Assembly (NCBI GenBank): GCA_004555535.1 | Contig: SFHU01000001.1 | Location: 10,678-74,677, forward strand | DNA from: Clostridiales bacterium | GTDB taxonomy: Bacteria; Bacillota; Clostridia; Christensenellales; Aristaeellaceae | DNA length: 64,000 nucleotides | Reading direction: 5' to 3' | Part shown: positions 1-64,000 of the stretch, in pieces | How the letters are laid out: each line of letters starts with the position of its first letter | How positions within the stretch are numbered: position 1 is the stretch's first letter | Translations under genes and position numbers: made by a program | Notes under the pieces: generated by a model | Database searches by the model: none | Told to the model about the DNA's origin: nothing | The model's input: the letters and a program-made list of their open reading frames with translations, nothing else

Positions 1-1000
1 CGACGGCGTCCTCGCCGTTTAAGATGTAGCGCCGGTAGTCCTCGTCCATCTCCCGGACGTTGGGCAGGGTTCTGAAGCCCCACCAGCAGTCGTAGTCATC
101 CGGCCAGTGCCGGAAGGTGAACCACTTGGCATAGGGCGAGTCGGGGTCGCGGTAGGCGCCGACCTTCTCGCCATGCGTACCGCGGCGGTTGAAGTACACG
201 CTGTCGTCGCCGACGTGGGAGAACACGCCGTCGAGCATCACGCGGATGCCGAGCTTGCCCGCCTCCTCGCACAGCGCGCGCAGCGTCTTTTCGTCGCCAA
301 ACATCGGGTCGACGCGCATGTAGTCGCTGGTGTCGTATTTGTGGTTGGTGCGCCCCTCGAAGATCGGGTTAAAGTAGAGCACGGTCACGCCCAGCTCCTT
401 GAGGTAGGAAAGCTTCTGGCGCACGCCCTCCAGGTTGCCGCCGTAGAAGTCGTTGGCGAAGTTGTCCCCGTTTTCGGAGATGTTGAGGAAGGGCATCTCG
501 TCCCACTTTTCGTGGAGCATGATGTTCTGCCCGGCCTTGGCGTGGAAAAGCGCGTCCGTCCCCTCGCCCCTGAAGAAGCGGTCGACCATGATCTGGTACA
601 TCACGCCCTCGTGCATCCAGCCGGGCGTCGTGTAGTCGGGGTCATAGACGGTGATCTGGAAGCTCTCCTCGCTGCCCATCCTCCCCTCGCCGCAGCCCGT
701 GTGGTCGTCCGGCGCGCCGAGCACGATGCGCTGCCCGTCCACCATCGCTTCAAACCTGTACCAATACAGGCAGGGCGTCGCGCTCACGGCGATCTGCGCC
801 TCGTAATAGCGCTTGCCGTCGCGCAGGCCGAGCGGGCGCATCGGGAAGCGATGCTCCTCGCCGTCCCACACGCGCAGCTCGACGCTCTGCAGCGTCTCCC
901 TGCCCACGGCGGCAAGCCGCAGGCGCACCTGCGCGCCGGCGGGAAGCGCCCCCTGCGGGAAGCGGTCAAAGCGTTTCAGGGTGTTATGCTCAAAAACCAT
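1..1000 (-). CDS. GH13 alpha-amylase-family glycosidase (neopullulanase/cyclomaltodextrinase-like), N-terminal part; continues beyond left edge
   Basis: Not in ORF track because it runs off the edge. My translation of the minus strand from ATG 998-1000 gives MVFEHNTLKRFDRF...YQIMVDRFFRGEG...FYGGNLEGVRQKLSYLKELGVTVLYFNPIFEG...IRVMLDGVFSHVGDDS (GH13 conserved regions). The + ORF 107..1216 is its antisense shadow. Confidence 0.8.
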   Translation of the reverse strand, partial: MVFEHNTLKRFDRFPQGALPAGAQVRLRLAAVGRETLQSVELRVWDGEEHRFPMRPLGLRDGKRYYEAQIAVSATPCLYWYRFEAMVDGQRIVLGAPDDHTGCGEGRMGSEESFQITVYDPDYTTPGWMHEGVMYQIMVDRFFRGEGTDALFHAKAGQNIMLHEKWDEMPFLNISENGDNFANDFYGGNLEGVRQKLSYLKELGVTVLYFNPIFEGRTNHKYDTSDYMRVDPMFGDEKTLRALCEEAGKLGIRVMLDGVFSHVGDDSVYFNRRGTHGEKVGAYRDPDSPYAKWFTFRHWPDDYDCWWGFRTLPNVREMDEDYRRYILNGEDAV

Positions 1001-1212
1001 GGCTCAGCGCTCCATCCTTTGGGTGTGGTTTTCCGGGCAGCGCAGCAGCACTCCGCGCCCGGCACAGTCCCATTTATTGTAATGGATTTTCCCATGAATG
1101 TCAAACCCGCGCAGCGCCCTGCGGAAGAGTTCACATTTTTGTCTCATTCCCATTGCTTCCGCGCAACAACTGCGCTTTATAATGAAGCAAACAAGCAAAA
1201 GGAGGGCCGCTC

Positions 1213-1803
1213 ATGAAACGCATACTTTCCGCGCTCTGCGCGTGCGCTGTGCTCGCCGCGGCGCTCCTGCTCCTTCTGGGCGCGCAGGGCGAGGTGCGCA
1301 CCGCCGCGCAGACCGCCGGCGGCGCAGCCGGTCAGGCGCAGACCGGCGATGCATCGGACAGGGAGCGCGACGGGGCGCACACGGAGCCGCTCTTTTCCTC
1401 GCTCTCCCCGGGCGCCGTCACGGCGCTGTCCGTCACCTCCGGCGACCGGCACTTTGAATTTCTCTGCGACGGGGACGCCGTCAGCGTCAACGGGCAGATG
1501 GCCGACGGCGAGATCTTTCTGACGCTGCTGGACCAGATCCTGACGCTGCCCGTCACGGCCTGCGCCGCCTTCTCCCCGGAGGAGGGCAGCGCGATGCTCA
1601 CGCTCGTTGTGACCGCCGCCGGCCACGACTACACGGTCCGCTTCTACGAGGGCAGCTCGCAGGAGACGGCGCGCGTGCTCGCCGGCACGCCCGAGGAGCC
1701 CGTCTACGGCGCCACCAGGGCCTGGCGCATCGGCACGCTGCTGCTGGTGTGCGACGGCACGCGCATCCAGGACGAGAGCGGCAACGAGACGCCCGCCCAA
1801 TGA
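1213..1803 (+). CDS. secreted or lipoprotein-like hypothetical protein
   Basis: 196-aa ORF with RBS AAAGGAGGG upstream and signal-like N-terminus MKRILSALCACAVLAAALLLLLGAQG. No family recognised. Confidence 0.6.
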   Translation: MKRILSALCACAVLAAALLLLLGAQGEVRTAAQTAGGAAGQAQTGDASDRERDGAHTEPLFSSLSPGAVTALSVTSGDRHFEFLCDGDAVSVNGQMADGEIFLTLLDQILTLPVTACAAFSPEEGSAMLTLVVTAAGHDYTVRFYEGSSQETARVLAGTPEEPVYGATRAWRIGTLLLVCDGTRIQDESGNETPAQ

Positions 1804-1874
1804 TCGGGTCCTTCCTGTGACCGGCCTCTTCCGCCGGCCGGCTTCTTCCGCTGAAATTCTTCCAAAACGCACAG

Positions 1875-1909
1875 CCCCCGCGCCTGCCGGACAACCGGAC
1901 GCGCGGGGG
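1875..1909. terminator. bidirectional hairpin terminator
   Basis: CCCCCGCGC...GCGCGGGGG stem between convergent genes, with T-rich flanks on both strands. Confidence 0.55.
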
Positions 1910-1998
1910 TATTATTCCCGTTTTGGGGCGTTTTCTTCCCCGGCCTGCGATATGGGGAGGGCTAGGGCATGGACGGCCCAGGGAAAGCGGGCCGGCGC

Positions 1999-2643
1999 TC
2001 ACCGCCTGCTGCGGTAGTCCTCGTCGATGCGCTGCTTCCAGTCGCTTCCAAGCGGACAGCTGGCGCGCACGGCGCTGATGGCCTCGCCCATCACCTCGTA
2101 GTTGAGCGCGGTGCCCTGCGCGTCGCTGTTGTAGTCGACCGCGCGGTCCGCGCCGATGCCGAAGCGCCCGGCGGTCTGCACGGCGTCGATGTTTGCGCCC
2201 AGGAAGAGGAACTCCCAGCCGTAGAGGCTCTTCTGCCGCTCGATCATCCTGCGGACCTCCTCGACGGTATAGCGGCGGCTGGCGTTCTCCATGCCGTCCG
2301 TCGTGATGATCACGAGCGTGTGCTCCGGGCGGTCCTCCTCGCGCGCATAGCGGTGGACATTGCCGATATGGTGGATCGCGCCGCCGATGGCGTCCAGCAG
2401 CGCCGTGCAGCCGCCGGGGGTGTACTGCTGCCGGGTCATCGGCTCGACGCGGCGGATGTCCACGCGGTCGTGGATGACCTCGCTGCGGGTGTCAAAGAGC
2501 ACGGTGGAGACGTATGCCTCCCCCTCCCCCCTGCGCTGGCGCTCGATCATGGCGTTGAAGCCGCCGATGGTGTCGGCCTCCAAGCCGCTCATGGAGCCGC
2601 TGCGGTCGAGGATGAAGACCAGCTCTGTCAGATTCTTTCTCAT
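1999..2643 (-). CDS. von Willebrand factor A (vWA) domain protein, cytoplasmic, about 214 aa
   Basis: Track ORF 1999..2847 trimmed to ATG 2643 (RBS AAAGGGAGG). MIDAS-type LVFILDRSGSMSG ... IITTDGMEN; no signal peptide. Confidence 0.8.
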   Translation of the reverse strand: MRKNLTELVFILDRSGSMSGLEADTIGGFNAMIERQRRGEGEAYVSTVLFDTRSEVIHDRVDIRRVEPMTRQQYTPGGCTALLDAIGGAIHHIGNVHRYAREEDRPEHTLVIITTDGMENASRRYTVEEVRRMIERQKSLYGWEFLFLGANIDAVQTAGRFGIGADRAVDYNSDAQGTALNYEVMGEAISAVRASCPLGSDWKQRIDEDYRSRR

Positions 2644-2665
2644 CAAAAACGCCTCCCTTTCTTTG

Positions 2666-2682
2666 GATAGACGCAGTCTATC
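2666..2682. promoter_or_regulatory. perfect 7-3-7 palindrome GATAGACgcaGTCTATC between the macro and vWA genes (possible operator)
   Basis: Seen directly, about 15 nt upstream of the vWA RBS. Confidence 0.3.
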
Positions 2683-2722
2683 ACAGTCAGAGAGGCGTTT
2701 GGTCGCCTGTGAGGCGACAAAT

Positions 2723-3769
2723 TCACCCGCCGATGAGGCTCTGGTCGAACGCGAAGAGCGCCTCGTTGATCTCAAAGACGTTGTAGTTGCCGCGCTCGAT
2801 GAAGTATTCCACGATGATGTCAAACGGGGTCGAGTGCGAGAGCGCAAACCCGGCCTTCATCAGCATCTCCCGCGTCTCCTCAAGCGGCAGCTCCAGCGCG
2901 ATGGCGAAGGCCAGCACGGTCGTCTTTTCGGGCCGGTAGCCGGGATTGCTTTTGATCTTGTGGAAGAGGCGGCGGTCGATGTTGGCCCGGCGGTAGCAGG
3001 CGGCGTCGGTCATGTGCTTCTCGTCGATCTTGCGCAGCAGCATCTGCGAAAAGCCCTCGTCCAGGCGCCCCAGCCGCTCGTCAAGCTCCCGCGACGGCGC
3101 CGCGCTGCAGGGAAAGGGCGCCGCATCGCCGGAAAAGGGCGCCGCGTCGCAGAGAAAGGGCGCCGCAGCCCTTTCCTCCTCCATGTACAGCGCGCCCTGC
3201 CGGCGGCGGCTCAGCTTCCTGCCGCCTGCCTCGCTGTGCGATTGCACGTAGGCGTCGTCGATGCAGACGGCGATGTCGGGAAACAGCCTGCTGCCCAGCT
3301 GCACGGCGTCCCGGCCGAACACGACGAGGACCACCTCCATCTCGTGCCCGAGCAGGTAGCCGGCAATCGTGTCCGTCGCCACCCGCAGCGCCTGCCCCAG
3401 CGGATAGCCGTATGCGCCGGCGGAGATCAGCGGGAAGGCGATGCTCGCGCAGCCGTTTGCCTCGGCCAGCTCCAGCGAACGGCGATAGCAGGAGGCCAGC
3501 AGCGCCGGCTCGCCATGCCGCCCGTCCTGCCAGATGGGGCCGACGGTGTGGATGACGTAGCGGCACGGCAGGCGATAGCCCGGCGTGATCTTCGCCTCGC
3601 CGGTGCGGCAGCCGTGCAGCGCGCGGCAGGCCTCCAGCAGCTGCGGCCCGGCGGCGCTGTGAATCGCGCCGTCCACCCCTCCGCCGCCAAGCAGTGACGC
3701 ATTGGCGGCGTTGACCACGGCGTCCACGCGCATTTTTGTGATGTCGTTTCTGACCATCGTCAGCGGCAT
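2723..3769 (-). CDS. macro domain (ADP-ribose binding/hydrolase, MacroD/YmdB-like) protein with C-terminal helical HTH-like domain
   Basis: [27 protein letters not shown] ... [14 protein letters not shown] are macro-domain motifs. Start moved to the second ATG (3769), which has 6-nt spacing from GGGAGGG. A low-complexity AAPF x3 linker precedes an approx. 110-aa C-terminal domain. Confidence 0.85.
3109..3172. repeat. in-frame 21-22-bp tandem repeat x3 inside the macro-domain gene linker
   Basis: G(A)AAAGGGCGCCGC(A/G)(T/G)CGC x3, encoding AAPF(L/S/P)(C/G)(D/S). Confidence 0.8.
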
Positions 3770-3802
3770 GGTCATCCCTCCCGTCTTTTTCCGTGCCCGT
3801 CC

Positions 3803-4453
3803 TCAGGCCTCCCCATAGAAGCCCTTCACCCGCTCCCGCACGGCGGCAATCGCCGGGCCGAGGCAGAAGCCCGTCACCACGGTCGTCAGGCCGACCGTCG
3901 AGCCCAGCGCGAAGCCGGAGAGCATCATGCCCACGTCCCAGCAGACGCGGATGACGCGGAAGGAGAGGCGCTTCGTGTGCGCCGCGATGATCTGCGGCAC
4001 GGCGTCGTAGGGCGCCACGCCCAGGTCGACGGAGATATACACCGACGCCGAGAGCAGGAATACCAGCATCGTGGGCGCAAAGATGGCCAGGCGCGCAGCC
4101 ATCGTCAGCGTCAGCAGCGCGGGAAAGCGGTCGAGCACCGCCATGACGAAGTCCGCCGTGTAGCCGATAAAGACCATGTTGGCCAGCGTGCCCGCGCCGA
4201 TGCGGCCCACGTCAAACCGCAGCACGATCAGCATCAGCAGCGCGTTGAGCGTGAGCTGCACGGTACCGAAGGACACGCCCATCAGCCGGCTCAGGCCGAG
4301 GGTCAGCGTCGAGCAGGGATCCGTGCCCAGCCCGATGCGGTCAAACACGGCGACGCACACGCCCATCAGCTCCACGCTCAGCAGCAACGAAATGAGCCTT
4401 CTCCCCATGCGCGGACGCGCCATGCCCCGCACAAACTCCCGTAATCCCATCAT
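3803..4453 (-). CDS. YczE/YyaS-like polytopic membrane protein
   Basis: Track ORF trimmed to MMGLREF (RBS AAGAGGA). Multiple hydrophobic helices; GLGTDPCSTLTLGLS..GVSFGT resembles the YczE-type first-helix motif. Family call is tentative. Confidence 0.6.
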   Translation of the reverse strand: MMGLREFVRGMARPRMGRRLISLLLSVELMGVCVAVFDRIGLGTDPCSTLTLGLSRLMGVSFGTVQLTLNALLMLIVLRFDVGRIGAGTLANMVFIGYTADFVMAVLDRFPALLTLTMAARLAIFAPTMLVFLLSASVYISVDLGVAPYDAVPQIIAAHTKRLSFRVIRVCWDVGMMLSGFALGSTVGLTTVVTGFCLGPAIAAVRERVKGFYGEA

Positions 4454-4677
4454 CCATCCTCTTTCCCGGGCCGCGCCCGATTGTCCGCTGCGTTCATACC
4501 GGAGCACATTATATCGGAACCGCAGGAAAACATCAAGCCGCGCGCACCGTTTTCCGCGCGTTTTTGCTTCCGTGTAAAAACTTTGCAATTTCCCTTCCTT
4601 TTTCCATGCCTGCTGTGCTATACTGTACGCGTCCACATGTCACTTTTGTGTCATTACCATTGAGGAGGTTTTTTCCA

Positions 4678-5718
4678 ATGAAGAAGCTGCTTTCCCTCGC
4701 CCTGGCGCTGCTCATGTGCATCGCCTGCGTCAGCGCCCTGGCCGACACCGTCGCCATGGACAAGCTGACCCTCCAGTTCGTCCCCTCCAAGGACGCGGAC
4801 GTCATCATCACCGGCACCAAGAACCTGCCGGAGCTGCTCAAGGCCGAGCTGCTGAAGCAGGGCTACGATGTCAAGGACATCGAGATCTCTGTCGGCACCA
4901 GCTATGAGGCGACCGGCGAGGCCATGGCCGCCGGCACCATCGACATCGGCTGGCTGCCGGGCGGCACCTACGCCCTCTACAGCGACGAGGTCGAGGTCAT
5001 CCTGACCGCTACCCGCGCCGGCCTGTCCAACGACAGCACCGACCCGAAGACCTGGAACGGCGAGGCCAACAAGACCCTCAAGAATGGCCCGGAGGTCACC
5101 TTCTACCGCTCCCTGATCTACGCCACGCCCTCTGCCTACGGCAAGGAGCTGGCCGCCAAAGTCAACGCCGGCGAGGCGCTGACGTGGGAAGACCTTGAGA
5201 AGGCCAACTGGGCCGTGCTCAAGAACTCCTCCTCCGCGGGCTACATCTACCCGACCCTCTGGCTGCAGGACAACTACGGCAAGAAGCTGACCGATCTGCC
5301 CAGCGCTGTGACCCTCTCCGGCTATGGCGAGGCCTTCGCGCAGGCGGCGGCCGAGGCGGTCGACATCATCGTCTGCTACGCGGACGGCCGCAACGACTAT
5401 GAGGCGGCCTGGACGCTGCCCATCGATCAGGCGGACGAGACCGGCAAGCAGGGCATGGGCCGCGAGGATTCCATCTGGAACGAGCTCAATGTCATCGGCG
5501 TCACCCCGGGCATCTACAACGACACCGTCTCCATCACCAAGGCGAACCCGGCCGTCTACAATCCGGAGTTCATCGCGGCGATGCAGAACGCCCTGATCAA
5601 CGTCATCAACACGCCGGAAGGCCAGGAGATCTTCAGCGTGTACAGCCACACCGGCTACGCTGTCGCGACCGATTCCGATTACGACGGCGCGCGCGCTGCG
5701 CTCAAGATCGCGCAGTAA
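4678..5718 (+). CDS. phnD: phosphonate/phosphite ABC transporter substrate-binding lipoprotein (PhnD family)
   Basis: Start at ATG 4678 after GAGGAGG. Signal/lipobox MKKLLSLALALLMCIAC; LTLQFVPSKDAD and GWLPGGTYALY are PhnD-like. Followed by phnC and two phnE. Confidence 0.8.
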   Translation: MKKLLSLALALLMCIACVSALADTVAMDKLTLQFVPSKDADVIITGTKNLPELLKAELLKQGYDVKDIEISVGTSYEATGEAMAAGTIDIGWLPGGTYALYSDEVEVILTATRAGLSNDSTDPKTWNGEANKTLKNGPEVTFYRSLIYATPSAYGKELAAKVNAGEALTWEDLEKANWAVLKNSSSAGYIYPTLWLQDNYGKKLTDLPSAVTLSGYGEAFAQAAAEAVDIIVCYADGRNDYEAAWTLPIDQADETGKQGMGREDSIWNELNVIGVTPGIYNDTVSITKANPAVYNPEFIAAMQNALINVINTPEGQEIFSVYSHTGYAVATDSDYDGARAALKIAQ

Positions 5719-5821
5719 CCGCTCCCCGCGCGGGCGGCTTCCAGGCGGAAGCCGCCCGTTTTTTGGAAAGCCTCCACACTGGCTCATGCTCTGCATGGAC
5801 GCCCTTTTTCAGTCCATCCAA

Positions 5822-5965
5822 GTCTTCAGAAAATCAACCGTCAGGTAACGCTTCGCTCCCTGACTGCTTCTCAGGAATGGCTTCGCCATGAAGGGAAACG
5901 TTGGGCTGCCGCCCAAACCTGCCCGGGGGACACGTCCCCCGGACTCCCTTCTTCGCTTCACGCGC
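5822..5965 (+). repeat. interspersed modular repeat, short form with degenerate core (between phnD and phnC)
   Basis: GTCTTCAG..CGTCAGG..GCTTCGC..CCTGACTGCTTCTCAGG (decayed core), then CGTTGGGCTGCCGCCCAAACC, GGGGGACACGTCCCCC and the tail CTCCCTTCTTCGCTTCACGCG. Confidence 0.7.
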
Positions 5966-6007
5966 TTTAAAGCGGATTCCAAATACCAAGCAAAGGATGT
6001 GTCCCCG

Positions 6008-6769
6008 TTGATCGAATTCAAGCATGTCTCCAAAACATATCCCAACGGCGTCAAGGGCCTCAAGGATGTGAGCCTCAAGTTTGAGCAGGGCGAGTTCGTC
6101 GCCATCATCGGCCTCTCCGGCGCGGGCAAGTCGACGCTCATCCGCACGATCAACCGCATGATCGACATCACCGAGGGCGAGCTGACCGTCGACGGCACCG
6201 ACGTCATGAAGCTCTCCGGCAAGGCTCTGCGCCGCTTCCGCCGCAAGATCGGCATGATCTTCCAGTCCTTCAACCTCGTGACCCGCGCCACCGCGCTCAA
6301 AAACGTGCTCACCTCGATGGTGCCGGATATGGGCTTTGTGCGCGTGCTGCTGGGCCTGTTCACCAAAGAGCAGAAGCTCTCCGCCCTCGCCGCGCTGGAC
6401 AAGGTCGGCATTCTCGACAAGGCGTATATCCGCTGCGACCAGCTCTCCGGTGGCCAGCAGCAGCGCGTCGCGCTCGCGCGTACGCTCAACCAGAACCCCT
6501 CCATCATCCTGGCGGACGAGCCCGTCGCCGCGCTCGACCCCGTGACGGCGCATCAGGTCATGGCCGACTTCAAGCGCATCAACGAGGAGATGGGCATCAC
6601 CATCCTCATCAACATCCACCACGTCGACCTGGCGCTGGGCTACGCGCAGCGCGTCGTCGGCATCCGCGCGGGCGAGATCGTCTACGACGGCCCGGCCAGC
6701 GAGGTCACGCAGGAGGTGCTCGACAGCATCTACAACGGCTCCGCCGTTCCGCAGGCCGGCGGCAACTGA
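6008..6769 (+). CDS. phnC: phosphonate ABC transporter ATP-binding protein
   Basis: IEFKHVSKTYPNGVKGLKDVSL..GLSGAGKSTL (Walker A), LSGGQQQRVALAR (signature), ILADEP (Walker B). TTG 6008 lies 10 nt after AAGGA; GTG 5999 is an alternative. Upstream part of track ORF 5888.. lies in a repeat. Confidence 0.85.
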   Translation: MIEFKHVSKTYPNGVKGLKDVSLKFEQGEFVAIIGLSGAGKSTLIRTINRMIDITEGELTVDGTDVMKLSGKALRRFRRKIGMIFQSFNLVTRATALKNVLTSMVPDMGFVRVLLGLFTKEQKLSALAALDKVGILDKAYIRCDQLSGGQQQRVALARTLNQNPSIILADEPVAALDPVTAHQVMADFKRINEEMGITILINIHHVDLALGYAQRVVGIRAGEIVYDGPASEVTQEVLDSIYNGSAVPQAGGN

Positions 6770-6780
6770 GGAGGCGCAGC

Positions 6781-7632
6781 ATGAAGAAAAACGCTTCCGC
6801 CGCTGCGCGCATGCCGCTGTTTGACCGCATCTTCAAGCCCGAAACGGTCACGCTCCCCAACGGGCACACCGTCCTGCGCCCGCGCTCGCGCACGCCGCTG
6901 ATCGCCGCCATCGTGATCTTCGCGCTGGCGCTCTCCGTCAAGGTCACGGGGTTTGATCTGACGCTCATCGTCAAGCGCGCCAGCCAGCTCACCAAGATCC
7001 TCGGGCAGATCTTTCAACCCGACGCCAGCTTCTTTGACAAGGTACTCCCGCCGCTGTTTGACACCATCAAGATGAGCATCCTCGGCTCGGTCGTCGGCTG
7101 CCTGCTCGCGCTGCCCTACGCCGTCGCCGCCTCCGCCAACATCAACCGCAGCAAGCCGCTGCTGGCCGCGCTGCGCTTTCTGCTCAACATCGTGCGCACG
7201 CTGCCCACGCTGGTCATCGCCAGCATCTGCGCGCTGGTCTTCGGTCTGGGCACGTTCGCCGGTACCGTCGCCATCGTCGTCTTCACCTTCGGCGTCGTCA
7301 CCAAGATGCTCTATGAGTCCATCGAGACGGTCAACATGGGCGCGTTTGAAGCGCTCGAATCCGCCGGGGCGAACAAGTTCCAGGCCTTCTGGAGCGCCGT
7401 GTTCCCGCAGGTGCTGCCGACCTATCTCTCCCATTGCCTGTACAGCTTTGAGATGAACGTGCGCGCCGCGTCGATTCTCGGCTACGTCGGCGCGGGCGGT
7501 TTGGGCATTCTGATCGACGAGCGCATCGGCTGGCGCGATTACAACGGTCTGGGCACGGTGCTGCTGACGCTGTTCGTCGCCGTGTTCGTGATCGAGAATC
7601 TGAGCCAGTTCCTGCGCAGCAAGCTCAGCTAA
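6781..7632 (+). CDS. phnE: phosphonate ABC transporter permease
   Basis: 283-aa polytopic protein after phnC (RBS GAGGAGG). Ends with the PhnE-like motif AASILGYVGAGGLGILI. Confidence 0.8.
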   Translation: MKKNASAAARMPLFDRIFKPETVTLPNGHTVLRPRSRTPLIAAIVIFALALSVKVTGFDLTLIVKRASQLTKILGQIFQPDASFFDKVLPPLFDTIKMSILGSVVGCLLALPYAVAASANINRSKPLLAALRFLLNIVRTLPTLVIASICALVFGLGTFAGTVAIVVFTFGVVTKMLYESIETVNMGAFEALESAGANKFQAFWSAVFPQVLPTYLSHCLYSFEMNVRAASILGYVGAGGLGILIDERIGWRDYNGLGTVLLTLFVAVFVIENLSQFLRSKLS

Positions 7633-7644
7633 GGGAGGGATACC

Positions 7645-8463
7645 ATGCAATACGCCGATCATATTCTCGAGAAATACGAATCCCGCCCGCGCAAGTGGTG
7701 GCAATACCTGCTCGTCGCGCTCATCCTCGCGCTGCTGCTGAGCTGGTCCGCCTCCAGCATCACCTTCAAGGGCCTGGCCGCCAAGGGCGCGGAGGTCGCC
7801 AAGGGCATCTTCTGGGGCCTCGTCAAGCCCGACATGAGCATGCTGCTGACCACGGCGACCGACGGCGTGCCCTATCTGCTGATGGAGACGGTCTGCATCG
7901 CCATCCTCGGCACGGTCGTGGGCGGCATCCTCGCGCTGCCCATCAGCTTCCTGGCCAGCCCGAAGATCATGCCCAGGCCCGTCGCGTTCCTCTTCAACGC
8001 GCTGATCCTGCTGATCCGCACGCTGCCCTCGATCGTCTGGGCGCTGATCTGGATCCGCGTGACCGGCCCGGGCGCGTTCTGCGGCGTCATCACGCAGAGC
8101 ATCTGCTCCATCGGCATGATCTCCAAGATGTACATGACCGCCATCGCCGACTTGGACACGAGCATTCTCGAATCGCTGGACGCCTCGGGCTGCACGGCCT
8201 TCCAGAAGGTGCGCTACGGCATCATCCCCCAGCTCACGCCGAACATCATCTCCACCGTGATCTACCGCTTTGACATCAACATCAAGGACGCGACCACGCT
8301 GGGCATCGTCGGCGCGGGCGGCATCGGCGCGGCGCTGATTCAGTGCATCAACTCCCGCCGCTGGACGATGGTCGGCTCGTTCATCCTCGCGATGATCGTG
8401 CTGATGCTCGTCATCGAGTTCGCCTCCACGCGCATCCGCGCGAAGCTCGCAAGGGGACAATAA
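7645..8463 (+). CDS. phnE: phosphonate ABC transporter permease (second copy)
   Basis: 272-aa polytopic paralog with DATTLGIVGAGGIGAALI motif; RBS AGGGAGGG. Confidence 0.8.
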   Translation: MQYADHILEKYESRPRKWWQYLLVALILALLLSWSASSITFKGLAAKGAEVAKGIFWGLVKPDMSMLLTTATDGVPYLLMETVCIAILGTVVGGILALPISFLASPKIMPRPVAFLFNALILLIRTLPSIVWALIWIRVTGPGAFCGVITQSICSIGMISKMYMTAIADLDTSILESLDASGCTAFQKVRYGIIPQLTPNIISTVIYRFDINIKDATTLGIVGAGGIGAALIQCINSRRWTMVGSFILAMIVLMLVIEFASTRIRAKLARGQ

Positions 8464-8482
8464 CCGCAGAGCATCGTTTTCA

Positions 8483-8575
8483 GCCGCGAAGCGAAGGTGG
8501 GGTCCGGGGATGAAATCCCCGGTCAGGGGCCCGGGGGATGAAATCCCCCGGACGCATCCCGCGCCTTCGCTTTTT
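8483..8575 (-). repeat. repeat fragment: tail plus two GGGGATGAAATCCCC hairpins, no core
   Basis: GCCGCGAAGCGAAGG starts 20 nt after the phnE stop. Two tandem CCGGGGATGAAATCCCCGG hairpins follow, and an inverted CCTTCGC closes the fragment. Confidence 0.65.
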
Positions 8576-8667
8576 CTGCACCCGCCGCCGCTTCGCCGCT
8601 GTCGCCGCAGGCGGCCTGCAGCGGCGAACACGCCAACCCTCATTCAAACTCTGACAAGGACACCATC

Positions 8668-10224
8668 ATGGACAAGACACTCACCATCCGCTATACCTCC
8701 GACACCCACGGCTATCTCTACCCGACGAATTACGCCGACCGCGAGGCGCGGGACATGGGCCTGATGAAGTTGGCCTCGGAATTCCCGCATGACGGCAACA
8801 CGCTCATCCTCGACGGCGGCGACACGATTCAGGGCTCGCCGATGACGAACCTCTACCACCGCCTGACGCCCGGGGAGCGCGCGCAGTGCATGCAGAGCGA
8901 TGCCTGCGGCGCGCACCCCTTCGCCGCGATGATGAACCTGGCGGGCTACCAGTATGTGACGCTGGGCAACCACGACTTCAACAACGGCCTTGACGCCCTG
9001 AACGACTACCTCACGAATCTCGACGCGCTCTGCCTGTGCTGCAACATCCGCGACCGGGAGAGCCGCCTGCCCATCGCGCCCTACGCGATCCACATGCTCG
9101 ACAACGGGCTGCGCGTGGGTCTGGTCGGCGCGTGCACGCCGTTCGTGCGCCGCTGGGAGCACCCGGCGACCGTCGCGCAGCTGGTCATCGAGGACCCGAT
9201 TCCCGCCTGCCGGGAGGCGCTTGAGGCCATCCGCGGCCGCTGCGACGTGACCGTGCTGCTCTACCACGGCGGCTTTGAGTGCGACCTGGAGACGGGGCGC
9301 GTGCTCTCCGCAAGCGGGGAAAACGAGGCCTGCCGCATCTGCCGGGAGCTCGACTTTGACCTCGTGCTCACGGGCCATCAGCATGCGCCGGTCGCCGGTG
9401 TGCGCATCGGCAACAGCTATGCCGTGCAGCCGGGCTACCGCGCGCCGCACGCCTGCGCCGTCACCGTCACCGTGCATGAGGACGGCAGCAAGGCCTTTGA
9501 CAGCGCGCTGCTGCCCGCCAAGGGGGAGCCTTTGCCACAGGCCGCGGCGCTGCTCGCTCCGCTGGAAGCGCGGGTGCAGCGCTGGCTCGACACGCCGGCG
9601 GGGCACCTTGACCGCGCGCTCGAGGCGGGCGACCACCTCGACAAGGCCGCACATGGCAGCAACCTGATGAACTTCTTCAACACCGTGCAGCTCGAGGCGT
9701 CCGGCGCGCAGGTTTCCTCCTGCTCGATGCCCAACGAGCTCAAGGGCCTGCCGCAGACCGTCACCATCCGCGACGTCGTCTCGACCTACATCTACACGAA
9801 CACGCTCGTCGTGCTCGAGCTGAAGGGCGAGACGCTGCGCCGCTACATCGAGCGCTCCGCCGCCTACTTTGACCACGACGCGCAGGGAAAGCTCTGCATC
9901 TCCGACGAATTCCTGCGCCCGAAGGTGCAGCACTACAACTACGACTTCTTCTCCGGCATCGACTATGTGATCGACACGCGCCGCCCGGTCGGCAGCCGCG
10001 TCACCTCGATGAAGCTCAACGGCCGCGAGATTGCCGATGACGAACCCGTCTCCGTCTGCGTGAACAGCTACCGCGCCTGCGGCACGGGCGAATACGGCAT
10101 GCTGCTGGGGCAGAAGGTGCTGCGCGACGTGCAGACCGACGTCGCCGACGCGATCATCGAGTACATCGTCGCCCACCCGCAGATCACCGTGGACACGCAC
10201 CGCTACTGCACGGTAATCGAGTGA
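8668..10224 (+). CDS. metallophosphatase/5'-nucleotidase family protein (UshA/CpdB-like), no signal peptide
   Basis: YTSDTHGYL, LDGGDTIQGSP and GNHDFN are calcineurin-like metallophosphoesterase motifs, followed by a C-terminal 5'-nucleotidase-type domain. Confidence 0.8.
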   Translation: MDKTLTIRYTSDTHGYLYPTNYADREARDMGLMKLASEFPHDGNTLILDGGDTIQGSPMTNLYHRLTPGERAQCMQSDACGAHPFAAMMNLAGYQYVTLGNHDFNNGLDALNDYLTNLDALCLCCNIRDRESRLPIAPYAIHMLDNGLRVGLVGACTPFVRRWEHPATVAQLVIEDPIPACREALEAIRGRCDVTVLLYHGGFECDLETGRVLSASGENEACRICRELDFDLVLTGHQHAPVAGVRIGNSYAVQPGYRAPHACAVTVTVHEDGSKAFDSALLPAKGEPLPQAAALLAPLEARVQRWLDTPAGHLDRALEAGDHLDKAAHGSNLMNFFNTVQLEASGAQVSSCSMPNELKGLPQTVTIRDVVSTYIYTNTLVVLELKGETLRRYIERSAAYFDHDAQGKLCISDEFLRPKVQHYNYDFFSGIDYVIDTRRPVGSRVTSMKLNGREIADDEPVSVCVNSYRACGTGEYGMLLGQKVLRDVQTDVADAIIEYIVAHPQITVDTHRYCTVIE

Positions 10225-10241
10225 GCATCGCCCAAAAACAG

Positions 10242-10269
10242 CCGGCGGACAGAGCGCTCTGTCCGCCGG
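10242..10269. terminator. bidirectional rho-independent terminator
   Basis: Perfect 14-bp palindrome CCGGCGGACAGAGC/GCTCTGTCCGCCGG, flanked by an A-run and a T-run, between convergent genes. Confidence 0.75.
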
Positions 10270-10307
10270 TTCTTTTCTGTCTGTTTTCGTTGAAGCGCTG
10301 CTTTGCC

Positions 10308-11450
10308 TCACGCCTCAAGCGCTCTGACAAACGCCTCCAGCCGGTCCATGCCCTCCTCGAGCTGCGCCATCGCGTAGCAGGTGGAGATGCGCACATGGCC
10401 TGTGGAGCCGAAGCACTCCGCCGGGATCAGCGCGAGCTTCCCTTCGTGCATCAGCCTGTCGCAGAAGGTTTCCGCGCTCATTGAAAAGCGTTCCACGGAG
10501 GGATAGATGTAAAACGCGCCGCCGGGCAGGGTGACGTCAAGCCCCATGCCGCGAAGGCGATGATAGACGTAGTCGCGCCGCCGCTCATACTGCGCGCGCA
10601 TCTCCTCCGCCGGCAGGTCAAAAACGCCCTCGCAGCCGCGCTGCACGCAGCCGGGCACGCTCACCACGAGGAAGCTGTGCGCCTTGCGCATCTGCGCCAT
10701 GACGGGCGCGTCCGCCGCCGCGAAGCCGACGCGCACGCCGGTCATCGCGTAGGTTTTGGAGAGCGCGCTCACGTAGATCAGCCGGTCGCGCAGCGCGGAG
10801 TCGCCCATCAGCGTGGGCAGCTCCCCGTAGACGATGCGGTCGTAGACGCTGTCGGCGATGAGGAAGAGGTCGTGCTCAAGCGCCGCCTCCCTGAGCGCCG
10901 ACAGGGAGTCTTCCCCCAGCACCGCGCCCGTCGGATTGTTGGGCGAGGCGAAGAGAATCGCGCGCGTGCGCGGCGTGATGTGCGCGGAAAGGTTCTCCCT
11001 CGTGATCGCGAAGCCGTCCGGCGTCGTCTCCATCGGGACATACACGCCGCCGCAAAGCTCGATCTGCGGCCTGTACAGGCCAAAGGCCGGCACGGGCACG
11101 ATCACCTCGTCCCCGGGATTGAGGATCGCCATCAGCGCACAGGCGAGCGCCTCCGTCGAGCCGACGGTCACGACGGTCTCCTCCGGCGCGTAGTCCGCGT
11201 GAAAGCGGCCGTTGATGTGCGCGGCCACCTGCTCAAGCAGCTCCGGATAGCCGGCGTTCGGCGGATAGTGCGTCTCCCCGGCGAGGATCGCCTCCGCGAT
11301 GCGCGAGCGCACGGGCAGCGGCGCGTCAAAGTCCGGCTCGCCGATGGTCAGCGCGAGGCAGCCGGGAATGGTCCTGGCCGTCTGGCCGATGCGCCGGATG
11401 CCGCTGGGCGGATTGGCGCACAGGCGGCGGTTCAAAAGCTCCTGCATCAT
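10308..11450 (-). CDS. class I/II PLP-dependent aminotransferase
   Basis: 380 aa with IGEPDFDAP, PNNPTG and SALSKTYAMTGVRVGF (Lys in SKxxxxxG(W/V)R context). 4-nt overlap with the upstream gene. Confidence 0.85.
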   Translation of the reverse strand: MMQELLNRRLCANPPSGIRRIGQTARTIPGCLALTIGEPDFDAPLPVRSRIAEAILAGETHYPPNAGYPELLEQVAAHINGRFHADYAPEETVVTVGSTEALACALMAILNPGDEVIVPVPAFGLYRPQIELCGGVYVPMETTPDGFAITRENLSAHITPRTRAILFASPNNPTGAVLGEDSLSALREAALEHDLFLIADSVYDRIVYGELPTLMGDSALRDRLIYVSALSKTYAMTGVRVGFAAADAPVMAQMRKAHSFLVVSVPGCVQRGCEGVFDLPAEEMRAQYERRRDYVYHRLRGMGLDVTLPGGAFYIYPSVERFSMSAETFCDRLMHEGKLALIPAECFGSTGHVRISTCYAMAQLEEGMDRLEAFVRALEA

Positions 11451-12133
11451 GGGCGTTTTCCTCCCCGCGTTCTTGTTCCCCTGCCGCGTCTTGCGCGCGG
11501 CCCTTCGCCGTCCTTCCCCGCGCAGGGCTTGCCCAGCCGCCGCCGCAGAACCTCCTCGCGCGCGACGGAATAGCCGAAGAAGCCCTCCGGCCTCTCCCGC
11601 AGCGGGAAGTATTCCCCGTGCGCATAGGCGACGAGGTTCGCCCGGGCGAGGTGCAGACTGCCGTCCGCGTCAAAGAGCGCGTCGCGGACGTAGACCTCCT
11701 CAATCGCGCAGAGGAACAGGTCGTGCGAGCCGAGCGGGAGCCGCTGCCTGACGCGGCAGCAGAGGAAGGCCGGCGCCTCCGCTAGCGCGGGCGCGGGAAA
11801 GCCCGGCACCTCGCGCGCGTGCAGGCCCATCGCCTCGAATTTATCGACGTCGCGCCCGCTTTTGACGCCGCAGAAGTCCGCCGCGCGGCAGAGCGGCTGA
11901 TCGATCAGGTTGAGGCAGAAGGCCCCGCTCTGCACGATCTGCGCGTGGGAGTGGCGCTGCGGGCGGATGGAGACGGAGAGCATCGGCGGATCCGTGTTGA
12001 CGATCCCCGTCCAGGCGACGGTGATCAGGTTGTCCCGCTCAAAGCCCGGCTCCGTTCCCCGGCAGGAGAGCAGCACGGCGGGCACGGGGGAGAGGAACGT
12101 CGTCGGCCCGATGGGGCGGAAGTTCTTGCCCAT
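11447..12133 (-). CDS. flavin reductase-like FMN-binding domain protein with basic Arg/Gly-rich C-terminal tail
   Basis: PVPAVLLSCRG...NLITVAWTGIVNTDPPMLSVSIRP is typical of the flavin reductase domain. The last 35 aa or so are low-complexity. Confidence 0.75.
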   Translation of the reverse strand: MGKNFRPIGPTTFLSPVPAVLLSCRGTEPGFERDNLITVAWTGIVNTDPPMLSVSIRPQRHSHAQIVQSGAFCLNLIDQPLCRAADFCGVKSGRDVDKFEAMGLHAREVPGFPAPALAEAPAFLCCRVRQRLPLGSHDLFLCAIEEVYVRDALFDADGSLHLARANLVAYAHGEYFPLRERPEGFFGYSVAREEVLRRRLGKPCAGKDGEGPRARRGRGTRTRGGKRP

Positions 12134-12135
12134 GC

Positions 12136-13305
12136 TCAGCCCTTCGCCGCGATGCGCAGCACGTCCTCAATCTGCGGCGGATACAGCTCGACGAAGTGGC
12201 CGGTCTTGCCGTCCACGACGCTGCGCGCCAGCGTGGGGATGTCCGCCTCGCAGCCGCCGACCTCGGCGAGCGTATGCGGCATGCCGATGGAGGTGAAGAA
12301 GGACTGCAGCGCGTCGATGCCCGCCAGGGCGATCTCCTCGTCGCTGCGGCCCTGCGTCTCAACGCCCCAGACGGCCGTCGCAAAGCGCACAAAGCGCGCG
12401 ACGTCGTGCTTGTAGGTGTACTTCATCCAGGCCGGGAAGAGGACGGACAGACTCGCGCCGTGCGCGCAGTCGTACTTCGCGGAGAGCTCGTGGCCGATCC
12501 TGTGGCTGGCCCAGTCCTGCTCGCGGCCCACGCCCACGGAGTTGTTGTGCGCGAGCGTGCCCGCCCACATCAGCGTCGCGTGGGACTCGTAGTCCGTGCT
12601 GTTGGCGAGCGCGACGGGCGCGGCGTCGATGATCGACAGGAGCAGCGCCTCGGCGAGCCGGTCGGTCAGCGCGACGTCGGGCGTGTTGGTGAAGTAGCGC
12701 TCCATGATGTGCGCCATCATGTCCGTGATGCCGCAGGCGAGCTGGTAGCGCGGGAGCGTGAAGGTCAGCTCCGGGTTCATGATCGCAAAGCGCGGGCGGT
12801 GCAGCTCGACGTTGAGGCCGCGCTTGAGGTTGCCGTCAAGCTGGGTGATGACGGCGGAGTTGCTGCCCTCGCTGCCCGCCGCCGGGATGGTCAGCACGCA
12901 GCCCACGGGCAGCGCCGTCTTCGGCACGGCCTTGCCGCTGTAGAAATCCCAGAAATCGCCGTCGTAGGGCACGCCGTCGCCGATGGCCTTGGCCGTGTCG
13001 ATGACGGAGCCGCCGCCCACGGCGAGCAGGAAGTCAAGCCCGTTCTCCCGGCACAGGCGGATGCCCTCGTAGACCAGGTCGCTGCGCGGGTTGGGCTTCA
13101 CGCCGCCCATTTCGACATGCGCGACGCCCGCGGCGTCGAGCGAGGCGAGCACCTGGTCAAGCAGCCCGCTGCGCACGACGCTGCCGCCGCCATAGACGAC
13201 GAGCGCGCGCGTGCCGCCCGCCTCGCGCACGAGACGGCCAGCCTCCTGCTGCGTGCCGCGGCCAAAGACGAACTTCGTCGGGGAACAGAATTCAAAATTC
13301 AGCAT
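12136..13305 (-). CDS. iron-containing (group III) alcohol dehydrogenase, butanol dehydrogenase/YqhD-like
   Basis: Trimmed to MLNFEFCSPTKFVFGRG (RBS GGGAGGA). GGGSVIDTAKAI and the H..GHELS..YD..HG metal-site motifs are present. Confidence 0.85.
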   Translation of the reverse strand: MLNFEFCSPTKFVFGRGTQQEAGRLVREAGGTRALVVYGGGSVVRSGLLDQVLASLDAAGVAHVEMGGVKPNPRSDLVYEGIRLCRENGLDFLLAVGGGSVIDTAKAIGDGVPYDGDFWDFYSGKAVPKTALPVGCVLTIPAAGSEGSNSAVITQLDGNLKRGLNVELHRPRFAIMNPELTFTLPRYQLACGITDMMAHIMERYFTNTPDVALTDRLAEALLLSIIDAAPVALANSTDYESHATLMWAGTLAHNNSVGVGREQDWASHRIGHELSAKYDCAHGASLSVLFPAWMKYTYKHDVARFVRFATAVWGVETQGRSDEEIALAGIDALQSFFTSIGMPHTLAEVGGCEADIPTLARSVVDGKTGHFVELYPPQIEDVLRIAAKG

Positions 13306-13367
13306 GTTGAGTCCTCCCTGTGGACGGGCGATGTTCTGCAAAAGGGCCCCGCCCCATATTCTCCCTT

Positions 13368-13396
13368 ATGATACATGCGCGGGAAAACAAAATCAA
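13368..13396 (-). promoter_or_regulatory. promoter TTGATT-17-TATCAT for the adh operon
   Basis: Seen on the minus strand, about 60 nt upstream of ATG 13305. Confidence 0.4.
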
Positions 13397-13485
13397 CAGA
13401 AATTTCCAAACCCGTGCAAGAATCAGGGCGCGCGAGACGTCATATTGTCAGAAGCGTTTTCCCGGCCCTGCGGCGGGGCTTTCTG

Positions 13486-13514
13486 TTGCATCGGCGGGGA
13501 AAACGTGATAAGAT
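13486..13514 (+). promoter_or_regulatory. promoter TTGCAT-17-TAAGAT for the large surface protein gene
   Basis: Seen directly, about 50 nt upstream of ATG 13567. Confidence 0.4.
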
Positions 13515-13566
13515 GAGGAAAGAATGAACGGGCCGTTCCCGGCTTTGGATATGGAGGGAAATATTT

Positions 13567-16278
13567 ATGCATGCATTCAAGCTCAAGAGAAGCATCGCGG
13601 CCATGCTCTGCGCGGCCATGCTTGGCTCCGCGGCAGCGCCCGCCGCGCTGGCGGAGACCGCGTCCACGCCGGACGAGCCGAAGAAGGAGAGGAGCGCCGA
13701 GGTCGAAAGCCCGAAGGCCTCCGTCTCCGTGAAGGAGGACAGCGTCACCGTCACCATCACCGGGGGCGACGCCACGCGCAAGATGGTGATCCTGCTGGGC
13801 GATGATTTGTTCTTCGAGGGCGTGACCGTCGGCGACACGCGGACGTTTACGTCGCTTGCCGCGGGCAGCTATGACCTGGAGGTCGACTATGTCGACCCCG
13901 TGCCCGGCATCACCCCGGTCCGCACGACCGTGACGGTTCCGGGCAAGAGCAGCGTGACCACGCCGCCCACCGCTGGCGAGACCACTCCGCCTACCAGTGG
14001 CGAGACCACCCCGCCTACCGCTGGCGAGACCACCCCGCCTACCAGTGGCGAGACCACCCCGCCTACCAGTGGCGAGACCACTCCGCCCACCGCTGGCGAG
14101 ACCACTCCTCCCACCAGTGGCGAGACCACTCCGCCCACCGCTGGCGAAACCACCCCGCCTACCAGTGGCGAGACCACTCCGCCCACCGCTGGCGAGACCA
14201 CCCCGCCCGCCGGTGGCGAGACCACCCCGCCCGCTGGCGGCGAAACCACCCCGCCTGCCGCTGGCGAGACCACCCCGCCCGCGCAGGAGCAGCCGGTCGT
14301 CATGGCCATGACCCGCAGCAGCAGAGCTGGTGAGAAGACGGGCGCCATCGAGGGCACGGTTTCCTTCGGCGGCGAAACCGACATGGTCGCCAAGCTCTAT
14401 GACGGAACCGGCGCGCAGATCGCCGAGCAGACGATCCCCGCGGGCGGCGACGGCAGCTTCGCCTTTACCAATCTGGGCGCGGATACCTACACCGTCGCCT
14501 TCCACTACTGGGGCAACAGCAGCCCCGTGCTCTCGCTGAAATACACCGTGAACGTCGCCGCGGCGGAGCAGCTTAGCGCGACCGCGACCGTCAGCACCGC
14601 GCGCATCGACGTGCAGGTCAGCAAGGCGAGCGCGCTGCCCGTGACCGTGACGCTCACGCTCGGCGGCAAGGAGGTCGCCGTGAAGCGCATCGAGGGCGGC
14701 GTCGGCGCCGTCAGCTTTGACAAGCTCGCCTCCGGCGACTACACCGTGTCGGTCGACTACGAGACCGCGCAGAGCGGCTGCGACCCGGTCGTCTTCACGT
14801 CGCTGAGCGTCCTTGCCGAGGTCGCCGATATCGCCATCTCCAAGGTGACCGCCGGGGAGAACCAGCTGACCGTCACCGGCACGGCCCAGCCGGGCGCGGA
14901 TGTCACGCTGACCACCGAGCCCGCGACAAATTCCACGATCGTGCGCGCGGACGCCAAGGGCCAGTTCACCGCGACGATCACCTGCGCCGCCGGTACCTAC
15001 ACCGCCGTTCACGCGCAGTATGGCGCGGACAGCGCGACAAAGGTCAGCAAGACCGGCAGCTTCACCGTCACCGCGCCGGCCACCAAGCCCACGCTCGCGA
15101 CCGACCCGATCACCACGAGCAGCCTGACCGTCATCGCCAGAACGGCGGCGGGCACGGTCGTGAACCTCAAGACGGGCGACTACGGCCAGACCGTCACCGC
15201 CGGCTCGGACGGCATGCTGCGCTTCACCCTGCCGCACACCTACGCCGCCGGCACGGTCGTCACCTTCACCGTCTACTACGGCAAGGACAACGCGCAGTCC
15301 TTCACGCAGACCGTCAAGGTCACGCATCCCGTCTCCTACTCGCTGCTCAAGCGCGGCACCGTGAGCGACGAGGTCTACGCGCTGACCGCGCGCCTTGCCG
15401 AGCTGGGCTATCCCATCAGCGCGACCCGCAGCTACACCGACAGCGTCGCCGCCGCCGTCCGCCTCTTCCAGAGCGCCAACGGTCTGGCCGTCGACGGCCT
15501 CGCCGGTCAGCTCACACAGACGGCCCTCTACTCGCTCAGCGCCGTGCGCTACGGCGGCGAGGGCGAATACCCGACCTTCGTGCGCGGCGACCGCGGCTAC
15601 GCGCTGATCTACACGCTCCAGCAGCGGCTCAAGGATCTGGGTTACTACACCATCCGCGTCGACGGCATCTTCGGCAGCGGCACGCAGCGCGCCGTGCGCG
15701 ACTTCCAATATGTCAACGGCCTGACGCCCACCGGCGTCGCCGACAGCACGACGCAGAAGCTGCTCTACTCCTCCGCCGCCAAGCCGGTCAGCGGCACGGT
15801 CAGCGGCAGCTATACGACGCTCTCCCGCTCGCCCTACTACAACGCGGCGGTCGTCACGCTGCAGCGCAGGCTCAAGGCGCTGGGCTATCTGACCAGCTCC
15901 GTGGACGGCTACTTCGGCACGAAGACCTACCGCGCCGTGTGCAACTTCCAGAGCCGCAACGGCCTGAGTGTCACGGGCATTGCCGACCCCACCACGCAGC
16001 AGGTGCTCTATTCCGCCGGCGCGAAGGCGGCCTCCGGCAGCTCCTCGTCCTCTACGACGGGCTACCGCCTGCTCTACTGGGGCTGCAAGGGCGACGCGGT
16101 CAAGCGCCTGCAGAGCGCGCTGCTCGCCGCCGGGTATTCGCAGGTGAAGGTCGCCGACGGCATCTACGGCCAGTGGACGTATGACGGCGTGCGCGCCTTC
16201 CAGAAGGACCACGGCCTGGCTGTGGACGGCATCGCCGGCAAGAACACGCAGAACGCCCTCTACGGCACCAGCTACTGA
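13567..16278 (+). CDS. large secreted cell-wall-associated protein: signal peptide, TTPPT(A/S)GE x13 linker, Ig/CarboxypepD_reg-like beta domains, four C-terminal PG_binding_1 domains
   Basis: 903 aa, RBS GGAGGG, signal MHAFKLKRSIAAMLCAAMLGSAAAPAALA. Four repeats of the type LQ..L..LGY....DG.FG..T..AV..FQ..NGL.V.G.A peptidoglycan-binding motif. Confidence 0.85.
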   Translation: MHAFKLKRSIAAMLCAAMLGSAAAPAALAETASTPDEPKKERSAEVESPKASVSVKEDSVTVTITGGDATRKMVILLGDDLFFEGVTVGDTRTFTSLAAGSYDLEVDYVDPVPGITPVRTTVTVPGKSSVTTPPTAGETTPPTSGETTPPTAGETTPPTSGETTPPTSGETTPPTAGETTPPTSGETTPPTAGETTPPTSGETTPPTAGETTPPAGGETTPPAGGETTPPAAGETTPPAQEQPVVMAMTRSSRAGEKTGAIEGTVSFGGETDMVAKLYDGTGAQIAEQTIPAGGDGSFAFTNLGADTYTVAFHYWGNSSPVLSLKYTVNVAAAEQLSATATVSTARIDVQVSKASALPVTVTLTLGGKEVAVKRIEGGVGAVSFDKLASGDYTVSVDYETAQSGCDPVVFTSLSVLAEVADIAISKVTAGENQLTVTGTAQPGADVTLTTEPATNSTIVRADAKGQFTATITCAAGTYTAVHAQYGADSATKVSKTGSFTVTAPATKPTLATDPITTSSLTVIARTAAGTVVNLKTGDYGQTVTAGSDGMLRFTLPHTYAAGTVVTFTVYYGKDNAQSFTQTVKVTHPVSYSLLKRGTVSDEVYALTARLAELGYPISATRSYTDSVAAAVRLFQSANGLAVDGLAGQLTQTALYSLSAVRYGGEGEYPTFVRGDRGYALIYTLQQRLKDLGYYTIRVDGIFGSGTQRAVRDFQYVNGLTPTGVADSTTQKLLYSSAAKPVSGTVSGSYTTLSRSPYYNAAVVTLQRRLKALGYLTSSVDGYFGTKTYRAVCNFQSRNGLSVTGIADPTTQQVLYSAGAKAASGSSSSSTTGYRLLYWGCKGDAVKRLQSALLAAGYSQVKVADGIYGQWTYDGVRAFQKDHGLAVDGIAGKNTQNALYGTSY
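13957..14280 (+). repeat. in-frame 24-bp tandem repeat, about 13.5 units (ETTPPT[A/S]G)
   Basis: Near-identical units ACCAC(T/C)CCGCC(T/C)ACC(A/G)(G/C)TGGCGAG alternate Ala and Ser variants. Confidence 0.95.
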
Positions 16279-16307
16279 TCCCTGACGACAGAAAAACGAG
16301 GAAAACC

Positions 16308-17144
16308 ATGCGAAGAACGGTTCCGCTGCTTCTGATGGCTTTGCTTTTCATGACGACGATCCCCTGCGCCCTTTCCCGGGCACAGGGGCTTCGTGTCGAT
16401 TTTTACGACGTGGGCAAGGCCGACGCCATGCTCATCACCGCGCCCTCGGGCTTTCGGATGCTCATCGACGCGGGCACCAACAAGGCGGGCAAAACGCTCG
16501 CCGCGCGCCTTGTGAGCGAGGGCATCGAGCGCATTGACGTCATGCTCATCACGCACTTTGACAAGGACCACGTCGGCGGCGCCGACCGGATCCTCGGCGC
16601 GCTTTCGGTTGACCGCGTGATTCTGCCCGTCTATGACAAGGAGAGCAAGCAGCTTGAGCAGCTCGAGGAGGCGCTCGCCGCCAGCCCGCAGACGGAGGTC
16701 ACGCGCATGGAGACCGGCTCTACGCTGACGATTGAAACCGGCGAGGCGGACATGACCCTCTCCGTCACCGCCGCGCACAAGACCTTTTACGGCGCGGACG
16801 AGGAGAACGACTTCTCCCTCTGCACGCGGCTTTCCTACGGGCAGACGCGCTTTCTCTTCCCCGGCGACGCGGAGGACGCGCGCCAGCGCGAGCTGCTTGA
16901 GGAGGGCGACGTGCGCTGCGACGTGCTCAAGGTGCCCTATCACGGGCGGCTCGTCGCCGCCAGCCGCGACTTCCTGAGCGCGGCGGCCCCGGCGATCGCG
17001 TTCATCCCCGACAGCGACGAGGAGCCCGCCCATGAGGCGGTCATCGCGCAGCTTAAGCTGCTTGGCTGCGAGGTCTACAGCGCGCGCGGGGGCGATTTGA
17101 CAGTCGTCTCCGACGGGACGCAGGTTTCCGTGCTCGCGCCCTGA
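16308..17144 (+). CDS. secreted MBL-fold metallo-hydrolase (ComEC C-terminal-domain-like)
   Basis: Signal peptide, then DVGKADAMLI..LIDAG...MLITHFDKDHVGG and VLKVPYHG, as in ComEC/Rec2-related beta-lactamase-fold proteins. Confidence 0.75.
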   Translation: MRRTVPLLLMALLFMTTIPCALSRAQGLRVDFYDVGKADAMLITAPSGFRMLIDAGTNKAGKTLAARLVSEGIERIDVMLITHFDKDHVGGADRILGALSVDRVILPVYDKESKQLEQLEEALAASPQTEVTRMETGSTLTIETGEADMTLSVTAAHKTFYGADEENDFSLCTRLSYGQTRFLFPGDAEDARQRELLEEGDVRCDVLKVPYHGRLVAASRDFLSAAAPAIAFIPDSDEEPAHEAVIAQLKLLGCEVYSARGGDLTVVSDGTQVSVLAP

Positions 17145-17184
17145 GCCCGGCAGGTTTTTTTCGCAGAATGGAGAATGAGTCCAT

Positions 17185-17315
17185 GCGCGAAGCGAAGATG
17201 GGGTTTGGGGATGAAATCCCCAAGCAGGTTTGGGCGGCAGCCCTAACGTACTCCAATAGAATAAAAAATGCAGTTTCAGAGCAGGCTGCGCAGCAGCCTA
17301 CGATTGAAACGGGTT
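17185..17315 (-). repeat. interspersed modular repeat, short form (core 17270..17315)
   Basis: GCGCGAAGCGAAGATGGGG, TTTGGGGATGAAATCCCCAA, GGTTTGGGCGGCAGCCCTAACG, an AT-rich spacer, then GCAGTTTCAGAGCAGGCTGCGCAGCAGCCTACGATTGAAACGGGTT. Confidence 0.85.
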
Positions 17316-17394
17316 GGATCCTCCAAAAAGGAATTGAATAGAAGACGAATCACAGGAGAAACAGGCGGGCTTCCCGCCGGAAGGAGACATCAGG

Positions 17395-19362
17395 ATGAAC
17401 GGCAGACTTTGGCATGGCGCGGACTACAACCCCGATCAATGGCTCGACCGGCCGGATATCCTCGAGCGCGACGTCGAGATGATGCGCAAGGCGCATGTAA
17501 ACGTCGTCTCGCTGGGCATCTTCGCCTGGAGCACGCTGGAGCCGCGCGAGGGCGATTATCAGCTCGACTGGATGGCTTCGGTCATCGACAGGCTCTACGC
17601 GGCGGGCATCAGCGTCGACCTGGCGACGCCCAGCGGCGCGCGCCCGGCCTGGATGGCGCAGAAATACCCCGAGGTGCGCCGCGTCAACGCGGATCGCGTC
17701 CGCCAGCTCTTCGGCGACAGGCAGAACCACTGCTACACCTCGCCCGTCTACCGAGAGAAGGTGCGGCTGATGGATCAGACGCTCGCGCGCCGCTTTGGCC
17801 GCCACCCGGGCGTGATCATGTGGCACATCTCCAACGAGTTCGGCGGCGAATGCCACTGTGCGCTCTGCCAGCAGGCCTTCCGCGACTGGCTCAAGGACCG
17901 CTACGGCTCCCTGGAGGGCGTCAACCGCGCGTGGAACACCAAGTTCTGGGGCCACGACTACACCGACTTCTCCCAGATCGAGAGCCCCTCGCCGCAGGGC
18001 GAGCACGCGATGAACGGCCTGATCCTCGACTGGAAGCGCTTCGTCTCCCACCAGACGACGGACTTCATGAAGTGGGAGCGCGACTGCATCCGCGAGGTCG
18101 TGCCGGAGGCGAGGGTCTGCGTCAACATGATGTACCGCTTTGACGGCGTCGACTACTTCGACATGGCCCGCGAGATCGATCTGGCGAGCTGGGACAGCTA
18201 TCCCACCTGGCACAAGCCGTCGCAGACGCTCGAGGAGACGGCGATTGACACCGCGATGATGCACGATCTCTTCTATTCCGTCAAGGGCCAGCCGTTCTGG
18301 CAGATGGAATGCACGCCGAGCATGACGAACTGGCAGAGCGTCAGCAAGAACAAGAAGCCGGGCATGAACATCTTCTCCGGCCTGCAGGCCGTCGCCCACG
18401 GCGCGGACGGCGTGCTCTACTTCCAGTGGCGGCAGAGCCGCGGCGCGTTTGAAAAGTTCCACGGCGCTGTCGTCGGCCACGACGGGCGGGAAGACAACCG
18501 CGTCTTCGTCGAAACCGCGAAGCTCGGCGAGCTGCTCGAGCGCCTTGCGCCCGTCGCCGGGGAGCGCAAGGAGAAGCAGGCCGCCATCGTCCACGACTGG
18601 AGCAACAAGTGGGCCGTGGAGGGCGCGCAGGGGCCGCGCAACGCGGGCCTGGGGTACTGGGAGGAGATCACGCGGCACTACGCCGCCCTCGCCAAAAACG
18701 GCATCGGCGTCGACTTTGTGAATCAGGACAGCGACCTGAGCGGCTACAGGCTCGTCGTCGCGCCGATGCTCTACCTGCTGCGCGAGGACTTCGCCGCAAA
18801 GCTCTCCGCGTTCGCCGAAGGCGGCGGCACGCTGGTGGTGACCTACTGGAGCGGCGTCGTGGATGAGAGCGACCTTTGCTATCTCGGCGACACGCCGCAC
18901 GGGCTCCTTGACACGCTCGGCCTTCGCCGCCTGGAGATCGACGGCATGTTCGACGGGGAGACGCGCCGCTGCGTCGCCGTGGAGCCGTCCATGCCGCGCA
19001 GCGCGCAGGGCGGCACGCTCTGCGAGGTCGCCGCGCTCGAGGGCGCGACGCCGCTGATGGTCTACGACGAGGACTACTTCAAGGGCGCGCCCGCCGTCGC
19101 CGTGGATGAGGCGGGAGAGGGCAGAGCCTACTACCTCGCCACGCGCTTTGAGCCGGAGTTCTATAGGGCGTTCTACGCGCGCGTCTGCGAGGGCCTGCTG
19201 ACGCCAGCGTGGCCGAAGCCGCTGCCGGACGGCGTGCTCGCCGTGCGCCGGGGCCGCTTCACGTTCCTGGAGAACGCGTCGGACGCGCCCGCGCAGGTGG
19301 AGGGCATGACGCTCGCGCCGTACGAGACGGCAGTGTTTGAGGCGGGAGAGCGGATTCTCTGA
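17395..19362 (+). CDS. GH42 beta-galactosidase
   Basis: 655 aa with GADYNPDQW, VNVVSLGIFAWSTLEPREG and WHISNEFGG (catalytic acid/base context); GH42 architecture. Confidence 0.9.
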   Translation: MNGRLWHGADYNPDQWLDRPDILERDVEMMRKAHVNVVSLGIFAWSTLEPREGDYQLDWMASVIDRLYAAGISVDLATPSGARPAWMAQKYPEVRRVNADRVRQLFGDRQNHCYTSPVYREKVRLMDQTLARRFGRHPGVIMWHISNEFGGECHCALCQQAFRDWLKDRYGSLEGVNRAWNTKFWGHDYTDFSQIESPSPQGEHAMNGLILDWKRFVSHQTTDFMKWERDCIREVVPEARVCVNMMYRFDGVDYFDMAREIDLASWDSYPTWHKPSQTLEETAIDTAMMHDLFYSVKGQPFWQMECTPSMTNWQSVSKNKKPGMNIFSGLQAVAHGADGVLYFQWRQSRGAFEKFHGAVVGHDGREDNRVFVETAKLGELLERLAPVAGERKEKQAAIVHDWSNKWAVEGAQGPRNAGLGYWEEITRHYAALAKNGIGVDFVNQDSDLSGYRLVVAPMLYLLREDFAAKLSAFAEGGGTLVVTYWSGVVDESDLCYLGDTPHGLLDTLGLRRLEIDGMFDGETRRCVAVEPSMPRSAQGGTLCEVAALEGATPLMVYDEDYFKGAPAVAVDEAGEGRAYYLATRFEPEFYRAFYARVCEGLLTPAWPKPLPDGVLAVRRGRFTFLENASDAPAQVEGMTLAPYETAVFEAGERIL

Positions 19363-19404
19363 GGATAAACCTCGGGGTGGCTTTCCTCCCTGCAAAATGC
19401 AAAA

Positions 19405-19444
19405 GGGAGTCCGGGGGATACACCTCCGGACTCCCTTCTTTTCT

Positions 19445-19446
<2 letters not shown>
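19405..19446 (+). terminator. rho-independent terminator after the GH42 gene
   Basis: GGGAGTCCGG..CCGGACTCCC followed by TTCTTTTCTTT. The stem resembles a hairpin module of the repeat family. Confidence 0.6.
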
Positions 19447-20226
<780 letters not shown>

Positions 20227-20230
<4 letters not shown>

Positions 20231-21285
20231 GCGTCCTCCTCCCTTCTCCTGCGCCCGAAGTAGACGAGCAGAAAGAATGGCGCGCCAAACAGCGCCGTGA
20301 CCGCGCCGACCGGCAGCTCGCGCGGGCTGAGCACCGTGCGCGCGGCCAGATCCGCCAGCATCATGCAGATGCCGCCCAGCAGCGCGCAGGCCGGCAGCAG
20401 CGCCCTGTGCCGCGGGCCGACGAGCCGGCGCGCCAGATGCGGCATGACCAGGTCGACAAACCCGATCGCGCCGCAGGCGGAGACAGCCGTACCCGTCAGC
20501 AGTGTCGCAAGCAGGATCAACGCCGTGCGCGTCCGTTTGGGCGAAAAGCCGCTCGTCCCGGCGAGCTCGTCGCCGAAGGTCAGGATATCCATCTCGCCGC
20601 AGAGGCGCAGCAGGCAGGGCAGCGCCAGCGCCAGCAGCACGAGAAGCAGCGCGCATTCCTCCATCGTCGCGCCAGAGAAGCTGCCCAGCTGCCAGAAGTA
20701 GAGCCGTTCGAGGGATTCGCGGTTAAGCGAGCAGAGCAGCGAGAGAATCGCCGAGGTCAGCAGGCTGATAACCATGCCGGTCAGCACGATGGTGTCGCTG
20801 CGCAGGCCGGGATCAAAGCGCGCGCTCAGCGCCATCGCCAAAAGCACGGTCGCCAGCCCGAAGGCAAAGCCCGCCGCGGGCAGCGTCGCCGCGCCGATCA
20901 GCGGCAGGCGAAGCCCCAGCAGCAGCACGAGCGCCGCGCCCAGCGACGCCCCGGAGGAGACGCCCAGCGTATAGCCCGAGGCGAGCGGATTGCGCAGCAC
21001 GCTCTGCATCACCGCGCCGGACACCGACAGCGCTGCGCCGCACAGGAGCGAGAGCAGCACGCGCGGCAGGCGCAGCTTCGTGAGGATGGAGACGTGGAGC
21101 GCGGGGATGGTTTCAGGCACCGGCGCGCCGGTCAGCCTCGCGCGCGCGATGGCCAGCGTCTCCCGCGCGGGGATGGCGACCGAGCCGACGCCCACGGCGA
21201 GCAGGAAGACCGCCGCGCAAAAGCACGCGAGGAGCAGCAGGACACCCGCCCTGCCGCTCCTCCTTTGTGAAATGGCATTACTCAT
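20227..21285 (-). CDS. FecCD/BtuC-family ABC permease
   Basis: Trimmed to MSNAISQRRSGRAG. Polytopic, with FecCD-like LRLPRVLLSLLCGAALSVSGAVMQ. Overlaps both neighbours. Confidence 0.85.
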
Positions 21286-22183
21286 ACAGCGCCGCATAGA
21301 CCTCGGGATAGACCGCCGCGAGCATCTCCCGCAGTGCGACCACGATATTCTGGCTCGGCTGGTTGCTGGCGTTCGCGTCGATCGCGTAGACGTCGCCATT
21401 TTGTACCGCCGTGACGCTCTCCCAGCCCGCACGAGCGAGGATTTCGCCGACCGGATCGTCGATGTAATTGACGCTGGTGAGGATCACGTCGGGGTTCGCG
21501 GCGAGGGCGTCCTCCTCCGTGACGGGCAGCCAGCCCGCCTGATCGCCGAAGACGTTCTTTGCGCCGATGAGCGTGATCATCTCGTCAAGGAACGTGCCAC
21601 TGCCGAAGGAATAGAGATACGGCAGCGCGCTGATCTCAAAGAGCACGGTCTTCTTCGGCTCGATGCCGGCGGTCGCCGCGCTGACGCGGTCCAGCTCGGC
21701 GTTCAGATTGTCCACCAGCGCCTCAGCCTCCTGCGCGCGATCCACGACGTCGCCGATGAAGGCGATGTCCTCCTCGATGGCGGCGATGGAGCTCGAGGAC
21801 GGGATGTCGACGACGGCGATGCCCAGGTCGATCAGCGCCTGATAGGGATCGCCGCTGATATAGGCCATGCCGGAGGTGAAGACGACGTCCGGCGCGAGCG
21901 CCGCGATGGCCTCGCAGTCCGGCGCCATCATGTCAAACGCGGGCAGCGCCTGCGCGCTCTCCATCTGCGCGGCGGTATTCGTGTCCACCGCGACGAGGCA
22001 GTCCGCCATGCCCAGTCCCTCGAGGATTTCCGCCGTGCTCGGGGCCAGGCAGACGATGCGCTCGACGGTATCCGGCAGGGCGATGGGGTTGCCCGCGCGG
22101 TCGGTATCGGGTTTTTCAGCCAGCGCGCACGCGGCGAGCATCAGCGCGGCCAGCACAAGCAGAGCGAGGATTTTTCTTTTCAT
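21278..22183 (-). CDS. periplasmic-binding-protein type (BtuF/FepB class) ABC substrate-binding lipoprotein
   Basis: Trimmed to MKRKILALLVLAALMLAAC (lipobox) with RBS AAGGAGA. Sits directly downstream of a cobalamin riboswitch. Confidence 0.8.
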   Translation of the reverse strand: MKRKILALLVLAALMLAACALAEKPDTDRAGNPIALPDTVERIVCLAPSTAEILEGLGMADCLVAVDTNTAAQMESAQALPAFDMMAPDCEAIAALAPDVVFTSGMAYISGDPYQALIDLGIAVVDIPSSSSIAAIEEDIAFIGDVVDRAQEAEALVDNLNAELDRVSAATAGIEPKKTVLFEISALPYLYSFGSGTFLDEMITLIGAKNVFGDQAGWLPVTEEDALAANPDVILTSVNYIDDPVGEILARAGWESVTAVQNGDVYAIDANASNQPSQNIVVALREMLAAVYPEVYAALYE

Positions 22184-22204
22184 GCTGCATTTCTCCTTGC
22201 ATGT

Positions 22205-22455
22205 GTTTTTTTGCGGCGCTCCTGCCGCCTTCCTCACAGCCGGAGGGGTCGGCGCGCGCGGATCGGTCTTCTGGCTTGGGTTTGCGTCCTCCCGCCTTCC
22301 CGGCCCGTCCGCCCGCTCGCAGGGCGGATTTCGCCAGTGACTGCCTGTTCGGCCTGGGAGGCCGCGCGTTTCCCTTACAGCAGCGGCTACTGCCGGAGAC
22401 TTTCACTCCGTTCCCGGGGCTTGCGCCCATCCGCGCGCCTTTCGGCGCTCACAAA
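22205..22455 (-). promoter_or_regulatory. cobalamin (B12) riboswitch
   Basis: The minus strand reads ..GGGAACGGAGTGAAAGTCTCCGG..GCCGCTGCTGTAAGG..GCAGTCACTGGCGAAA..GGGAAGGCGGGAGG..AAGCCAGAAGACCGATC (B12 box). It is preceded by an extended -10 (TGCTATAAT, 22460-22468) and followed by the BtuF-like gene. Confidence 0.8.
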
Positions 22456-22470
22456 TCTGATTATAGCATG

Positions 22471-22504
22471 AAAAGCAAAAAAAGCAAGCGGCGGGGCCGC
22501 TTGC
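22471..22504 (-). terminator. rho-independent terminator after the GT-C gene pair
   Basis: The minus strand reads GCAAGCGGCcccGCCGCTTGC followed by TTTTTTTGCTTTT. Confidence 0.7.
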
Positions 22505-22520
22505 CTCAATGACTGCTTTG

Positions 22521-22590
22521 GACTACGTTGGGCTGCCGCCCAAACCCGCTTGAGGATTTCATCCCCAAACCCCATCATCGCTTCGCGCGC
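22521..22590 (+). repeat. repeat fragment: core 3' remnant, H2 hairpin and tail; the tail overlaps a CDS 3' end
   Basis: GACTACGTTGGGCTGCCGCCCAAACCC...GAGGATTTCATCCCC...CATCGCTTCGCGCGC. Confidence 0.7.
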
Positions 22591-24116
22591 AGGAAAGAAG
22601 GCCAGCGCGCTTTGAAGGTGATATGCGGCTCGAGCAGCGCCGCCGCGCACAGCAGCAGCATTTCAAACTGGAAGAAGTAGCGCGCGCGCGTCTCCCACAT
22701 GCTCAGAAACAGGAACGCGCCCAGCAGCGCGATCATGACCGCCGCCGCGCGGGTGTCCTTCCTGCGCACGGCCTGGGCGCACGCCGCGCAGGCGAGCAGC
22801 AGCTGCGCGCAGAAGAGCGCCGTCGTCAGGTGGTAATACGCGCCATAGAGCGCGCCGCCCTCGAAGATGACCTGCTTGACCGGGTTGTCCGGCTCGTGCG
22901 CGTCCGCCTCGATGATCTCGTTGAGGCCGAAGGCGCCGTTGCCGAAGGTCGAGAGATTCTTGCGCGAGAGCAGACTCAGCAGCCGCGAGGGATAGCGCAC
23001 ATAGTAGATTCGGTCGATGACCTGCTCAAGCAGCGCCGCGTCGCGCGCCTGGGGATCCTCAAAGGAGGTCGAGAAGATCAGCCAGCCGCCGTCGCCGTAC
23101 TGCCCGTAGCCCTCGTCCTCATGGATGGGCAGACCCATCGCGATGTAGTGCAGCTTGGGCAACTCGTTTTGCTCGAGCTGCTGCGCGCTCAGGTGGCGCG
23201 CCGTTTCGGCGTCCATCCACGCGCCGCCCGCGGCGAACACCCCGGCGAGCGCGAGCGCGCAGGCAGCCGTCAGCCTTGGCCGCTTTTGCAGCAGCAGCGC
23301 GATCAGGCAGGCGATGGCCGCGATGATGGAGGTGAAGCGCAGCTGCGCGCCCACAAACGACGACGCCGCGAACGCGAGCGCCCAGAGCGCGCGGCCTCTG
23401 CGCGAAGCCGCCTCCCGCGCGCGCACGGCGCACAGCACGATCACAGGCGGGAACGCGAGCGAAAACGCGTCGGTATACAGCTCCGAGGACGCATACAGGA
23501 ACGGCAGGCAGGAGGCAAAGAGCAGCAGCACGCGCAATTCCGCGCGCACCCCGCCCAGACACCGGCACAGCCGCGCGCTGGAAAGCAGCCCCAGCGAAAA
23601 GAGCAGCGAGGCGACGAGCACCAACGGCAAAAAGCTGTCCGTCACGCCGAAGAGGCGGCAAACGCGCAGGATCGCCGCAAACGCGTAGACGAGACCGAGG
23701 TTATGCGGATAGCGCGAAAAATAGACGACGGAGCGCTCGTTTTGGCCAAACGTGCCCTGCTCGACGATCAGCCGCGCCGCCGTCACGCATTGCTCCAGGT
23801 CGGTCTTGGGCGTGTAGCGCAGCGCGCAGGCAAGCCCCAGCTGCACGGCCAGATAAAAAAGCGCGGCCAGCGCGAGGCATGCGCGCTCCCGGCGGGCAAA
23901 CGCCGCCTCCAGACGCCCCGCCGCCCGCAGCGCCAGCAGCAGCGCGAGCAGGCCAAGCGCCGTCAGCAGCGCCAGCAGGGGCCGGTTTCTGCCATAGAGC
24001 GGCCAGGGAGAGAGCAGCGTGTTGAGCGCCGTGAACAGAAAACAGGGAATCATCAGCGCCATGCCCACAAGCAGCAGCGCGCGCATCCATCCGCCGCGCG
24101 GGCGGGAAAGCCTCAT
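22575..24116 (-). CDS. GT-C fold membrane glycosyltransferase (ArnT/PMT_2, GT39/83-like)
   Basis: 513 aa with more than 10 TM helices and YFSRYPHNLG in the early loop. ATGA overlap with the upstream paralog. The last 4 codons (RAKR) are encoded by the repeat tail. Confidence 0.65.
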   Translation of the reverse strand: MRLSRPRGGWMRALLLVGMALMIPCFLFTALNTLLSPWPLYGRNRPLLALLTALGLLALLLALRAAGRLEAAFARRERACLALAALFYLAVQLGLACALRYTPKTDLEQCVTAARLIVEQGTFGQNERSVVYFSRYPHNLGLVYAFAAILRVCRLFGVTDSFLPLVLVASLLFSLGLLSSARLCRCLGGVRAELRVLLLFASCLPFLYASSELYTDAFSLAFPPVIVLCAVRAREAASRRGRALWALAFAASSFVGAQLRFTSIIAAIACLIALLLQKRPRLTAACALALAGVFAAGGAWMDAETARHLSAQQLEQNELPKLHYIAMGLPIHEDEGYGQYGDGGWLIFSTSFEDPQARDAALLEQVIDRIYYVRYPSRLLSLLSRKNLSTFGNGAFGLNEIIEADAHEPDNPVKQVIFEGGALYGAYYHLTTALFCAQLLLACAACAQAVRRKDTRAAAVMIALLGAFLFLSMWETRARYFFQFEMLLLCAAALLEPHITFKARWPSFLRAKR

Positions 24117-25591
24117 GTCCCCGCCTCCTTCAGCCGCAGGAGCTGATATTGCCCCCGCGCGTCCACAAATTCATAGTCGCTTTCAAAGATCGCCGCGACG
24201 CGCGCGTCGTAGGGCGGGCCAAACTCGCGGTTGTAGTAGATAACCAGCCAGCGCGGCGGGTCGCTCTCAAATTCCTCCACGATCTCCTCCATCACGGCAG
24301 GGTCGGCCTGCGCGAGGATCTCCTGCAGGAAGTAAAAGCGCATGCAGGGCAGCGCCTTCGCCGCGACATACCAGCGCGGCTCGACGCGGTAGGCCATGAA
24401 GCTCTCCCGCTCCTGCTCGGGCACCTGCGCGTAGAGCGCCTGCGCGTCGGCGGTGAAGGCGTCAAAATCCTCCCCGCGCCAGGCCAGGCGGCTTTCGTTT
24501 GCCTGCGCGCCGCTCACGGCGAGGATGGCGGCGCACAGCGCGACGCACAGCGCGCATCCCGCGCCGCAGAGGCGCTTCCCCCGCCGCTTCGCCGCCGCCA
24601 GCAGCAGCGCGACGCCCGTTACGGCGCACGGCGCGCCCAGCACCAGATAATGCACATAGTATTTGTGGGAGATCAGCGCCGCCAGCCCCGCGCCCGCCGC
24701 GCCCGCGATCAGCGAGAGCGTCATCGCCGGGGCGCGACGCCAAAGCGTCAGCGCGCCCAGACAGGAAAGCGCCGCCAGCAGCAGCGCGATATGCCCGTAG
24801 CGGTCAAAGAGCAGCATGTGCAGCCGGCCCGCGCCGTCCGTCTCCGCATACATCATGTTGTGCAGGATCGAGCCGTAGATGGCCTCGCCCAGCGCGCCCT
24901 GCGCGGCTAGCCAGAGCACGACCGGCAGCCCCGCAAGCAGCAGCCCGGCGGCAAACCCGCCCGCGCAGCGCCTAAGCGGCGCAAGCTCCCGCCGCGCGAG
25001 CAGACAAAGCGCCAGCACGGCTGTCATCGCACACAGCGGCAGCGCGTTGTTCGCGCGCATCAGGAAGGCGAGCATCGCCATCGCGCCCATGCCCAGCGCG
25101 CGGGCAAAGAGCCGCTCCCCCTGCGCCCGCTCCCCCGCAAACGCGCGCAGCGCGAAGAGAATGCCAAGGAGCGTAAAGAGATTGCTGTATTCCTCCGTGA
25201 GGTTGCCCCCGTCGGTCAGCGCGCAGATCAGCGCCAGATAGGCGATCTGCGCGGGCAGGCGCGGCGCGCCCACCTCCCCGGCGATCGCGCAGACCGCGCG
25301 CAGGCAGGCAAGGAGGAACAGCGCCTCCATCACAAAAACGGCCAGCGTCGAATAGCCGCCCGCGACGGCCTGCGGCAGCGCCTGAAGCAGGAAGAGCAGC
25401 GGGCCCTTGTGGTCGAAAACTTCGGTATAGGGCGCATAGCCCTGCGCGATGGCCGTGCCCATCGTCAGATAGATCGCGTTGTCGCTGCCGATGGCGGGGC
25501 CAAGCGGCGTGTTGCTATACGCGAAGATCAAACAAAACCCCAGCGCTAGCAGCAGCGACAGAGACAGGCTTACACACCGCGAACGCTTCAT
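24113..25591 (-). CDS. GT-C fold membrane glycosyltransferase (ArnT/PMT_2, GT39-like)
   Basis: Trimmed to MKRSRCVSL (RBS AAGGAG). The first loop SDNAIYLTMGTAIAQGYAPYTEVFDHKGPLLF matches the D-x-x-x-Y ... FDHKPPL pattern of PMT_2/ArnT proteins. Confidence 0.75.
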   Translation of the reverse strand: MKRSRCVSLSLSLLLALGFCLIFAYSNTPLGPAIGSDNAIYLTMGTAIAQGYAPYTEVFDHKGPLLFLLQALPQAVAGGYSTLAVFVMEALFLLACLRAVCAIAGEVGAPRLPAQIAYLALICALTDGGNLTEEYSNLFTLLGILFALRAFAGERAQGERLFARALGMGAMAMLAFLMRANNALPLCAMTAVLALCLLARRELAPLRRCAGGFAAGLLLAGLPVVLWLAAQGALGEAIYGSILHNMMYAETDGAGRLHMLLFDRYGHIALLLAALSCLGALTLWRRAPAMTLSLIAGAAGAGLAALISHKYYVHYLVLGAPCAVTGVALLLAAAKRRGKRLCGAGCALCVALCAAILAVSGAQANESRLAWRGEDFDAFTADAQALYAQVPEQERESFMAYRVEPRWYVAAKALPCMRFYFLQEILAQADPAVMEEIVEEFESDPPRWLVIYYNREFGPPYDARVAAIFESDYEFVDARGQYQLLRLKEAGT

Positions 25592-25656
25592 GGTTGGCTC
25601 CTTTCCTCTGCACAGGGCGGAAACTGCGAACATTCCGGTAAACATGCTTTTACGCA

Positions 25657-25792
25657 CGCGAAGCGAAGAGGGGAGTCTGAGGGACGATGTCCCACAGACA
25701 GGGTGCGGGGCGGCAGCCCCGCCGTATCCCATCAAATCTCCAAATCGCAGTCTCAGAGCAGGCTGCGCAGCAGCTTACGATTGAGACGGGTT
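25657..25792 (-). repeat. interspersed modular repeat, short form (core 25747..25792)
   Basis: CGCGAAGCGAAGAGGGGAGTC..GGGACGATGTCCC..GCGGGGCGGCAGCCCCGC..GCAGTCTCAGAGCAGGCTGCGCAGCAGCTTACGATTGAGACGGGTT. Confidence 0.85.
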
Positions 25793-25827
25793 GAATGCGC
25801 CCGGCGTGCTTCAGGCGCAAACCCTGC

Positions 25828-26799
25828 TCACGGCTGCGGAATGACCACATCCGGGAAGAATTCGCGCACAAACGGCACATCCCTCACCTGGAACGTCCGC
25901 CCTCCGAGGCCCTCGAGCACGCCGCCGCGATCGTCAAAGGCGAAGTGCAGCCGGTAGGCGCAAAGCGCCTGTCCATTCATGCCGAAGGGCGCGTTGCGCT
26001 TGGCGCTGCCATACTGGTTGTCCCCCAGCAGCGGATGGCCGATGGCGGCGAACTGCGCGCGGATCTGATGCGTGCGCCCCGTGCCCAGCAGGCATTCGCA
26101 CAGCGTCAGCCCCCCGCGCTCGTCGACGGCGCGGTAATAGGTGACGGCCTCCTTCGCGCCGGGCTCGCCGCTGCGCGCGACAGCAACCTTCTTTTCCCCC
26201 GGGCGATGGATGAGCAGGTGGGCAAGCGTCCCCTCCGGGTGCTTCATGCGCCCGTGCACGATGCACAGGTAGTATTTCTCGACCTCGCGCGTGCGGATTT
26301 TCGCGTCCATCGCGCGCAGCGCCTCCGGCGTTTTGGCGAGGATCACGATGCCGCAGGTCATCCGGTCGATGCGGTTGCACAGCGCCGGGGCAAAGCCCGC
26401 GCCCGGCCTCCACTCGCCCTTCTGGTAGAGATACGCCTGCGCATAGGTCAGCAGCGTATGCACCTTCTCGCCCTCGTCCGGATGGCAGACGAGGCCCGCG
26501 CGCTTGTCAAGCAGCATGACCTGCGCGTCCTCGTAGAGGATGGAGAGCTTCGGATGTATCTTCGAGTAGAACGGGTCCTCGCGCTCGGGCGCTTCAAAGA
26601 AGCTGTCCTCGACGTAGAGCTCCACGCGCTGCCCGGCGGTGAGGACGAAATCCTCCCCCGGGCGCTTTCCGTCGACCTTCACGCGCCCCAGGCGCAGGAA
26701 TTTGCGAATCTGCCCCATGCCTGCGGCGGGCAGCGTCTTTTGCAGAAAGCGGGTCAGCCGGCGGCCGTCCCAGCCTTGATCCACGACGATGCTCTTCAT
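25828..26799 (-). CDS. RluA-family 23S rRNA/tRNA pseudouridine synthase with S4 domain
   Basis: LCNRIDRMTCGIVILAKT (catalytic Asp motif) and TGRTHQIRAQFAAIGHPLLGDNQYG. Confidence 0.9.
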   Translation of the reverse strand: MKSIVVDQGWDGRRLTRFLQKTLPAAGMGQIRKFLRLGRVKVDGKRPGEDFVLTAGQRVELYVEDSFFEAPEREDPFYSKIHPKLSILYEDAQVMLLDKRAGLVCHPDEGEKVHTLLTYAQAYLYQKGEWRPGAGFAPALCNRIDRMTCGIVILAKTPEALRAMDAKIRTREVEKYYLCIVHGRMKHPEGTLAHLLIHRPGEKKVAVARSGEPGAKEAVTYYRAVDERGGLTLCECLLGTGRTHQIRAQFAAIGHPLLGDNQYGSAKRNAPFGMNGQALCAYRLHFAFDDRGGVLEGLGGRTFQVRDVPFVREFFPDVVIPQP

Positions 26800-27596
26800 G
26801 TCAGGTCAAACCGCTCCCTCAGCACGCGCATGACGCCGTCCTCGTCGTTGCTGGGCGCGATGTATTTGGCGATGCGCTTGAGCGCCGGATGCGCGTTTTC
26901 CATCGCGTAGCTCTCGCCGACGGCGTCAAGCAGCTCGCAATCGTTGAGGTAATCGCCAAAGGCCATGCATTCCTCGGGCCGGATGCCCAGCATCCGCTGG
27001 ACGCCGCGCAGCGCCTCGCCCTTGTTGACGCCGGGCTTCATGACGTCGACCCAGTGCTCGCCGGAGAGGATGACGGAAAGCCTGTCCCCCAGTCGGCGCT
27101 CCAGCACGGGCAGCTCATGGGTCTGCGCGTCGCCCTCGTCGTAAAAGGCGACCTTGCAGACATCCGGGCTGCCTGTGTGGGCCATGAGGTCGGGCACGAC
27201 GCGCTGGGCCGGATAATAGCGCAGCGTCTCCGCGCGAAAATCCGGCGCGGCGGCCTGCTCGATGAGGCCCATCTGCGCGCGGCAGAGCACGGGATAGACG
27301 CCCTCCAGCGTCCGCGCGGCGCGCACGATATCCGCCAGATGCGCGGGATCGATAGGGTCGATGAGCAGCTGCTCGTCCTGCCGCATGACGAGCGCGCCGT
27401 TTTCGCAGATGAAGAGAATATCCTGCGCGAGCGGCTCAAGGTCGCGGCGCAGCGCGGCATACTGGCGGCCGCTGGCGACGGCAAAGAGGACGCCCTGCCT
27501 CCGCAGCTTTTGAATCGCGGGCAAAAGCCCGTCGGGCAGGCGCTTCTGGCTGTCCAGGAGCGTGCCGTCCATATCGCAGGCGATGAGTTTGATCAT
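26796..27596 (-). CDS. Cof-type HAD-IIB phosphatase
   Basis: Trimmed to MIKLIACDMDGTLL (RBS AAGGAG). GDYLNDCELL near the C-terminus. Confidence 0.85.
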   Translation of the reverse strand: MIKLIACDMDGTLLDSQKRLPDGLLPAIQKLRRQGVLFAVASGRQYAALRRDLEPLAQDILFICENGALVMRQDEQLLIDPIDPAHLADIVRAARTLEGVYPVLCRAQMGLIEQAAAPDFRAETLRYYPAQRVVPDLMAHTGSPDVCKVAFYDEGDAQTHELPVLERRLGDRLSVILSGEHWVDVMKPGVNKGEALRGVQRMLGIRPEECMAFGDYLNDCELLDAVGESYAMENAHPALKRIAKYIAPSNDEDGVMRVLRERFDLT

Positions 27597-27709
27597 GGGA
27601 CTCCTTTGCATGGATGCAATGGTTGTTTTAAAGATTTCAGGCTTGCTTTTTTCCTGAATAAAGAGGTTTCAAAGAAAGCTTTGAAATTCTCAGTGCTTTC
27701 ACGCGCTGG

Positions 27710-27729
27710 GAGACGCGCTCCGCTGGGCG
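27710..27729 (-). repeat. fragment of the long-form module GAGACGCGCTCCGCTGGGC
   Basis: Same 20-mer class as in 31530-31560 (reverse complement), 37680-37710, 45603 and 51855. Confidence 0.5.
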
Positions 27730-27742
27730 TTTGACGATGGAC

Positions 27743-28327
27743 TCAGTATTTCCCCTTCATCGGACGGGGATCGCCGCGCAGGATCGCGTACAGCGCCACA
27801 TCGACGAACTTGCCCTTGTTGTAGAGCCGCTGGCGCAGCACGCCCTCGCGCTGCATGCCGCATTTCTCCATCACGCGGCCGGAGGCGGGATTGTCGAGCT
27901 CATGCTGCGCCTCGATGCGGTTGACGTCCATCGCGTCGAACGTGTAATCGATCACGCGGGCGAGCGCCTCGGTCATGTAGCCGCCGTTCCAGAGCCAGCG
28001 CGCCAGCGAATAGCCGACCTCGACGCTGCCGTTGTCCTCGCTGTAGGCCATGTAGCCGATCGTGCCGACGAGCCTGCCCGTGCGCTTCTCCTCGATGCCC
28101 CAGCTCGAGGGCTCGTCCGCGCGGTAGCGGCGCAGCATGTAGCGCAGATAGTCCTTCGCCTCGGAGATGTCCTTCTGCGCCGGCCAGAGCACATGGCGCG
28201 CGACCTCCTCGTCGCGGCTGTATTCAAAGACGTCCCGGGCGTCGCGCATCGTCATGCGGCGCAGGCGCAGGCGCGGCGTCTCGATCGTCGGCATCGAGAA
28301 CAGGCCGTAGGGATTGGGCGTGAACAT
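27743..28327 (-). CDS. GNAT N-acetyltransferase (RimJ/RimL-like)
   Basis: IETPRLRLRRMTMRDA...VEVGYSLARWLWNGGYMTEA...NRIEAQHELDNPASGRVMEKCGM. Confidence 0.85.
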   Translation of the reverse strand: MFTPNPYGLFSMPTIETPRLRLRRMTMRDARDVFEYSRDEEVARHVLWPAQKDISEAKDYLRYMLRRYRADEPSSWGIEEKRTGRLVGTIGYMAYSEDNGSVEVGYSLARWLWNGGYMTEALARVIDYTFDAMDVNRIEAQHELDNPASGRVMEKCGMQREGVLRQRLYNKGKFVDVALYAILRGDPRPMKGKY

Positions 28328-28390
28328 GGGAAAGCACTTCCTTCCGATGACCCATTATACACGATATGCGCGGAAAACGGAACCCCTCGT

Positions 28391-29815
28391 CTACCGGCGG
28401 CGCAGCCCCTTGGGATAGTGGTTCTTCATCAGGCCGCCCGCCTGCTTGCCAAAGCCCAGCGGCACGCCGCAGCAGGTCATCAGCGTATAGCCGTTCTCCC
28501 GCTCGCCCAGCGCAAGCGCCTCGCCCGCCTGGTAGAGGAGCGCCTGCTCGATCGTCAGCGCTGCCGTGCGCACGGCCTGCCCGGGCGAGAGCGCCATCGC
28601 CAGCGCATGGTCGGGCTCCATGCGACGGCCCTCGGCATGGGCGAGCAGCAGCCCCGTGCGCAGCACGCGCAGGCCGTCAAGCCGCGCGGGCTCAAGCCCC
28701 TCCGGCAGCGACCAGAGCGCGCCGCCCGCCAGATGCAGCCGCGGGAAGACGACCCCCGGACGCAGGACGCCCTGCGGGAGCGCGGCCTCGCCGGGCGCGT
28801 CCTTCCCCGGTTTGCGCGCGGGCAGGGCCTTTTTGCCGCGCGGCGCCGGGGCCCTTTCCGGCATGAACGTCTTTGGCACGAGTGCCTCCGGCACGAGTGT
28901 CTCCGGCACAAGTGTCTCCGGCGCGCCGGGCGCGTCCGCCCGCTTGCGCAGGAGCGAGACGAAATGCCCCTCGCCGCGGATCTCGTGCGGATAGAGATGG
29001 ACATAGCCGCTCTTCGCCTCGGGCAGGCCCGGGAGCGCAAAGGGGACTGGCGACAGCTCGGGGTGCGTGTCAAGCAGCCGGGCAAGCACGCCCTCGTTCT
29101 CCGTGTCGTTGAAGGTGCAGGTCGAATAGACCATCGTGCCGCCGGGCGCGAGCATCCGGCAGGCGCTTTCAAGGATCTTAAGCTGCCTGTCGGCGCAGCC
29201 GCGCGGCGCGTTTTCGCTCCACTCGTCCCGCGCCTCCATCTGGCGGCGGAACATGCCCTCTCCGGAGCAGGGCGCGTCGACGAGAATCCTGTCAAAGAAC
29301 GCCGGGAAGCGCTCGGCGAGCGCATCCGGCAGCGCGCTGGTGACGACGGCGTTTGCAACGCCCATCCGCTCGATGTTGCGGGAGAGCACCTGCGCGCGCG
29401 AGGGCACGGGCTCGTTGCACACGAGCAGCCCCTGACCGCCCATCAGCGCGGCGATCTGCGTGCTCTTGCCGCCGGGCGCGGCGCAGAGGTCGAGGATGCG
29501 CTCGCCGGGGCGCGGGTCAAGCGCCGTGACGGCGGAGAGGGCGCTGGGCTCCTGGAGATAATACAGCCCGCCCTCGTGCAGCGGCGAGAGGCCAGGGCGC
29601 GCGTCGCCCTCCACGAAATACGCGCCCTTCGCCCAGGGCACGGGCGCGCCCAGCCCCTCGATTTCGCAGGGCGGCACGCCATCCGGGCAGCGCAGCAGGT
29701 TGACGCGCAGCGCGCGCGTCACGGGCGAACAGAGCGCCCTTTCATACGCAAAAAAGCCTGCTTCACCGAGCAGGCGTTTCATCTGATCCACATAAGCGGG
29801 GGGCAGGGTGTTCAT
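28391..29815 (-). CDS. rsmF: RsmF/RsmB-family SAM-dependent rRNA m5C methyltransferase
   Basis: Trimmed to MNTLPPAYV (RBS AAAGAGG). DLCAAPGGKSTQ, ILVDAPCSGEGMFRR, YSTCTF. Contains an in-frame (E/K)(T/A)LVP pentapeptide repeat. Confidence 0.85.
   Translation of the reverse strand: MNTLPPAYVDQMKRLLGEAGFFAYERALCSPVTRALRVNLLRCPDGVPPCEIEGLGAPVPWAKGAYFVEGDARPGLSPLHEGGLYYLQEPSALSAVTALDPRPGERILDLCAAPGGKSTQIAALMGGQGLLVCNEPVPSRAQVLSRNIERMGVANAVVTSALPDALAERFPAFFDRILVDAPCSGEGMFRRQMEARDEWSENAPRGCADRQLKILESACRMLAPGGTMVYSTCTFNDTENEGVLARLLDTHPELSPVPFALPGLPEAKSGYVHLYPHEIRGEGHFVSLLRKRADAPGAPETLVPETLVPEALVPKTFMPERAPAPRGKKALPARKPGKDAPGEAALPQGVLRPGVVFPRLHLAGGALWSLPEGLEPARLDGLRVLRTGLLLAHAEGRRMEPDHALAMALSPGQAVRTAALTIEQALLYQAGEALALGERENGYTLMTCCGVPLGFGKQAGGLMKNHYPKGLRRR
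28875..28920. repeat. in-frame 15-bp tandem repeat x3 inside rsmF
   Basis: GGCAC(G/A)AGTG(C/T)CTCC x3, encoding ETLVP/ETLVP/EALVP. Confidence 0.85.
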
Positions 29816-29825
29816 AGGGCCTCTT

Positions 29826-30236
29826 TCATTCCGCCGCGCAGGCTTCCCGCTCATCCCCTTCGCGAAGGAGGATGGCGCAGAGCTTGCGCCGCTCGTCAAT
29901 GCCGGATTCGACGACATACACGCGCCCGATCCTGCAGGCGGAGTTGAAGACGCTTTCGGTCGTCGTCAGATAGCAGAACATGTTTTGTGACGCGCGGGAG
30001 AGCATCGCGCGGAACTGCACATTGGGCGGCTCCAGCCCGGCGCGCCGGATCTTCTGGGCGAAGCGCCTGTAGGCCGTGTTGGCCTTGGCCGCGTTGTGGA
30101 ATACCTCCGGCGAGAGCACAAGCCGGCAGACGCCCTTCTCGATCTGGCTGGACGTCTGGTAGCGGCCCTCCCAGGGCCTGTCTTCCGGCCAGGCGACGAT
30201 GTCGACCACGGCCCGGCCCGTTTCAATCGTGCGCAA
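29826..30236 (-). CDS. hypothetical protein, first gene of the operon with rsmF
   Basis: Track ORF 29826..30278. I prefer TTG 30236 (RBS GGGAGGGGGAG, 6-nt spacing) because ATG 30278 would sit at the predicted transcription start. No family recognised. Confidence 0.55.
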   Translation of the reverse strand: MRTIETGRAVVDIVAWPEDRPWEGRYQTSSQIEKGVCRLVLSPEVFHNAAKANTAYRRFAQKIRRAGLEPPNVQFRAMLSRASQNMFCYLTTTESVFNSACRIGRVYVVESGIDERRKLCAILLREGDEREACAAE

Positions 30237-30288
30237 CGAACACTCCCCCTCCCTTCGCGAGACGGCAACTGGCAACAATTCTATATTG

Positions 30289-30318
30289 ATTATATCACAC
30301 GTCTCATCCGACAGGCAA
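30289..30318 (-). promoter_or_regulatory. promoter TTGCCT-18-TATAAT (TG-extended) for the hypothetical-rsmF operon
   Basis: Sits in an AT-rich island; the minus strand reads TTGCCTgtcggatgagacgtgtgaTATAAT. Confidence 0.45.
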
Positions 30319-30439
30319 GAAAAAGGTTATTTTTTCCCACCATTTTTGGTATTTCACCCATGCCTGAATTGTGCGCAGGGGGATTCCATGCAGAGATTTC
30401 TCCGAACGCGGCGTCGCGCCCGGGCCAGGGACGGCCTTC

Positions 30440-31267
30440 TCAGAGCCGCTGCGCGGCGGAGAGACCCGCGACGCAGCCCTCGCCGACGGCCTTGGCGACC
30501 TGGAGCGGCAGACCGGTGCAGTCTCCCGCGGCATAGACGCGCGGCACGCTCGTGCGCATCATGCGGTCGACGCGGATGAACGCGCCCTCGGTCTCAAGGC
30601 CGGGCAGCAGCGAGGAGAGGGCCATCGCCTCGCGGAAGATGAAGACGCCGTCAAAGGGCAGCTCCAGCCCACCGCAGAGCAGGCCGGTGGCGTGCGTGTC
30701 GCCAAGGATGGCCTCGGGGCGCTCCTGCCGCACGTCGACGCGCGGATCGAGCGCCGGGTCGGGCGCGCCGAAATAGGCCACCTGCTCGCAGATCGACGCC
30801 AGGAAGTTCGCCTCGTGCAGCGCCTCCGGGCCCTGAGCGATGACGGCGACGCGCTTGCCGCGGTAGAGCATGCCGTCGCAGGTGCCGCAATAGCTGACGC
30901 CGCGGCCGAGCAGCTCGCCTTCGCCGGGGAGCAGCCGGGGCTGCTTTGCGCCGGTGCAGAGCACGACCGTCGCGGCCTCGACGAAGTCCGCGCCCAGCGA
31001 CAGGCCGAAGGAATCGCCCATCGGGACGACCTGATGGACGACGCCGGGGCGCGTCTGCGCGCCGAGGGCTCTGGCCTGATCGCGCATGGCCGCAAGCAGC
31101 GCCGGGCCGGAGATATCCGGCAGGCCGGGATAATTGGCGATTTCCTGCGCGCGGGCGAGCCAGCCCGCGTGCTGGCCGATGACGAGGACGGACTTGTCGC
31201 GCTTTCTCGCGCTGATGGCGGCGGAATAGCCCGCGGGGCCCGCGCCGATGATAGCGATGTCCAGCAT
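30440..31267 (-). CDS. thioredoxin-disulfide reductase family flavoprotein
   Basis: Trimmed to MLDIAIIGAGPAGYSAA (RBS AGGAGG). Redox motif YCGTCDG; AAGDC near the C-terminus. Confidence 0.75.
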   Translation of the reverse strand: MLDIAIIGAGPAGYSAAISARKRDKSVLVIGQHAGWLARAQEIANYPGLPDISGPALLAAMRDQARALGAQTRPGVVHQVVPMGDSFGLSLGADFVEAATVVLCTGAKQPRLLPGEGELLGRGVSYCGTCDGMLYRGKRVAVIAQGPEALHEANFLASICEQVAYFGAPDPALDPRVDVRQERPEAILGDTHATGLLCGGLELPFDGVFIFREAMALSSLLPGLETEGAFIRVDRMMRTSVPRVYAAGDCTGLPLQVAKAVGEGCVAGLSAAQRL

Positions 31268-31420
31268 GATTGCCTCCTGAAAGAATGATAAGGCCGGCTT
31301 CTGAAACAGAAGCAAACCGAGAAGTGCATTGAAGGCTGCACAGCAAAGCCTTGGCTTTCTTCGCCTTAACCGAAGCATACCCTGTTCCGGTTTCAAGGCA
31401 AAATGCATTTGTTTGCAAAT

Positions 31421-31761
31421 CAGGGATACAGCCCCGGGTCCAGGGCCACAGCCCTGGTCGTTTCAAGGGGGTTATAGGGAGTCAAGAGGGATCTAAGGGG
31501 GGAAATCGAAATCCCCCCTGATCCCTCTTGCCCAGCGGAGCGCGTCTCCCCAGACGCAGAAAAGTGGATTTTTAAAAAATCCATAAGCTTTTGCGGAGCA
31601 GCTTCTTGCAACCGTTACGCATAAAACCCGTCTCAATCGTAGGCTGCTTCGCAGCCTGCTCTGAGACTACGTTTTTCTGGATTTGAGGGAGAACGATTGG
31701 GGCGCCGCCCCAAACCCCGCAAGGGACTTCGCCCCTTGACCCCATGTTCGCTTCGCGGCGG
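31421..31761 (+). repeat. interspersed modular repeat, long form (core 31626..31673)
   Basis: Left arm AGCCCCGGGTCCAGGGCCACAGCCCTGGTCGTTTCAAGGGGG, AGAGGGATC..GATCCCTCT, TGCCCAGCGGAGCGCGTCTCC, an AT-rich stretch, the core, TTGGGGCGCCGCCCCAA, CAAGGGACTTCGCCCCTTG and the tail TTCGCTTCGCGGCGG. Confidence 0.85.
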
Positions 31762-31767
31762 TTTCAA

Positions 31768-34023
31768 TCAGCTTCTCAATTCAACCTGCTTCCCCTTGAG
31801 CGCAACCGTCAGCGGCTCGCCGGAGAGCAGCCTGAGGCCCGTGCTCTCGCGCGTGACGCTGACCTCGATCAGCCGTCCGCGATAGACGATCTTGAAGGCG
31901 TAGCCGTCCCAGCCGTCGGGCAGCTGCGGGTCAAAGCTCAGCTCGCCCGTGATCGTGCGCATGCCGGCAAAGCCCTGCACGATGGAGAGCCAGCTGCCCG
32001 CCATCGAGGTGATGTGCAGGCCGTCGCCGGTGTCGTTGTTGATGTTGTCCAGATCCAGCCGCGCCGTGCGCTGGTAGAGCTCCTGCGCCTTGTCGAGCCT
32101 GCCGATGGAGGCGGCGAGGATGCTGTGCACACAGGGCGAGAGGCTCGACTCATGCACCGTCATCGGCTCGTAGAACTCGAAGTTCCGGCGGATCGTCTCC
32201 TTGTCGTAGAGGTGCTCCAGGAAATACAGGCCCTGGAGCGTGTCGGCCTGCTTGATGAAGCAGGAGCGCAGGATCTTGTCCCAGCTCCAGTGCTGGTTGA
32301 TCGGCCGCTCCTCGCTTGAGAGGCTCGAGGCCGGGCGCAGCTCCTTGTCAAGGAACGTGTCGTGCTGCACGAAGATGCCCAGCTCCTCGTCACAGGGCAG
32401 ATACATCTTCTCGCTGATCTCCCTAAAGCGGCGCAGCTCCTCCGCGCCGACGCCCAGCGTCTGCGCCTTCTCGCGCGGCACGAGCATCAGCTGCTCCGCC
32501 GTATAGGAAAGCACCCAGGCGGCCATGCGGTTGGTGTACCAGTTATTATTGACGTTATTTTCGTATTCATTCGGGCCGGTCACGCCGTGGATCATGTAGC
32601 AGTCCTTTTTCGCGCAGTAATGGACGCGGCCCGCCCAGAAGCGCGCGATGCCCAGCAGCACGTCGATGCCATAGGTATCCAGATAGCCGCGGTCGCCGGT
32701 GTACTGCGTATAGGCGTAGATCGCGTAGGCGATGGCGCTGTTGCGGTGGATCTCCTCGAAGGTGATCTCCCACTCGTTGTGGCACTCGACGCCGGTGAAG
32801 GTGACCATCGGATAGAGCGCGCCGGGCAGCCCCTGCTCGCGGGCGTTGTGGTAGGCGCCGTCGAGCTGGAGCCAGCGGTATTTGAGCAGATTCTGCGCGA
32901 CCTCCTCGCCCGCAATCGCGGTATACAGCGGCAGGCAGTAGGCCTCGGTATCCCAGTACGTCGCGCCGCCGTATTTTTCGCCCGTGAAGCCCTTGGGGCC
33001 GATGTTCAGCCGCGCGTCCTCGCCGTAATAGGTCGAGAAGAGCTGGAAGATGTTGAAGCGGATGCCCTGCTGCGCGGCGACGTCGCCCGCGATGAGGACG
33101 TCGGCCTTCTCCCAGCGGCGAGCCCAGGCGCGCTCCTGCTCGCGGCGCAGCGCGTCATAGCCGGCCTGCTGCGCGGCCATGGCGCCGTCATGCGCGGAAA
33201 GGGCGAACGCCTCCTCGCTGTGGTCGCGGCTGGTCGTCACGCAGACGAACTTGTCGCAGCCGACGGTCTGCCCCGGCTCGCAGTCAAAGACAAGCTTGCG
33301 GCAGACATAGCCCTCCTGGGTCGAGGTCTTGTTCTTGCGCGGCTTTTCGGTGGGCGTGACGGCCATCGCGCCGACGACCGCGAAGCGCGGCGTGCCGAAG
33401 GGATTCTCCTTCGTGCGCACGGCGACGCTCAGCACGCCGCTCTCGGACTCCTCCTCGCCCTCAAAGAGCCAGAACGTCTCGTCATAGTTGGCATCCTCGT
33501 TGTGCACGTCGGCGTCAATGGCCGGCAGCAGCGCGACCTTGCAGGCGTAGTCCGCCGTGACGCGGCAGCGCAGCGCGAGAATCTCCGGTCTGTCGATGGA
33601 CACGAAGCGCTCAAAGCTCACGCGCACCGTGCCGCCCTCGCGGCGGATGACGAAGTCGCGCGAGAGGACGCCCTCGCGCATGTCGAGCATCCGCGTGAAG
33701 GAGACGACCTCGTCCGTCGCCAGGTCGATATCCTCCCTGTCGATGCGCACGCGCAGGGAGATGATGTTCATCGCGTTGATGACCTTGCCGAAGTAGAGCG
33801 GATAGCCGTTCTTCCACCAGCCCACGCGCGTCTTGTCCGGGAACCAGACGCCCGCCAGATAGGTGCCCCGGTGGCAGTCTCCGCTGTAACGCTCCTCGAA
33901 ATTGCCGCGCATGCCCATGTGCCCGTTGCCGATGGAGGTCATCGACTCGGACAGGCGCATGTCTTCGCGGTGCAGCTCGCGCTCCACGAGCCGCCAGGGA
34001 TCATAGGCAAACAGTGTCTTCAT
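31768..34023 (-). CDS. GH65 glycoside phosphorylase (maltose/kojibiose phosphorylase family)
   Basis: About 751 aa. ESMTSIGNGHMGMRGNFEE at the N-terminus and GTGDGLHITSMAGSW in the C-terminal catalytic region are typical of GH65. Confidence 0.9.
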   Translation of the reverse strand: MKTLFAYDPWRLVERELHREDMRLSESMTSIGNGHMGMRGNFEERYSGDCHRGTYLAGVWFPDKTRVGWWKNGYPLYFGKVINAMNIISLRVRIDREDIDLATDEVVSFTRMLDMREGVLSRDFVIRREGGTVRVSFERFVSIDRPEILALRCRVTADYACKVALLPAIDADVHNEDANYDETFWLFEGEEESESGVLSVAVRTKENPFGTPRFAVVGAMAVTPTEKPRKNKTSTQEGYVCRKLVFDCEPGQTVGCDKFVCVTTSRDHSEEAFALSAHDGAMAAQQAGYDALRREQERAWARRWEKADVLIAGDVAAQQGIRFNIFQLFSTYYGEDARLNIGPKGFTGEKYGGATYWDTEAYCLPLYTAIAGEEVAQNLLKYRWLQLDGAYHNAREQGLPGALYPMVTFTGVECHNEWEITFEEIHRNSAIAYAIYAYTQYTGDRGYLDTYGIDVLLGIARFWAGRVHYCAKKDCYMIHGVTGPNEYENNVNNNWYTNRMAAWVLSYTAEQLMLVPREKAQTLGVGAEELRRFREISEKMYLPCDEELGIFVQHDTFLDKELRPASSLSSEERPINQHWSWDKILRSCFIKQADTLQGLYFLEHLYDKETIRRNFEFYEPMTVHESSLSPCVHSILAASIGRLDKAQELYQRTARLDLDNINNDTGDGLHITSMAGSWLSIVQGFAGMRTITGELSFDPQLPDGWDGYAFKIVYRGRLIEVSVTRESTGLRLLSGEPLTVALKGKQVELRS

Positions 34024-34105
34024 GGAAGAATTCAACCTTTCTTGCCGGCGGGGCCGGCCCTCGCTCCGGAGGCGGATTCCTGTCAGTCAAAAAACGCTTG
34101 TCAAA

Positions 34106-34136
34106 AAGGGAAAAAAGCCGCACGAAACGGCGGCTT
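34106..34136 (-). terminator. rho-independent terminator after the YhcH-family gene
   Basis: The minus strand reads AAGCCGCcgtttcgtGCGGCTT followed by TTTTCC. Confidence 0.6.
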
Positions 34137-34144
34137 GTGCGCAA

Positions 34145-34585
34145 TCACAGCACGGGGATCTTGACGACCACCTTGCGGTAGTGCTTCTGGAACTGCTCGT
34201 GGCAGGCGGCCTTGTGTCCGTCGCTGGGGAACATGAGGAAGAACATGCCCGGGCGCACGGAGATGGACGTCGACTTGCCCGTGTAGAAGTAGTTGTCGTG
34301 CTCCGGGTCCTCGCTGCGCAGGTTGAGCTCCTGGATGTGCGCCCAGCTCATGCGCTCGCCGCCGGAGATGCAGTACTGCAGATCGATGTATTTCTTATGG
34401 GACTCCAGCTCGACGGTGTCCAGCTGGCGGGTATCTCCCTCCGACACCGTGGCAAACAGGCCGTTCTCCAGCTCATAGCGGCCCGGCTCGAGGTCCGGCG
34501 CCTCGGAGAGAAAAGCAAAGGCCTGCTCCATTTCAGGGTGAAGCGGATAATAGCGCTCCTGTTCTTCAATTCGATCGATGATCAC
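34145..34585 (-). CDS. YhcH/YjgK/YiaL family (DUF386) protein
   Basis: I start at GTG 34585 (AGGAGG 9 nt upstream), giving VIIDRIEEQERYYPLHPEMEQAF.. ; ESHKKYIDLQY...FPSDGHK are family hallmarks. Confidence 0.75.
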   Translation of the reverse strand: MIIDRIEEQERYYPLHPEMEQAFAFLSEAPDLEPGRYELENGLFATVSEGDTRQLDTVELESHKKYIDLQYCISGGERMSWAHIQELNLRSEDPEHDNYFYTGKSTSISVRPGMFFLMFPSDGHKAACHEQFQKHYRKVVVKIPVL

Positions 34586-34641
34586 AGGGATCAGCCTCCT
34601 TCTTGTCATCCATCTCATTATAAGGCAAGCGAAAAAAACAG

Positions 34642-35697
34642 TCAATCCCCCGCTTGCCTGTCCGCCTCATAGGAAGCAGCAAACGCGCTGACGAGCTGGC
34701 GGATGCGCTCGCTGCCCTCCTCCATATTCTCAACCGAGGTCACGCGGTTTTCCCCCGCCGCCATCGCGCGCATGACCGCGTCGCTGATGTCGCCCGAATG
34801 ATGGGAGTAGTCAAAGTAGTTGTCAAGGTCCGTGATCCACTCCCCGCGGGAGGAAAAGTCGAAGATCTTCACATTCGGATACTCAAGCAGCAGCTCGCAG
34901 ACCCGCGCGCGCGAGCGGAACTGCTGCTCCGAGAGGCCGCCGCAGGTCATCAGATACCAGTAGGCGACGGAATACGGCGGCATGTAGATGACAAACTCCG
35001 TCTCCGGATGCGCGGCGATATACGGCTCCAGGTGGCGCGTGATGTTCTCCGTCGAGCGCTCCAGCCGGGTGTCGGCGGGCAGCATTTCGCTGTGGGCGAT
35101 GACGTCGGGCAGCGCGTCATAGACGCTCTGCGCGCCGAAGGTCACGTCCGTCCACTGGTACATGTCATCGCGCTTCGTGTCAAGCGGCTTGCCCAGGTTT
35201 TGAAGCATCTTCGGGATGCGCACCAGCAGCACGTCGAGGCTGAGCAGATAGTTCACGTCGTCGGGCAGGCTGTCGTTCCACAGATAGGGATAGATCTCCT
35301 CCATGTCCTCCGGCGGGCCCATGAGGCTGTACGCGTCCACGGCGAGGATCGCGAGCTTCAGCTCATGCGTCTCAAGCACATGCGCAAGCTGCCAGCCCAT
35401 CTGCGCCGTATGCGAGCCGCGCATGGGCAGCTTGACGCTCGAGACGCCGAAGGCCTCGTCGATCACCGAGGGATGGCTCATCTCGACCATCGACGTGCCG
35501 AGGATCACGGCGTCGTAATCGTAGTTTTTCGCGATGCCGGGGTTGTTGTAGCTCTCCTGGTCGTACAGCGGCAGGATGGCGGATTCGCGGTAATGCTCAA
35601 AGGGATCGACGAGATAGACCGCCAGCGCGCAGAGCGCCAGCAGCACAAGGAGAAGGGCGAGGACGGCGACTGTCCAGCGTTTGGCTTTTAAAAGCAT
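34642..35697 (-). CDS. membrane-anchored hypothetical protein (single N-terminal TM)
   Basis: 351 aa, RBS GAAAGGAG, TM WTVAVLALLLVLLALCALAVYL, large extracytoplasmic domain. No family recognised with confidence. Confidence 0.6.
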   Translation of the reverse strand: MLLKAKRWTVAVLALLLVLLALCALAVYLVDPFEHYRESAILPLYDQESYNNPGIAKNYDYDAVILGTSMVEMSHPSVIDEAFGVSSVKLPMRGSHTAQMGWQLAHVLETHELKLAILAVDAYSLMGPPEDMEEIYPYLWNDSLPDDVNYLLSLDVLLVRIPKMLQNLGKPLDTKRDDMYQWTDVTFGAQSVYDALPDVIAHSEMLPADTRLERSTENITRHLEPYIAAHPETEFVIYMPPYSVAYWYLMTCGGLSEQQFRSRARVCELLLEYPNVKIFDFSSRGEWITDLDNYFDYSHHSGDISDAVMRAMAAGENRVTSVENMEEGSERIRQLVSAFAASYEADRQAGD

Positions 35698-35726
35698 GGG
35701 GCGCTCCTTTCCGTGCGGATGCCATG

Positions 35727-35756
35727 ATTATAGCATGACGCGCGCGCGGCGCGCAA
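35727..35756 (-). promoter_or_regulatory. extended -10 promoter (TGCTATAAT) for the 351-aa membrane-anchored protein gene
   Basis: The minus strand has TTGCGC-18-TGCTATAAT about 30 nt upstream of ATG 35697. Confidence 0.4.
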
Positions 35757-35796
35757 GGGCGCGCGCGGCGGGCTTGCGCGCCGCCGTTTTGGCGAT

Positions 35797-35828
35797 TGAA
35801 AACGGCCGGCGCTTGACACGCCGGCCGT
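35797..35828 (-). terminator. rho-independent terminator (distal terminator of the peptide transcript)
   Basis: The minus strand reads ACGGCCGGCGtgtcaagCGCCGGCCGT followed by TTTC. Confidence 0.55.
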
Positions 35829-35841
35829 CCCGTAGTACAAT
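35813..35841 (+). promoter_or_regulatory. sigma-A-type promoter TTGACA-17-TACAAT (drives the antisense RNA)
   Basis: Exact -35 consensus, 17-nt spacer, 5/6 match at -10. No protein gene follows on this strand for about 400 nt. Confidence 0.55.
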
Positions 35842-35847
35842 ACAGTC

Positions 35848-35950
35848 AGGAGATGGTCGTCTCGCACGCCAGTCCCCACTTCGGGAATGACGAAGAAAAC
35901 AAGCCATGCCGCCGTTGTAGCCCTAACTACACGGCGGCTTGCTTGTTATT
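35848..35950 (+). ncRNA. candidate antisense RNA (type I antitoxin) convergent to the 29-aa peptide gene
   Basis: Starts about 7 nt after a consensus promoter (35813..35841). It overlaps the 3' UTR and stop codon of the peptide mRNA and ends at the shared hairpin 35900..35946. It may read through to the terminator at 36137..36161. Confidence 0.35.
35893..35946. terminator. long hairpin shared by the convergent peptide mRNA and antisense RNA
   Basis: CAAGCCATGCCGCCGTTGTAG-ccctaa-CTACACGGCGGCTTGCTTG. T-rich on the minus side (TTGTTTTCTT) and TTATTT on the plus side. Confidence 0.55.
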
Positions 35951-36035
35951 TGCTACCCAGCATGTATACTGAGATCAGCAAAGAAGCGACGGAAGCGATA
36001 AAGCCCAAAAGGCTCAGCAAATCCCCGTTGCTCAT
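35946..36035 (-). CDS. 29-aa hydrophobic peptide, candidate type I toxin (holin-like small toxin class)
   Basis: Not in ORF track (too short). The minus strand reads GAGGAGGTGAGCTT-ATG and encodes MSNGDLLSLLGFIASVASLLISVYMLGSK. It has its own promoter, an SD-sequestering hairpin, terminators and a convergent promoter (see findings). Confidence 0.55.
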   Translation of the reverse strand: MSNGDLLSLLGFIASVASLLISVYMLGSK

Positions 36036-36043
36036 AAGCTCAC

Positions 36044-36070
36044 CTCCTCTTCTGTATGACAGAAGCGGAG
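36044..36070 (-). promoter_or_regulatory. 5' UTR hairpin sequestering the peptide Shine-Dalgarno
   Basis: CTCCGCTTCTGT-cat-ACAGAAGAGGAG gives 11 of 12 pairs. The 3' arm contains the AGGAG of the RBS. Confidence 0.5.
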
Positions 36071-36109
36071 AAACCACCGTGCAAGGCTCCTGACCTGCAC
36101 CACAAAGCC

Positions 36110-36138
36110 ATCATATCACAGGCAGCATCCGTTTTCAA
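36110..36138 (-). promoter_or_regulatory. promoter TTGAAA-17-TATGAT with TG extension (drives the 29-aa peptide mRNA)
   Basis: The minus strand reads TTGAAAacggatgctgcctgtgaTATGAT, about 70 nt upstream of the peptide ATG. Confidence 0.5.
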
Positions 36139-36161
36139 GCCCGAAGGGGCTTTCCTTTTTT
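36137..36161 (+). terminator. short hairpin plus T-run
   Basis: AAGCCCgaagGGGCTT followed by TCCTTTTTT. It would stop any plus-strand read-through before the deoD promoter. Confidence 0.45.
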
Positions 36162-36164
36162 CTG

Positions 36165-36193
36165 TTGGCAATTTCTGCACGAAAGGGTATAAT
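36165..36193 (+). promoter_or_regulatory. promoter TTGGCA-17-TATAAT for deoD
   Basis: Located 64 nt upstream of the deoD ATG. Confidence 0.5.
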
Positions 36194-36256
36194 AGGAGCA
36201 TACGGTCCGCGGGGTTTGCTCCCGACCGAACGACGACAGAGAAAGGGGCTGCTTGC

Positions 36257-36970
36257 ATGGCCAATCCCAATATCCCGACTCCCCATATCACCGCGAAGGA
36301 GGGCGACTTCGCCCGCACCGTGCTGATGCCCGGCGACCCGCTGCGCTCCAAGTTCATCGCGGAAACGTACCTTGAAAACCCCGTGCTGGTCAACAACACG
36401 CGCGGCGTGCAGGGCTATACCGGCGCCTACAAGGGCAAGCGCGTCTCCGTGATGGCCTCCGGCATGGGCATGCCGTCCATCGGCATCTACTCCTATGAGC
36501 TGTTCAACTTCTACGGCGTGGAGAACATCATCCGCGTCGGCACGGCGGGCGGCATCGGCGACAACGTGCACGTGCGCGACATCGTCATCGGCATGAGCGC
36601 GTACACGAATTCGAACTTCGGCAGGCAGTACGGCTTTGACGGCAACGTCGCGCCCTGCTGCTCCTTCAGGCTCCTCGAGGCGGCGGTCAAGGCCGCGCGC
36701 GGCATGGGCATCGAGCCGAACGTCGGCGCGCTGTATTCCTCCGACATCTTCTACGACGAGGCCGGCGGCGCGGGCAAGCTCAAGAAGCTGGGCGTGCTGG
36801 CAACGGAGATGGAAACCGCCGCGCTCTACCTCAACGCCGCGCGCGCGGGCAAGAACGCGCTGGCCATCTGCACGATCTCCGACCACATCTTCACCGGCGA
36901 ATCCCTGCCGGCGCAGGAGCGGCAGGTCAGCTTCACGCAGATGATGGAAATCGCGCTGGAAATTGCGTAA
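36257..36970 (+). CDS. deoD: purine nucleoside phosphorylase DeoD type
   Basis: Trimmed to MANPNIPTPHITAKEGDFARTVLMPGDPLR. SVMASGMGMPSIGIYSYEL, VGTAGG, EMETAALY. Confidence 0.9.
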   Translation: MANPNIPTPHITAKEGDFARTVLMPGDPLRSKFIAETYLENPVLVNNTRGVQGYTGAYKGKRVSVMASGMGMPSIGIYSYELFNFYGVENIIRVGTAGGIGDNVHVRDIVIGMSAYTNSNFGRQYGFDGNVAPCCSFRLLEAAVKAARGMGIEPNVGALYSSDIFYDEAGGAGKLKKLGVLATEMETAALYLNAARAGKNALAICTISDHIFTGESLPAQERQVSFTQMMEIALEIA

Positions 36971-36984
36971 ACAGAGAGAGCGCC

Positions 36985-37452
36985 ATGAGCATCGAAAGAG
37001 CGCGGGCCCACCTGCAAAAGCACGGGCTCGCGGACAGAATCATCGAATTGGACGTCTCCAGCGCGACGGTCGCCCTGGCGGCGCAGGCGCTGAACTGCGA
37101 GAGCAACCGCATTGCCAAGACGCTCTCCTTCTCGCGCGGCGAGGGCGCGATCCTCATCCTCGCGGCGGGCGACGCGCGCATCAACAACGCGAAATTCAAG
37201 GCCCGCTTCGGCATGAAGGCGCACATGCTGCCCCACGACGCCGTCGAGCCGCTGATCGGCCACGCGGTCGGCGGGGTCTGCCCGTTCGGCATCAATCCCG
37301 GCGTGCCGGTGTATCTGGATGAATCGCTGCGCGCGTTTGACATCGTCTATCCCGCGGCGGGCACGGCCGCCAGCGCCGTGCGCCTGAGCCTCGAGGAGCT
37401 CGAGCGCGCCAGCGAGGCCGAAGGCTGGGTCGATGTCTGCAAGGCGCTTTGA
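36985..37452 (+). CDS. YbaK/EbsC-family aminoacyl-tRNA deacylase
   Basis: 155 aa; IAKTL..., GHAVGGVCPFG motif. Confidence 0.8.
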   Translation: MSIERARAHLQKHGLADRIIELDVSSATVALAAQALNCESNRIAKTLSFSRGEGAILILAAGDARINNAKFKARFGMKAHMLPHDAVEPLIGHAVGGVCPFGINPGVPVYLDESLRAFDIVYPAAGTAASAVRLSLEELERASEAEGWVDVCKAL

Positions 37453-37800
37453 CCGCCGCGAAGCGAAGAAGGGTCAAGGGGCTTAGCCCCTTGCGGGGTC
37501 TGGGGCAGCGCCCCAGGCAGGCTTGGGCGGCAGCCCAACGTTCCCTAATCAATCATTCAAGAAAACGTAGTCTCAGAGCAGGCTGCAAAGCAGCCTACGA
37601 TTGAGACGGGTTATCCATGCCAGGGCGGCTGGAAGCTTCTCAGCTGAAACGATCCGGGATTTCAGTAAAACCTCATTTGCGTCTGGGAAGACGCGCTCCG
37701 CGGGCCAGAGGGCGGAGGAGGGATCTCGACCTCCCCCCTCCACCCTCTGGACTCCCCCACCCCCTCGAAACGACCAGGGCTGCGGCCCTGGACCCGGGGC
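37453..37800 (-). repeat. interspersed modular repeat, long form (core 37564..37612)
   Basis: Begins 1 nt after the ybaK stop with CCGCCGCGAAGCGAAGAAGGGTCAAGGGGCTTAGCCCCTTG and ends with CCAGGGCTGCGGCCCTGGACCCGGGGC. Module order is colinear with 31421..31761 in reverse complement. Confidence 0.85.
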
Positions 37801-37897
37801 TTTTCTCGTGCTTTGTAAAAGAACGGCTCTTACCATAAAGCGTCCGTTTCTGCACATGATTTTACTACCGTCCCCCACGGGACAGGAAGGACACCAC

Positions 37898-38710
37898 ATG
37901 CTCAATAGAATCTTCATCTCCGCCGACATCGAGGGCACCTGCGGCATCGCCCACTGGGACGAGACCGAGCTGGGCAAGGGCGAATACGAATACTTCCGCC
38001 GTCAGATGACCGCCGAGGTCGCCGCCGCGTGCGAGGGCGCGCAGGCCGGCGGCAGCGACGGCATCACCATCAAGGACGCGCACGACAGCGCGCGCAACCT
38101 GATTCCCGCGAGCCTGCCGGAGGGCATCGAGATCTTCCGCGGCTGGGGCAGCGACATCCACTCCATGATGTCCGGCATCGACTCGAGCTTCTGCGGCGCG
38201 ATCTTCACCGGCTATCATTCCTCCTCCAACACCGACACCAGCCCGCTCTCCCACACGATGAACCTGAACAACACCTCCGTCACGATCAACGGCATTCAGG
38301 CCAGCGAGATGCTGATCAACGCCTTCACGGCGGCGTATTACGACGTGCCGCTGCTGCTGGTGACGGGCGACCTGGGCGTCTGCGAGCAGGCGAAGCGCCT
38401 CAACCCGAACATCGTGACCGTCCCCGTGCAGAAGGGCCGCGGCAACGGCACGATCTCCATCCATCCCGCCGAGGCCGTGCGCCGCATCCGCGAGGCGGCG
38501 GAGACCGCCGTGCGCGAGGGAATCAAAAACCCGGACAGCTTCCGCATCGACCTGCCCAACAAGTTCGACGTGGAGGTCGAGTTCCGCCAGCATCAGCACG
38601 CCCGCCGCGCCAGCTTCTATCCGGGCGTGCGGCAGACCGCGCCGCGAAAGGTGCTCTTCAGCTCCGACGCGTACTATGACGTGCTGCGGTTCTTCATGTT
38701 CTGCCTGTAA
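37898..38710 (+). CDS. dppA: D-aminopeptidase DppA (peptidase M55)
   Basis: Trimmed to MLNRIFISADIEGTCGI (RBS GGAAGG). KDAHDSARN, TGYHS; M55 pattern. Confidence 0.85.
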   Translation: MLNRIFISADIEGTCGIAHWDETELGKGEYEYFRRQMTAEVAAACEGAQAGGSDGITIKDAHDSARNLIPASLPEGIEIFRGWGSDIHSMMSGIDSSFCGAIFTGYHSSSNTDTSPLSHTMNLNNTSVTINGIQASEMLINAFTAAYYDVPLLLVTGDLGVCEQAKRLNPNIVTVPVQKGRGNGTISIHPAEAVRRIREAAETAVREGIKNPDSFRIDLPNKFDVEVEFRQHQHARRASFYPGVRQTAPRKVLFSSDAYYDVLRFFMFCL

Positions 38711-38817
38711 GCGGGCATAAAACGAGGGTCTTCTCCTTGGGACGGGAGAAGACCCTTTTTTGTTCAGGAAGACGCTCCGAAGCCTGGCGCGGCCGAAGGC
38801 CGTGACGGATGCAGTCT

Positions 38818-39696
38818 TCACCGCTCCATGAAGTCCCAGAGCCTTTGCAGCTCCTCCTGGCTGGCGTATTCCAGGATGATTTTGCCCTTCTGCTCGCTGC
38901 CCGTGAGGCTGACCTTGAGGCCCGTCGCGCTGCGCAGCCGCTCGGTCAGCTCCTCATACTCGACGGGGAGCGGATCTGGCTTTTTCTTTTCCTTCTTCTC
39001 GGGCGCGTTCTTCGCCGCGGCCTCGAGCTGGCGCACCGACCAGCCGAATTGCAGCGTCTTGGCGAAGAGATTCGCCTGCTGCTCGCGGTTCTCGATGCCC
39101 GCGAGCACGCGCGCATGCCCGGCGGAGAGCGTCCCGTCGATCACGGCCTGCTGAATCCGCGCGGGCAGGTTCAAAAGCCGCAGCAGGTTGGCGATGGCCG
39201 GGCGGCTGCGCCCGAGCCGCTCGGCGACGGCCTCCTGCGTCAGCGCGCATTCGTTCATCAGCGCGTAAATGCCCTGCGCCTCCTCGATGGGGTTGAGGTC
39301 CTCGCGCTGGATGTTCTCCACCAGCGCGGCCTCCTGCCGCTTGATGTCGTCCCATTCGCGCACAATGGCGGGAATCGTGGAGAGCCCCGCAATGCGCGCC
39401 GCGCGCCAGCGGCGCTCGCCCGCGATGATCGTGTAGCGGCTGCCGCTGCGGGCGACGAGGATCGGCGAGATCACGCCGCTGTGGCGGATGGATTCGGCCA
39501 GCGCGAGCAGCGCGTCGTCGTCAAAGCGCTTGCGCGGCTGGTTGCGGTTGGGATCGATCTCGCCCAGCGGCAGCTCCACGACCGCGCCCTCGGGCGCCGG
39601 CGTGCCCGCCTGCGCGGACTCGACCGATTCGACAACCTCTTCCACGTCCGGCAGGATCGCGCTCAGGCCCCTGCCCAGCCCCATTTTCTTCGCCAT
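38818..39696 (-). CDS. spo0J: chromosome partitioning protein ParB/Spo0J
   Basis: Trimmed to MAKKMGLGRGLSAIL (RBS GAGGGAG). PNRNQPRKRFD, GERRWRAA, LVENIQREDLNPIEEA. Confidence 0.9.
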   Translation of the reverse strand: MAKKMGLGRGLSAILPDVEEVVESVESAQAGTPAPEGAVVELPLGEIDPNRNQPRKRFDDDALLALAESIRHSGVISPILVARSGSRYTIIAGERRWRAARIAGLSTIPAIVREWDDIKRQEAALVENIQREDLNPIEEAQGIYALMNECALTQEAVAERLGRSRPAIANLLRLLNLPARIQQAVIDGTLSAGHARVLAGIENREQQANLFAKTLQFGWSVRQLEAAAKNAPEKKEKKKPDPLPVEYEELTERLRSATGLKVSLTGSEQKGKIILEYASQEELQRLWDFMER

Positions 39697-39793
39697 GCTC
39701 AGATGCTCCCTCATTCCCGGGGGAAGGTTCTTCCCCTGATCTTGCGGCGTGACGCCGGTAAATTGGGTCTGTATGCCCGCTTGGCAGGCTCAA

Positions 39794-40028
39794 ACCCGTC
39801 TCAATCGTAGGCCGCTTCGCGGCCTGCTCTGAGACTACGTTCTCTTTTTCTATTTTTGGGGGATACGATAGGGCTGCCGCCCTATGACCTGCCTGAGGGA
39901 TTTCAGGCCGGGGAACTCGCATGGTCGCGCTGCGGCGCTTCCTGCGATTCCCGACGCTTCGTCTGCCTCTTTCCGCCATTGGCGGCGGCAGACTTCGGTC
40001 CCCTCAGACTCCCTTCTTCGCTTCGCGC
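39794..40028 (+). repeat. interspersed modular repeat, short form with an approx. 100-bp insertion in the H3 hairpin (core 39794..39842)
   Basis: Core with GGCCGC/GCGGCC stem, then GATAGGGCTGCCGCCCTATGACC, then CTGAGGGATTTCA[insert]CCCCTCAGACTCCCTTCTTCGCTTCGCG. Compare 59631..59767, which lacks the insert. Confidence 0.85.
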
Positions 40029-40048
40029 TGTTTGAAGCGGGCGCTGCG

Positions 40049-40807
40049 TTACACTCTGCTCAAAAATTCCTTCGCCAGCGCCTGATAGCTCTGCGCGCCC
40101 AGCGAGCGCGGGTCGTAGAGGCTGATGGGCAGGCCGTGGCTCGGGGCCTCGCCCAGACGCACGTTGCGCGGAATGACCGTGCCAAAGACCTTGCCCTTGA
40201 AGACCTTGCGCACCTCCTGGGCGACCTGCACGCCCAGATTCGTGCGCGCGTCGAGCATCGTCAGCACGACGCCGTCGATCGTCAGCCGCCGGTTGATGCG
40301 CTGCACCTTCTGAATCGTGCCCATCAGCGCGCTGACGCCCTCCAGCGCGTAATACTCGCACTGGATCGGGATGAGCACGCCGTCGGCGGCGCACAGCGCG
40401 TTGAGCGTGATCAGCCCCAGCGAGGGCGGGCAGTCGATGAAGATATAGTCGTAATCATCCCCCGCGCCGGCAAGCGCCTCGGCGAGCACATGCTCGCGCC
40501 GCTCCATGCCGGCCAGCTCGATCTCCGCGCCGGCCAGACGGATATCCGCCGGGAGGACGAAGAGCGTGTCGATGCCGGTCTTGACGGCGGCGTCGGAAAG
40601 CGCCGCCTCCCCCGCCATGACCTCATAGACCGTCTTCGTCTTCTCCCGCACGCGCACGCCGAAGCCGCTCGACGTATTGCCCTGCGGATCGGCGTCCACG
40701 ACGAGCACGCGGCGGCCCTCCTGCGCGATGCAGGCGGAGAGGTTGACGCTGGTGGTCGTCTTGCCCACGCCGCCCTTCTGGTTCGTAATTGCAATGATTC
40801 TGGCCAT
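40049..40807 (-). CDS. soj: ParA/Soj partitioning ATPase
   Basis: Trimmed to MARIIAITNQKGGVGKTTTSVNL (deviant Walker A). DADPQGN, IDCPPSLG. Confidence 0.9.
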   Translation of the reverse strand: MARIIAITNQKGGVGKTTTSVNLSACIAQEGRRVLVVDADPQGNTSSGFGVRVREKTKTVYEVMAGEAALSDAAVKTGIDTLFVLPADIRLAGAEIELAGMERREHVLAEALAGAGDDYDYIFIDCPPSLGLITLNALCAADGVLIPIQCEYYALEGVSALMGTIQKVQRINRRLTIDGVVLTMLDARTNLGVQVAQEVRKVFKGKVFGTVIPRNVRLGEAPSHGLPISLYDPRSLGAQSYQALAKEFLSRV

Positions 40808-40826
40808 AGTATTCCTCAAGCTTCCA

Positions 40827-41285
40827 TCACCGGCGCTGGCCGTTCTCCTCCAGCACCTGCGTAATCCATTCCCGGTCAAAGCCGTCGAGCGGGAAGCGCG
40901 CGAGCAGCTCGCGCATCGCGGCAAAGGAGCCCTCGCGGGCGAGGTCAAAGAGCGCGCTTTGCAGCGCCTCGCTCACATCCATGCGCGCGTAGGCGAGGGC
41001 GAGCAGCCTGTCCGCCAGGTCGCGCAGGCGGTCGCTGGTCACGCGCTCGCGCCGCCCGCCGTCAAGCTGCACGACCATCGAGCGCTCCGTGCCCAGATAC
41101 ACGGCGTTGAAGAGCACGGAATCCAGCCGGCGCCAGATTTCGGCGGGCGAATCCTGTGTGCGCATGAAGCGCACGAGCTGCGCGTTGATCGTATAGACGA
41201 GCTCCGGGCTCTTGCGCACCAGCGCGCTCCCCAGCGCGCCCATGAGCATGCCCTCAATCTGATCCAGCCTGCCCGGCATCGTCAT
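40827..41285 (-). CDS. hypothetical protein immediately upstream of soj
   Basis: 152-aa ORF ending 19 nt before the soj start; helical, no family recognised. Confidence 0.5.
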   Translation of the reverse strand: MTMPGRLDQIEGMLMGALGSALVRKSPELVYTINAQLVRFMRTQDSPAEIWRRLDSVLFNAVYLGTERSMVVQLDGGRRERVTSDRLRDLADRLLALAYARMDVSEALQSALFDLAREGSFAAMRELLARFPLDGFDREWITQVLEENGQRR

Positions 41286-41426
41286 CCCTCCTGCTCCATC
41301 GGCCTGTAAAGCCGCATCCGTATCCAGTCTTTATTCTACACTCTCTGCTTCCCCTCCTGCAAGGGGTTTTGGCGAAATTGGGAAATTCCGGCCGGCCGGC
41401 GCGAAAGCGCGCCGCCGCGCGGTCAG

Positions 41427-41455
41427 TTTACATTTGCCGTCTTCTGGCGTATAAT
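41427..41455 (+). promoter_or_regulatory. promoter TTTACA-17-TATAAT for tldD-pmbA
   Basis: Seen directly; 30 nt upstream of the tldD ATG. Confidence 0.5.
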
Positions 41456-41485
41456 AAAGTGAAAAAATATGCGAGGAGGACAACC

Positions 41486-42871
41486 ATGCTTTCAACAGCC
41501 ATCTGCCAGCGGGTGCTCAGCCGGGCGCTCTCCCGCGGCGGCACGTTCGCGGAGATCTTCGCCGAGGACGACCGGAATTTCTCGATGCTGCTGCGCTCCC
41601 GCAAGATCGAGAACGCCGGCTTTTCGCGCCCGCGCGGCGCGGGCATCCGCGTCTATGACGGCCTGCGCTCCATCTATGTCTACACCTGCGACATGACCGA
41701 AGGCGGTCTGCTGCGCGCGGCGGAGCAGGCGGCCGCCGCCGTCACCGACACGCGCGGCGCCGGAAAGGACGTCGTGCTCCGCGCCTCTGCCGTGCAAAAC
41801 ATCCATCCCGTGCGCGAGAGCGTGCTCTCCGTGCCTGCGCAAAGGCGCGCGGATATCCTGCGCACGGCGGACGCGGCGGCGCGCGCCGTCTCCCCGTCAA
41901 TCTCCCAGGTGACGGCGGGGCTGATCTCCCGCGAGCAGCATGTGCTCATCGCCAACAGCGAGGGCCTCTACGCGCAGGATACGCGCGTCTATACCCGTCT
42001 GACCTGCTCTGCGGTCGCCAGCAACGGCTCGGAAAACCAGACCGGCACGGAGAACCCCGGCGCGCTGATGGGCTTTGAGCTCTTCAGCGAGCGCGTCGAC
42101 CCCGAGCAGGCCGGCAAGGCGGCGGCGACCTCCGCCGTGACGATGCTGACCGCGCCCTATTGCGCGGCGGGCGAGATGCCCGTGGTCATCGCGGGCGGCT
42201 TCGGCGGCGTCATCTTCCACGAGGCCTGCGGCCATTCCCTGGAGGCGACGAGCGTGCAGCCGGGCATGAGCGAGTTTTCCGGCAAGCTCGGGCAGACCAT
42301 CGCCGCGCCCTGCGTCACGGCCATCGACGACGGCACGATGCAAAACGAATGGGGCAGCGAAAATATCGACGACGAGGGCACGCCGACCACGCGCCTGGTG
42401 CTCATCGAGCGCGGCGTGCTCAAAAACTACATGGTCGACCGGCTCAACGGCCTCAAGATGGGCATGGCGCCGACCGGCAACGGCCGCCGCGAGAGCTATG
42501 CCTACGCGCCGACCAGCCGCATGCGCAACACCTACATCGCCCCCGGCGAGGACGACGAGGAGGAGATGCTGCGCACGATGGGCGACGGGCTGTACGCCGC
42601 GAAGATGGGCGGCGGCAGCGTCAACCCCGCGACCGGCGAATTCAACTTCGCCGTGCAGGAGGGCTATCTCGTGCGCGACGGCAAAATCGCCTCGCCCGTT
42701 CGCGGCGCGTCGCTGATCGGCCGCGGCGGCGAGATCCTCATGCGCATCGACCGCGTGGGCAAAGAGATGACGATGGGCCAGGGCATGTGCGGCTCCCTGA
42801 GCGGCAGCGTGCCGACGAACGTCGGCCAGCCGACCATCCGCGTGAGCCGGCTGACCGTCGGCGGAAAGTGA
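41486..42871 (+). CDS. tldD: TldD-family metalloprotease
   Basis: Trimmed to MLSTAICQRVL (RBS GAGGAGGA). HEACGHSLE zinc motif; C-terminal GMCG..G pattern. Confidence 0.9.
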   Translation: MLSTAICQRVLSRALSRGGTFAEIFAEDDRNFSMLLRSRKIENAGFSRPRGAGIRVYDGLRSIYVYTCDMTEGGLLRAAEQAAAAVTDTRGAGKDVVLRASAVQNIHPVRESVLSVPAQRRADILRTADAAARAVSPSISQVTAGLISREQHVLIANSEGLYAQDTRVYTRLTCSAVASNGSENQTGTENPGALMGFELFSERVDPEQAGKAAATSAVTMLTAPYCAAGEMPVVIAGGFGGVIFHEACGHSLEATSVQPGMSEFSGKLGQTIAAPCVTAIDDGTMQNEWGSENIDDEGTPTTRLVLIERGVLKNYMVDRLNGLKMGMAPTGNGRRESYAYAPTSRMRNTYIAPGEDDEEEMLRTMGDGLYAAKMGGGSVNPATGEFNFAVQEGYLVRDGKIASPVRGASLIGRGGEILMRIDRVGKEMTMGQGMCGSLSGSVPTNVGQPTIRVSRLTVGGK

Positions 42872-42879
42872 GGATCAGC

Positions 42880-44217
42880 ATGGAGATGAATATTTCGCAG
42901 TTCGCCGCGCGCGTGTTTGACGCCGCCCGTGAGGCGGGCATCGCCCCGGCGGAGATCTGCTACAGCAGCAGCGAGAGCTTCACGGCGCGCGCCCGCGACG
43001 GCAAGCTCGAGGACTACCAGGTCAGCGACCGCGTGAGCCTGACGCTGCGCGGCTGCGCCGGCGGGCGCATCGGCACGAGCACGACGCAGGCGCTGGACGA
43101 GGAGAGCGTCGCGCTGCTCGTGCAGGGCGTCAAGGAGAGCGCCTCGCTGATCGAAAACGACGAGCAGGACGAGATTCTCCCGCCGGACGAGCGCTACGAA
43201 TCCGTCTGCAATTACAGCGGCGAGCTGGACAGGCTCCCGCCGCAGGAGAAGATCGCCCTGGCGATGGACATCGACGCGCGCATGCACGACGGCGACGCGC
43301 GCATCAAGCCGGACGTCTCCGTCGTCTCCACGGGCAAGGAGACCTTCTGCCTCAAGAACACGCTGGGGCTCGACCTGACGCACACCAGCAACATGATCTA
43401 TGGCTACACCTCCGCGCTGGCCAAGGAGGGCGAGCGCGCCGCCTCGGGCTTCAAGCTCCTGTGGGGCTACAAAAAGGAGGACGTGAACGCGCAAAAGCTC
43501 GCGCAGGACTGCCAGGAAGAGGCGCTTTGCAACCTCGGCGCGGGGCGCATGAGAAGCGGCGCGACGCCCGTGGTCATCAAGAACAGCGCGATGGGCGACC
43601 TGCTCTCGACCTTCTCGGGCATCTTCTCCGCGGACAACGCGCAAAAGGGCATCTCGCTGCTCGCCGGGCGCGAGGGCGAGACGATCGCCAGCGCCTGCGT
43701 GACCATCACGGACGACCCGCTGCTGCCCTGGGGACTGGGGAGCAGCCCGTTTGACCGCGAGGGCGCGGCGACGCGCACGAAGAACGTCGTCGAGGGCGGC
43801 GTGCTCAAGACGCTGCTGCACAACCGGCAGACCGCGAAGAAGGCCGGCGTCAAGACGACCGGCAACGCGGCGGGCGGCGGGCGCGTCGCGCCGAGCAATC
43901 TGTTCATCGCGCCGGGCACGCTTGCGGCGGGCGACCTGCTGCGCAACATGGGCGACGGGCTGTATCTGACGGAGGTCAGCGGCCTGCACGCCGGCGCGAA
44001 CCCGATCAGCGGCGACTTTTCGCTGCTCGCGCGGGGCTTTGAGATCAAAGGCGGCGAATGCGTGCGCGCCGTGGAGCAATTCACGGTCGCGGGCAACTTC
44101 TACCAGCTGCTCAGGGATATCCTGAGCGTCGGCAGCGACCTGCACTTCGAGGGCTCGCCCATCGGCAGCCCGACGGTCGCCGTGCGCAGCCTGAGCATAG
44201 CCGGTGCGGACGAATAA
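42880..44217 (+). CDS. pmbA: PmbA/TldE-family protein (TldD partner)
   Basis: Starts MEMNISQFAARVFD 9 nt after the tldD stop. TldD/PmbA fold without the HExxxH motif. Confidence 0.85.
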   Translation: MEMNISQFAARVFDAAREAGIAPAEICYSSSESFTARARDGKLEDYQVSDRVSLTLRGCAGGRIGTSTTQALDEESVALLVQGVKESASLIENDEQDEILPPDERYESVCNYSGELDRLPPQEKIALAMDIDARMHDGDARIKPDVSVVSTGKETFCLKNTLGLDLTHTSNMIYGYTSALAKEGERAASGFKLLWGYKKEDVNAQKLAQDCQEEALCNLGAGRMRSGATPVVIKNSAMGDLLSTFSGIFSADNAQKGISLLAGREGETIASACVTITDDPLLPWGLGSSPFDREGAATRTKNVVEGGVLKTLLHNRQTAKKAGVKTTGNAAGGGRVAPSNLFIAPGTLAAGDLLRNMGDGLYLTEVSGLHAGANPISGDFSLLARGFEIKGGECVRAVEQFTVAGNFYQLLRDILSVGSDLHFEGSPIGSPTVAVRSLSIAGADE

Positions 44218-44233
44218 AAAGGCGGCAAACCGC

Positions 44234-44288
44234 CGCGAAGCGAAGAAGGGTCAAGGGGCTAAGCCCCTTGACCCTATTTCGCTTCGCG
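44234..44288. repeat. tail-to-tail palindromic repeat fragment
   Basis: CGCGAAGCGAAGAAGGGTCAAGGGGCT-A-AGCCCCTTGACCCTATTTCGCTTCGCG, a near-perfect 55-nt palindrome between convergent pmbA and thrE-type genes. Confidence 0.8.
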
Positions 44289-44756
44289 CGGGTTAAAGCG
44301 GCTTCGCGGGGTAATGCTCCCCCGTCGCATGCCCAGGGCGCGGAAGACCACCGATGTGACCGCCGCGCCGACGGCAATCGCGCCGACGATCTGCACCGCC
44401 TGAAGTCCATAGGCCGCAGCGGCCGCGCCCTGATCCTCCACCAGCGCGAGCATCGCGCGATAGAAACTGTAGCCGGGCACGAGCGGCACGAGCGCGCTGA
44501 GCAGGAAGATCGTCGTGGGCGTGCGCATCACGCGCGCCGCAATCTCGCAGATGACAGCGATGACGACCGTCGAGAGGAAATAGCTGAAAATCAGGCTCTG
44601 GCCCATGCCGCGGCTCAGCAGCAGATAGAGCACGTACCCCAGCACACCGATGAGCGACGAGGGCAGCAGCGTCCGCCTCGGCGCGTTGAGCAGGCAGGCC
44701 AGGCCGATCGTGCCGCCAAACGCGCCGGCAGCCCCGACGAGCAGCTCACGAATCAC
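44274..44756 (-). CDS. threonine/serine exporter family protein, C-terminal-type half (DUF3815-like)
   Basis: GTG 44756 overlaps the upstream stop (GTGA). 160 aa, 4-5 TM. The last codons NPREAK are encoded by the repeat tail. Confidence 0.7.
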   Translation of the reverse strand: MIRELLVGAAGAFGGTIGLACLLNAPRRTLLPSSLIGVLGYVLYLLLSRGMGQSLIFSYFLSTVVIAVICEIAARVMRTPTTIFLLSALVPLVPGYSFYRAMLALVEDQGAAAAAYGLQAVQIVGAIAVGAAVTSVVFRALGMRRGSITPRSRFNPREAK

Positions 44757-45517
44757 AGCAGCACCCCTCCCATCATCGACACGACCGTCAGCCCCACATA
44801 GACGCCCAGCGCGACGGCGCCCGCCAGCAGCAGCGCCTCCACCGCGCGCGTCACGCCGGAGATCAAATCGCCATACATCGTGTCGCGCATGGCGGTCGTC
44901 ATCAGCAGGCCCGAGAGCAGCGGCATGATGCCGCCAACGATCGCCGCGTTGACGTCGCCATAGGCAAACAGCGCCGCCAGCAGCTGCGCGAGCACCGCCG
45001 TGATGAAGCCGCCGGCAAAGTTGCCAAACAGCACGCCCATCTCGATGCGCGCAAAGAGCGGCTGCACGGCCTGCACGGCCAGGCCGATCAAAAACGCGAC
45101 GGCGAACGTCCCCGGCCCGCCGCCAAAGAGCAGGCTGAAGGACGCGGAGGTCACGGCGGAGGCGAGCAGCAGCGTCCGCTGCGGCGCGCCCGGCGCCCGG
45201 GCGACCTGCTCCAGCGCGCGTCCGGCCTCCTGCGCGGTCATCCCGCCATGCTCCACGCGCCGGGAGATGTCGTTCGTCCGCTCGATGCGCGTCATGTTCG
45301 TGCCGCGGCGGCTGATGCGCAGGATGCGCGTCTTGCCCTCCGCCTCCACGAAGATCAGCGTCGGCAGCGCCGCGACGCTCACGCCCGTCAGGCGAAAGCC
45401 CGTCGCCATGCGCCGCGCCGTCTCCTCGACGCGATAGGTCTCCGCGCCGTTTTCCAGCATGAGCTGCGCCGCGCTGCACAGCGCGTCAAGCGCGCAGCTC
45501 TGTTCCGCTTCTGTCAT
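44753..45517 (-). CDS. threonine/serine exporter family protein, ThrE N-terminal-type half (DUF1212-like)
   Basis: Trimmed to MTEAEQSCALD. LENGAETYRVEETARRM is the family hallmark. Confidence 0.75.
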   Translation of the reverse strand: MTEAEQSCALDALCSAAQLMLENGAETYRVEETARRMATGFRLTGVSVAALPTLIFVEAEGKTRILRISRRGTNMTRIERTNDISRRVEHGGMTAQEAGRALEQVARAPGAPQRTLLLASAVTSASFSLLFGGGPGTFAVAFLIGLAVQAVQPLFARIEMGVLFGNFAGGFITAVLAQLLAALFAYGDVNAAIVGGIMPLLSGLLMTTAMRDTMYGDLISGVTRAVEALLLAGAVALGVYVGLTVVSMMGGVLL

Positions 45518-45602
45518 AGAAAAACCTCGTTGTTTTTGTCGTATCAGGAAGGGGATCAAACGATGCCATTATAGCAGAAGAGGGAAAAGGGTTCAAGACG
45601 AG

Positions 45603-45634
45603 GAGACGCGCTCCGCTGGGCAAGAGGGATCAGG
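45603..45634 (-). repeat. fragment of the long-form modules (GAGACGCGCTCCGCTGGGCAAGAGGGATCAGG)
   Basis: Matches the reverse complement of 31516..31550. Confidence 0.55.
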
Positions 45635-45640
45635 AAAGAT

Positions 45641-45678
45641 CACAAAACGGCAGGCCCCTCCGCGTGGAGAGGCCTGCC
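45641..45678 (-). terminator. rho-independent terminator after the SDR gene
   Basis: The minus strand reads GGCAGGCCTCTCCacgcGGAGGGGCCTGCC followed by GTTTTGTG. Confidence 0.6.
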
Positions 45679-45699
45679 GCCTGTCTTGCAAAAAGAGGA

Positions 45700-46503
45700 T
45701 TACGGCTGCTTGCCGATGTAGGCGAGGATGCCGCCGTCGACGTAGAGGATATGGCCGTTGACGAAGTTCGACGCGTCGGAGGCGAGGAACACCGCCGGGC
45801 CCTGCAGATCCTCGGGATCGCCCCAGCGCTCGGCCGGCGTCTTGGCGAGGATGAAGGAATCGAACGGATGGCGGCTGCCGTCCGCCTGGCGCTCGCGCAG
45901 CGGCGCGGTCTGCGGGGTCGCGATGTAGCCCGGGCCGATGCCGTTGCACTGGATGTTCGCGCTGCCATACTCGGAGCAGATGTTGCGGGTCAGCATCTTG
46001 AGGCCGCCCTTGGCCGCCGCGTAGGCGGAGACGGTCTCGCGGCCCAGCTCGGACATCATGGAGCAGATGTTGATGATCTTGCCATGGCCCTTCTCGATCA
46101 TGCCCGGGATGCAGGCCTTGGAGACGATGAACGGCGCGTTCAGGTCGACGTCGATGACCTTGCGGAAGTCCTCCGCCTTCATTTCGAGCATCGGAATGCG
46201 CTTGATGATGCCGGCGTTGTTGACCAGGATGTCGATGATGCCGACCTCCTCGCGGATCTTGGCGACGGTCGCCTGCACGGCCTCCTCATTGGTCACGTCG
46301 CAGACGTAGCCATGCGCCTTGATGCCCTTCTCGGCATAGGCGGCCAGGCCCTTGTTGACCAGGTCCTGGTTGATGTCGTTGAAGACGATGGTCGCGCCCG
46401 CCTCGGCAAACGCGGTGGCGATGGCGAAGCCGATGCCGTAGGAAGCGCCGGTGACCAGGGCGATCTTGCCCTCGAGGCTGAACTTGTTGATGAAGCTGTT
46501 CAT
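45700..46503 (-). CDS. SDR oxidoreductase, gluconate 5-dehydrogenase/KduD-like
   Basis: Trimmed to MNSFINKFSLEGKIALVTGASYGIGFAIA (RBS AAGGAGG). NNAG, YAAAKGG. Downstream partner of kduI. Confidence 0.85.
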   Translation of the reverse strand: MNSFINKFSLEGKIALVTGASYGIGFAIATAFAEAGATIVFNDINQDLVNKGLAAYAEKGIKAHGYVCDVTNEEAVQATVAKIREEVGIIDILVNNAGIIKRIPMLEMKAEDFRKVIDVDLNAPFIVSKACIPGMIEKGHGKIINICSMMSELGRETVSAYAAAKGGLKMLTRNICSEYGSANIQCNGIGPGYIATPQTAPLRERQADGSRHPFDSFILAKTPAERWGDPEDLQGPAVFLASDASNFVNGHILYVDGGILAYIGKQP

Positions 46504-46552
46504 GGGAAGCATCCTCCTTGATTGATGTCTGTAATCACATATCGTGTTTTGC

Positions 46553-46790
46553 GGCGAGCAAGCCGCTTGCAGCGAGCACAGAGCCGCTCGTACTATAAAA
46601 CCCGTTCGGAAGCGGGTCAGGCACAGCCCGCCCCAGCCGCTTGCGGCGGGCACAGAGCCTCAAGCACCTGCAACGCCCTTCGGAAGTGGGTGCGGGCACT
46701 GTCCGCCCCAGCCGCTTGCGGCGAGCACAGAGCCTCAAGCACCTGCAACAACCTTCGGAAGTGGGTGCGGGCACTGCCCGCCAGCCCGCC
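46553..46790. repeat. 75-bp tandem repeat, 3 units plus a partial fourth, between kduI and the kduD-like gene
   Basis: Units start at 46553 (diverged), 46628 and 46703: CCGCCCCAGCCGCTTGCGGCG(G/A)GCACAGAGCCTCAAGCACCTGCAAC..CCTTCGGAAGTGGGTGCGGGCACTG. The array ends flush with the kduI stop codon. Confidence 0.9.
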
Positions 46791-47627
46791 TTAGCGCAGG
46801 TCGATGGGGTCGATGTTGTCCATGTCGTCGAATTCCTGGTTCTCGCCGCACATGCCCCAGATGAACGTGTAGTTGCTCGTGCCCACGCCGGTGTGGATCG
46901 ACCAGGACGGGGAGATCACGGCCTGCTCGTTGTGCATGACCAGATGGCGCGTCTCGGTCGGCTCGCCCATCATGTGGAAGACGATGTTGTTGTCCTTGAG
47001 GTCAAAGTAGAAGTAGACCTCCATGCGGCGCTCATGCGTGTGGCAGGGCATGGAATTCCAGTTGCTGCCCGGGGCGAGCTGCGTCATGCCCATGCACAGC
47101 TGGCAGCTCTGCATGACCGCCGGATGGATGTACTGGTTGATGACGCGCTTGTTGCAGGTCTCCACGGAGCCGAGCGGGCGCTTGTTGGCCTTGTCGATGT
47201 CGATCTTGACGGTCGGGTAGGTCTTGTGCGCCGGGCAGGTGTTGATGTAGAACTTCGCCGGATTCTGAGGGTCTTCGCTTGAAAAGCTCAGGGTCTTCGC
47301 GCCCATGCCGACGTAGAGGCCGTCGTACTGCTTGAGATCGTAGACCTCGCCGTCGACGGTGATGCTGCCCTTGCCGCCGATGTTGATGACGCCCATCTCG
47401 CGGCGCTGCAGGAACGTGTCGGAGGCCAGCTCCTTGCAGCCGGTCAGCTCGACGCTCGTCTTCACGGGCATGACGCCGCCCGCGATGATGCGGTCAAAGT
47501 GCGAATAGGTGAGCAGCGCCTCGTCCGGGGCGAACACCGTCTCGATGAGGTATTCGCTGCGAAGGCGGTCTGTGGTATAGTGCTTGGCGTCCGCGGACGC
47601 GGAAGGCTGGCGAACAGTCAATTGCAT
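46791..47627 (-). CDS. kduI: 5-dehydro-4-deoxy-D-glucuronate isomerase
   Basis: 278 aa; [16 protein letters not shown] and [10 protein letters not shown] are KduI cupin motifs. Confidence 0.9.
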
Positions 47628-47842
47628 GGGAAAAAACCTCCTCTTTTCGTGTACATGTCAAAGGGTGGTAAACACAGTATAACACATCTTCTGCGGAAAA
47701 ACCATAGATGCGCGCAAAAATGGTCGACGCAGGCGCGGAAAAGTCAGTCAGGTTTGACAAGTGGTCTGACGACGCATGCAGGCCCTGAAAACGGGAAAGC
47801 CTATCCCGGAGCAAAGCAGAAACGCGAAGGGAGGAATCGACT

Positions 47843-49315
47843 TTGTGCGACGACGCGATTGTGCTCTGCGGGCGGCTTTCGCGCGACCTTGACGTGCTGC
47901 GCGCGCGCCTGGGCGCGCCGGGGAACGCCGATGTGCTGATCCGCCGGTTCCGCTCAGGCGCGTTTGAATCCGCCGTCGTGGCCATCGACGGCATGGTCAA
48001 TGTGACGACGGTCGACGAGAATATCCTCAAGCCCTGCATGGACCTGCCCGCGTCCGCCGGGGAGGACGTCGCTGAAGAGGAGCGCGTCGCCTTTCTGATG
48101 GCGCACGCCGTGTCCGTGTTGCCGGTGAAGATGGAGACGCGCGTCGACGCGCTGCTCACGGATGTGCTCAGCGGGCAGACAGCGCTGCTGTGCGAGGGCT
48201 GCGCCGAGGCTGCCATCATGGACACGCGCGGGTTTGACAAGCGCAGCGTCGGCAGGCCGGAGGCGGAAAAGGTCGTCCTCGGGCCGCACGAGAGCTTCAC
48301 GGAGTCCATCCGCACGAACATCACGCTGCTGCGGCGCATCGTGCAGCGCGAGGAGCTGACGACGGAGTTCGTGCAGGCGGGCGGCAGGATGAAGACGCGC
48401 TGCGCGCTGCTGTATCTGCGCGGCACGGCGGACGAGGCGATGATCTCGCGCATCCGGGGGCGGCTGGAGCGCTGCGACTACGACTTCGCGCTGACCAGCG
48501 GCGAGGTCGAGCAGCTCATCGAGGAGCACCCGATGGCGCTCATTCCCCAGTGCGTGCGCACGGAGCGGCCGGACAGGGCCGCCTCGTTCCTGGCGGAGGG
48601 GCAGGTCGTCGTGCTGACGGAGGGCTCCCCCGCCGCGCTGGGCGCGCCCTCGACGATCTTCCACCAGCTGCACACGCCGGACGACAGCTCCATGCGCTGG
48701 CAGTACGGCACGTTTCTGCGGCTCGTGCGGCTGCTGGGCGTGATGATCCATCTGTTCCTGCCGGGGATGTATCTGGCTGTCCTGCGGTTTCATCAGGAGC
48801 TGCTCTCGCCCATGCTGCTGACCAGCGTGTATGAGACGAGCTCGCGCGTGCCGACGCCGGCATACCTGGAGGCGCTGCTGATGACGCTCGCGTTCGACCT
48901 GATCAGCGAGGCGGGGCTGCGCGCGCCGGGCGAGATGGGCAACGCGCTGGGCATCGTCTCGGGCCTGATCCTCGGGCAGAGCGCCGTCAGCGCCGATATC
49001 GTCAGCCCGCTGCTGCTCATCGTCGTGGCGGCCAGCGGCCTGGGCGGCTTCTGCGTGCCCAATTACGCGCTCTCCGTCGGGCTCAAGCTCGTGCAGCTGA
49101 TCCTGCTGACCGCCGGGGCCGCGGGCGGGCTCTACCTCATGGCCATCGTCACGCTTTCGCTGCTGTGCGCCGCCTGCGCGATGAATTCCATCGGCTCGCC
49201 GCTGACCGCGCCGCTCACGCCGCACAGGCGGCATTCGCCGGATCTCCTGCTGCGCCTGCCGCTCAGGTTCCAGAAAGCGAGGGCTTTTTTTGCCGGACAC
49301 AACGAAGACGGATGA
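47843..49315 (+). CDS. spore germination protein, GerA (A-subunit) family
   Basis: TTG start after GGGAGGA. DVLIRRF....AVVAIDGMV, and the GerA-type C-terminal membrane region PTPAYLEALLMTLAFDLISEAGLRAP. Confidence 0.85.
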   Translation: MCDDAIVLCGRLSRDLDVLRARLGAPGNADVLIRRFRSGAFESAVVAIDGMVNVTTVDENILKPCMDLPASAGEDVAEEERVAFLMAHAVSVLPVKMETRVDALLTDVLSGQTALLCEGCAEAAIMDTRGFDKRSVGRPEAEKVVLGPHESFTESIRTNITLLRRIVQREELTTEFVQAGGRMKTRCALLYLRGTADEAMISRIRGRLERCDYDFALTSGEVEQLIEEHPMALIPQCVRTERPDRAASFLAEGQVVVLTEGSPAALGAPSTIFHQLHTPDDSSMRWQYGTFLRLVRLLGVMIHLFLPGMYLAVLRFHQELLSPMLLTSVYETSSRVPTPAYLEALLMTLAFDLISEAGLRAPGEMGNALGIVSGLILGQSAVSADIVSPLLLIVVAASGLGGFCVPNYALSVGLKLVQLILLTAGAAGGLYLMAIVTLSLLCAACAMNSIGSPLTAPLTPHRRHSPDLLLRLPLRFQKARAFFAGHNEDG

Positions 49316-50372
49316 CGTCACGGCGCGCCGGGTGCGCGCCTCCCTGCGCGCGCGCGCCTGCGCCGCCGCCACCGCGACCGGCGCGATGGTCTTCGCCATG
49401 GGCACGGGGCTGCTCCTGCCGCTCGCGCTCAACGCCGCATGGCTGGCGGCGCTGCCCGGCGCGGCGCTCTCGATGCTCCTCGCGGCGCGCGCCCCGCAGG
49501 CGCTGCGCACCCATGCGCAGCAGGCAGAGGAAAAACGCCCCGCGGGAAGGATCCCCGCCGCGCTGCTCGCGCTGACCATGCTTTTTGGCTGCGTGCTGCT
49601 GCTCGCGGCGCTCGCCTCGCTGGCCCAGCAGTCGCTGCTGCCCCAGGCGCAGACGTCCTTTGCGATGGTCTGCTCGCTGCTGGGCGCGGGCCTGTGCGCG
49701 CTCAGCGGCGGCGCGGGGGTCTGCCGCCTCGCCTTCGCGCTGCGCTGGGCGCTGCCGCTGCTGCTGCTCGCGCTGGCGGCGGGGCCGGTCAGCACGCAGC
49801 CGGTCAGCGGGCTCTTCCCGCTGCTGGGCATGGGCACGGGGCCGCTGCTGCTGGGCGCGCTGTGCGGCCTGAGCGCTGCCGCGCCCGCGCTGATGCTGCT
49901 GCTGCCCCCGCCGGAGCTGACGCAGGAGCAGCTGGCGGCCTGCCCGCCGCCGAAAGCGGGCTTCTTCGCGCGGCGCGTCGCCTGCGGCGCGCTGCTGGGC
50001 ACGGCTATGCTGCTGGCGCTGTCGCTGTGCGCCCCCTATGAGACGCTTCGGGGGCTGAGCGTCTGGGGCGCGCGGATGCGCCTCATCTGCGCCGGCGCGC
50101 CGGGCGGCGGGCTGTCGCGCACGGCGCTCGTGCTCACGCAGACGGCGGCGCTGCTCGTGGGCGCGGGCGCGCTTTTAAGCGCCAGCGCACAGGCGCTGGA
50201 ATGCGCCCTGCCCGCGCTGCGGGAAAGGCATGCCGCATTGGGCGCAGGCTTTGCCCTCTGCGCGCTGGCGCTCTGGGGGCTGGCATGCTTTGGCCTGCGG
50301 CCGCTGTTCGCCGCCGCGCCGTTTCTGATCGTTCCGGCGACTATCGCCGCAATGGGAATAGGAAAACATTGA
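49290..50372 (+). CDS. polytopic membrane protein in the GerAB (germinant permease) position
   Basis: 360-aa Ala/Leu-rich ORF with about 10 TM, overlapping the gerAA end and preceding gerAC. Call rests mainly on operon position; start (TTG 49290) is uncertain. Confidence 0.55.
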   Translation: MPDTTKTDDVTARRVRASLRARACAAATATGAMVFAMGTGLLLPLALNAAWLAALPGAALSMLLAARAPQALRTHAQQAEEKRPAGRIPAALLALTMLFGCVLLLAALASLAQQSLLPQAQTSFAMVCSLLGAGLCALSGGAGVCRLAFALRWALPLLLLALAAGPVSTQPVSGLFPLLGMGTGPLLLGALCGLSAAAPALMLLLPPPELTQEQLAACPPPKAGFFARRVACGALLGTAMLLALSLCAPYETLRGLSVWGARMRLICAGAPGGGLSRTALVLTQTAALLVGAGALLSASAQALECALPALRERHAALGAGFALCALALWGLACFGLRPLFAAAPFLIVPATIAAMGIGKH

Positions 50373-50376
50373 ATCA

Positions 50377-50525
50377 CCGCGCGAAGCGAAAAAGGGTCAA
50401 GGGGCTAAGCCCCTTGCGGGGTCTGGGGCGGCGCCCCAGGCGGGTTTCAGGGCAGCAGCCCTGATCATTCCAAGAAAACGCAGTCTCAGAGCAGGCCGCC
50501 GTGCGGCCTACGATTGAGACGGGTT
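50377..50525 (-). repeat. interspersed modular repeat, short form (core 50477..50525), between gerAB and gerAC
   Basis: CGCGCGAAGCGAAAAAGGGTCAAGGGGCTAAGCCCCTTG, GGGGCGGCGCCCC, CAGGGCAGCAGCCCTG, spacer, then AACGCAGTCTCAGAGCAGGCCGCCGTGCGGCCTACGATTGAGACGGGTT. Confidence 0.85.
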
Positions 50526-50628
50526 CGAGTCCGCAAAGCATAAATTCAAGCAAAACAAAAACCCGGTTGTCCATGAGCCTGACAGTGGATTCCAACCAGA
50601 TTGTAAAGACAAGAGGTCAAACCAGCCC

Positions 50629-51822
50629 ATGAAAAGACCATCCCTTTTTCTCATCCTGCTGTTCCTGCCGCTGCTGCTTGGCGGCTGCTCCGGCGGGCAG
50701 GAGATCGAGAGCTGTCTGTTCGTGATCGCGATGGCGGTCGACCCGGCGCAGGACGGCAACCTGACCGTGACGGTCAAGGCGCTCTCCGGCTCGCAGGACG
50801 CCGCGACCGGCGGCGCGCAGAGCGAGGAGGACGCGGGCGGCGAGGAAAAGACGCCATCCTCCGGACAGAGCGAGGACGCCGAGCAGACCGAGCCGGGCTA
50901 TGTCGTGCTCAGCGCGACCGCGCCCAGCTGCCTGCGCGCGCTCAACCTGCTCAGCGCGACGACCCCGCGCACCGTCAACCTCTCCCAGCTCCAGGAGATA
51001 GTCCTGAGCGAGACGCTGGCCAGAACGGAGGCGACGCTCTCCATCCTCCGGGAGATCCACGCGATGTACCGGGCCAACGGCGAGGCCATCGTCGTCGTCA
51101 CGCCGGACGACGCGGGCGACTTCATCCGCCGCCAGCACGCGCTGCTGGGCGTGCGCCTGTCCAAATATTTGAAGGTGCTCTTTGAGAACTTCTCCCGGAT
51201 CGACACCATCCCGCCAAACGCGCAGCTCTCCGCCGTCATCGCCGCGATGGAATCCGGCGTCTGCGACGCGGCGGCCGTCTACGCCGCCGGGAACGACTTC
51301 TCCGCCACGCTCGTCCTCCCCGGCGCGGAGGAGACGGACCGCCTGCCCGGCCACCTGCCGCGCACCTCGCCCGCGCAGAACGAATACCTCGGCAGCGCGC
51401 TGTTCTCCGGCCCCAGGATGACCGGCACGCTCACCGGCAGCGAGACGTCGCTGCTCTGCCTGCTGATGGGCCGCGCGCACTCGCGCACCATCGTCGTGGG
51501 CGGCGCGCAGTACCGCGTGAACGTCAACGCCAGCGCGCGGCGGACGATCGCGCAGGACGGCACGCTTTGCGCGCGCGTGCGCATCAGCCTGTCGCTTCTG
51601 GCAGGCGGGGAGGCGCAGACGCAGGGCGAGCTGGCCGCGGACATCGAGCAGCGCGCCGTCAACCTCATGCAGAAGCTGCAGACGCTTGCCTGCGACGCGC
51701 TGGGCTTCGGGTGCATCGCCGTGCGCGGGAGCCTTTCCATTCCCGCCTGGGAAAGGCGGAACTGGCCTGCGGAGTACGCGGGCGCGGCGGTGCGCGCGAG
51801 CGTGTTTTTGAGAATTGTCTAA
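50629..51822 (+). CDS. Ger(x)C family germination lipoprotein
   Basis: Lipobox LLLGGCSGGQEIE followed by FVIAMAVD, the typical GerAC N-terminus. Confidence 0.8.
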   Translation: MKRPSLFLILLFLPLLLGGCSGGQEIESCLFVIAMAVDPAQDGNLTVTVKALSGSQDAATGGAQSEEDAGGEEKTPSSGQSEDAEQTEPGYVVLSATAPSCLRALNLLSATTPRTVNLSQLQEIVLSETLARTEATLSILREIHAMYRANGEAIVVVTPDDAGDFIRRQHALLGVRLSKYLKVLFENFSRIDTIPPNAQLSAVIAAMESGVCDAAAVYAAGNDFSATLVLPGAEETDRLPGHLPRTSPAQNEYLGSALFSGPRMTGTLTGSETSLLCLLMGRAHSRTIVVGGAQYRVNVNASARRTIAQDGTLCARVRISLSLLAGGEAQTQGELAADIEQRAVNLMQKLQTLACDALGFGCIAVRGSLSIPAWERRNWPAEYAGAAVRASVFLRIV

Positions 51823-51854
51823 AGCATTCTGAACGCAACTCTCATTTAGGGGGG

Positions 51855-51874
51855 ACGCGCTCCGCTGGGCAAGG
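51855..51874 (-). repeat. fragment of the long-form module GACGCGCTCCGCTGGGCAAGG
   Basis: Same motif as 45603 and 27710. Confidence 0.45.
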
Positions 51875-51973
51875 CCAGCCGCCGCAGCGGGTCATCCAAA
51901 CCTGCTTTTCATTTGCTCCAAAAGATGCTATACTGAAAAGCGCCCGGGATGACCCGCGCAGGAGGTTGCTTCG

Positions 51974-52546
51974 ATGCTCATCGACGTATACGACTTTGAC
52001 GGAACGATTTACGACGGCGATTCGACGGTCGATTTCACGCTCTACTGTCTGCGCCGCCACCCCGGCGCGATTGCGGCGCTGCCGCGCGTGCTGGCAGCGG
52101 CTGTTCGCGTCGCGATGAAGAAGGGCACGCTGACGCAGTTCAAGACCGTGCTCTTTGGCGAGATGGCCAGGCGCTTTTCGCTGACGCAGGAGGCAGAGCG
52201 CTTCTGGCAGGAGGAGGCGACGCGCAAAAAGCTCGGCGCGTGGTTTGAAAGCACGCCGCGCGACATCCCCATCGTCATCGCCTCCGCGTCGCCGGAATTC
52301 GAGCTGCGCCACGCGGCGAAGCTGCTGGGCGGCTATACGCTCATCGGTACGCGCTGCGACGAGGCCACCGGCGCGCTGACCGGCAAAAACTGCAAGGGCG
52401 AGGAAAAGCTGCGGCGCATCCGCGAGGCCATCGGCGAATTCACCGTCCGCGCGATGTACACGGACGACGCGAAGGCCGACGCCCCGCTGCTTGAGGCCGC
52501 GCAGGAGCAATACATCGTCACGCACGGCAGCGTCCGCCGGGTATAG
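51974..52546 (+). CDS. HAD-IB family hydrolase
   Basis: VYDFDGTIYDGDS (DxDGT motif), ASASP, CKGEEK, YTDDAKAD. RBS AGGAGG. Confidence 0.8.
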   Translation: MLIDVYDFDGTIYDGDSTVDFTLYCLRRHPGAIAALPRVLAAAVRVAMKKGTLTQFKTVLFGEMARRFSLTQEAERFWQEEATRKKLGAWFESTPRDIPIVIASASPEFELRHAAKLLGGYTLIGTRCDEATGALTGKNCKGEEKLRRIREAIGEFTVRAMYTDDAKADAPLLEAAQEQYIVTHGSVRRV

Positions 52547-52597
52547 AGCGGCGCTGCAGCAGGATATTCAACCAACGAGAGAAAGGAAGAACCCAGG

Positions 52598-53488
52598 ATG
52601 AAGAAGATGCAGGGAATGGGCGGCTTTTTCGTCGCCGCGGTCACGCCGTTTGACAGCGAGGGTCGCTTCAATCCCGACGCGCTGCACAGGATCATGGACA
52701 GGACCATCGCGCAGGGCGCGGCGGGCTTCCTGATCGGCGGCAGCAGCGCCGAATGTCCGATGCTCAGCCATGAGGAGCGCGTGCAGGGCCTCGAGGCCGC
52801 GGCGGCCTACGCCGGGCGGCAGGGCACGAAGCTCATCGCCTCCGTCGCCTCCATCTCCACGCAGGAGGCGCTTGAGTACGCGAAGGCCGCGAAGGCGCTC
52901 GGTTATGACGCGATGATCTCGACCGTGCCGTACTACTACAAGTTCGGCATGAAGAACATCGTGCGCTATTTTGCCGCGCTGCGGGAGGCGGTCGATCTGC
53001 CGCTGTTTCTGTACAACTTCCCGGGCAACACGGGCGTGGAGATCGACATCTATGACCCGGACATCCGCGCGATGCTGACCGACGGCACGATTGCCGGCGT
53101 CAAGCAGACGAGCCTCAACCTGCACCAGATGGAGCGCATCCACAGTCTCAATCCGGAGCTGGTGATCTACGGCGGCTTTGACGAGGTCTACATCGGCGCG
53201 CGGATGCTGGGCGCGGACGGCGCCATCGGCTCGACCTTCAACTTCACGCTGCCGCTGTTCACGAAGATCGAGGCGGCCTATGCCGCGCACGACATCCCGC
53301 TGGCGCAGGCGCTGCAGCGCCGGGCCAACGACATCATGGAGGCGCTGGTGTCCTGCTCGCTGTTCCCGTCGATCAAGCACATCATGAAGGTGCAGGGCAT
53401 CGACTGCGGCATCTGCCGCGCGCCGTTCCCGACGCTGACGGATGAGCAGAAGGCCTATATCGAGCGCGTCGTGGCCGAGAATCTGTGA
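52598..53488 (+). CDS. DapA/NanA-family class I aldolase (N-acetylneuraminate lyase-like)
   Basis: VAAVTPF, GGSSAE, VPYYYKF, IAGVKQTS (Schiff-base Lys context). Confidence 0.75.
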   Translation: MKKMQGMGGFFVAAVTPFDSEGRFNPDALHRIMDRTIAQGAAGFLIGGSSAECPMLSHEERVQGLEAAAAYAGRQGTKLIASVASISTQEALEYAKAAKALGYDAMISTVPYYYKFGMKNIVRYFAALREAVDLPLFLYNFPGNTGVEIDIYDPDIRAMLTDGTIAGVKQTSLNLHQMERIHSLNPELVIYGGFDEVYIGARMLGADGAIGSTFNFTLPLFTKIEAAYAAHDIPLAQALQRRANDIMEALVSCSLFPSIKHIMKVQGIDCGICRAPFPTLTDEQKAYIERVVAENL

Positions 53489-53515
53489 GCCGTGGCCTTA
53501 GGCTGCTAAAAAACA

Positions 53516-53556
53516 AGAGGGATCAAAGGACGATGTCCCCTGATCCCTCTTTTTCT
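53516..53556. terminator. bidirectional terminator between the convergent nanA-like and metQ genes
   Basis: AGAGGGATCA...TGATCCCTCT with an A-run before and a T-run after. Confidence 0.7.
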
Positions 53557-53585
53557 TTTGCTGTTCTTTTGCTGTTCTTTTGCTG
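53555..53585. repeat. 11-bp tandem repeat (CTTTTGCTGTT) about 2.8 units
   Basis: Seen directly next to the bidirectional terminator. Confidence 0.7.
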
Positions 53586-53592
53586 AAAGCAC

Positions 53593-54399
53593 TTACTCCC
53601 ACGCCGGGATATACACGCCCTTATAGACCGTATCGAACAGCGCGCGGACCTCATCGGAGTGATAGACCTCCGCGATGCGGGCAAAGGTCGGATCGTCGGC
53701 GCGGTCGGCGCGCGCGGCGATGACGTTGATGATGCCGTGCATGTCGGGGTTATTCGGGTCATACTGCTCCATGTAGAGCGCCTGATCGTTGGTCAGGCCC
53801 GCGTCCTTGGCGTGCGTGCCGTTGAGGAACGCGATGGCGATGGACGGGTCGCTCATGGCGGAGGCGGTCAGCGCGGCCTCCATCTCGTTGAAGACGAGGT
53901 GCTTCGGGTTCTCCGCGATGTCCGCGACGGTCGCCAGGTCGGTGATGTCGTCCTTGAGCTTGATCAGGCCGGTCGCCTCGAGCATGCGCAGCGCGCGCGC
54001 CTCGTTGACGACGTCGTTCATGATCGCGATGCCGTCGCCGTCCTTGACCTCATCCAGCGAGGTGTACTTCTGGGAGTAGATGCACAGCGGCGCGATCAGC
54101 GTGTCGCAGACGGCGACCAGCTCGACGCCGTGCTCCTTGCTCCAGTTGTTCATGAAGTTGTAGTGCTGGAAGGCGTTCAGGTCGACGTCGCCGTTGGCCA
54201 GCGCCTCGTTGGGAATGATGTAGTCGGAGAACTTGACCAGCTCGATGTCGATGCCCTCCTTGGCGAGGGTCGGGATGATGACCTGCTCCCACTGCTCGTT
54301 GTTCTCGCCGACGACGCCGACCTTCACGGTCTCGGCCAGCGCCAGCGCACAGGAAAGGCACAGCACAGCGGCCAGCGCCAGGGAAAGAAGCTTCTTCAT
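53593..54399 (-). CDS. metQ: methionine ABC transporter substrate-binding lipoprotein (MetQ/NlpA)
   Basis: Trimmed to MKKLLSLALAAVLCLSC (RBS AAAGGAGG). DVDLNAFQH. Confidence 0.85.
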   Translation of the reverse strand: MKKLLSLALAAVLCLSCALALAETVKVGVVGENNEQWEQVIIPTLAKEGIDIELVKFSDYIIPNEALANGDVDLNAFQHYNFMNNWSKEHGVELVAVCDTLIAPLCIYSQKYTSLDEVKDGDGIAIMNDVVNEARALRMLEATGLIKLKDDITDLATVADIAENPKHLVFNEMEAALTASAMSDPSIAIAFLNGTHAKDAGLTNDQALYMEQYDPNNPDMHGIINVIAARADRADDPTFARIAEVYHSDEVRALFDTVYKGVYIPAWE

Positions 54400-54479
54400 A
54401 TTTGTTTTCCTCCTTTTGTTCGGGGCGATTGCCCATTCAGGAACGCGCACAGGCGCGATACACTGCAGGAAATGCTTTG

Positions 54480-55160
54480 TCACTGCGGCAGCCTTCGGGT
54501 CAGCAGGTTGCCCACGGACTGGATGATCGTCACCAGGATCAGCAGGATGATGACCGTCACAATCGTCACATCCGTCTGGAAGCGCTGGAAGCCGTAGCGG
54601 ATCGCGTAATCGCCCAGACCGCCGCCGCCGACGCAGCCGGCCATCGCGGAGAGCGCGATGAGGTTGATGATCGTGATCGTCGCGCCGCGGATCATGCCGC
54701 CCAGGCCCTCGCGCAGATACACGCGCAGGACGATCTCCCACGGGCCGGAGCCCATCGCCTGCGCCGCCTCGACGACGCCCCTGTCCACCTCGCACAGCGC
54801 GCTGTGGATCTGGCGGGAGAAGAACGGGATCGTGCCGATCACCAGCGGGAAGATCGCGCCCTTCGTGCCGATGGACGTGCCCATGACGATGCGCGTCAGC
54901 GGCAGCAGCAGCGCGATCAAAATGACGAACGGGATCGAGCGGAAGACGTTGATGACCTTATCGAGCACGGAATAGACGGCCCTGTTCTCCATGATGCCGC
55001 CCGGCGCGCTCACCACGAGCACGACGCCGAAGAACACGCCGAACAACGCGCTCCACAGCGCGCTGATGCCGACCATTTGCAGCGTCTGGAAGAACGCCTT
55101 GGTCATCTCCGGAAACGTCTTGACGACGTTGGGCATGATGCCGCTCAGAAGCTCAGCCAC
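54480..55160 (-). CDS. metI: methionine ABC transporter permease
   Basis: GTG start after GGAGGTGA. SIPFVILIALLLPLTR and EAAQAMG motifs. Confidence 0.85.
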   Translation of the reverse strand: MAELLSGIMPNVVKTFPEMTKAFFQTLQMVGISALWSALFGVFFGVVLVVSAPGGIMENRAVYSVLDKVINVFRSIPFVILIALLLPLTRIVMGTSIGTKGAIFPLVIGTIPFFSRQIHSALCEVDRGVVEAAQAMGSGPWEIVLRVYLREGLGGMIRGATITIINLIALSAMAGCVGGGGLGDYAIRYGFQRFQTDVTIVTVIILLILVTIIQSVGNLLTRRLPQ

Positions 55161-56193
55161 GGCAGATCACCTCCACTCGGTTCGCGCACGCGCGGAACGC
55201 CTCAAGCGCGGCGGCGACCTTCTCCTCCCCGCCGCGGAAGACGACGATCATCGTCCCGAACGGCGTGCCCAACAGCATTTCGACGTTGCCAAAGATGATG
55301 GAGATGTCCACGCCGTATTCGCGCGAGAGACGCGAGACGACCGCCTGCGACGCGCTGTCGCCCGCGCAGTCATAGCGCACGACGATGTCTCCCTTCTTCA
55401 CGCCCAGCGACGCGGGATTCGTGCGCAGGATCTCCTCGACGCTGTCGATATGCGTCGTCGTGCGGATGAAGCGGCCCGTGATGGGCTGCTGCGGATTGGA
55501 GAACACGTCGTAGATGCTCCCCTCCTCGACGACCCGGCCATCCTCCATGACGGCCACGCGCGTACAGATCTGCTTGACGACGGCCATCTCATGCGTGATG
55601 AGCACGATGGTCAGGTGCAGCGATTCATTGAGCTCGCGCAGCAGCTTCAGGATATCCCCGGTCGTCTGCGGGTCGAGCGCGCTGGTCGCCTCATCGCACA
55701 GCAGCACCTTGGGATCGTTCGCCAGCGCTCTGGCGATGGCCACGCGCTGCTTCTGTCCGCCGGAGAGCTGGCTGGGATAGGCCTTCTCCTTCTCCTCCAG
55801 CCCGACGATGCGCAAAAGGCCCATGACCTTCTCGCGCTTTTCCTCCCGGCTGAGCTTCGAGCCCAGCAGCGGATAGGCGACGTTTTCATAGACCGTGCGC
55901 GACTTCATGAGGTTGAAGTGCTGGAAGATCATGCCCATGCGCTTTCTCGCCCCGCGCAGCTCGCGCTCGCTGAGCTTCGTCAGATCCTGCCCATCCAGGA
56001 TCACCTGGCCGCTCGTCGGGCGCTCCAGCAGGTTGATGCAGCGCACGAGCGTCGACTTGCCTGCGCCGGAAAAGCCGATGATGCCGAAGATTTCGCCGTC
56101 CCCGATGGTCAGCGACACGTCCCGGACGGCATGGACGTTCGCCTCCTTCGCCCCGGTCTCAAATGTCTTGCAGACCTGACGCAATTCAATCAT
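55153..56193 (-). CDS. metN: methionine ABC transporter ATP-binding protein with C-terminal NIL domain
   Basis: GFSGAGKSTLVRC, LSGGQKQRVAIARAL, LCDEATSALDP; NIL-type tail. Confidence 0.9.
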   Translation of the reverse strand: MIELRQVCKTFETGAKEANVHAVRDVSLTIGDGEIFGIIGFSGAGKSTLVRCINLLERPTSGQVILDGQDLTKLSERELRGARKRMGMIFQHFNLMKSRTVYENVAYPLLGSKLSREEKREKVMGLLRIVGLEEKEKAYPSQLSGGQKQRVAIARALANDPKVLLCDEATSALDPQTTGDILKLLRELNESLHLTIVLITHEMAVVKQICTRVAVMEDGRVVEEGSIYDVFSNPQQPITGRFIRTTTHIDSVEEILRTNPASLGVKKGDIVVRYDCAGDSASQAVVSRLSREYGVDISIIFGNVEMLLGTPFGTMIVVFRGGEEKVAAALEAFRACANRVEVICRG

Positions 56194-56255
56194 GTAGTTG
56201 TTCCTTCCGTATTTTTTTCCCTGCCGCCGGGCCAGGGCCCAAGGCGGCGAGCTTC

Positions 56256-56284
56256 ATTATACCCGCTTCGGGAAATATAGGCAA
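56256..56284 (-). promoter_or_regulatory. promoter TTGCCT-17-TATAAT for metNIQ
   Basis: Seen on the minus strand. The leader is only about 55-60 nt, too short for a SAM riboswitch. Confidence 0.5.
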
Positions 56285-56422
56285 GAATAAAAATAATATG
56301 ATCGGTCATAGTCTGAAGCTATTACCATCCCGACTATTTTGATAGGTTTTTGCGCGCATGAAAAAGAGGATTTTTTTTCGGTGTGGCGAATCCTATACCC
56401 CACAACAACACAGGAAAGCTGG

Positions 56423-57598
56423 ATGATCATGGATTTTCTTTCTGAAGCCCGCGCCGCTGAGGCCGGCATGCGCACCTTTTTTGAGGACCTGCACCAGTAT
56501 CCCGAGCCCTCCCACGGCGAGGTGCGCACCAACGCGCAGGTGCGCCGCGCGCTGTCCGTGCCGGGCATCGAGCTGCTCTGCCCGAAGGACAACATCACGG
56601 TCGCCGTCATCCGCGGGGAAAAGCCCGGCAAAACGATCGGCCTGCGCTTTGACACCGACGCCCTGCAGATGCAGGAGCTGACCGACCTGCCCTACAAATC
56701 GAAAATCGACGGTATGATGCACGGCTGCGGCCATGACGCGCACACGACCGTCGGCGTCTACACGGCGCTGCTGCTCGCCGCGCACCGCAGCGAGCTGCCC
56801 GGCGTCTACAAAATCATCTTCCAGCCCGCCGAGGAGGGCGAGCGCGGCGCCAAGGAGGTCATCGCGACGGGCGTCGCCGACGGCATCGACGCGTTCTACG
56901 CGCTGCACGTCTGGAGTCCGTATGCGACGGGCACGCTGCATGCCTCCGCGGGCGGCGTCTGCGCCGCGCCGGACATGTTCAAGGTCACCATCCACGGTCG
57001 GGGCGGCCACGGCGCCGTGCCGGACGCCTGCATCGACCCCATCGCGGCGGGCGCGGCCATCGTGCAGAGCCTGCAGCACATCCCCTCCCGCTTCATTTCG
57101 CCGATGCAGAGCGTCGTCGTGACGGTCGGCTCGTTCCACGCGGGCACGCGCTGCAACATCATCGCGCAGGACGCCGTGCTCGAGGGCACGCTGCGCTGCT
57201 TTGACGACGCCGTGCACGAGACGCTGCTGAGCTGCTTTGAGCGGATCATCAGCGACGTCGCCCATGCCCACGGCTGCACGGCGGAGATCGAGATGAACCA
57301 CGTCTGCGGCGTGACGGTCAACGATGCGCGCCTGGCGCAGCTGGCCCGCGAGGCCGCGAAGGCGCTCGTCCCGCCGGAGAAGATCCAGATGCAGGAGCCG
57401 AGCATGCTGGGCGACGACTTTGCCGACTACCGCGCGATTGGCCCATGCTGCTATGTGCAGGTGGGCATGAACGCGCCGGAGAAGGGCTGTACGGCGGCGC
57501 ACCACCATGGGATGTTCAAGGTGGACGAGGATATCCTTCCGCTGGCGACGGCCTGGATGGCGGATTGCGCCGTGCGCGCGGCCGGCGATGGACAATGA
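56423..57598 (+). CDS. M20D-family amidohydrolase (N-acyl-amino acid amidohydrolase/hippurate hydrolase-like)
   Basis: DALQMQE, MHGCGHDAHT, FQPAEEG, HGRGGHGA. Divergent from metNIQ. Confidence 0.85.
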   Translation: MIMDFLSEARAAEAGMRTFFEDLHQYPEPSHGEVRTNAQVRRALSVPGIELLCPKDNITVAVIRGEKPGKTIGLRFDTDALQMQELTDLPYKSKIDGMMHGCGHDAHTTVGVYTALLLAAHRSELPGVYKIIFQPAEEGERGAKEVIATGVADGIDAFYALHVWSPYATGTLHASAGGVCAAPDMFKVTIHGRGGHGAVPDACIDPIAAGAAIVQSLQHIPSRFISPMQSVVVTVGSFHAGTRCNIIAQDAVLEGTLRCFDDAVHETLLSCFERIISDVAHAHGCTAEIEMNHVCGVTVNDARLAQLAREAAKALVPPEKIQMQEPSMLGDDFADYRAIGPCCYVQVGMNAPEKGCTAAHHHGMFKVDEDILPLATAWMADCAVRAAGDGQ

Positions 57599-57612
57599 CA
57601 GGATGACACAGA

Positions 57613-57652
57613 GATATCCACAGCTTGACGTAAAGTTGTGGATATCTTTGTA
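57613..57652 (+). terminator. terminator after the M20 amidohydrolase gene
   Basis: GATATCCACA..TGTGGATATC 10-bp stem followed by TTTGT. Confidence 0.55.
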
Positions 57653-57673
57653 TCATGTACAGAAAAACGTCCT

Positions 57674-57808
57674 CCGCCGCGAAGCGAACCGGGGGCAAGA
57701 GGCTCAGCCCCTTGGCCCGTCACAGGACGGCAGCCCTATCGTATCCCCATCATTCCAAAAACGTAGACTCAGAGCAGGCCGCTTTGCGGCCTACGATTGA
57801 GACGGGTT
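57674..57808 (-). repeat. interspersed modular repeat, short form (core 57760..57808)
   Basis: CCGCCGCGAAGCGAACCGGGGGCAAGAGGCTCAGCCCCTTGGCC..GGACGGCAGCCCTATCG..AACGTAGACTCAGAGCAGGCCGCTTTGCGGCCTACGATTGAGACGGGTT. Confidence 0.85.
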
Positions 57809-57957
57809 ATCTCCGCAACCCCCCACAGAAAACTGACTCCTCTTTTTTCACGCGTTCTTAACAGGAATTTGACGCCGTCTCCCGAAATATAATGAGACTG
57901 ATTTCACATCCCATGCGCCGCTTCGCGCAGAATGCTCAGACTCAGGGGGATTCATCC

Positions 57958-58263
57958 ATGAAGCATGCCGGCATACGCCATTTCACCTCGCCCGTCAACC
58001 GGGAAAAGCTGCGCGAATTCGTCCAGCGCCGCAAGATCAACGCATTCGGGCTGCTCGCGCTGACCATGCTCAGCGTCATCATCACGCTGCTGGGCGTGCT
58101 CACGGGCTTTCCGCGCACGAACATTCTCGTGTTCGTGACCATCATGCTGCTGCTGCTGTGCGCCGTTCAGCTCTACAAGCTGCGCCACTCCTTCCGCACC
58201 ATCCGCTCCTTCAAGGGCATGCGCAAGCGCCGCCCCGACAGCGACGCCGCGCAGACGGAGTGA
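57958..58263 (+). CDS. small membrane protein, hypothetical
   Basis: Trimmed to MKHAGIRHF; two TM helices then a basic tail; followed by terminators. Confidence 0.5.
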   Translation: MKHAGIRHFTSPVNREKLREFVQRRKINAFGLLALTMLSVIITLLGVLTGFPRTNILVFVTIMLLLLCAVQLYKLRHSFRTIRSFKGMRKRRPDSDAAQTE

Positions 58264-58298
58264 GCGGAAACCGCCGGTGAATCGGTTTTTTTATGAAG

Positions 58299-58360
58299 AA
58301 AAGGGCTGACAGCCCAGGCTCCGGAGCGTATCCGGAAGGGGCTGTCAGCCCTTTTATTTA
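58299..58360. terminator. long perfect hairpin, bidirectional terminator
   Basis: AAGGGCTGACAGCCC..(CCGGA/TCCGG)..GGGCTGTCAGCCCTT followed by TTATTTATT. Preceded by a weaker hairpin plus T7 at 58268..58292. Confidence 0.7.
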
Positions 58361-58662
58361 TTCAATGCTTATGAGACTGTCAGGCTAGGAATCCAGACAT
58401 TTCAAGCAAAACCTTAGAATTTGCGCCCGAAGGGTTCCAAAGGGCGATCAAAAAGCCCTTTGGCCGGGCGTTGGGGCAGAGCCCCAAGCTCAGAACGGCC
58501 AATGATTCTTAGATCATTTGCTTTTTGAAATGTTCAGGATTACTCTGTAAGTCCTTCTGCAAAGCTCCGGTCTCGGGCACAAAGCAACTGGACAACCGTC
58601 ACTTCGTCGGAAATGCCACCGGCATCATGCCGGTTTAGCCTGACATCCCCTTTGCGGAGTCA

Positions 58663-58822
58663 ACCCGTCTCAATCGTAGACCGCTGCGCGGTCTGCTCTG
58701 AGACTACGTTCTTTCTGATCGCTTCGCGATAGGGAACGTTGGGCTGCTGCCCAAACCCGCCCGGGGCTCTGCCCCGGACCCTGCAAGGGGCTAAGCCCCT
58801 TGACCCTAATTCGCTTCGCGCG
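58663..58822 (+). repeat. interspersed modular repeat, short form (core 58663..58710)
   Basis: Core with GACCGC/GCGGTC stem, then GATCGCTTCGCGAT, CGTTGGGCTGCTGCCCAAACC, CCCGGGGCTCTGCCCCGG, CAAGGGGCTAAGCCCCTTG and the tail AATTCGCTTCGCGCG. Confidence 0.85.
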
Positions 58823-58850
58823 CAGAAAAGCCGCCTTCAGAATTTCCCTC

Positions 58851-59495
58851 TCATATCGCCTTGGGCAGATTCCAGCGGAACACGGTCGCCAGCAGGCGCA
58901 GCGCCGTCGTCAGCAGGCACCCCGCGGCATAGGCGAGGTTGGAGGCGACGCCCACGCGGCACAGCAGCGCGAAGAACAGCGCGCCCGCGATGGCCGCCAC
59001 GGCATACACGCGCTTCTTGAGCACAAAGGGGATCTCCTGAATGAGCACGTCGCGCAGCATGCCTCCGCCCACGGCGGTCGTCATGCCCAGGAACGTGACG
59101 AGGAAGAGGTTGCTCTCAAAGCCCGCCTCCATGCCGATGCGCGCGCCGGAGACGGCGAACACGCCCAGGCCGATCGCGTCGAACACGTTGTTGATCTGCT
59201 CGATGAGCGGCTCCCGGCGCACGAACTTCTCCTTGAAGATGCGCGCGAGCACGAACACCGTCACGGCGCAGAGCGTCGCGAGCAGCACATAGTGGAAGCT
59301 GGAGAACATCCGCGGCGGAATATGGCCGATGAGCACGTCGCGCAGCGTGCCGCCGCCCAGCGCCGTGATCACGGCCAGCAGGATCACGCCGAAGATATCC
59401 GTCCGCTTGTCGATGGCGACCATCGCGCCGGAGACGGCGAACGCCGCCGTGCCGATCCATTCGCCCATCTGAAAGAAGATATACAGATCCGTCAT
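58851..59495 (-). CDS. TRIC/UPF0126-family cation channel protein (YadS-like)
   Basis: Trimmed to MTDLYIFFQ. Duplicated motif A(I/V)..GGG.LRDVLI. Confidence 0.8.
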   Translation of the reverse strand: MTDLYIFFQMGEWIGTAAFAVSGAMVAIDKRTDIFGVILLAVITALGGGTLRDVLIGHIPPRMFSSFHYVLLATLCAVTVFVLARIFKEKFVRREPLIEQINNVFDAIGLGVFAVSGARIGMEAGFESNLFLVTFLGMTTAVGGGMLRDVLIQEIPFVLKKRVYAVAAIAGALFFALLCRVGVASNLAYAAGCLLTTALRLLATVFRWNLPKAI

Positions 59496-59630
59496 TGAAC
59501 CGATGCCTCCGCGCATTATTTTTTTCTGCCGTGTGAAAGGAATGCCAGGGTCTAAGCGAGGTTGACCGGCAGGCGCATTTCCTCCGGGAGCGTGGTGAGT
59601 TGGGGATGGATGCCTGCTTTGCAGCGCAGA

Positions 59631-59767
59631 ACCCGTCTCAATCGTAGACCGCTTCGTGTTCTGCTCTGAGACTACGTTTTTTATTGATTATGAAGGACAC
59701 GATAGGGCTGCCGCCCTATGACCTGCCTGAGGGATTTCATCCCTCAGACTCCCTTCTTCGCTTCGCG
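59631..59767 (+). repeat. interspersed modular repeat, short form (core 59631..59678, 3' stem arm decayed)
   Basis: ACCCGTCTCAATCGTAGACCGCTTCGTGTTCTGCTCTGAGACTACGTT, then GATAGGGCTGCCGCCCTATGACC and CTGAGGGATTTCATCCCTCAGACTCCCTTCTTCGCTTCGCG. Confidence 0.85.
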
Positions 59768-59788
59768 CCTGATGATGCAGCTGTGCAT

Positions 59789-60019
59789 TTATTCCAGTTC
59801 GCCGGTATCGCCCCGCGCGTAAGCCGCCGTCAGCACGTCGCCAAGCGCGATATGCGCCTCCCGCTTACGGCCAGGCAGGCGCGCCGTAAAGCCTTCGCCG
59901 CTTTCGTCGATGGCCGTGACGAGCAGGTTGCGCCGCTCCATGCGCCCCGCTTCGCCCATCGTGACGACGCAGATCTTCCGCCCGCGCTCCAGCGAATACC
60001 TCAAAAACCGCATGACCAC
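59789..60019 (-). CDS. small hypothetical protein (76 aa) downstream of the C39-like peptidase
   Basis: ORF begins 19 nt after the peptidase stop. No family recognised. Confidence 0.4.
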   Translation of the reverse strand: MVMRFLRYSLERGRKICVVTMGEAGRMERRNLLVTAIDESGEGFTARLPGRKREAHIALGDVLTAAYARGDTGELE

Positions 60020-60038
60020 GGTCTTCCCCGCCTTCCGC

Positions 60039-60908
60039 TCATTCCTCCGGCCGCTTCATCGTGTAGAACGAGGAGAGGCCCAGCCGCAGCACGTCCTTCG
60101 TCCTCCCGCGCACCAGCCCCGGCTCGACGACCTCGAGCAGGTGGCTCGTGTCCCGCTCATAGCTTTCCCGCATGAAGGGATCGAGGATGTAGATATAGTC
60201 CTCGTCCGCGGCGGCGATGACCATGAAGTGCGACGTGCTGGTGAAGATGCCTTTGGTCACGCAGGTGACGACCATGCCGCCGCTGTGCAGCACGGCAAGC
60301 GCGTTCTCCCAGCCGCTGTAGCCCCGATAGGTCAGGCCATACGCGTTGGCCAGCGTCTCGAAGATCAGCGTCGAGGTGCCAAAGCCGTCGCGCTTGCGCA
60401 GCACCAGCCCCTGCGCGTTGTTGCCCGTGGCGTAGGACGCGAGGATCACCGGCAGCGCCGCGAGGAAATCCTCCGGCGTTCGGGGGTCGGTGATTCCATG
60501 CTCGGTGCCGTGATGGTCAAACGCGTTGACCGCGCAGGGGCAGTACGGAAAGCCCGTCTCCGGATCGGCGGCCTGCTCAAGCAGCGCCGGCAGCTCCTGC
60601 GGCGTGAGCAGGTTCGCAATCGCGATGGCCGCGGCCGTCGGCGCGCAGCCGCCGCCGTGCATCACGCGGTAATTCTTGCTGAAGCGCGGCTCATAGAGCG
60701 ACCGGTCCCAGTCCGGGTCGTTCTGCGCGTAATAGACGAAGTCTCCGAAGCCGTCGATGGTGATCGTCCGGCTGTACGCCTGCTCAGGCTGGACGCCCTC
60801 CGACGGGGTCGTTTCGCCCTGCGCCTCCTCCGCCGGGCAGGCTGCAGCGCACAGGGACAGGCAAAGCGCCAGACACAGCGCGGTCAAAAAGCGATGCTTC
60901 TGTTTCAT
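60039..60908 (-). CDS. secreted C39-like (papain-fold) cysteine peptidase domain lipoprotein
   Basis: Trimmed to MKQKHRFLTALCLALCLSLCAAAC (RBS AAGGAA). HGGGCAPTAAAIAIANL carries the putative catalytic Cys; SHFMVI supplies a His. Confidence 0.6.
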   Translation of the reverse strand: MKQKHRFLTALCLALCLSLCAAACPAEEAQGETTPSEGVQPEQAYSRTITIDGFGDFVYYAQNDPDWDRSLYEPRFSKNYRVMHGGGCAPTAAAIAIANLLTPQELPALLEQAADPETGFPYCPCAVNAFDHHGTEHGITDPRTPEDFLAALPVILASYATGNNAQGLVLRKRDGFGTSTLIFETLANAYGLTYRGYSGWENALAVLHSGGMVVTCVTKGIFTSTSHFMVIAAADEDYIYILDPFMRESYERDTSHLLEVVEPGLVRGRTKDVLRLGLSSFYTMKRPEE

Positions 60909-60952
60909 ACGATGTTCCTTTGGTTGTCGGGTTTGGATGTTTTCATGAAGTA

Positions 60953-61096
60953 AGCCCGTCTCAATCGTAGGCTGCTGCGCAGCCTGCTCTGAGACTGTTT
61001 TTTTGATCGCTTCGCGATGGGGAACGCTGGGGGATTTCATCCCCCATACCCCTAGCCTGGGGACATTGTCCCCAGACCCCTTCTTTGCTTCGCGCG
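60953..61096 (+). repeat. interspersed modular repeat, short form (core 60953..60997)
   Basis: AGCCCGTCTCAATCGTAGGCTGCTGCGCAGCCTGCTCTGAGACTG, then GATCGCTTCGCGAT, TGGGGGATTTCATCCCCCA, TGGGGACATTGTCCCCA and the tail CCCCTTCTTTGCTTCGCGCGCG. Confidence 0.85.
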
Positions 61097-61107
61097 CGAA
61101 AAAGCGG

Positions 61108-63021
61108 CTATTGCGTCACCGCATAAATCGTCACATCCGCGTTCTCATACACGACCGGATACGCCGCCTCAAGCGCGGCCATATCGACGTCAAAATCCGC
61201 GCGCTCATAGTCGCTGACGTAGATGTAATCGACGCCGTAGGTCCTGAGCACATCGGCGTTGTTTCCAGGGTCCTCGAGGAAGCGCCGGCAATCCTCCGCC
61301 TGCTGCGCATAGCTCAGCCCGTGGAAGAACACGTACAGGTCGCTGCCGCAGATGATCTGCCGCCCCGCCAGCGAGGCGACGGGATTGATGTGCTGCTGCC
61401 CGGTGAGGAAGACGGCGTCCCTGTCGGTGTTCTCCTCGACCCACTTGCCCGCGTCGACCGCCGTTCTGGAGAAGAGCTGATACCCGGAGACCGCCTCGCG
61501 CGCGATCGAGAGCGCGCCGGAGAGCACGCTCACGCCGATGAACAGCGCGCACAGGAGCCTTCTCCCGCCCAGCCCGGCCAGCCGCTGCATGAGCACGGAG
61601 CCGTAGTCCGCCGCGAGGATCGCGCCGAACATGTACCAGATATAGAAGAGCTTGTTGTTGTCGTACTCATTGCGCTGGAAGAGGATCGTCTCCGCGACGG
61701 CGAAGATCGCCGTCATGCCCAGCACGAGGTCGAGCTGGCCGCGCCGCCTCGCGTTCAGGCAGGCGCAGACGATCAGGATGAACGGCAGGCCGACGTTCTT
61801 CACCCAGAAGAAGAACCAGCCGTCGATCAGCCCCCTGCCGCCGCTGTTGTTGACCCAGTTGAACTGAAAGCGCAGCACGCCGCCCTCCACGGTCTGGCGG
61901 ATGGCGCCGGAGAGCACCTGCGGCAGCGCCAGCGCGAGCACAATCGCGAGGTACACGCCCGCGCGCTTGAGCACGCCGCGCCGGTCGTTTTTGTCGACGA
62001 TCAGTCGCCCGAGCAGATAGCCGCCTGAGAACAGCCCCAGCGCGAGGAACGTATGCGTATGCACGAGCGGCAGCGCGCCCGCCCAGACGGCGAGGATCAC
62101 CGTCTGGCGCATGGAGCGCTCCCGCTGCGAGCTGATGAGCAGCATCAGCGCCGGGAGCACCATCGCCCAGCCGCCCAGCAGCGAGCGCTGGGGGATCAGC
62201 AGATCGGCGATGACGTTGGAAAAGCGCAGGTTGAGCTCCGGCTGGTTGGCCGGCGTCCTGTAATAGCCGGTGAAGATCTCGCGGACCCTGGCAAAGCCGT
62301 CCTTGAACGCCATGTCAAAGTCATAGAGGAACCCGAGGCCGCCGTTGAAGAAGAACAGCAGCGCCGCGACGGCGACGGCCTTGTGCCGCCCGCCGAGAAT
62401 CTGCTGCGCCAGGAGCATGTAGCCCGCGTAGGTCAGCGCCATGAGCAGCGTGCCCGGGACGATCAGCGCCCAGTTGAGCGGCAGGCCGAGCAGCAGAAAG
62501 CTCGTGCTCAGCGAATCCGCCAGGTAGGGATAGGCCATCGGCGTCCCGGCGAGCAGGCTGTAGGACGGCGGGAACGCGGCGTCCTTCATCGAGGTCACGA
62601 ACGCCAGATGCATGCACAGGTCGCCATAGGTCGACTGGCCGCACCAGAGCGAGCCGTCCGGCGCGGGCATCAGGATATGCGTGTACTGCAAATAGGCCGA
62701 GAGCACGGTCAGCGGGATGCCGACCGCGGCCATGACGGCGAGCTGCCGCCTGTCCTGCGGCTGCATCCTTGCGGCCGCGCGCCGCTCGCGCAGCGGATAG
62801 CAGAGCGCCGTCAGCGCGAGCAGCGCCACAATGGCGAGCATGTGCGCCTCAATGGTGAAGTCCAGCAGCCGGGCGCACAGCGCCGGCAGCTGCATCATCA
62901 GCAGCACGCCCAGCGCCAGGCCCATGTAGATGCGCACGAGCGGGCGCTTGAGCGGCAGCAGCAGACGGACGATGAGCAAGCCGCCCATCAGGAACAGAAG
63001 GGTATACAGGATTGCCGCCAT
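61108..63021 (-). CDS. large polytopic membrane protein, possible GT-C-type glycosyltransferase
   Basis: About 637 aa and more than 12 TM. ATG 63021 (RBS GGTGAGG) preferred over GTG 63033. GT-C assignment is by architecture only. Confidence 0.5.
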   Translation of the reverse strand: MAAILYTLLFLMGGLLIVRLLLPLKRPLVRIYMGLALGVLLMMQLPALCARLLDFTIEAHMLAIVALLALTALCYPLRERRAAARMQPQDRRQLAVMAAVGIPLTVLSAYLQYTHILMPAPDGSLWCGQSTYGDLCMHLAFVTSMKDAAFPPSYSLLAGTPMAYPYLADSLSTSFLLLGLPLNWALIVPGTLLMALTYAGYMLLAQQILGGRHKAVAVAALLFFFNGGLGFLYDFDMAFKDGFARVREIFTGYYRTPANQPELNLRFSNVIADLLIPQRSLLGGWAMVLPALMLLISSQRERSMRQTVILAVWAGALPLVHTHTFLALGLFSGGYLLGRLIVDKNDRRGVLKRAGVYLAIVLALALPQVLSGAIRQTVEGGVLRFQFNWVNNSGGRGLIDGWFFFWVKNVGLPFILIVCACLNARRRGQLDLVLGMTAIFAVAETILFQRNEYDNNKLFYIWYMFGAILAADYGSVLMQRLAGLGGRRLLCALFIGVSVLSGALSIAREAVSGYQLFSRTAVDAGKWVEENTDRDAVFLTGQQHINPVASLAGRQIICGSDLYVFFHGLSYAQQAEDCRRFLEDPGNNADVLRTYGVDYIYVSDYERADFDVDMAALEAAYPVVYENADVTIYAVTQ

Positions 63022-63029
63022 GCCTTGCC

Positions 63030-63617
63030 TCACCTTGCCCGTTCGCTCTCGATGACCTGAAACGCCGCCTGGCGTCTGCGCCTGTGCGCACCCGGCGCCT
63101 CCTGCGGCGCGGCGGAGGCCTTCTCGGCGGGGCGGACGCGGCGCGTGTCGCCCTGCGCGTTCTCCTGCGTCTCGCGCACGATGCGCGGCTTCTTCTGCGG
63201 CCTTTCGGGCAGCAGATCGGGATCGGGCTCCTCCTGCGCGGGCGCTTCCTGCGCCGTCTCCTGCGCCACATCGGCCTTGATGGCCGCCAGGTCGAGCGCC
63301 GCCTGCCTGCGCCGGCTGCGCTCATCCGTCTCGCCGCGGATCTGGCGCGCGGCCGCCTCCGTACAGATGGCCTGACCGGAGAGCGCGGAATAGCGGCTCT
63401 GCCCGGCGGTCAGGATGGCCGCGTCCAGCAGCACGATGACCAGCACCGTCACCGGCACGGCATAGAGCGTCCGCAGCCCGAGCAGCACCGCCGCGACGCA
63501 TAGCGCCAGCGTCACGACGACGGCCACGGCCACATAGACTCTGCGCATCCGCGCCGCACTGCGGCGAAGCTCGCGCGCCGTCTTGTTGGTCAGGCGGATG
63601 ACGTCCCTGCTTTGCAT
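63030..63617 (-). CDS. hypothetical membrane protein (2 TM, charged C-terminal tail)
   Basis: Trimmed to MQSRDVIRL (RBS AGAGAGG). Operonic with the downstream membrane protein. Confidence 0.5.
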   Translation of the reverse strand: MQSRDVIRLTNKTARELRRSAARMRRVYVAVAVVVTLALCVAAVLLGLRTLYAVPVTVLVIVLLDAAILTAGQSRYSALSGQAICTEAAARQIRGETDERSRRRQAALDLAAIKADVAQETAQEAPAQEEPDPDLLPERPQKKPRIVRETQENAQGDTRRVRPAEKASAAPQEAPGAHRRRRQAAFQVIESERAR

Positions 63618-63735
63618 GGTGATCGACCTCTCTTCATGGTGGTTGGAATGGGATGATTGAACCTTATTTTTGCAACAGAATTCTCTGCACAACTGCGCTT
63701 ATCGGAGACTTCTCCTGTTTTCAAAGCCCAGAGAC

Positions 63736-64000
63736 AGCCCCGGGTCCAGGGCCACAGCCCTGGTCGTTTCGAGGGGGTAATGGGAGGTGCAGGAGGGTCT
63801 TAAGGGGGAGAATCGAAACGCCCCCTGACCCTCCTGCCCTGGGGTTTGGGGAATGGAATTCCCCAACGTTTCCCCGGCAGCTTTCAAAGCAGCATTCCTT
63901 ATAGAAATTCGCGTTTAAATTCTTGCTTTGCAGATCAAACCCGTCTCAATCGTAGGCTGCTTCACATCCTGCTGTGAGACTACATTTTCTTTGATCTTAT
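63736..64000 (+). repeat. interspersed modular repeat, long form truncated by the window end (core 63939..63985)
   Basis: The left arm AGCCCCGGGTCCAGGGCCACAGCCCTGGTCGTTTCGAGGGGG is nearly identical to 31430..31470. Next come GGAGGGTC..GACCCTCC, GGGGAATGGAATTCCCC, an AT-rich stretch, and a core with a decayed 3' arm. Confidence 0.8.

Follow-up and report, generated by a model that had tools for sequence, protein, structure and literature searches.

Small interspersed repeats influence how operons are built, how stable mRNAs are, and how genomes rearrange, and they also cause metagenome assemblies to break. E. coli REPs protect upstream mRNA, other mobile DNA (IS1397/ISKpn1) likewise targets the loops of BIMEs, and MIRUs are tandem-repeat units, not hairpin arrays, that carry small ORFs. 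The pneumococcal BOX elements have terminal inverted repeats that resemble those of ISSpn2 and pair with each other (PMC3049150). For REPs, the definition and the taxa given in PMC3733652 are followed here. REP-like GTAG-tagged hairpin repeats are catalogued mainly in Proteobacteria and in a few other phyla. Among the groups named for GTAG/CGTC repeats in that 2013 survey are Proteobacteria, Cyanobacteria, Chloroflexi, and the PVC group, with no mention of Firmicutes or Clostridia (PMC3733652).

The hairpin-rich interspersed repeat analysed here is scattered through the intergenic DNA of a stretch of 64 kb, referred to as the window, and was confirmed as a real family of approximately 130 to 190 bases per copy. 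It is a previously undescribed family within the well-known class of REP/BIME, BOX, and MITE-like repeats, and it is not a new kind of system; we read it as a non-autonomous mosaic of the REP/BIME or BOX type. The repeat matches no Rfam family. At the gathering threshold, the only Rfam match in the window was a cobalamin riboswitch elsewhere in the sequence, and four copies searched in E-value mode returned noise only. No match to the repeat was found in plasmid records or viral contigs, and a literature search by sequence string retrieved no paper containing it.

Distribution and architecture of the repeat family

All 11 cores claimed for the window were found at their places by blastn and by exact or near-exact pattern matches, except that the starts given for two minus-strand copies, 17270 and 25747, lie approximately 3 nt off the true core start. 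The same core pattern gave no match in 100 shuffles. Full or partial copies were identified in 15 intergenic regions by a profile search (nhmmer, with a profile of 99 short-form copies), in agreement with the proposed minimum of 15, and 14 of the 33 intergenic gaps of at least 60 nt in the window carry a copy. The family reaches a density of approximately 1 copy per 6 kb. The coverage of 2.7 kb, or about 4%, was a slight overestimate: 2,184 nt, or 3.4% of the window, were measured, a figure that includes a nested insert. The copies do account for a large share of the non-coding DNA, namely, about 26% of a total estimated at 7.9 kb.

The family is genome-wide rather than confined to the window, since it was found in at least 108 stretches from at least 15 Clostridia MAG species, which comprise Candidatus Ventricola and other uncultured gut Clostridia. 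A core model had 131 matches in 735 kb of Ventricola-like loci and none in 474 kb of unrelated metagenome DNA. The loci outside the window were gathered by exact match to the core flanks, and the invariance of these flanks outside the window is therefore partly by construction. A search with neighbouring proteins for other contigs yielded a single 1.5-kb contig, which comes from a 98%-identical strain and is arranged in the same way. A metagenome scan with the pattern TTCGCTTCGCG N8-38 TGTACAT, aimed at "young" copies with a possible GTACAT terminus, returned chance matches only, with the core in 0 of 80 loci, and serves as a negative control. Neither a match to a known family nor confinement of the copies to the window, the two outcomes named beforehand as refuting the original prediction, was observed. 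That description, otherwise supported, was silent on the orientation of the copies relative to transcription and on a second repeat nested within them.

The proposed module order of core, A/T-rich spacer, hairpin H2, one or two more GC hairpins, and tail holds in 10 of 10 complete copies. An imperfect hairpin bordered by invariant sequence (…CCCGTCTCAATCGTAG…CTGCTCTGAGAC…) forms the core, which is followed downstream by one to three perfect GC palindromes (one in 11 copies, two in 67, and three in 23) and then by the conserved tail. The extent first described was too short: the element continues for approximately 12 to 25 nt on the core side (…CTGCTTTGCGRATCAA|ACCCG) and for approximately 12 to 16 nt past the tail (…TTCGCTTCGCG|CGGTNNAAAGCR). 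A small hairpin, GCTTC…GAAGC, lies at its 3' end. Inspection led to rejection of the conserved 5' extension as a promoter because there is no -10 element at the right spacing. Across unrelated loci and species, approximately 45 positions are invariant or nearly so. A CGTAG directly before, or running into, the upper stem of the core (CGTAG|GCTGC…) is near-invariant. The basal stem opens with CGTC, and on the strand that carries the modules in the above order (strand F), the core hairpin, which contains a T·G wobble and a 3x2 internal loop, is followed at a distance of 4 nt by a T-run. Predicted folds indicate a possible extra helix that would join the T-run to a GGGRWACG motif ahead of H2; the spacer aligns poorly.

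The upper stem of the core consists of 9 bp and a 3-nt loop and is maintained by compensatory changes. In the core stem, 99.3% of 1,904 cells are paired, and changes on both sides occur in 8 of the 15 pairs (97 cells), a level reached by none of 500 shuffles; the covariation consists of strict Watson-Crick double changes with just 2 G·U intermediate cells. H2 and H3 have 31 mismatches in 1,634 stem pairs, with G·T and A·C equally frequent (5 each), so that neither strand carries an RNA-type signal. Folding energies lie well below those of shuffled controls on both strands (z of -1.6 to -4.4), and the strands could be told apart clearly neither by these energies nor by G·U versus A·C mismatches. 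A hairpin polarity based on a "G-run in the 5' arm" was dropped as uninformative because the palindromes read identically on both strands. Many loci, in several genomes, share identical hairpin variants, a pattern that favours copying over independent evolution, and modules are shuffled among copies.

Gene context and orientation

The decayed copy noted near 5823 consists of a diverged core remnant followed by H2, H3, and the tail at 5849-5973 (+; nhmmer E=3.9e-16, profile positions 45-168). Another partial copy, at 8475-8559 (-; nhmmer), is coreless and comprises two GC hairpins and the tail, and a third, at 22515-22597 (+; nhmmer), retains a 3' remnant of the core, H2, H3, and the tail and adjoins the cobalamin riboswitch. 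The full copy at 17181-17335 (-), which has the basal stem variant GTTTCA…TGAAAC, is flanked by genes for a metallo-beta-lactamase-fold protein (+) and a GH42 protein (+), as assigned by Pfam. At 25646-25804 (-), the core of a full copy lies 34 nt past the stop of a pseudouridine synthase gene, and this is the only copy in the window of which strand F is transcribed. The tail of the full copy at 31609-31764 (+) is 10 nt from the stop of a GH65 gene (31768-34035, -).

A full copy with three hairpins at 37447-37623 (-) provides, through its 3' extension, the final two codons and the stop of a ybaK-like ORF (36985-37452), and another, at 50373-50547 (-), is located between a gerAB-like gene (49290-50372, +) and gerAC (50629-51822, +). 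Between parA and parB lies a full copy at 39778-40038 (+) that, measured from 39794 to 40027, is 234 nt long because a separate repeat of approximately 96 nt, Insert A (39906-40001, +), is nested in the loop of its hairpin H3; Insert A has a predicted three-way-junction fold. A palindromic mini-form at 44228-44299, composed of an inverted tail, one hairpin, and a tail (CGCGAAGCGAAGAAGGG-hairpin-CCCTATTTCGCTTCGCG), is the only such form in 794 kb. The full copy at 57656-57818 (-) directly follows a terminator hairpin. That at 58649-58830 (+), which has three hairpins and whose spacer contains an additional CGCTTCGCG, stands in place of a terminator that is found in L053 and L067. Further full copies are located at 59611-59777 (+), the orthologue of which in L067 and L063 has a different insert of approximately 96 nt (Insert B) in the spacer, and at 60940-61105 (+), where 14 nt separate the tail from the stop of an ORF on the minus strand (61108-63033). 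The last copy (63918-64000, +), a core with the start of the spacer, is cut by the end of the window.

The orientation of the copies tracks local transcription and not replication. In the window, plus and minus copies are interleaved and alternate with the local gene direction, and the GC skew shows no switch. In the collected loci, for which genes were called by a GC3 heuristic, 66 of 77 copies have their tail-side gene transcribed towards the tail (p=1e-10), and the median distance from tail to stop codon is 21 to 22 nt. When only same-strand flanks are considered, the orientations split 39 to 9 (p=1.5e-5), the T-run being on the non-transcribed strand in 39 of these 48 contexts. Syntenic housekeeping genes, such as parAB, gerA, and rRNA methyltransferase genes, lie next to the copies on both strands; copies occur within operons, as between parA and parB or gerAB and gerAC, and a canonical terminator adjoins about a third of them.

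Gain, loss, and proposed mode of spread

Related genomes differ from one another by gains and losses of copies. The clearest case is the 163-nt unit at 57656-57817, which is present in the window and in L059 and absent at the orthologous site in L067 and L063. This single clean indel defines the ends of the element, with approximately 16 nt between the 5' end of the unit and the start of the basal stem of the core. Comparison of the filled with the empty sites revealed no target-site duplication (TSD) in this one clean case (n=1), in line with the original prediction, which had found neither TSDs nor terminal inverted repeats (TIRs); of the latter, the extended ends show just a weak, poorly conserved 7-nt inverted similarity (CTGCTTT…AAAGCAG). 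Other gains carry extra, non-conserved flanking sequence, and such ragged flanks could instead reflect recombination or template switching rather than transposition. Insertions were also seen into operons whose genes otherwise overlap or are tightly spaced. At sites with at least 90% flank identity, copies are mostly common to the genomes compared (36 shared, 2 absent), and at 75 to 85% flank identity, they are mostly not shared. From L035, the GH65 gene and its element (31626-34035) are missing as one block.

Where orthologous copies could be compared, they were better conserved than synonymous sites in three of five comparisons (Fisher p=6e-5, 2e-3, and 4e-8); the copy at 60940-61105, for example, is 99.3% identical to its L067 orthologue, versus 87% at third codon positions. 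This excess suggests selection or homogenisation, and a host function, possibly at the RNA level, is inseparable here from selfish spread. Insert A is distinct from the element that hosts it. The loci contain approximately 45 copies of it, which occur in either orientation and almost always lie in the element's hairpin loops.

No transposase or integrase had been noticed in the window, and a Pfam scan of its approximately 55 ORFs likewise found none. No transposase was seen between inverted neighbouring copies; judged by eye, the ORFs found there resemble ordinary genes (for example, RNase HII-like, spore-maturation-like, and aminopeptidase-like). Neither multi-copy genes nor IS with matching ends were seen near the copies in 794 kb, and neither the window nor the 730 kb surrounding 131 cores yielded a RAYT (Y1 HUH). 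With RAYT (YafM) and IS200 TnpA sequences as queries, tblastn retrieved only an unlinked, truncated IS200-like fragment in L086.

Given this body of data, the repeat is probably a small non-coding, non-autonomous mosaic that is copied in trans as DNA hairpins and whose copies survive in a given orientation after stop codons. Its unit consists of a core hairpin whose upper stem bears a REP-like CGTAG tag at the foot, an A/T-rich spacer followed by one to three perfect GC palindromes that are exchangeable, and a conserved tail ending in a small closing hairpin. These hairpins would matter as DNA, extruded or single-stranded and recognised by a protein, and an enzyme whose gene lies elsewhere in the genome would make the copies; because TIRs and TSDs are lacking, the foremost candidate is a hairpin-specific HUH/Y1 enzyme of the RAYT or IS200/IS605 class. 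New copies would survive mainly just past stop codons, with the mRNA carrying the reverse complement. As the core hairpin and the T-run are then off the transcript, operons would remain uninterrupted and the element would be transcribed along with the genes, forming an array of stem-loops in the 3' UTR or between cistrons, which, by analogy with the REPs of E. coli, may protect upstream mRNA. The hairpin loops would additionally serve as landing sites for Insert A.

Part of this evidence would also agree with a structured RNA element that acts in cis, primarily as an mRNA stabiliser or processing site, from within 3' UTRs and intercistronic regions, and that selection on the transcript maintains while occasional duplication multiplies it. 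Such an element would account for the strong orientation relative to transcription, the tails abutting stop codons, the orthologous copies that are more conserved than synonymous sites, and the folding of both strands well below shuffled controls. We consider it unlikely, since 2 G·U cells versus 97 double changes and strand-symmetric mismatches are atypical of RNA helices, positions are not kept between genomes at approximately 80% identity, the loops accept a second repeat in either orientation without apparent penalty, and Rfam offers no match. An ordinary MITE derived from a DDE-transposase IS, with short TIRs and target duplications that have decayed, is improbable: its size of less than 200 nt, its non-coding and highly folded nature, the inverted similarity at the extended ends, and the palindromic tail-hairpin-tail mini-form are compatible with this origin, but the clean indel has no TSD, the similarity is restricted to 7 poorly conserved nt, the element is strongly asymmetric, and 794 kb contain no IS bearing matching ends and no multi-copy gene.

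It is more improbable still that the repeat is immobile, its copies being terminator-like signals that are alike by shared constraint or that spread solely by intergenic homologous recombination. The T-run after the core on strand F, the canonical terminators adjoining about a third of the copies, and the several gains that are replacements with ragged ends are in its favour, whereas convergence is ruled out by the approximately 45 positions that stay invariant, or nearly so, in unrelated loci and species, and copies are found in the parAB and gerA operons, where a terminator would do harm. The core as an intrinsic terminator was rejected because of its orientation, the T-run being mostly on the non-transcribed strand, and it was not called in a terminator scan. 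Scarcely credible is an integron-like cassette array in which each copy is an attC-like site tied to the gene that ends before it. The tail approximately 21 nt past the stop codon, the imperfect hairpin with its conserved irregularities, and the GH65 gene and element absent as a block from L035 recall such arrays, but this reading was rejected on gene context, as syntenic housekeeping genes flank the copies on both strands; moreover, single elements are gained without a gene, and the window ORFs include no integrase. A more far-reaching reading would be a hitherto undescribed hairpin-DNA-targeting mobility system of Clostridia, in which an enzyme other than a classical RAYT recognises the REP-like core as a DNA hairpin, insertion is coupled to transcription or to DNA close to stop codons, and the loops are specific landing pads for a second structured module, Insert A, the nesting of which would give "hairpin-in-hairpin" growth. 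This reading we regard as doubtful.

Comparison with known repeat systems

The element has parallels among several described families. Like the MIRUs of Mycobacterium, the element is short, occurs in operons, is oriented relative to transcription, and can overlap the upstream stop codon. With the SPRITEs of pneumococci, which resemble Rho-independent terminators, it shares a long hairpin with a T-rich tract behind it, as well as enrichment near the 3' ends of genes (PMC3049150); it differs in that the T-run is mostly on the non-transcribed strand, the hairpin has an internal loop, and no terminator is called. With IS200/IS605-derived PATEs, the element would have in common the lack of TIRs and TSDs, oriented insertion, and an imperfect hairpin near one terminus with a small one at the opposite terminus; its ends, with their hairpins, are known from one clean indel. 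In contrast to PATEs, its orientation follows transcription and not the direction of replication, no TnpA with matching ends was found, and no conserved target tetranucleotide could be defined from the one or two cases at hand (n=1-2).

The resemblance to the BOX elements of S. pneumoniae (boxA-boxB(n)-boxC) is one of architecture alone and lies in the fixed module order with a variable number of middle modules. Both are highly folded, transcribed intergenic DNA of Firmicutes, mostly shorter than 200 nt, that encodes no transposase (PMC3049150). Set against the description of BOX, the present element is GC-rich, forms a row of independent hairpins, and has no convincing TIR, and this last feature argues against BOX membership.

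The comparison with the REP/BIME repeats of Enterobacteria and Pseudomonas extends furthest. Both are extragenic, high-copy, GC-rich imperfect palindromes that combine with further motifs into mosaics, lie past the ends of genes as well as within operons, and are transcribed along with them. As in REPs, a GTAG is found at the foot of a stem, the stems covary while the tag is fixed, and the upper stem of the core, with its 9 bp and 3-nt loop, corresponds to the short (20 to 40 nt) imperfect GC-rich palindrome typical of REPs. Unlike REPINs and BIMEs, each element has a single core and inverted pairs are lacking, inverted neighbours being 250 to 1,600 nt apart around ordinary genes, and unlike a REP, the unit of 130 to 190 nt is strongly asymmetric, running from core through hairpins to tail. 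The family alone does not open a new field. Nevertheless, it is a marker for this clade, its invariant core is a target for finding the enzyme that spreads it, and two of its features, the orientation linked to transcription and the nested insert specific to loops, give testable leads on the mechanism. A family this dense in uncultured gut Clostridia, where it makes up about a quarter of the non-coding DNA, extends the REP-like picture to the Firmicutes.

Copies in the window and selection on their hairpins

A blastn search with the 48-nt core of the hairpin-rich repeat returned 11 matches at 87 to 100% identity in the window, which has a G+C content of 65%, and these lie exactly at the positions listed in the original prediction; three occurrences of that core were found at ≤3 mismatches. 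The flank-only pattern CCGTCTCAATCGTA-N15-TGCTCTGAGAC had 8 matches in the window versus 0 in shuffles. The proposed module order, namely, core, A/T spacer, hairpin H2, further GC hairpins, and tail, is present in 10 of 10 complete copies; within the limits originally drawn, complete copies measure 130 to 158 nt, with one at 234 nt. A search with a profile of 99 short-form copies recovered full or partial copies in 15 intergenic regions of the window, the number put forward as a minimum. Besides the 11 cores, it detected copies at 5849-5973 and 8475-8559, a partial copy at 22515-22597, and a palindromic mini-form at 44228-44299. The partial copy lies 54 nt from a cobalamin riboswitch (RF00174, 50.2 bits, 22244-22461, minus strand), which is located upstream of a Peripla_BP_2/FecCD/ABC_tran operon (19445-22237, minus strand). 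In total, copies cover 2,184 nt, corresponding to 3.4% of the window and about 26% of its noncoding DNA (roughly 7.9 kb), and 14 of the 33 gaps of ≥60 nt hold a copy. The initial observation is confirmed, and only its coverage figure of 2.7 kb was slightly high.

In an alignment of 102 full copies, taken from the window and from related genomes, conserved sequence was found to reach 12 to 25 nt upstream of the core as first delimited (…CTGCTTTGCGRATCAA|ACCCGTCTCA) and 12 to 16 nt past the tail (…TTCGCTTCGCG|CGGTNNAAAGCR), where the extension is able to form a small GCTTC…GAAGC hairpin. The core itself folds as an imperfect hairpin, with a basal stem of 6 bp (GTCTCA/TGAGAC) and an upper stem of 9 bp on either side of a 3x2 internal loop; the upper stem opens with GTA/TGC, including a constant T·G wobble, and is capped by a 3-nt loop. 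A covariance model was made from the 11 window cores, and 131 hits were aligned. The core stem is paired in 99.3% of 1,904 cells, with double-sided changes at 8 of the 15 pairs, in 97 cells, which was matched by 0 of 500 shuffles; slid registers bring pairing down to 24 to 45%. There are at least 12 upper-stem variants, among them GGCTGC/GCAGCC, GGCCGC/GCGGCC, GACCGC/GCGGTC, GGATGC/GCATCC, and GGAGGC/GCCTCC, and several are common to different genomes. Fetching the related loci required an exact match to the core flanks, which in part accounts for the invariance of the flanks outside the window; no such constraint applied to the N15 upper stem or to secondary copies in the fetched loci.

The hairpins downstream of the core are perfect palindromes, numbering one in 11 copies, two in 67, and three in 23, and their stems contain 31 mismatches among 1,634 pairs, with G·T as frequent as A·C (5 each). 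G·U intermediates in the core stem were found in only 2 cells, and fold energies do not separate the two strands. The hairpin structure is clearly under selection, and this all-Watson-Crick, strand-symmetric pairing indicates selection of the kind expected for DNA hairpins and not for RNA helices; the hairpins probably play their role at the DNA level.

Spread, turnover, and nested repeats

The repeat is not confined to the window, since a search of species-representative genomes with the flank pattern gave at least 108 matching stretches, spread over at least 15 MAG assemblies. Among the matches listed, these are named Candidatus Ventricola spp., 'Clostridia/Clostridiales/Eubacteriales bacterium', and, in one case, 'Oscillibacter sp.', and their sources are the guts of chicken, water deer, and others. 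Of these assemblies, JALFVL and SFFC have contigs with 93 to 97% identity to the window, and CAMENN shows about 80%. No match to the main element was found in viral contigs, in plasmids, or in Rfam, a comparison that the original prediction had proposed; a literature search by sequence string did not find it, and the core model had 0 matches in 474 kb of unrelated metagenomic DNA.

Comparison of syntenic contigs revealed that copies turn over. The copy at 57656-57817 (163 nt) is present in the window and in the related locus L059 and missing at the orthologous site in L067 and L063, where the flanks are joined directly. The site directly follows a terminator hairpin, and at this one clean indel the filled and empty sites show no target duplication, in agreement with the original prediction. 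At other gains, the copy stands between two genes whose counterparts in the comparison genome overlap or almost touch, as in L003 versus L030 and L015/L018 versus L039. The gap between a ybaK-like and an M55 peptidase gene measures about 460 nt in the window, including the 37447-37623 copy, versus 22 nt in L035. The ybaK-like ORF takes its final two codons and its stop (37444-37452) from the 3' extension of this copy, and its C terminus reads …KAL* versus …TK* in the element-free L035 (~7525-7545); the repeat has thus remodelled a C terminus. Less clean gains, some of them replacements, are bordered on either side by additional nonconserved sequence. Sites with a flank identity of ≥90% comprise 36 that are shared and 2 that are unshared; at 75 to 85%, the few evaluable sites are mostly unshared. 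Identical hairpin variants occur at many unrelated loci, indicating copying and module shuffling.

The two cleanest indel copies and one more have GTACAT at their outer 3' end or close to it (57656-57661; L018, ~411-420; L073, ~843-848), a motif that few other tails are followed by (4 of 154). On a post hoc reading of these three cases, GTACAT may mark where recently made copies truly end. The otherwise syntenic L035 (4201-4464) lacks a GH65 glycoside hydrolase gene and the copy adjacent to it (31626-34035), both in one block.

Two separate repeats are nested in the main element. Insert A (~96 nt) lies at 39906-40001 (plus strand) inside the long copy 39794-40027 and has about 45 copies in related loci (e.g., L093, 5038-5133), nearly all in the H2/H3 loop or right before the tail of the main element; it is reversed in L032 (~7365-7463) and L075 (~308-405). 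Its ends pair with each other in a three-way-junction fold, so that the composite remains a hairpin with a three-way junction on top. A 3-nt YCC duplication is possible at its junctions. Insert B, a different ~96-nt module (…ACTCTGTAAGTCCTTCTGCAAAGCTCC…CCGGCATCATGCCGG…), is located at ~58570-58662, just upstream of the 58663 core; in L067 (~5270-5365) and L063 (~1510-1600), the orthologue of the 59631 copy has it within its A/T spacer. This nesting implies that the hairpins themselves are insertion targets. BIME loops are insertion targets of IS1397 and ISKpn1, and the main element resembles them in this respect.

The window holds further repeats. A third family of about 130 nt, containing GCGGAGCGCGTCTYCCCAGACGC and without an Rfam match, occurs at 31410-31538, 63716-63844, and ~37620-37760; at all three places it separates the core end of an element from the start of the adjacent gene. 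A KduI-like gene (46791-47627, minus strand) and an SDR gene (about 45700-46470, minus strand) have three GC-rich 75-nt units in tandem between them (46546-46769). The ORF 13567-16278 (903 amino acids, four PG_binding_1 domains) contains about 19 tandem units of 24 nt, which encode an 8-residue repeat (13881-14336), and a 198-nt internal duplication (15599-16039).

Gene context, orientation, and mobilization

With GC3-based gene calls in all sequences, the tail-side gene was found to be transcribed into the tail in 66 of 77 full copies (p=1e-10). Relative to the strand reading from core to tail (F), the neighboring genes are both on the reverse strand (R) in 39 cases, convergent in 27, both on F in 9, and divergent in 2; next to Pfam-supported window genes, 9 of 10 copies obey the rule. 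Tail and stop codon are a median of 21 to 22 nt apart, which places the end of the extended element nearly at the stop. Plus and minus copies are interleaved in the window and the GC skew shows no switch, so that orientation tracks transcription and not replication. Copies are also found within operons, in the parA/parB and gerAB/gerAC gaps. About a third of the copies have a canonical terminator-like hairpin just past the core, so that the stop codon is followed by the element on the reverse strand and then by the terminator.

A T-run follows the core on the F strand, usually the nontranscribed one, and a terminator scan did not call the core with its T-run. This placement fits selection against the transcription-stopping orientation, and it also fits selection for reverse-strand stem-loops in the 3' UTR. 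In three comparisons, conservation of orthologous copies exceeded that of third codon positions (0.96 to 0.97 versus 0.87 to 0.89; Fisher p of 6e-5, 2e-3, and 4e-8), and in two others it did not; the former point to some constraint or homogenization. Selection on transcripts would be the cause of the orientation bias.

As predicted, Pfam scans of about 55 window ORFs revealed no transposase or integrase, and the genes are ordinary chromosomal ones. No enzyme linked to the element was found in the window or between inverted neighboring copies, nor was a multicopy gene found near copies. The sole tblastn match to RAYT/IS200 queries was an unlinked fragment in L086 (4124-4201), a truncated IS200/IS605-type TnpA (LAHTKWMCKYHIVFTPKYRRK…) with a stop after about 45 codons. 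It lies in an AT-rich patch at the contig end, 2 kb from the nearest copy, and has no ends in common with a repeat copy. A hairpin-specific enzyme may act in trans on the element.

Relation to known repeat families

The repeats are real and were well described by the original prediction, and their class is familiar; they are best read as a REP/BIME- or BOX-like mosaic of non-autonomous repeats that is new as a family. The lack of TIRs and TSDs argues against a DDE-type MITE and, going by the description of BOX, also sets the element apart from that family, and a PATE of the IS200/IS605 type was rejected because orientation is not tied to replication. As it does not show defining features of each named family, the element is assigned to the general kind, outside any named family.

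Unlike REPs, the element is not arranged in inverted pairs; searches of the window and of the stretches between inverted neighbors turned up no RAYT. The accessible part of the survey from which the REP definitions were taken (PMC3733652) makes no mention of Firmicutes or Clostridia. Features shared with REPs are a GTAG tag at the foot of the stem, constancy of this tag beside a stem that covaries, high extragenic copy number, cotranscription, and loops as targets. By description, the element also has the modular A-B(n)-C build of pneumococcal BOX and, in common with SPRITE, a hairpin with a T-tract near gene ends (PMC3049150).

Follow-up and report, generated by a model that had tools for sequence, protein, structure and literature searches.

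The hairpin at 31630-31667 (+) recurs with altered arms across the window (the whole 64-kb stretch of DNA that was analysed), and raises the question of what is maintained when its sequence changes: whether a fold is kept, on which strand and in which nucleic acid, and to what kind of element it belongs.

A hairpin at the head of a composite repeat

The core is 38 nt long and reads GTCTCA-ATC-GTAGGCTGC-TTC-GCAGCCTGC-TC-TGAGAC, that is, an outer stem GTCTCA/TGAGAC, an internal loop ATC/TC, an inner stem GTAGGCTGC/GCAGCCTGC with an invariant T·G, and a triloop TTC. A degenerate pattern with up to 3 mismatches retrieved 10 core copies from the window against 0 expected (100 shuffles), and nhmmer added an eleventh, decayed, at 59635; all 11 copies are intergenic, and the repeat amounts to ~3% of the window. 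Rather than standing alone as an RNA motif, the hairpin makes up the head module of a composite interspersed repeat, 150-250 nt in length, in which head hairpin, T-tract, spacer, one to three tandem GC-rich hairpins (~24 nt each) and an end motif CTTCGCTTCGCG follow each other in this order. The end motif, also written CCCTTCTTCGCTTCGCG, lies 67-106 nt from the core, or ~163-192 nt with a nested insert; its strict form accompanies 109 of 142 cores and nearly all the others have slight variants. Upstream, conservation covers ~45 nt before the core and then stops.

The full element at this locus (31605..31757, +) comprises a left stretch (..GCTTTTGCGGAG..AAACCC), the head, the T-tract TACGTTTTT and a tail with H2 TTGGGGCGCCGCCCCAA, H4 CAAGGGACTTCGCCCCTTG and the end motif GTTCGCTTCGCGG. 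It is flanked by GH65 (31768-34035, -) and Pyr_redox_2 (30440-31408, -) and is antisense to both. Its inner stem type, GGCTGC/GCAGCC at core 31630, is shared by cores 17273, 37570 and 60958. The first of these (copy 17186..17335, -, core 17273-17310) has the outer stem GTTTCA/TGAAAC, and its tail abuts the Lactamase_B stop (16308-17144, +); the second (copy 37457..37632, -, core 37570-37607), with a loop TTT and three tail hairpins, abuts by its tail the tRNA_edit stop (36985-37452, +); the third (copy 60933..61094, +, core 60958-60995, loop TGC) abuts the stop of ORF 61108-63033 (-) in the same way. Three copies carry GGCCGC/GCGGCC. One (39773..40027, +, core 39798-39835) has a second repeat (CCGGGGAACTCGCATGGTCGCGC...) nested in its tail and is antisense to both its neighbours, parA (40049-40948, -) and parB (38818-39714, -). 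Another (50380..50545, -, core 50483-50520, loop ACG) sits inside a gerA-like gene row, 8 nt past the stop of ORF 49290-50372 and ~100 nt ahead of a GerAC-family gene (50629-51822). The last (57678..57828, -, core 57766-57803) shows a loop AAA and an outer-stem mismatch, TGAGTC. The inner stem GACCGC/GCGGTC is that of copy 58642..58820 (+, core 58667-58704), which also has a spacer hairpin GATCGCTTCGCGAT. In copy 25657..25812 (-, core 25750-25787), located after PseudoU_synth_2, the inner stem has an A·C mismatch (GTAAGC); it is the sole window copy co-oriented with its flanking genes.

The second hairpin, H2, exists as TTGGGC/GCCCAA, TAGGGC/GCCCTA, CAGGGC/GCCCTG and CGGGGC/GCCCCG. An earlier note on this DNA had listed the paired core and H2 stem variants, and every one of them was found in place. 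Two copies that it had described as dead are indeed so by their predicted folding as DNA (-2.9 and -4.9 kcal/mol, vs -10.9 for intact copies): copy 59610..59767 (+, core 59635-59672, 3′ arm GTGTTC) and copy 63918..64000 (+, core 63943-63980, 3′ arm ACATCC, TGTGAGAC), the latter running off the window end. The orthologues of core 59635 in loci L059, L069 and L075 are intact.

One tail is common to at least three heads and some tails are headless. An alternative head, head C, reads CCGTCAGG-TAAC-GCTTCGC-TC-CCTGAC-TGCTTTT and is built like the core, with a 6-bp outer stem, an internal loop and a GC-TTC-GC apex; in the window it stands on the same tail in a sister element at 5827..5975 (+), as CCGTCAGG-TAAC-GCTTCGC-TC-CCTGAC-TGCTT. 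Another alternative head is a GGAATCGCA...TGCGATTC hairpin. At orthologous sites heads are swapped on a shared tail (L021 vs L033/L017). A tail module without core at 22520..22600 (+; H2, H3, ...ATCGCTTCGCGCG) is preceded by a different hairpin, and a minimal symmetric relative at 44234..44301, to which no strand is assigned, consists of one hairpin CAAGGGGCTAAGCCCCTTG with the tail-end motif in both orientations on its flanks, between convergent genes. A tRNA-like reading of 'GACTCGAACCC', made on one copy, was dropped because other copies differ.

Both stems co-vary

The sample was enlarged with two database patterns. In a scan of species-representative genomes the outer stem was fixed and the inner stem left free; more than 108 stretches matched, only in MAGs labelled Clostridia, Clostridiales, Ca. 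Ventricola or Oscillibacter (at least 15 assemblies). In a metagenome scan the inner-stem frame was fixed and four outer pairs were free, which added 120 loci, many taken from assemblies of human gut metagenomes. Since each pattern left one stem free, pairing in the free stem was not imposed by the search. nhmmer over the 1.59 Mb of fetched loci gave 273 copies, merged by flank matching to 201 loci, and the sample covers 15 or more species-level MAGs, of Ca. Ventricola and related Clostridia, together with gut metagenomes.

The stems show strict Watson-Crick compensation. Among 141 copies, 99.3% of stem cells were paired and 105 cells had changed on both sides; pairing, double-sided cells and covariation score were as high in 0 of 500 shuffles, and two measures counting pairs or pair types were reached in 37/500 and 295/500. 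Sliding the 3′ partner by 1-3 columns in these copies lowered pairing to 26-42%. With 122 distinct haplotypes, 98.2% of cells were paired, both-side changes occurred in seven pairs and all five measures stood at 0/500 shuffles. RNAalifold predicted all nine inner-stem pairs and 4 of 6 outer-stem pairs, and ~20 perfectly paired stem haplotypes were counted over six variable pairs. The tail hairpins H2-H4 also stay paired with differing sequences. The central claim of the earlier note, that paired changes of the arms reflect maintenance of the fold itself, is thus borne out.

One outcome that the note had named as contradicting it is that the variants fall into a few recently amplified subfamilies with no independent double substitutions. 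Five inner-stem types are each found with both outer-stem types. In the outer-free scan GTTTCA/TGAAAC (76) and GTCTCA/TGAGAC (27) dominate, with a further compensated variant, GTCCCA/TGGGAC, and only 1 mixed copy. Without homoplasy eight changes would be enough, and linking 20 haplotypes takes 19 or more. The presence of the inner types with both outer types therefore requires repeated double changes or recombination between copies, not one amplification. On the other side, stem type correlates with the similarity of the remaining element (0/300 permutations), so that part of the raw compensatory count is inherited within amplified subfamilies and the counts are inflated.

A mechanical repair of complementarity, through intrastrand template switching at quasi-palindromes or patch gene conversion between copies, would need no selection on the fold at all. 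Two orthologous loci differ by compensated changes plus the loop (L017 vs L021, L067/L027 vs L107), which in itself supports a maintained fold, the first pair being GCTGC-GGT-GCAGC in L017 and GATGC-TTC-GCATC in L021; such joint change of both arms and loop, in L017 vs L021 and L067 vs L107, resembles block replacement, and the correlation of stem type with the remaining element agrees with it. Template switching would however erase the ATC/TC internal loop and the T·G, and both are invariant in ~270 copies. Decayed copies are rare (over 191 loci x 14 pairs, ~34 events are non-Watson-Crick) and fold poorly, as if imperfect copies were removed or did not spread, and the continued pairing of H2-H4 with different sequences speaks in the same sense. 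A purely mechanical origin of the covariation is, in our opinion, very unlikely.

Loop, wobble and the question of strand

The head folds almost equally well on both strands, as RNA (-23.8 kcal/mol with z -5.8 on the F strand, -23.4 on the R strand) and as DNA (-10.9 vs -9.9 kcal/mol). The earlier note had taken the T·G, the sole wobble on the F strand, as a clue to RNA. This position is T·G in 116 of 122 haplotypes and C-G in 6, never T-A, which indicates that it is fixed as sequence and not as a pair. Elsewhere, with each locus counted once, A·C occurs 15 times, G·T 7 times and any other mismatch 12 times. Wobbles are thus tolerated no better than mismatches, counter to selection on one RNA strand and in keeping with selection on both strands or on DNA. 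No single RNA strand is favoured.

Of 198 loci, 138 have a TNC loop and 41 a TNT loop, which read GNA and ANA on the opposite strand. In the window 7 of 11 loops become TTCG or TGCG once the following base is counted, which had suggested the hyperstable UNCG tetraloop. This clue fails: the stem closes as GC-TNC-GC around a 3-nt loop whose closing pair is C-G, and with TTCG as the loop the closing pair of a c(UNCG)g would be a C-C clash. As for the other clue, the GCGNAGC class on the opposite strand, 70% of head loops match it as GC-GNA-GC, a match of sequence only, and GCGAAGC is found in the head apex, the spacer hairpin and again in the tail end. Similarly, CGCTTCGC is repeated in the sister-head apex, in the spacer hairpin (GATCGCTTCGCGAT) and in the tail end. 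The d(GCGNAGC) described by Hirao and co-workers is an extraordinarily stable DNA mini-hairpin with a much weaker RNA counterpart, and its known natural examples are priming sites and N4 promoters on ssDNA (review PMC13037366).

Apart from the variable pairs, 25 positions of the head are invariant (ATC-GTAG...CTGC-TC and the T·G), and they probably mark sequence-specific recognition by some putative factor. Within the 122 haplotypes the GTAG is conserved at G13 in 121, at T14 in 116 (6 C) and at A15 and G16 in at least 120. It sits inside the outer stem, where its G, A and G can pair with CTGC. A palindromic protein site in dsDNA was also considered and rejected, as many different arm sequences coexist in one genome.

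Position and orientation at gene ends

Contexts were assigned with one copy per locus from the gene calls of a crude codon-usage caller, with a Pfam check for the window only. The element avoids divergent (promoter) regions: 57 loci are convergent, 58 tandem-antisense, 15 tandem-sense and only 7 divergent, and between same-direction genes the terminator-like strand is mostly antisense (58 vs 15). Antisense copies occur within parA-parB and the gerA-like gene row. Between the tail end and the stop codon of the opposite-strand gene the median distance is 21 nt (IQR 14-30, n=128), and 91-113 nt separate the head side from its neighbour. The stops beside the tail are TAA (53), TGA (49) and TAG (3), and no target motif was seen there. 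A mere tolerance of insertions does not account for the tight adjacency of tail and stop codon. In the window the elements change orientation together with the neighbouring genes, every few kb, and so follow transcription, not replication; GC skew shows no switch there, and an orientation by replication strand was rejected.

A T-rich tract follows the head. T reaches 77-89% at positions +5 to +8, 70% at +9 and 62% at +10 over a DNA background of 19% T, and 71% of loci have at least 6 T among the first 10 nt. The opposite strand has a mean of 3.2 T per 10 nt and offers only GGGTTT. A hairpin with a U-rich tract after its stem is what defines a terminator or a SPRITE, and the head has this arrangement; its 4-nt spacer (TRCG) between stem and T-run is atypical for a terminator, and a simple terminator scanner passes over the head because of its internal loop.

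Could the F strand encode structured RNA genes or cis-regulatory RNAs, with the G·U wobble and a stable loop as their RNA features? A strong hairpin (-23.8 kcal/mol, z -5.8) followed by a U-tract, both-side changes in seven pairs and an invariant T·G that is a wobble on the F strand only are all expected of such RNAs. Yet the R strand folds as well, the UNCG reading fails, and the variable pairs show no excess of G·U over A·C. Conservation ends ~45 nt upstream and includes no conserved promoter; a candidate promoter was rejected on this ground and because no properly spaced -35/-10 pair was visible by eye, and a scanner lent it no support. Flanking genes are functionally unrelated (GH65, GH42, pseudouridine synthase, M20 peptidase, glycine transporter and others), 58 of the 73 tandem contexts have the F strand antisense to the genes on either side, and a repeat present at ~1 copy per 6 kb shows presence/absence turnover between related genomes. 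No Rfam family matched any head hairpin, at gathering score or at E<5. At gathering score the only Rfam match in the window was a cobalamin riboswitch elsewhere, and at E<5 the sole match overlapping an element was to the Burkholderia sRNA ncS01, in the tail of the 60958 copy (61016-61106, 23.4 bits for a gathering score of 58, E 0.45). Taken together, this makes structured RNAs from the F strand a most improbable explanation.

Turnover could be followed at orthologous sites. L003 has the element, and in L036 the two genes abut; the window copy whose core ends at 57803 is absent from L075, where the site is empty; at the site of window core 58667, L059 has an ordinary terminator hairpin in its place; and L151 vs L031 is again a filled vs an empty or replaced site. 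In the close relative L029, a 240-nt deletion extends into the 37570 copy and has removed the 5′ half of its core.

Relation to known repeats and signs of mobility

The head shares much with REP sequences and BIMEs (Di Nocera et al. 2013, PMC3733652; Nunvar et al. 2010, PMC2817692). Like them it is a short GC-rich imperfect palindrome with hundreds of copies, within the 20-40 nt, high-copy, extragenic range of REPs, with a GTAG conserved at the 5′ foot of the stem. It forms complementary stem sub-families with occasional G-T pairs, is mosaic with other repeat modules, and lies 3′ of genes, between convergent and unidirectional ORFs and near stop codons; REPs have been described as having such compensated sub-families and G-T pairs, and as preferring intergenic regions of the convergent or unidirectional type (PMC3733652). 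In contrast to REPs, the GTAG is here internal and largely paired, the palindrome is surrounded by an outer stem and a T-tract, and cores are singletons, each joined to a long multi-hairpin tail, instead of inverted dimers. The host is moreover a Firmicute, and no RAYT gene was seen (1.59 Mb motif screen). A REP with a CGTC tag does not fit either, as CGTC is lost in the common GTTTCA variant.

A true REP-RAYT system would consist of a GTAG-tagged ssDNA hairpin that is bound, cut and copied by one HUH Y1 transposase (RAYT) per genome, and stems would co-vary because only hairpin-forming copies are mobilised. The invariant GTAG at the 5′ foot of the variable stem, of which only the top varies, the 70% of loops that are GNA on the opposite strand with GCGAAGC in head apex, spacer hairpin and tail end, the absence of a wobble preference and the gain and loss between genomes are all in line with such a system. 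The GTAG is however no unpaired terminal tag, being placed within the outer stem with three of its four bases pairable. Only 5 adjacent core pairs, 3 of them inverted, were seen among 273 copies, so that inverted dimers of the REPIN or BIME arrangement are not frequent. A motif regex over the 1.59 Mb around the 273 cores gave no ORF with HUH and Y motifs, though a single-copy gene could escape such a screen. Orientation tracks local gene direction rather than one replication direction, and the published reports of GTAG REPs concern Proteobacteria, Cyanobacteria, Chloroflexi and PVC bacteria, with none from Firmicutes (PMC3733652). We therefore hold a true REP-RAYT system to be unlikely here.

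The construction of the whole element resembles the modular A-B(n)-C repeats of pneumococci (Croucher et al. 2011, PMC3049150). With BOX (boxA-boxB(n)-boxC) it shares a Firmicute host, a head and an end that are conserved with a variable number of tandem hairpin units between them, a choice of end modules for a common middle (cf. S. suis boxE/F) and a predicted tight fold. BOX ends pair as TIRs, whereas here only GCTTT/AAAGC (5 nt, read by eye) could pair; the present element is also GC-rich, and the likeness is one of build, with no sequence relation apparent. The same study describes a terminator-like repeat enriched at convergent 3′ ends, SPRITE, which resembles our element by its long hairpin followed by a U-rich tract, its enrichment at convergent 3′ ends and its lack of a matching known IS. 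SPRITE however has just one duplex, of 18 bp, and a long U-tract, and the present head is a nested hairpin with an invariant internal loop, a 4-nt spacer before the T-run and a multi-hairpin tail.

As for an IS200/IS605-derived PATE, the GC-TTC-GC apex is present both in the head and in the tail end and no TSD was seen; no TnpA was found by motif screen of the 1.59 Mb. Clean TSDs were absent from the readable filled/empty pairs (L003 vs L036, window 57803 vs L075); others, such as L151 vs L031 and L012 vs L102, are too rearranged for TSD reading, and fast intergenic change blurs the boundaries. No TIR longer than 5-8 nt was found, and the compared sites do not show the TIR and TSD of a MITE. 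The lack of a transposase in the 1.59 Mb motif screen, of a clear TSD and of a strong TIR stands against the reading that we prefer below, and so do the atypical 4-nt spacer, the stop-codon adjacency of the tail, the crude gene calls and the amplification of subfamilies. Viral contigs gave 0 matches, and plasmid and phage collections gave nothing beyond an unannotated 4.9-kb contig that matches part of the tail.

One may also imagine a mobile 'gene-end cassette', selected as ssDNA, in which a putative HUH-type or other ssDNA enzyme reads the sense-strand GCGNAGC of head apex, spacer and tail end and sets the tail a few bases past stop codons. We give it a small chance; if true, it would be the first REP/RAYT-like hairpin mobilisation in Firmicutes, with a new, stop-codon-proximal and strand-specific target rule.

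A mosaic repeat of gene 3′ ends

Weighing these comparisons, we consider it likely that the head is a module of a mosaic gene-3′-end repeat, similar to REP/BIME and to BOX/SPRITE, of high-GC gut Clostridia (Ca. Ventricola and relatives). According to this model, copies would survive or spread only while every hairpin stays foldable in single-stranded nucleic acid, and as wobbles are not favoured, the constraint would bear either on DNA or on both strands when transcribed. On the F strand, the head with its U-tract would be a candidate intrinsic terminator. In that case insertions in sense orientation within a transcription unit would be polar and purged by selection, and their loss may explain the 58:15 bias, the predominance of antisense or convergent copies and the antisense copies in operons.

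Compensated stem sub-families, G-T pairs, GTAG tags and a place after genes are standard in REPs, and modular and terminator-like repeats are known from streptococci; we are therefore dealing with a well-documented new repeat family of a known kind and not with a new type of system. A literature search with sequence strings returned unrelated primer matches only and no published description. If the terminator or insulator reading is true, one repeat family supplies much of the 3′-end architecture in these genomes, and if an ssDNA enzyme is involved, REP-type biology reaches Firmicutes. More than 200 loci, ~20 paired stem haplotypes and invariant unpaired positions form a clean natural data set for telling hairpin selection from subfamily amplification. 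The repeat marks many gene ends in common uncultured gut Clostridia, and knowing it guards against mis-annotation as sRNA, riboswitch or CRISPR-like sequence. It also accounts for assembly breaks and for between-strain differences in intergenic length.

Tail ends adjoin stop codons

The conserved tail end (..CTTCGCTTCGCG) lies close to the stop codon of a gene on the opposite strand, at a median distance of 21 nt (IQR 14–30, n = 128 loci), and on the head side of the element the neighbouring gene is about 100 nt away. Examples in the window are tail ends at 40027, 50380 and 37457, with the corresponding stops at 40049, 50372 and 37452, respectively. Some copies furnish the TGA or TAA stop themselves, through an extended tail (GCTTTGAACC or GCTTTAAACC, read on the sense strand). 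No target motif was seen next to the tail. The closeness of the tail to stop codons is not explained by insertion tolerance alone.

Antisense elements were also observed inside gene rows: one between parA and parB (window 38818–40948) and another between genes 2 and 3 of a gerA-like spore-germination row (window 47843–51822). Transcription must therefore either read through the element in that orientation or restart downstream.

A symmetric minimal relative, located at window 44234–44301 with convergent genes on either side, consists of a single hairpin carrying the tail-end motif on both sides in opposite orientations (CGCGAAGCGAAGAAGGGTCAAGGGGCTAAGCCCCTTGACCCTATTTCGCTTCGCG), and makes up a palindrome of about 30 bp.

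Alternative heads and nested modules

Besides the core, the 38-nt nested head hairpin, at least two other heads carry the same tail (window 5827–5975; L010, L016, L045 and about 30 other loci). Head C, CCGTCAGG-TAAC-GCTTCGC-TC-CCTGAC-TGCTTTT, was present in about 33 copies and head B, GGAATCGCA-ATAGTCGCCTTCGGCTCCGC-TGCGATTCT, in about 20. Among the 272 tail motifs found, 83 lacked a core within 400 nt upstream, a count limited to tails preceded by 330 nt or more of sequence. Two gathered loci (L194:1776–1821 and L173:2147–2192) carry a variant head, GTTTCAGTCGCAGAATGC-TTC-GCGTTCTGCGACTGAAAC, in which GTC/GAC replaces the internal loop ATC/TC and pairs, giving a single continuous stem.

A second repeat, roughly 95 nt long (CCGGGGAACTCGCATAGTCGCGC...GCGCTCCTTGCGATTCCCGACGCTCCGCCTGCC...GGCAGGCTCCGGTCCC), lies at window ~39900–40000, within the tail of the copy whose core starts at 39798. 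It sits within the H3 hairpin of many elements, at times twice (L003, L009, L025, L064, L078, L100 and others), and has the look of a small insertion element in its own right. Left of three heads we observed a shared module, a 129-nt repeat of 75% identity (window 31410–31538 versus 63716–63844; also ~37700–37760) containing GGAGCGCGTCT(C/T)CCCAGACGC, which suggests mosaic pieces beyond the described head and tail.

Other features of the window

Within a 900-aa PG_binding_1 gene (13567–16278, +), a 24-nt unit is repeated in tandem about 19 times (61–86% identity, window 13881–14336). Two metagenome contigs encode products of differing length for this gene (919 versus 871 aa), suggesting that the copy number of the unit varies. 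A cobalamin riboswitch (22244–22461, −; 50.2 bits, E 1.5e-9) is followed downstream by a Peripla_BP_2/FecCD/ABC_tran operon (19445–22237, −), in a BtuFCD-like arrangement. Finally, a GC-rich unit of 75 nt occurs three times in tandem (64–93% identity, window 46546–46769), in or adjoining the 5′ end of an SDR gene and the intergenic region preceding a KduI/IolB gene.

Follow-up and report, generated by a model that had tools for sequence, protein, structure and literature searches.

A conserved segment of about 340 nt in the DNA of an uncultured Clostridiales lineage is probably an autonomous type I toxin-antitoxin cassette of the bsrG/SR4 design, with a toxin family that appears to be previously undescribed. 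The window, i.e. the whole stretch that was analysed, comprises 64,000 nt of Clostridiales bacterium (Aristaeellaceae; GCA_004555535.1, SFHU01000001.1, positions 10,678-74,677, forward strand). The first-pass annotation had proposed a type I toxin-antitoxin architecture of the txpA/RatA and bsrG/SR4 kind at this site. Our analysis supports this proposal, as all features expected of such a locus at the level of sequence were found. The kind of system is a known one, and the comparisons presented below support a peptide family that is new and not previously catalogued. The features of the cassette are listed here with their positions in the window, their strand and the evidence by which they were placed (SD, Shine-Dalgarno sequence; T1 and T2, terminator hairpins).

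35797..36103, minus strand: predicted toxin mRNA, from the inferred start to the T2 U-tract
36110..36138, minus strand: toxin-mRNA promoter, TTGAAA (36138..36133), 17-nt spacer and TG-extended -10 TGTGATATGAT (36120..36110); promoter scan
36079..36103, minus strand: 5' arm of a long-distance helix (P1-like), GUGGUGCA, GGUCAGGAG and CUUGCAC; minimum-energy fold and covariation
36043..36071, minus strand: SD-sequestering hairpin, anti-SD UCUCCGCUUCUGU (36071..36059) with ACAGAAGAGGAGG (36055..36043); fold and covariation
35946..36035, minus strand: toxin ORF of 29 codons plus stop, MSNGDLLSLLGFIASVASLLISVYMLGSK; translation, about 25 variants and selection
35908..35951, plus strand: T1 hairpin (35908..35938) and its plus-strand U-tract (35939..35951); tail conservation
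35869..35888, strand unassigned: small hairpin in the overlap region; read from alignments
35832..35867, minus strand: 3' arm of the long-distance helix, GUGCGAG (35867..35861), CUCCUGACU (35852..35844) and UGUACUAC (35839..35832); fold and covariation
35848..35951, plus strand: predicted antisense RNA of about 100 nt; placed by its promoter and T1
35813..35841, plus strand: antisense promoter, TTGACA-17-TACAAT; scan and conservation
35797..35831, minus strand: T2, intrinsic terminator of the mRNA, GGGACGGCCGGCG-UGUCAAG-CGCCGGCCG followed by UUUUC; U-tract and covariation

Comparison of homologues showed that the cassette extends from the toxin-mRNA promoter to the far terminator T2. Its borders are sharp, and conservation ends at the promoters and at T2. 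The G+C content is 0.50-0.55 across the cassette region versus 0.60-0.70 in the flanks, in agreement with the lower GC content noted earlier. In total, four promoter-like sites were found by promoter scan in the 1.2 kb around the locus, where 0.6 were expected.

The 29-codon ORF had been placed correctly on the minus strand; it translates to the peptide listed above and is preceded by the ribosome-binding site GAGGAGGTG, 7 nt 5' of the ATG. A homologue search, which had been suggested as a check, recovered about 25 peptide variants from metagenomes and found no second copy within the 64-kb window. Among these variants the numbers of variable columns at codon positions 1, 2 and 3 were 12, 6 and 24, respectively, and the pN/pS of the ORF was 0.135. 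Because of the many variants, this pN/pS and the excess of third-position variation, we conclude that the ORF is a real gene under purifying selection. A 43-aa ORF extended to an upstream GTG was also considered and rejected. The in-frame extension is not conserved among homologues, and a stop codon located 4 codons upstream of the toxin ATG rules it out in six of them (L001-L006).

The peptide is hydrophobic at residues 6-26 and has a single predicted membrane helix within its 29 aa. Its C-terminus is basic and reads GSK, GRK, GRKK or GRNK across variants, and a stripe of Ser and Gly residues (G4, S8, G11, S15, S18, S22) runs along one face of the helix. The locus hence carries what is expected of the type I class, a selected ORF for a small (<60 aa), hydrophobic peptide that would span the membrane once and ends in charged residues. 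Searches of Pfam and NCBIfam yielded no family matching the peptide. Comparison with the models for holin-like and Fst-type toxins, another check that had been suggested, placed it outside both. None of the five peptide variants searched matched Hol_Tox (PF16935; TxpA/BsrG) at E<=10, for which TxpA and BsrG sequences scored 31.3 and 34.5 bits (cut-off 23.3). Likewise, the peptide did not match the Fst/PepA1 models (Pfam PF13955, NCBIfam NF033608), which did recognise Fst and PepA1 sequences used as positive controls. As judged by these models, the peptide belongs by sequence to neither Hol_Tox (TxpA/BsrG) nor Fst.

We used a peptide-degenerate pattern to scan the genomes of 185,579 species representatives. 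This gave two true matches, and four chance matches within one 332-aa Bacteroidota protein; each of two reference MAGs contained a single cassette copy. The pattern scan of metagenomes gave one true match and six chance matches. No cassette was found in the pattern scan of viral contigs, and no copy was detected in phages (tblastn) or plasmids (blastn). The cassette occurs in at least ten unrelated genomic contexts, most of them intergenic regions among chromosomal housekeeping genes. In one case the cassette immediately follows a Phage_holin_6_1 gene (41 bits; cut-off 24.9), at a phage lysis module.

In the window, the cassette is located 120 nt upstream of deoD (36257..36970). The earlier description of the locus as upstream of deoD is accurate as to position, but does not hold as a functional link. 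Since deoD has its own promoter (TTGGCA-17-TATAAT, 36165..36193) and the cassette recurs in so many unrelated contexts, the gene is, on this comparison, an incidental neighbour. We also considered a regulatory leader of deoD, and MITE-like mobile DNA with inverted repeats that mimic RNA helices. The short distance to deoD would suit the former, and the many locations and internal inverted repeats the latter. However, the promoter of deoD lies downstream of the plus-strand terminator, and homologues of the cassette are found beside other genes, among them uvrA, tuf, rpmH and genes for a GT2 glycosyltransferase and a GGDEF-domain protein. Moreover, the repeats are internal rather than terminal and rich in G-U pairs, which would be mismatches in DNA, and the ORF is under purifying selection. 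Both readings are already contradicted by these comparative data, and we consider them hardly credible.

The minus-strand promoter TTGAAA-17-TATGAT claimed for the toxin gene was found again by our scan, together with a TG extension. Its -35 TTG and the extended -10 TGTGATATGAT are kept in all complete homologues, with L030/L031 as the sole deviants. Transcription is expected to start at G36103, because this nucleotide lies 7 nt past the -10, which would give a toxin mRNA of about 307 nt. The full-length mRNA is predicted to fold with paired ends (-150.7 kcal/mol). This fold contains a helix of 24 bp, missed in the first-pass annotation, in which nt 1-25 of the mRNA pair with the 3' UTR. Its 5' arm starts at the first transcribed nucleotide (taking the inferred start), and the helix ends 1-2 bases before T2, which directly adjoins it. 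Pairing of 36079..36103 with 35867..35832 occurs in the minimum-energy fold of every homologue. Within the 3' arm, GUGCGAG and CUCCUGACU are in or partly in the antisense target, and UGUACUAC overlaps the antisense -10. G-U pairs are frequent in the long helix, which assigns it to the mRNA strand.

Covariation was analysed in 19 distinct cassette copies, with slid pairings and 500 shuffles as controls. Overall, 94.3% of the cells were paired versus 39-55% in the slid controls, and compensatory changes were found in 21 pairs versus 3-9 in the slid controls. None of the 500 shuffles reached the observed value on any of five measures. The three sub-helices of the long helix were 97%, 92% and 98% paired and contained 7 compensatory pairs altogether, 6 of which fell among the 9 pairs of the middle sub-helix. 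The SD hairpin was 93% paired, with compensatory changes in 5 of 12 pairs, and is kept in the divergent copy L034 even though the SD reads GGCGGG there. Hence, covariation supports both the SD hairpin and the 24-bp helix between the 5' and 3' ends.

Sequestration of the SD had been proposed as pairing of CUCCGCUUCUGU with ACAGAAGAGGAG. This pairing is indeed part of the minimum-energy fold (z -4.6) and covaries as described. The SD was 13-31% unpaired in every modelled state. According to these models, the mRNA would be translationally inactive through its own structure, as is expected of a type I toxin mRNA. In silico, the SD hairpin remained closed with or without the long helix, antisense binding or 3' truncation, and the modelled antisense-bound and 3'-truncated states reproduced neither a lengthening of the SD helix as in bsrG nor its opening. 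Closure of the hairpin in all modelled states was counted against the toxin-antitoxin reading.

The truncated fold also contained a local 5' stem-loop, GUGCA...UGCAC, which we rejected as a conserved structure. Two homologues disrupt it by changes that strengthen the long helix. The stem-loop may form in the nascent RNA.

Two minus-strand terminators had been claimed downstream of the ORF. The second, T2 (35831..35799 plus UUUU), is retained: its U-tract lies 3' of the stem in all homologues, 94% of its cells are paired, and 8 of 14 pairs have compensatory changes. The first (35938..35908), i.e. T1, does not stand as a conserved terminator of the mRNA. Its U-rich tail is conserved in all homologues on the plus strand only and not on the mRNA strand, from which we infer that T1 is mainly the terminator of an antisense RNA. 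The T1 stem hardly varies, with 8 of its 13 pairs constant in all copies, and its loop is hypervariable. The U-tract of T1 is complementary to the codon for Lys29 and the stop codon.

The plus-strand promoter TTGACA-17-TACAAT reported earlier was recovered by the scan as well. Its -35 lies within the T2 loop, and its -10 shares nucleotides with the 3' arm of the long helix. It is one of only two sites of the form TTGACA-N16-18-TAYAAT in the 64 kb (expected 0.00), and the other TGTGATATAAT site in the window (30289) is an ordinary gene promoter. The -10 is conserved as ATTGTA or ATTATA when read on the mRNA strand, and both the antisense promoter and the plus-strand terminator are conserved in all complete copies. 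Together they predict a cis-encoded gene for an RNA antisense to the toxin mRNA, as expected of the type I class. The predicted RNA has full complementarity to the toxin 3' UTR and the last one or two codons, and folds with -43.4 kcal/mol (z -4.6). It most likely ends at about 35950 and does not cover the ORF, because the plus-strand terminator at 36137..36152 lies in the non-conserved flank. The antisense reach suggested in the first-pass annotation would thus hold for the 3' UTR and the stop codon, but not for the whole ORF.

The small hairpin in the region of overlap has a UCCC/GGGA stem in the window, and CUCCG/CGGAG, UCCGC/GCGGA or UGCG/CGAA stems elsewhere. The stems differ in sequence yet stay self-complementary; this is a reading of alignments that indels misalign in this region. 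Rfam covariance models gave no match at the gathering score in the window and 8 homologous loci, and at E<=10 gave just unrelated chance matches. The antisense region did not match the known Rfam antitoxin families (RatA, SR-type, Sok, Sib and others). Antisense pairing with the 5' UTR in the style of Fst/SprA1 did not exceed the level of shuffled sequences (z -0.5 to -2.8) and was rejected.

It is conceivable that the plus-strand promoter is unused and that the 3' UTR acts only in cis, through the closing helix and the terminator, so that the locus is a self-locked gene without RNA antitoxin. Part of the conservation of the -10 could indeed come from RNA pairing alone, given its overlap with the 3' arm of this helix. 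Terminator loops, however, are normally not conserved, and the T2 loop UGUCAA, which is the complement of the -35 TTGACA, is invariant in 19 of 19 copies, whereas the T2 stem covaries freely. The spacing of -35 and -10 stays at 17-18 nt, also in L034 and in a sister cassette. Furthermore, the plus-only conservation of the T1 U-tract can be understood only if a plus-strand RNA is terminated at this point. We therefore regard an unused promoter as very improbable, and an antisense gene as the better reading.

Among the closest known systems is bsrG/SR4 of the Bacillus subtilis prophage SPbeta (PMC3834814, PMC6562991). In the published structure of bsrG mRNA, a helix joins nt 1-35 to nt 232-262, with the terminator one nucleotide further on; the SD lies within a stem, and binding of SR4 releases nt 1-33 (PMC3834814). 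The cassette shares an mRNA of about 300 nt for a small single-helix membrane peptide, a 5' end of about 25-35 nt that forms a long helix with the 3' UTR, the terminator lying close behind this helix, and an SD buried in a stem. It also shares a convergent antisense RNA, predicted here, that can pair with the 3' portion of the mRNA and so with the 3' arm of the helix, and at least one copy adjoins prophage genes. The models thus show the bsrG/SR4-type arrangement, a helix between 5' end and 3' UTR that abuts the terminator and has its 3' arm inside the predicted antisense target. In contrast to bsrG/SR4, the predicted antisense RNA is about 100 nt instead of 180 nt, its promoter lies inside the mRNA rather than beyond the mRNA end, the SD stem has 12 bp rather than 4 bp, and this stem is not predicted to change on antisense binding. 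Moreover, peptide similarity is undetectable (hhalign of the peptide family alignment against BsrG, probability 0.3%), and the host is a high-G+C uncultured Clostridiales lineage.

In hok/Sok and aapA1/IsoA1, Gram-negative type I systems, the full-length mRNA is likewise closed, its outermost 5' nucleotides being paired with the 3' end, and the SD is occluded. Their antisense RNA binds in the 5' region, and does so only once the 3' end has been processed, whereas the antisense RNA of the cassette would bind the 3' arm; sequence similarity is absent. An antisense RNA directed against the 5' leader of a 3'-processed mRNA, as in hok/Sok, was not found; the antisense gene lies in the 3' UTR. The cassette further resembles txpA/RatA and bsrE/SR5 of B. 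subtilis in having convergent genes with RNAs that overlap at their 3' ends by about 100 nt. In these systems, RNase III is expected to bring about the decay of the toxin mRNA (PMC6562991), and T1TAdb lists the families TxpA/RatA and BsrE-G-H (PMC8594479). Their peptides are of the Hol_Tox type, outside which the cassette peptide falls, and their overlap extends further into the ORF (PMC8594479), whereas that of the cassette includes only the last 1-2 codons. Clostridioides difficile also has type I systems, CD2517.1/RCd8 and others, with cis-encoded antisense RNAs, many of them in prophages (PMC6563280). By description, they share with the cassette the class Clostridia, small membrane peptides with a charged C-terminus, and cis-encoded antisense.

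Comparison alone recovered a complete candidate system in uncultured Clostridiales, including promoters, terminators, SD lock and closing helix. The architecture of bsrG mRNA, known by experiment, would be extended far beyond Bacillus, and covariation can support such an architecture. Its RNA-scaffold signature could reveal more modules where peptide searches fail. The compact, fully defined cassette of 340 nt would be easy to test and might serve as a tool for regulation or counter-selection.

By analogy with bsrG/SR4 and txpA/RatA, we propose the following mode of action. A sigma-A promoter would drive the mRNA for the membrane peptide, with the SD locked by the 12-bp hairpin and the first 25 nt closed onto the 3' UTR. 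The embedded promoter in the opposite direction would yield the antisense RNA, which would pair with the 3' UTR and displace the mRNA 5' end from the long helix; given its complementarity to the 3' arm, binding must free that end. RNase III would then cut the duplex, so that the toxin mRNA is degraded before translation. Upon loss of the short-lived antisense RNA, the stable closed mRNA would persist, part of it would be translated after an unlocking step, and the peptide would enter the membrane and damage it.

A natural deletion variant, L030/L031, is one event seen in two samples. It shares its flank with L032 and has a 100% identical ORF, and all sequence 3' of T1 is missing. Its promoter has a -35 changed from TTG to TCG and a -10 changed from TATGAT to TAAGAT, at positions that are invariant in all other copies. 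These toxin-promoter mutations in a variant without the antisense half are the only indirect hint of toxicity and its neutralisation.

The peptide might instead be a non-toxic small membrane protein, e.g. a regulator or a subunit of a membrane complex, tuned by cis-antisense RNA and a structured mRNA, with no poison-antidote pair involved. The location of most copies in chromosomal housekeeping regions, the single copy per reference genome and the lack of a matching toxin family agree with this and, like the negative phage and plasmid searches, weigh against the toxin-antitoxin reading. However, a functional partner should fix the neighbourhood, whereas the cassette moves alone among its contexts. 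The SD lock, end closure and antisense RNA together would be heavy repression for an ordinary small protein, and the antisense-less copy carries mutations at two otherwise invariant toxin-promoter positions. Moreover, one copy adjoins a phage lysis module, and another has beside it a second cassette built on the same scaffold. We consider a non-toxic protein unlikely and retain the toxin-antitoxin reading.

This sister cassette is located in L001, 1 kb from the main copy, and combines the same scaffold with a different peptide. Type I loci are typically clustered. The two peptides look unrelated (MSNGDLL... in the main and MSDYEMIMIIL... in the sister cassette). It is possible, though we hold it only tentatively, that the RNA scaffold rather than the toxin is the conserved heritable unit and that toxins are swapped within it. 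The cassettes would then belong to an unrecognised bsrG-like superfamily of high-G+C Clostridia, in which the antitoxin mainly competes with the mRNA 5' end for one segment of the 3' UTR, as a three-way RNA switch. Both cassettes have the same extended -10, a closing helix between the 5' and 3' ends and an antisense -10 in one arm of this helix. The antisense -35 is at the position of the terminator in both, inside the terminator loop in the main family, and in both the stop codon lies inside the antisense terminator tail.

A consensus scan recovered the toxin promoter and the near-consensus convergent promoter described in the first-pass annotation, as well as a promoter in front of deoD:

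36138..36110, minus strand: toxin-mRNA promoter (TTGAAA-17-TATGAT, TG extension)
35813..35841, plus strand: antisense promoter (TTGACA-17-TACAAT)
36165..36193: deoD promoter (TTGGCA-17-TATAAT), in front of deoD (36257..36970)

The scan found four promoter-like sites where 0.6 ± 0.8 were expected, and TTGACA-N16-18-TAYAAT occurred only twice in 64 kb (0.00 expected). The claimed lower G+C content was also borne out (0.50-0.55, against 0.60-0.70 in the surroundings).

The same cassette, a unit of ~340 nt comprising the toxin-mRNA promoter, a Shine-Dalgarno (SD) hairpin, the 29-codon ORF, hairpin T1 after the stop codon, the antisense promoter and the far hairpin T2, recurs amid unrelated neighbours in the DNA around its homologues:

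L001-L006: GT2 glycosyltransferase gene on one side, ABC ATPase gene on the other
L007-L012, L018: flanked by uvrA and an aldo-keto reductase gene
L028: immediately 3' of a Phage_holin_6_1 gene (41 bits, cut-off 24.9)
L030-L032: flanked by rpmH and queT
L034: DUF554 gene downstream
L035: preceded by a YAcAr gene
L036-L041: preceded by tuf
L042: precedes an 8xMP gene
L043: flanked by a GGDEF-domain gene and opp

Conservation runs from the -35 of the mRNA promoter to the U-tract of T2, with unrelated flanks. The implied association with deoD was not upheld, because the cassette lies beside unrelated genes elsewhere and deoD has its own promoter; the conserved unit is the 340-nt cassette and not a deoD feature, and deoD is irrelevant. 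Searches of phage records, viral contigs and plasmids returned no copies.

Several features were observed in the flanks. Between the cassette and the deoD promoter, where the flank is not conserved, an intrinsic terminator (AAGCCCGAAGGGGCTT + TCCTTTTTT; 36137-36161, plus strand) would insulate deoD from plus-strand read-through across the cassette. On the other side, a very G+C-rich run with GCGCGC-type palindromes (35700-35795) separates T2 from the start of a 351-aa membrane-protein gene (34642..35697, minus strand; no Pfam family). Its only Rfam matches, PreQ1-III (18.8 bits) and twister-sister (18.3 bits), were sub-threshold and probably due to chance. Elsewhere in the window, a cobalamin riboswitch was found at 22244-22461 (minus strand; 50.2 bits, gathering score 31.5). 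A T-box leader (97.4 bits, gathering score 93) lies at L034:721-937 (minus strand), ~100 nt upstream of a divergent cassette copy. In L036, the tuf gene upstream of the cassette comes after rpsG-fusA, and in L037 the genes before it encode a SpoU-type methylase, a YacP-like protein and a sigma factor; either two separate tuf loci exist or the DNA beside the cassette has been rearranged.

The putative toxin ORF (36035..35946, minus strand) reads MSNGDLLSLLGFIASVASLLISVYMLGSK and is preceded by GAGGAGGTG, in agreement with the strong ribosome-binding site proposed earlier. With the 43-aa extended reading as query, 5.8 billion protein clusters yielded 12 called peptides of 29-45 aa, and a profile search gave 22 peptides. 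When 1.84 billion representatives were scanned exhaustively with HMMER, just four clusters at 50% identity emerged, the divergent MKNSDLLSLLGFIASMVSLVVSFYMLGKMM among them. Across 185,579 species-representative genomes, the peptide pattern occurred in only two 'Clostridiales bacterium' MAGs, W0P37.023 with the window's own locus and SUG673 with the uvrA context. In 11 distinct coding sequences, pN/pS was 0.135 and 12, 6 and 24 variable columns fell at codon positions 1, 2 and 3, respectively. Sequence conservation marks the ORF as a genuine and conserved, though rare, gene. An upstream GTG extension of the ORF was not conserved.

The small or polar residues G4, S8/A8, G11, S15, S18 and S22 are invariant or nearly so and, by simple arithmetic on the sequence, span an 80-degree arc of the helical wheel; the C-terminus is basic, though variable. 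The peptide matched no Pfam or NCBIfam family. The suggested comparison with holin-like and Fst-type toxins gave no match of the peptide and four variants to the Pfam Hol_Tox and Fst models; TxpA and BsrG sequences matched Hol_Tox, and those of Fst and PepA1 matched the Fst models. The hhalign probability against BsrG was 0.3%, and a text search across 8 million papers found no occurrence of the literal peptide sequence.

The SD-sequestering 5' UTR hairpin claimed earlier was present in the minimum-energy fold (z -4.6) and had five compensatory pairs; L034 retains it with GGCGGG as SD and CCCGC as partner. The predicted antisense RNA also folded with z -4.6, and Rfam gave no family match. In folds from the inferred start G36103 to T2, the first 16-32 nt of every homologue paired with a 3' UTR segment lying immediately 5' of T2, a 5'-3' helix that was absent from the earlier description. 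On a final alignment of 19 distinct copies, covariation was tested for the SD hairpin, T1, T2 and this long-distance helix, the last divided into three sub-helices, which makes six helices in all. In the tested structure, 94.3% of cells were paired (39-55% in slid controls) and 21 pairs had compensatory changes (3-9 in slid controls); none of 500 shuffles matched the observed value on any of five measures. A previous analysis of the full fold agreed with this. The middle sub-helix (36095..36087 / 35852..35844) had compensatory changes in 6 of 9 pairs, its arms being GGUCAGGAG/CUCCUGACU in the window, AAUCGAGAG/CUCUCGAUU in L026 and GGUCGUGAG/CUCACGACC in L042. Since G-U pairs were frequent, the helices belong to the mRNA strand.

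T2 had eight compensatory pairs, yet its loop UGUCAA, which corresponds to the antisense -35 TTGACA, was invariant. The outermost 3' arm of the long helix shares bases with the antisense -10 (TACAAT; TATAAT in L034). In T1, which immediately follows the stop codon, the stem hardly varies and the loop is hypervariable; its U-rich tail is conserved on the plus strand only, as complement of the Lys and stop codons. Hence, of the two minus-strand terminators proposed earlier, T2 stands as the mRNA terminator, whereas T1 is the antisense terminator. Besides the 3' UTR, the antisense RNA would accordingly cover just the final one or two codons, not the whole ORF as had been considered. In the window alone, a weak minus-strand U-rich run after the extended T1 stem makes a short mRNA isoform possible. 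In the models, the SD stem responded neither to the long helix nor to antisense binding, and complementarity between antisense RNA and 5' UTR was no better than in shuffles.

In the experimentally probed bsrG mRNA of Bacillus subtilis (296 nt), helix P1 pairs nt 1-35 with nt 232-262, the terminator follows one nucleotide after P1, the SD lies within a stem, and SR4 binds the 3' part, leaving nt 1-33 single-stranded (PMC3834814). Those type I antitoxins of B. subtilis that have been studied to date bind toxin-mRNA 3' ends over 100-140 bp and promote decay, and RNase III cleaves the duplexes in cases examined, except bsrH (PMC6562991). According to T1TAdb, 3'-overlap is typical of Gram-positive families (PMC8594479). 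The cassette follows the bsrG/SR4 plan with three differences: its antisense promoter is embedded inside the mRNA, its antisense RNA is shorter (~100 nt, predicted), and its SD stem is much longer (12 bp; 4 bp in bsrG). The covariation-supported 5'-3' helix ties it specifically to this design. Sequence comparison, covariation and this helix thus support the txpA/RatA- or bsrG/SR4-like type I architecture proposed earlier, and a cassette that would work like bsrG/SR4. By sequence, it belongs to no toxin or antitoxin family catalogued so far, and we rate it a new family. Transcription of both RNAs is predicted; by analogy with bsrG/SR4 and txpA/RatA, the peptide is a putative toxin that the antisense RNA would neutralise, and RNase III and an SD-unlocking step would be involved.

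A toxin-only variant occurs in L030 and L031. On the rpmH side their flank is the same as that of L032, and their ORF is 100% identical to the one in L032. All sequence 3' of the first T1 bases is replaced in L030 and L031, which removes T2 together with the antisense promoter and the long helix's 3' arm. Their toxin promoter carries changes in the -35 (TTG>TCG) and -10 (TATGAT>TAAGAT), at positions invariant in every other copy, as would be expected of a peptide that does harm once the antisense half is missing. The deletion represents a single event in two samples. In this remnant (L030:900-1130 and L031), the replacing sequence brings a TGCTATAAT promoter-like site of its own, and it places before queT a structured leader that could be a preQ1-type riboswitch; no Rfam family matched the leader at its gathering score.

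A sister cassette was observed at L001:4905-5210 (minus strand), ~1 kb from the main one, inside an indel by which L001 and L002 differ. The two cassettes share the scaffold, but the sister encodes another peptide, MSDYEMIMIILTFLTLLVAVDKKNRG, of 26 aa, which has five homologues (P0023-P0027) and no Pfam match. The promoter of the sister cassette is TGTGATATGAT, its 5' end GUGUAGGCAGGUAG pairs with CUACCUGCCUACA beside an ATTGTA-17-TGTCAA antisense promoter, and it has an SD hairpin and a stop codon within the other strand's terminator tail (fold z -6.6). The same indel (L001:4252-4912) holds an 86-aa ORF and a 70-aa ORF with a weak match, below cut-off, to ParD-like ribbon-helix-helix antitoxins (E 0.03). 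Small accessory modules appear to have a hot spot at the indel site.
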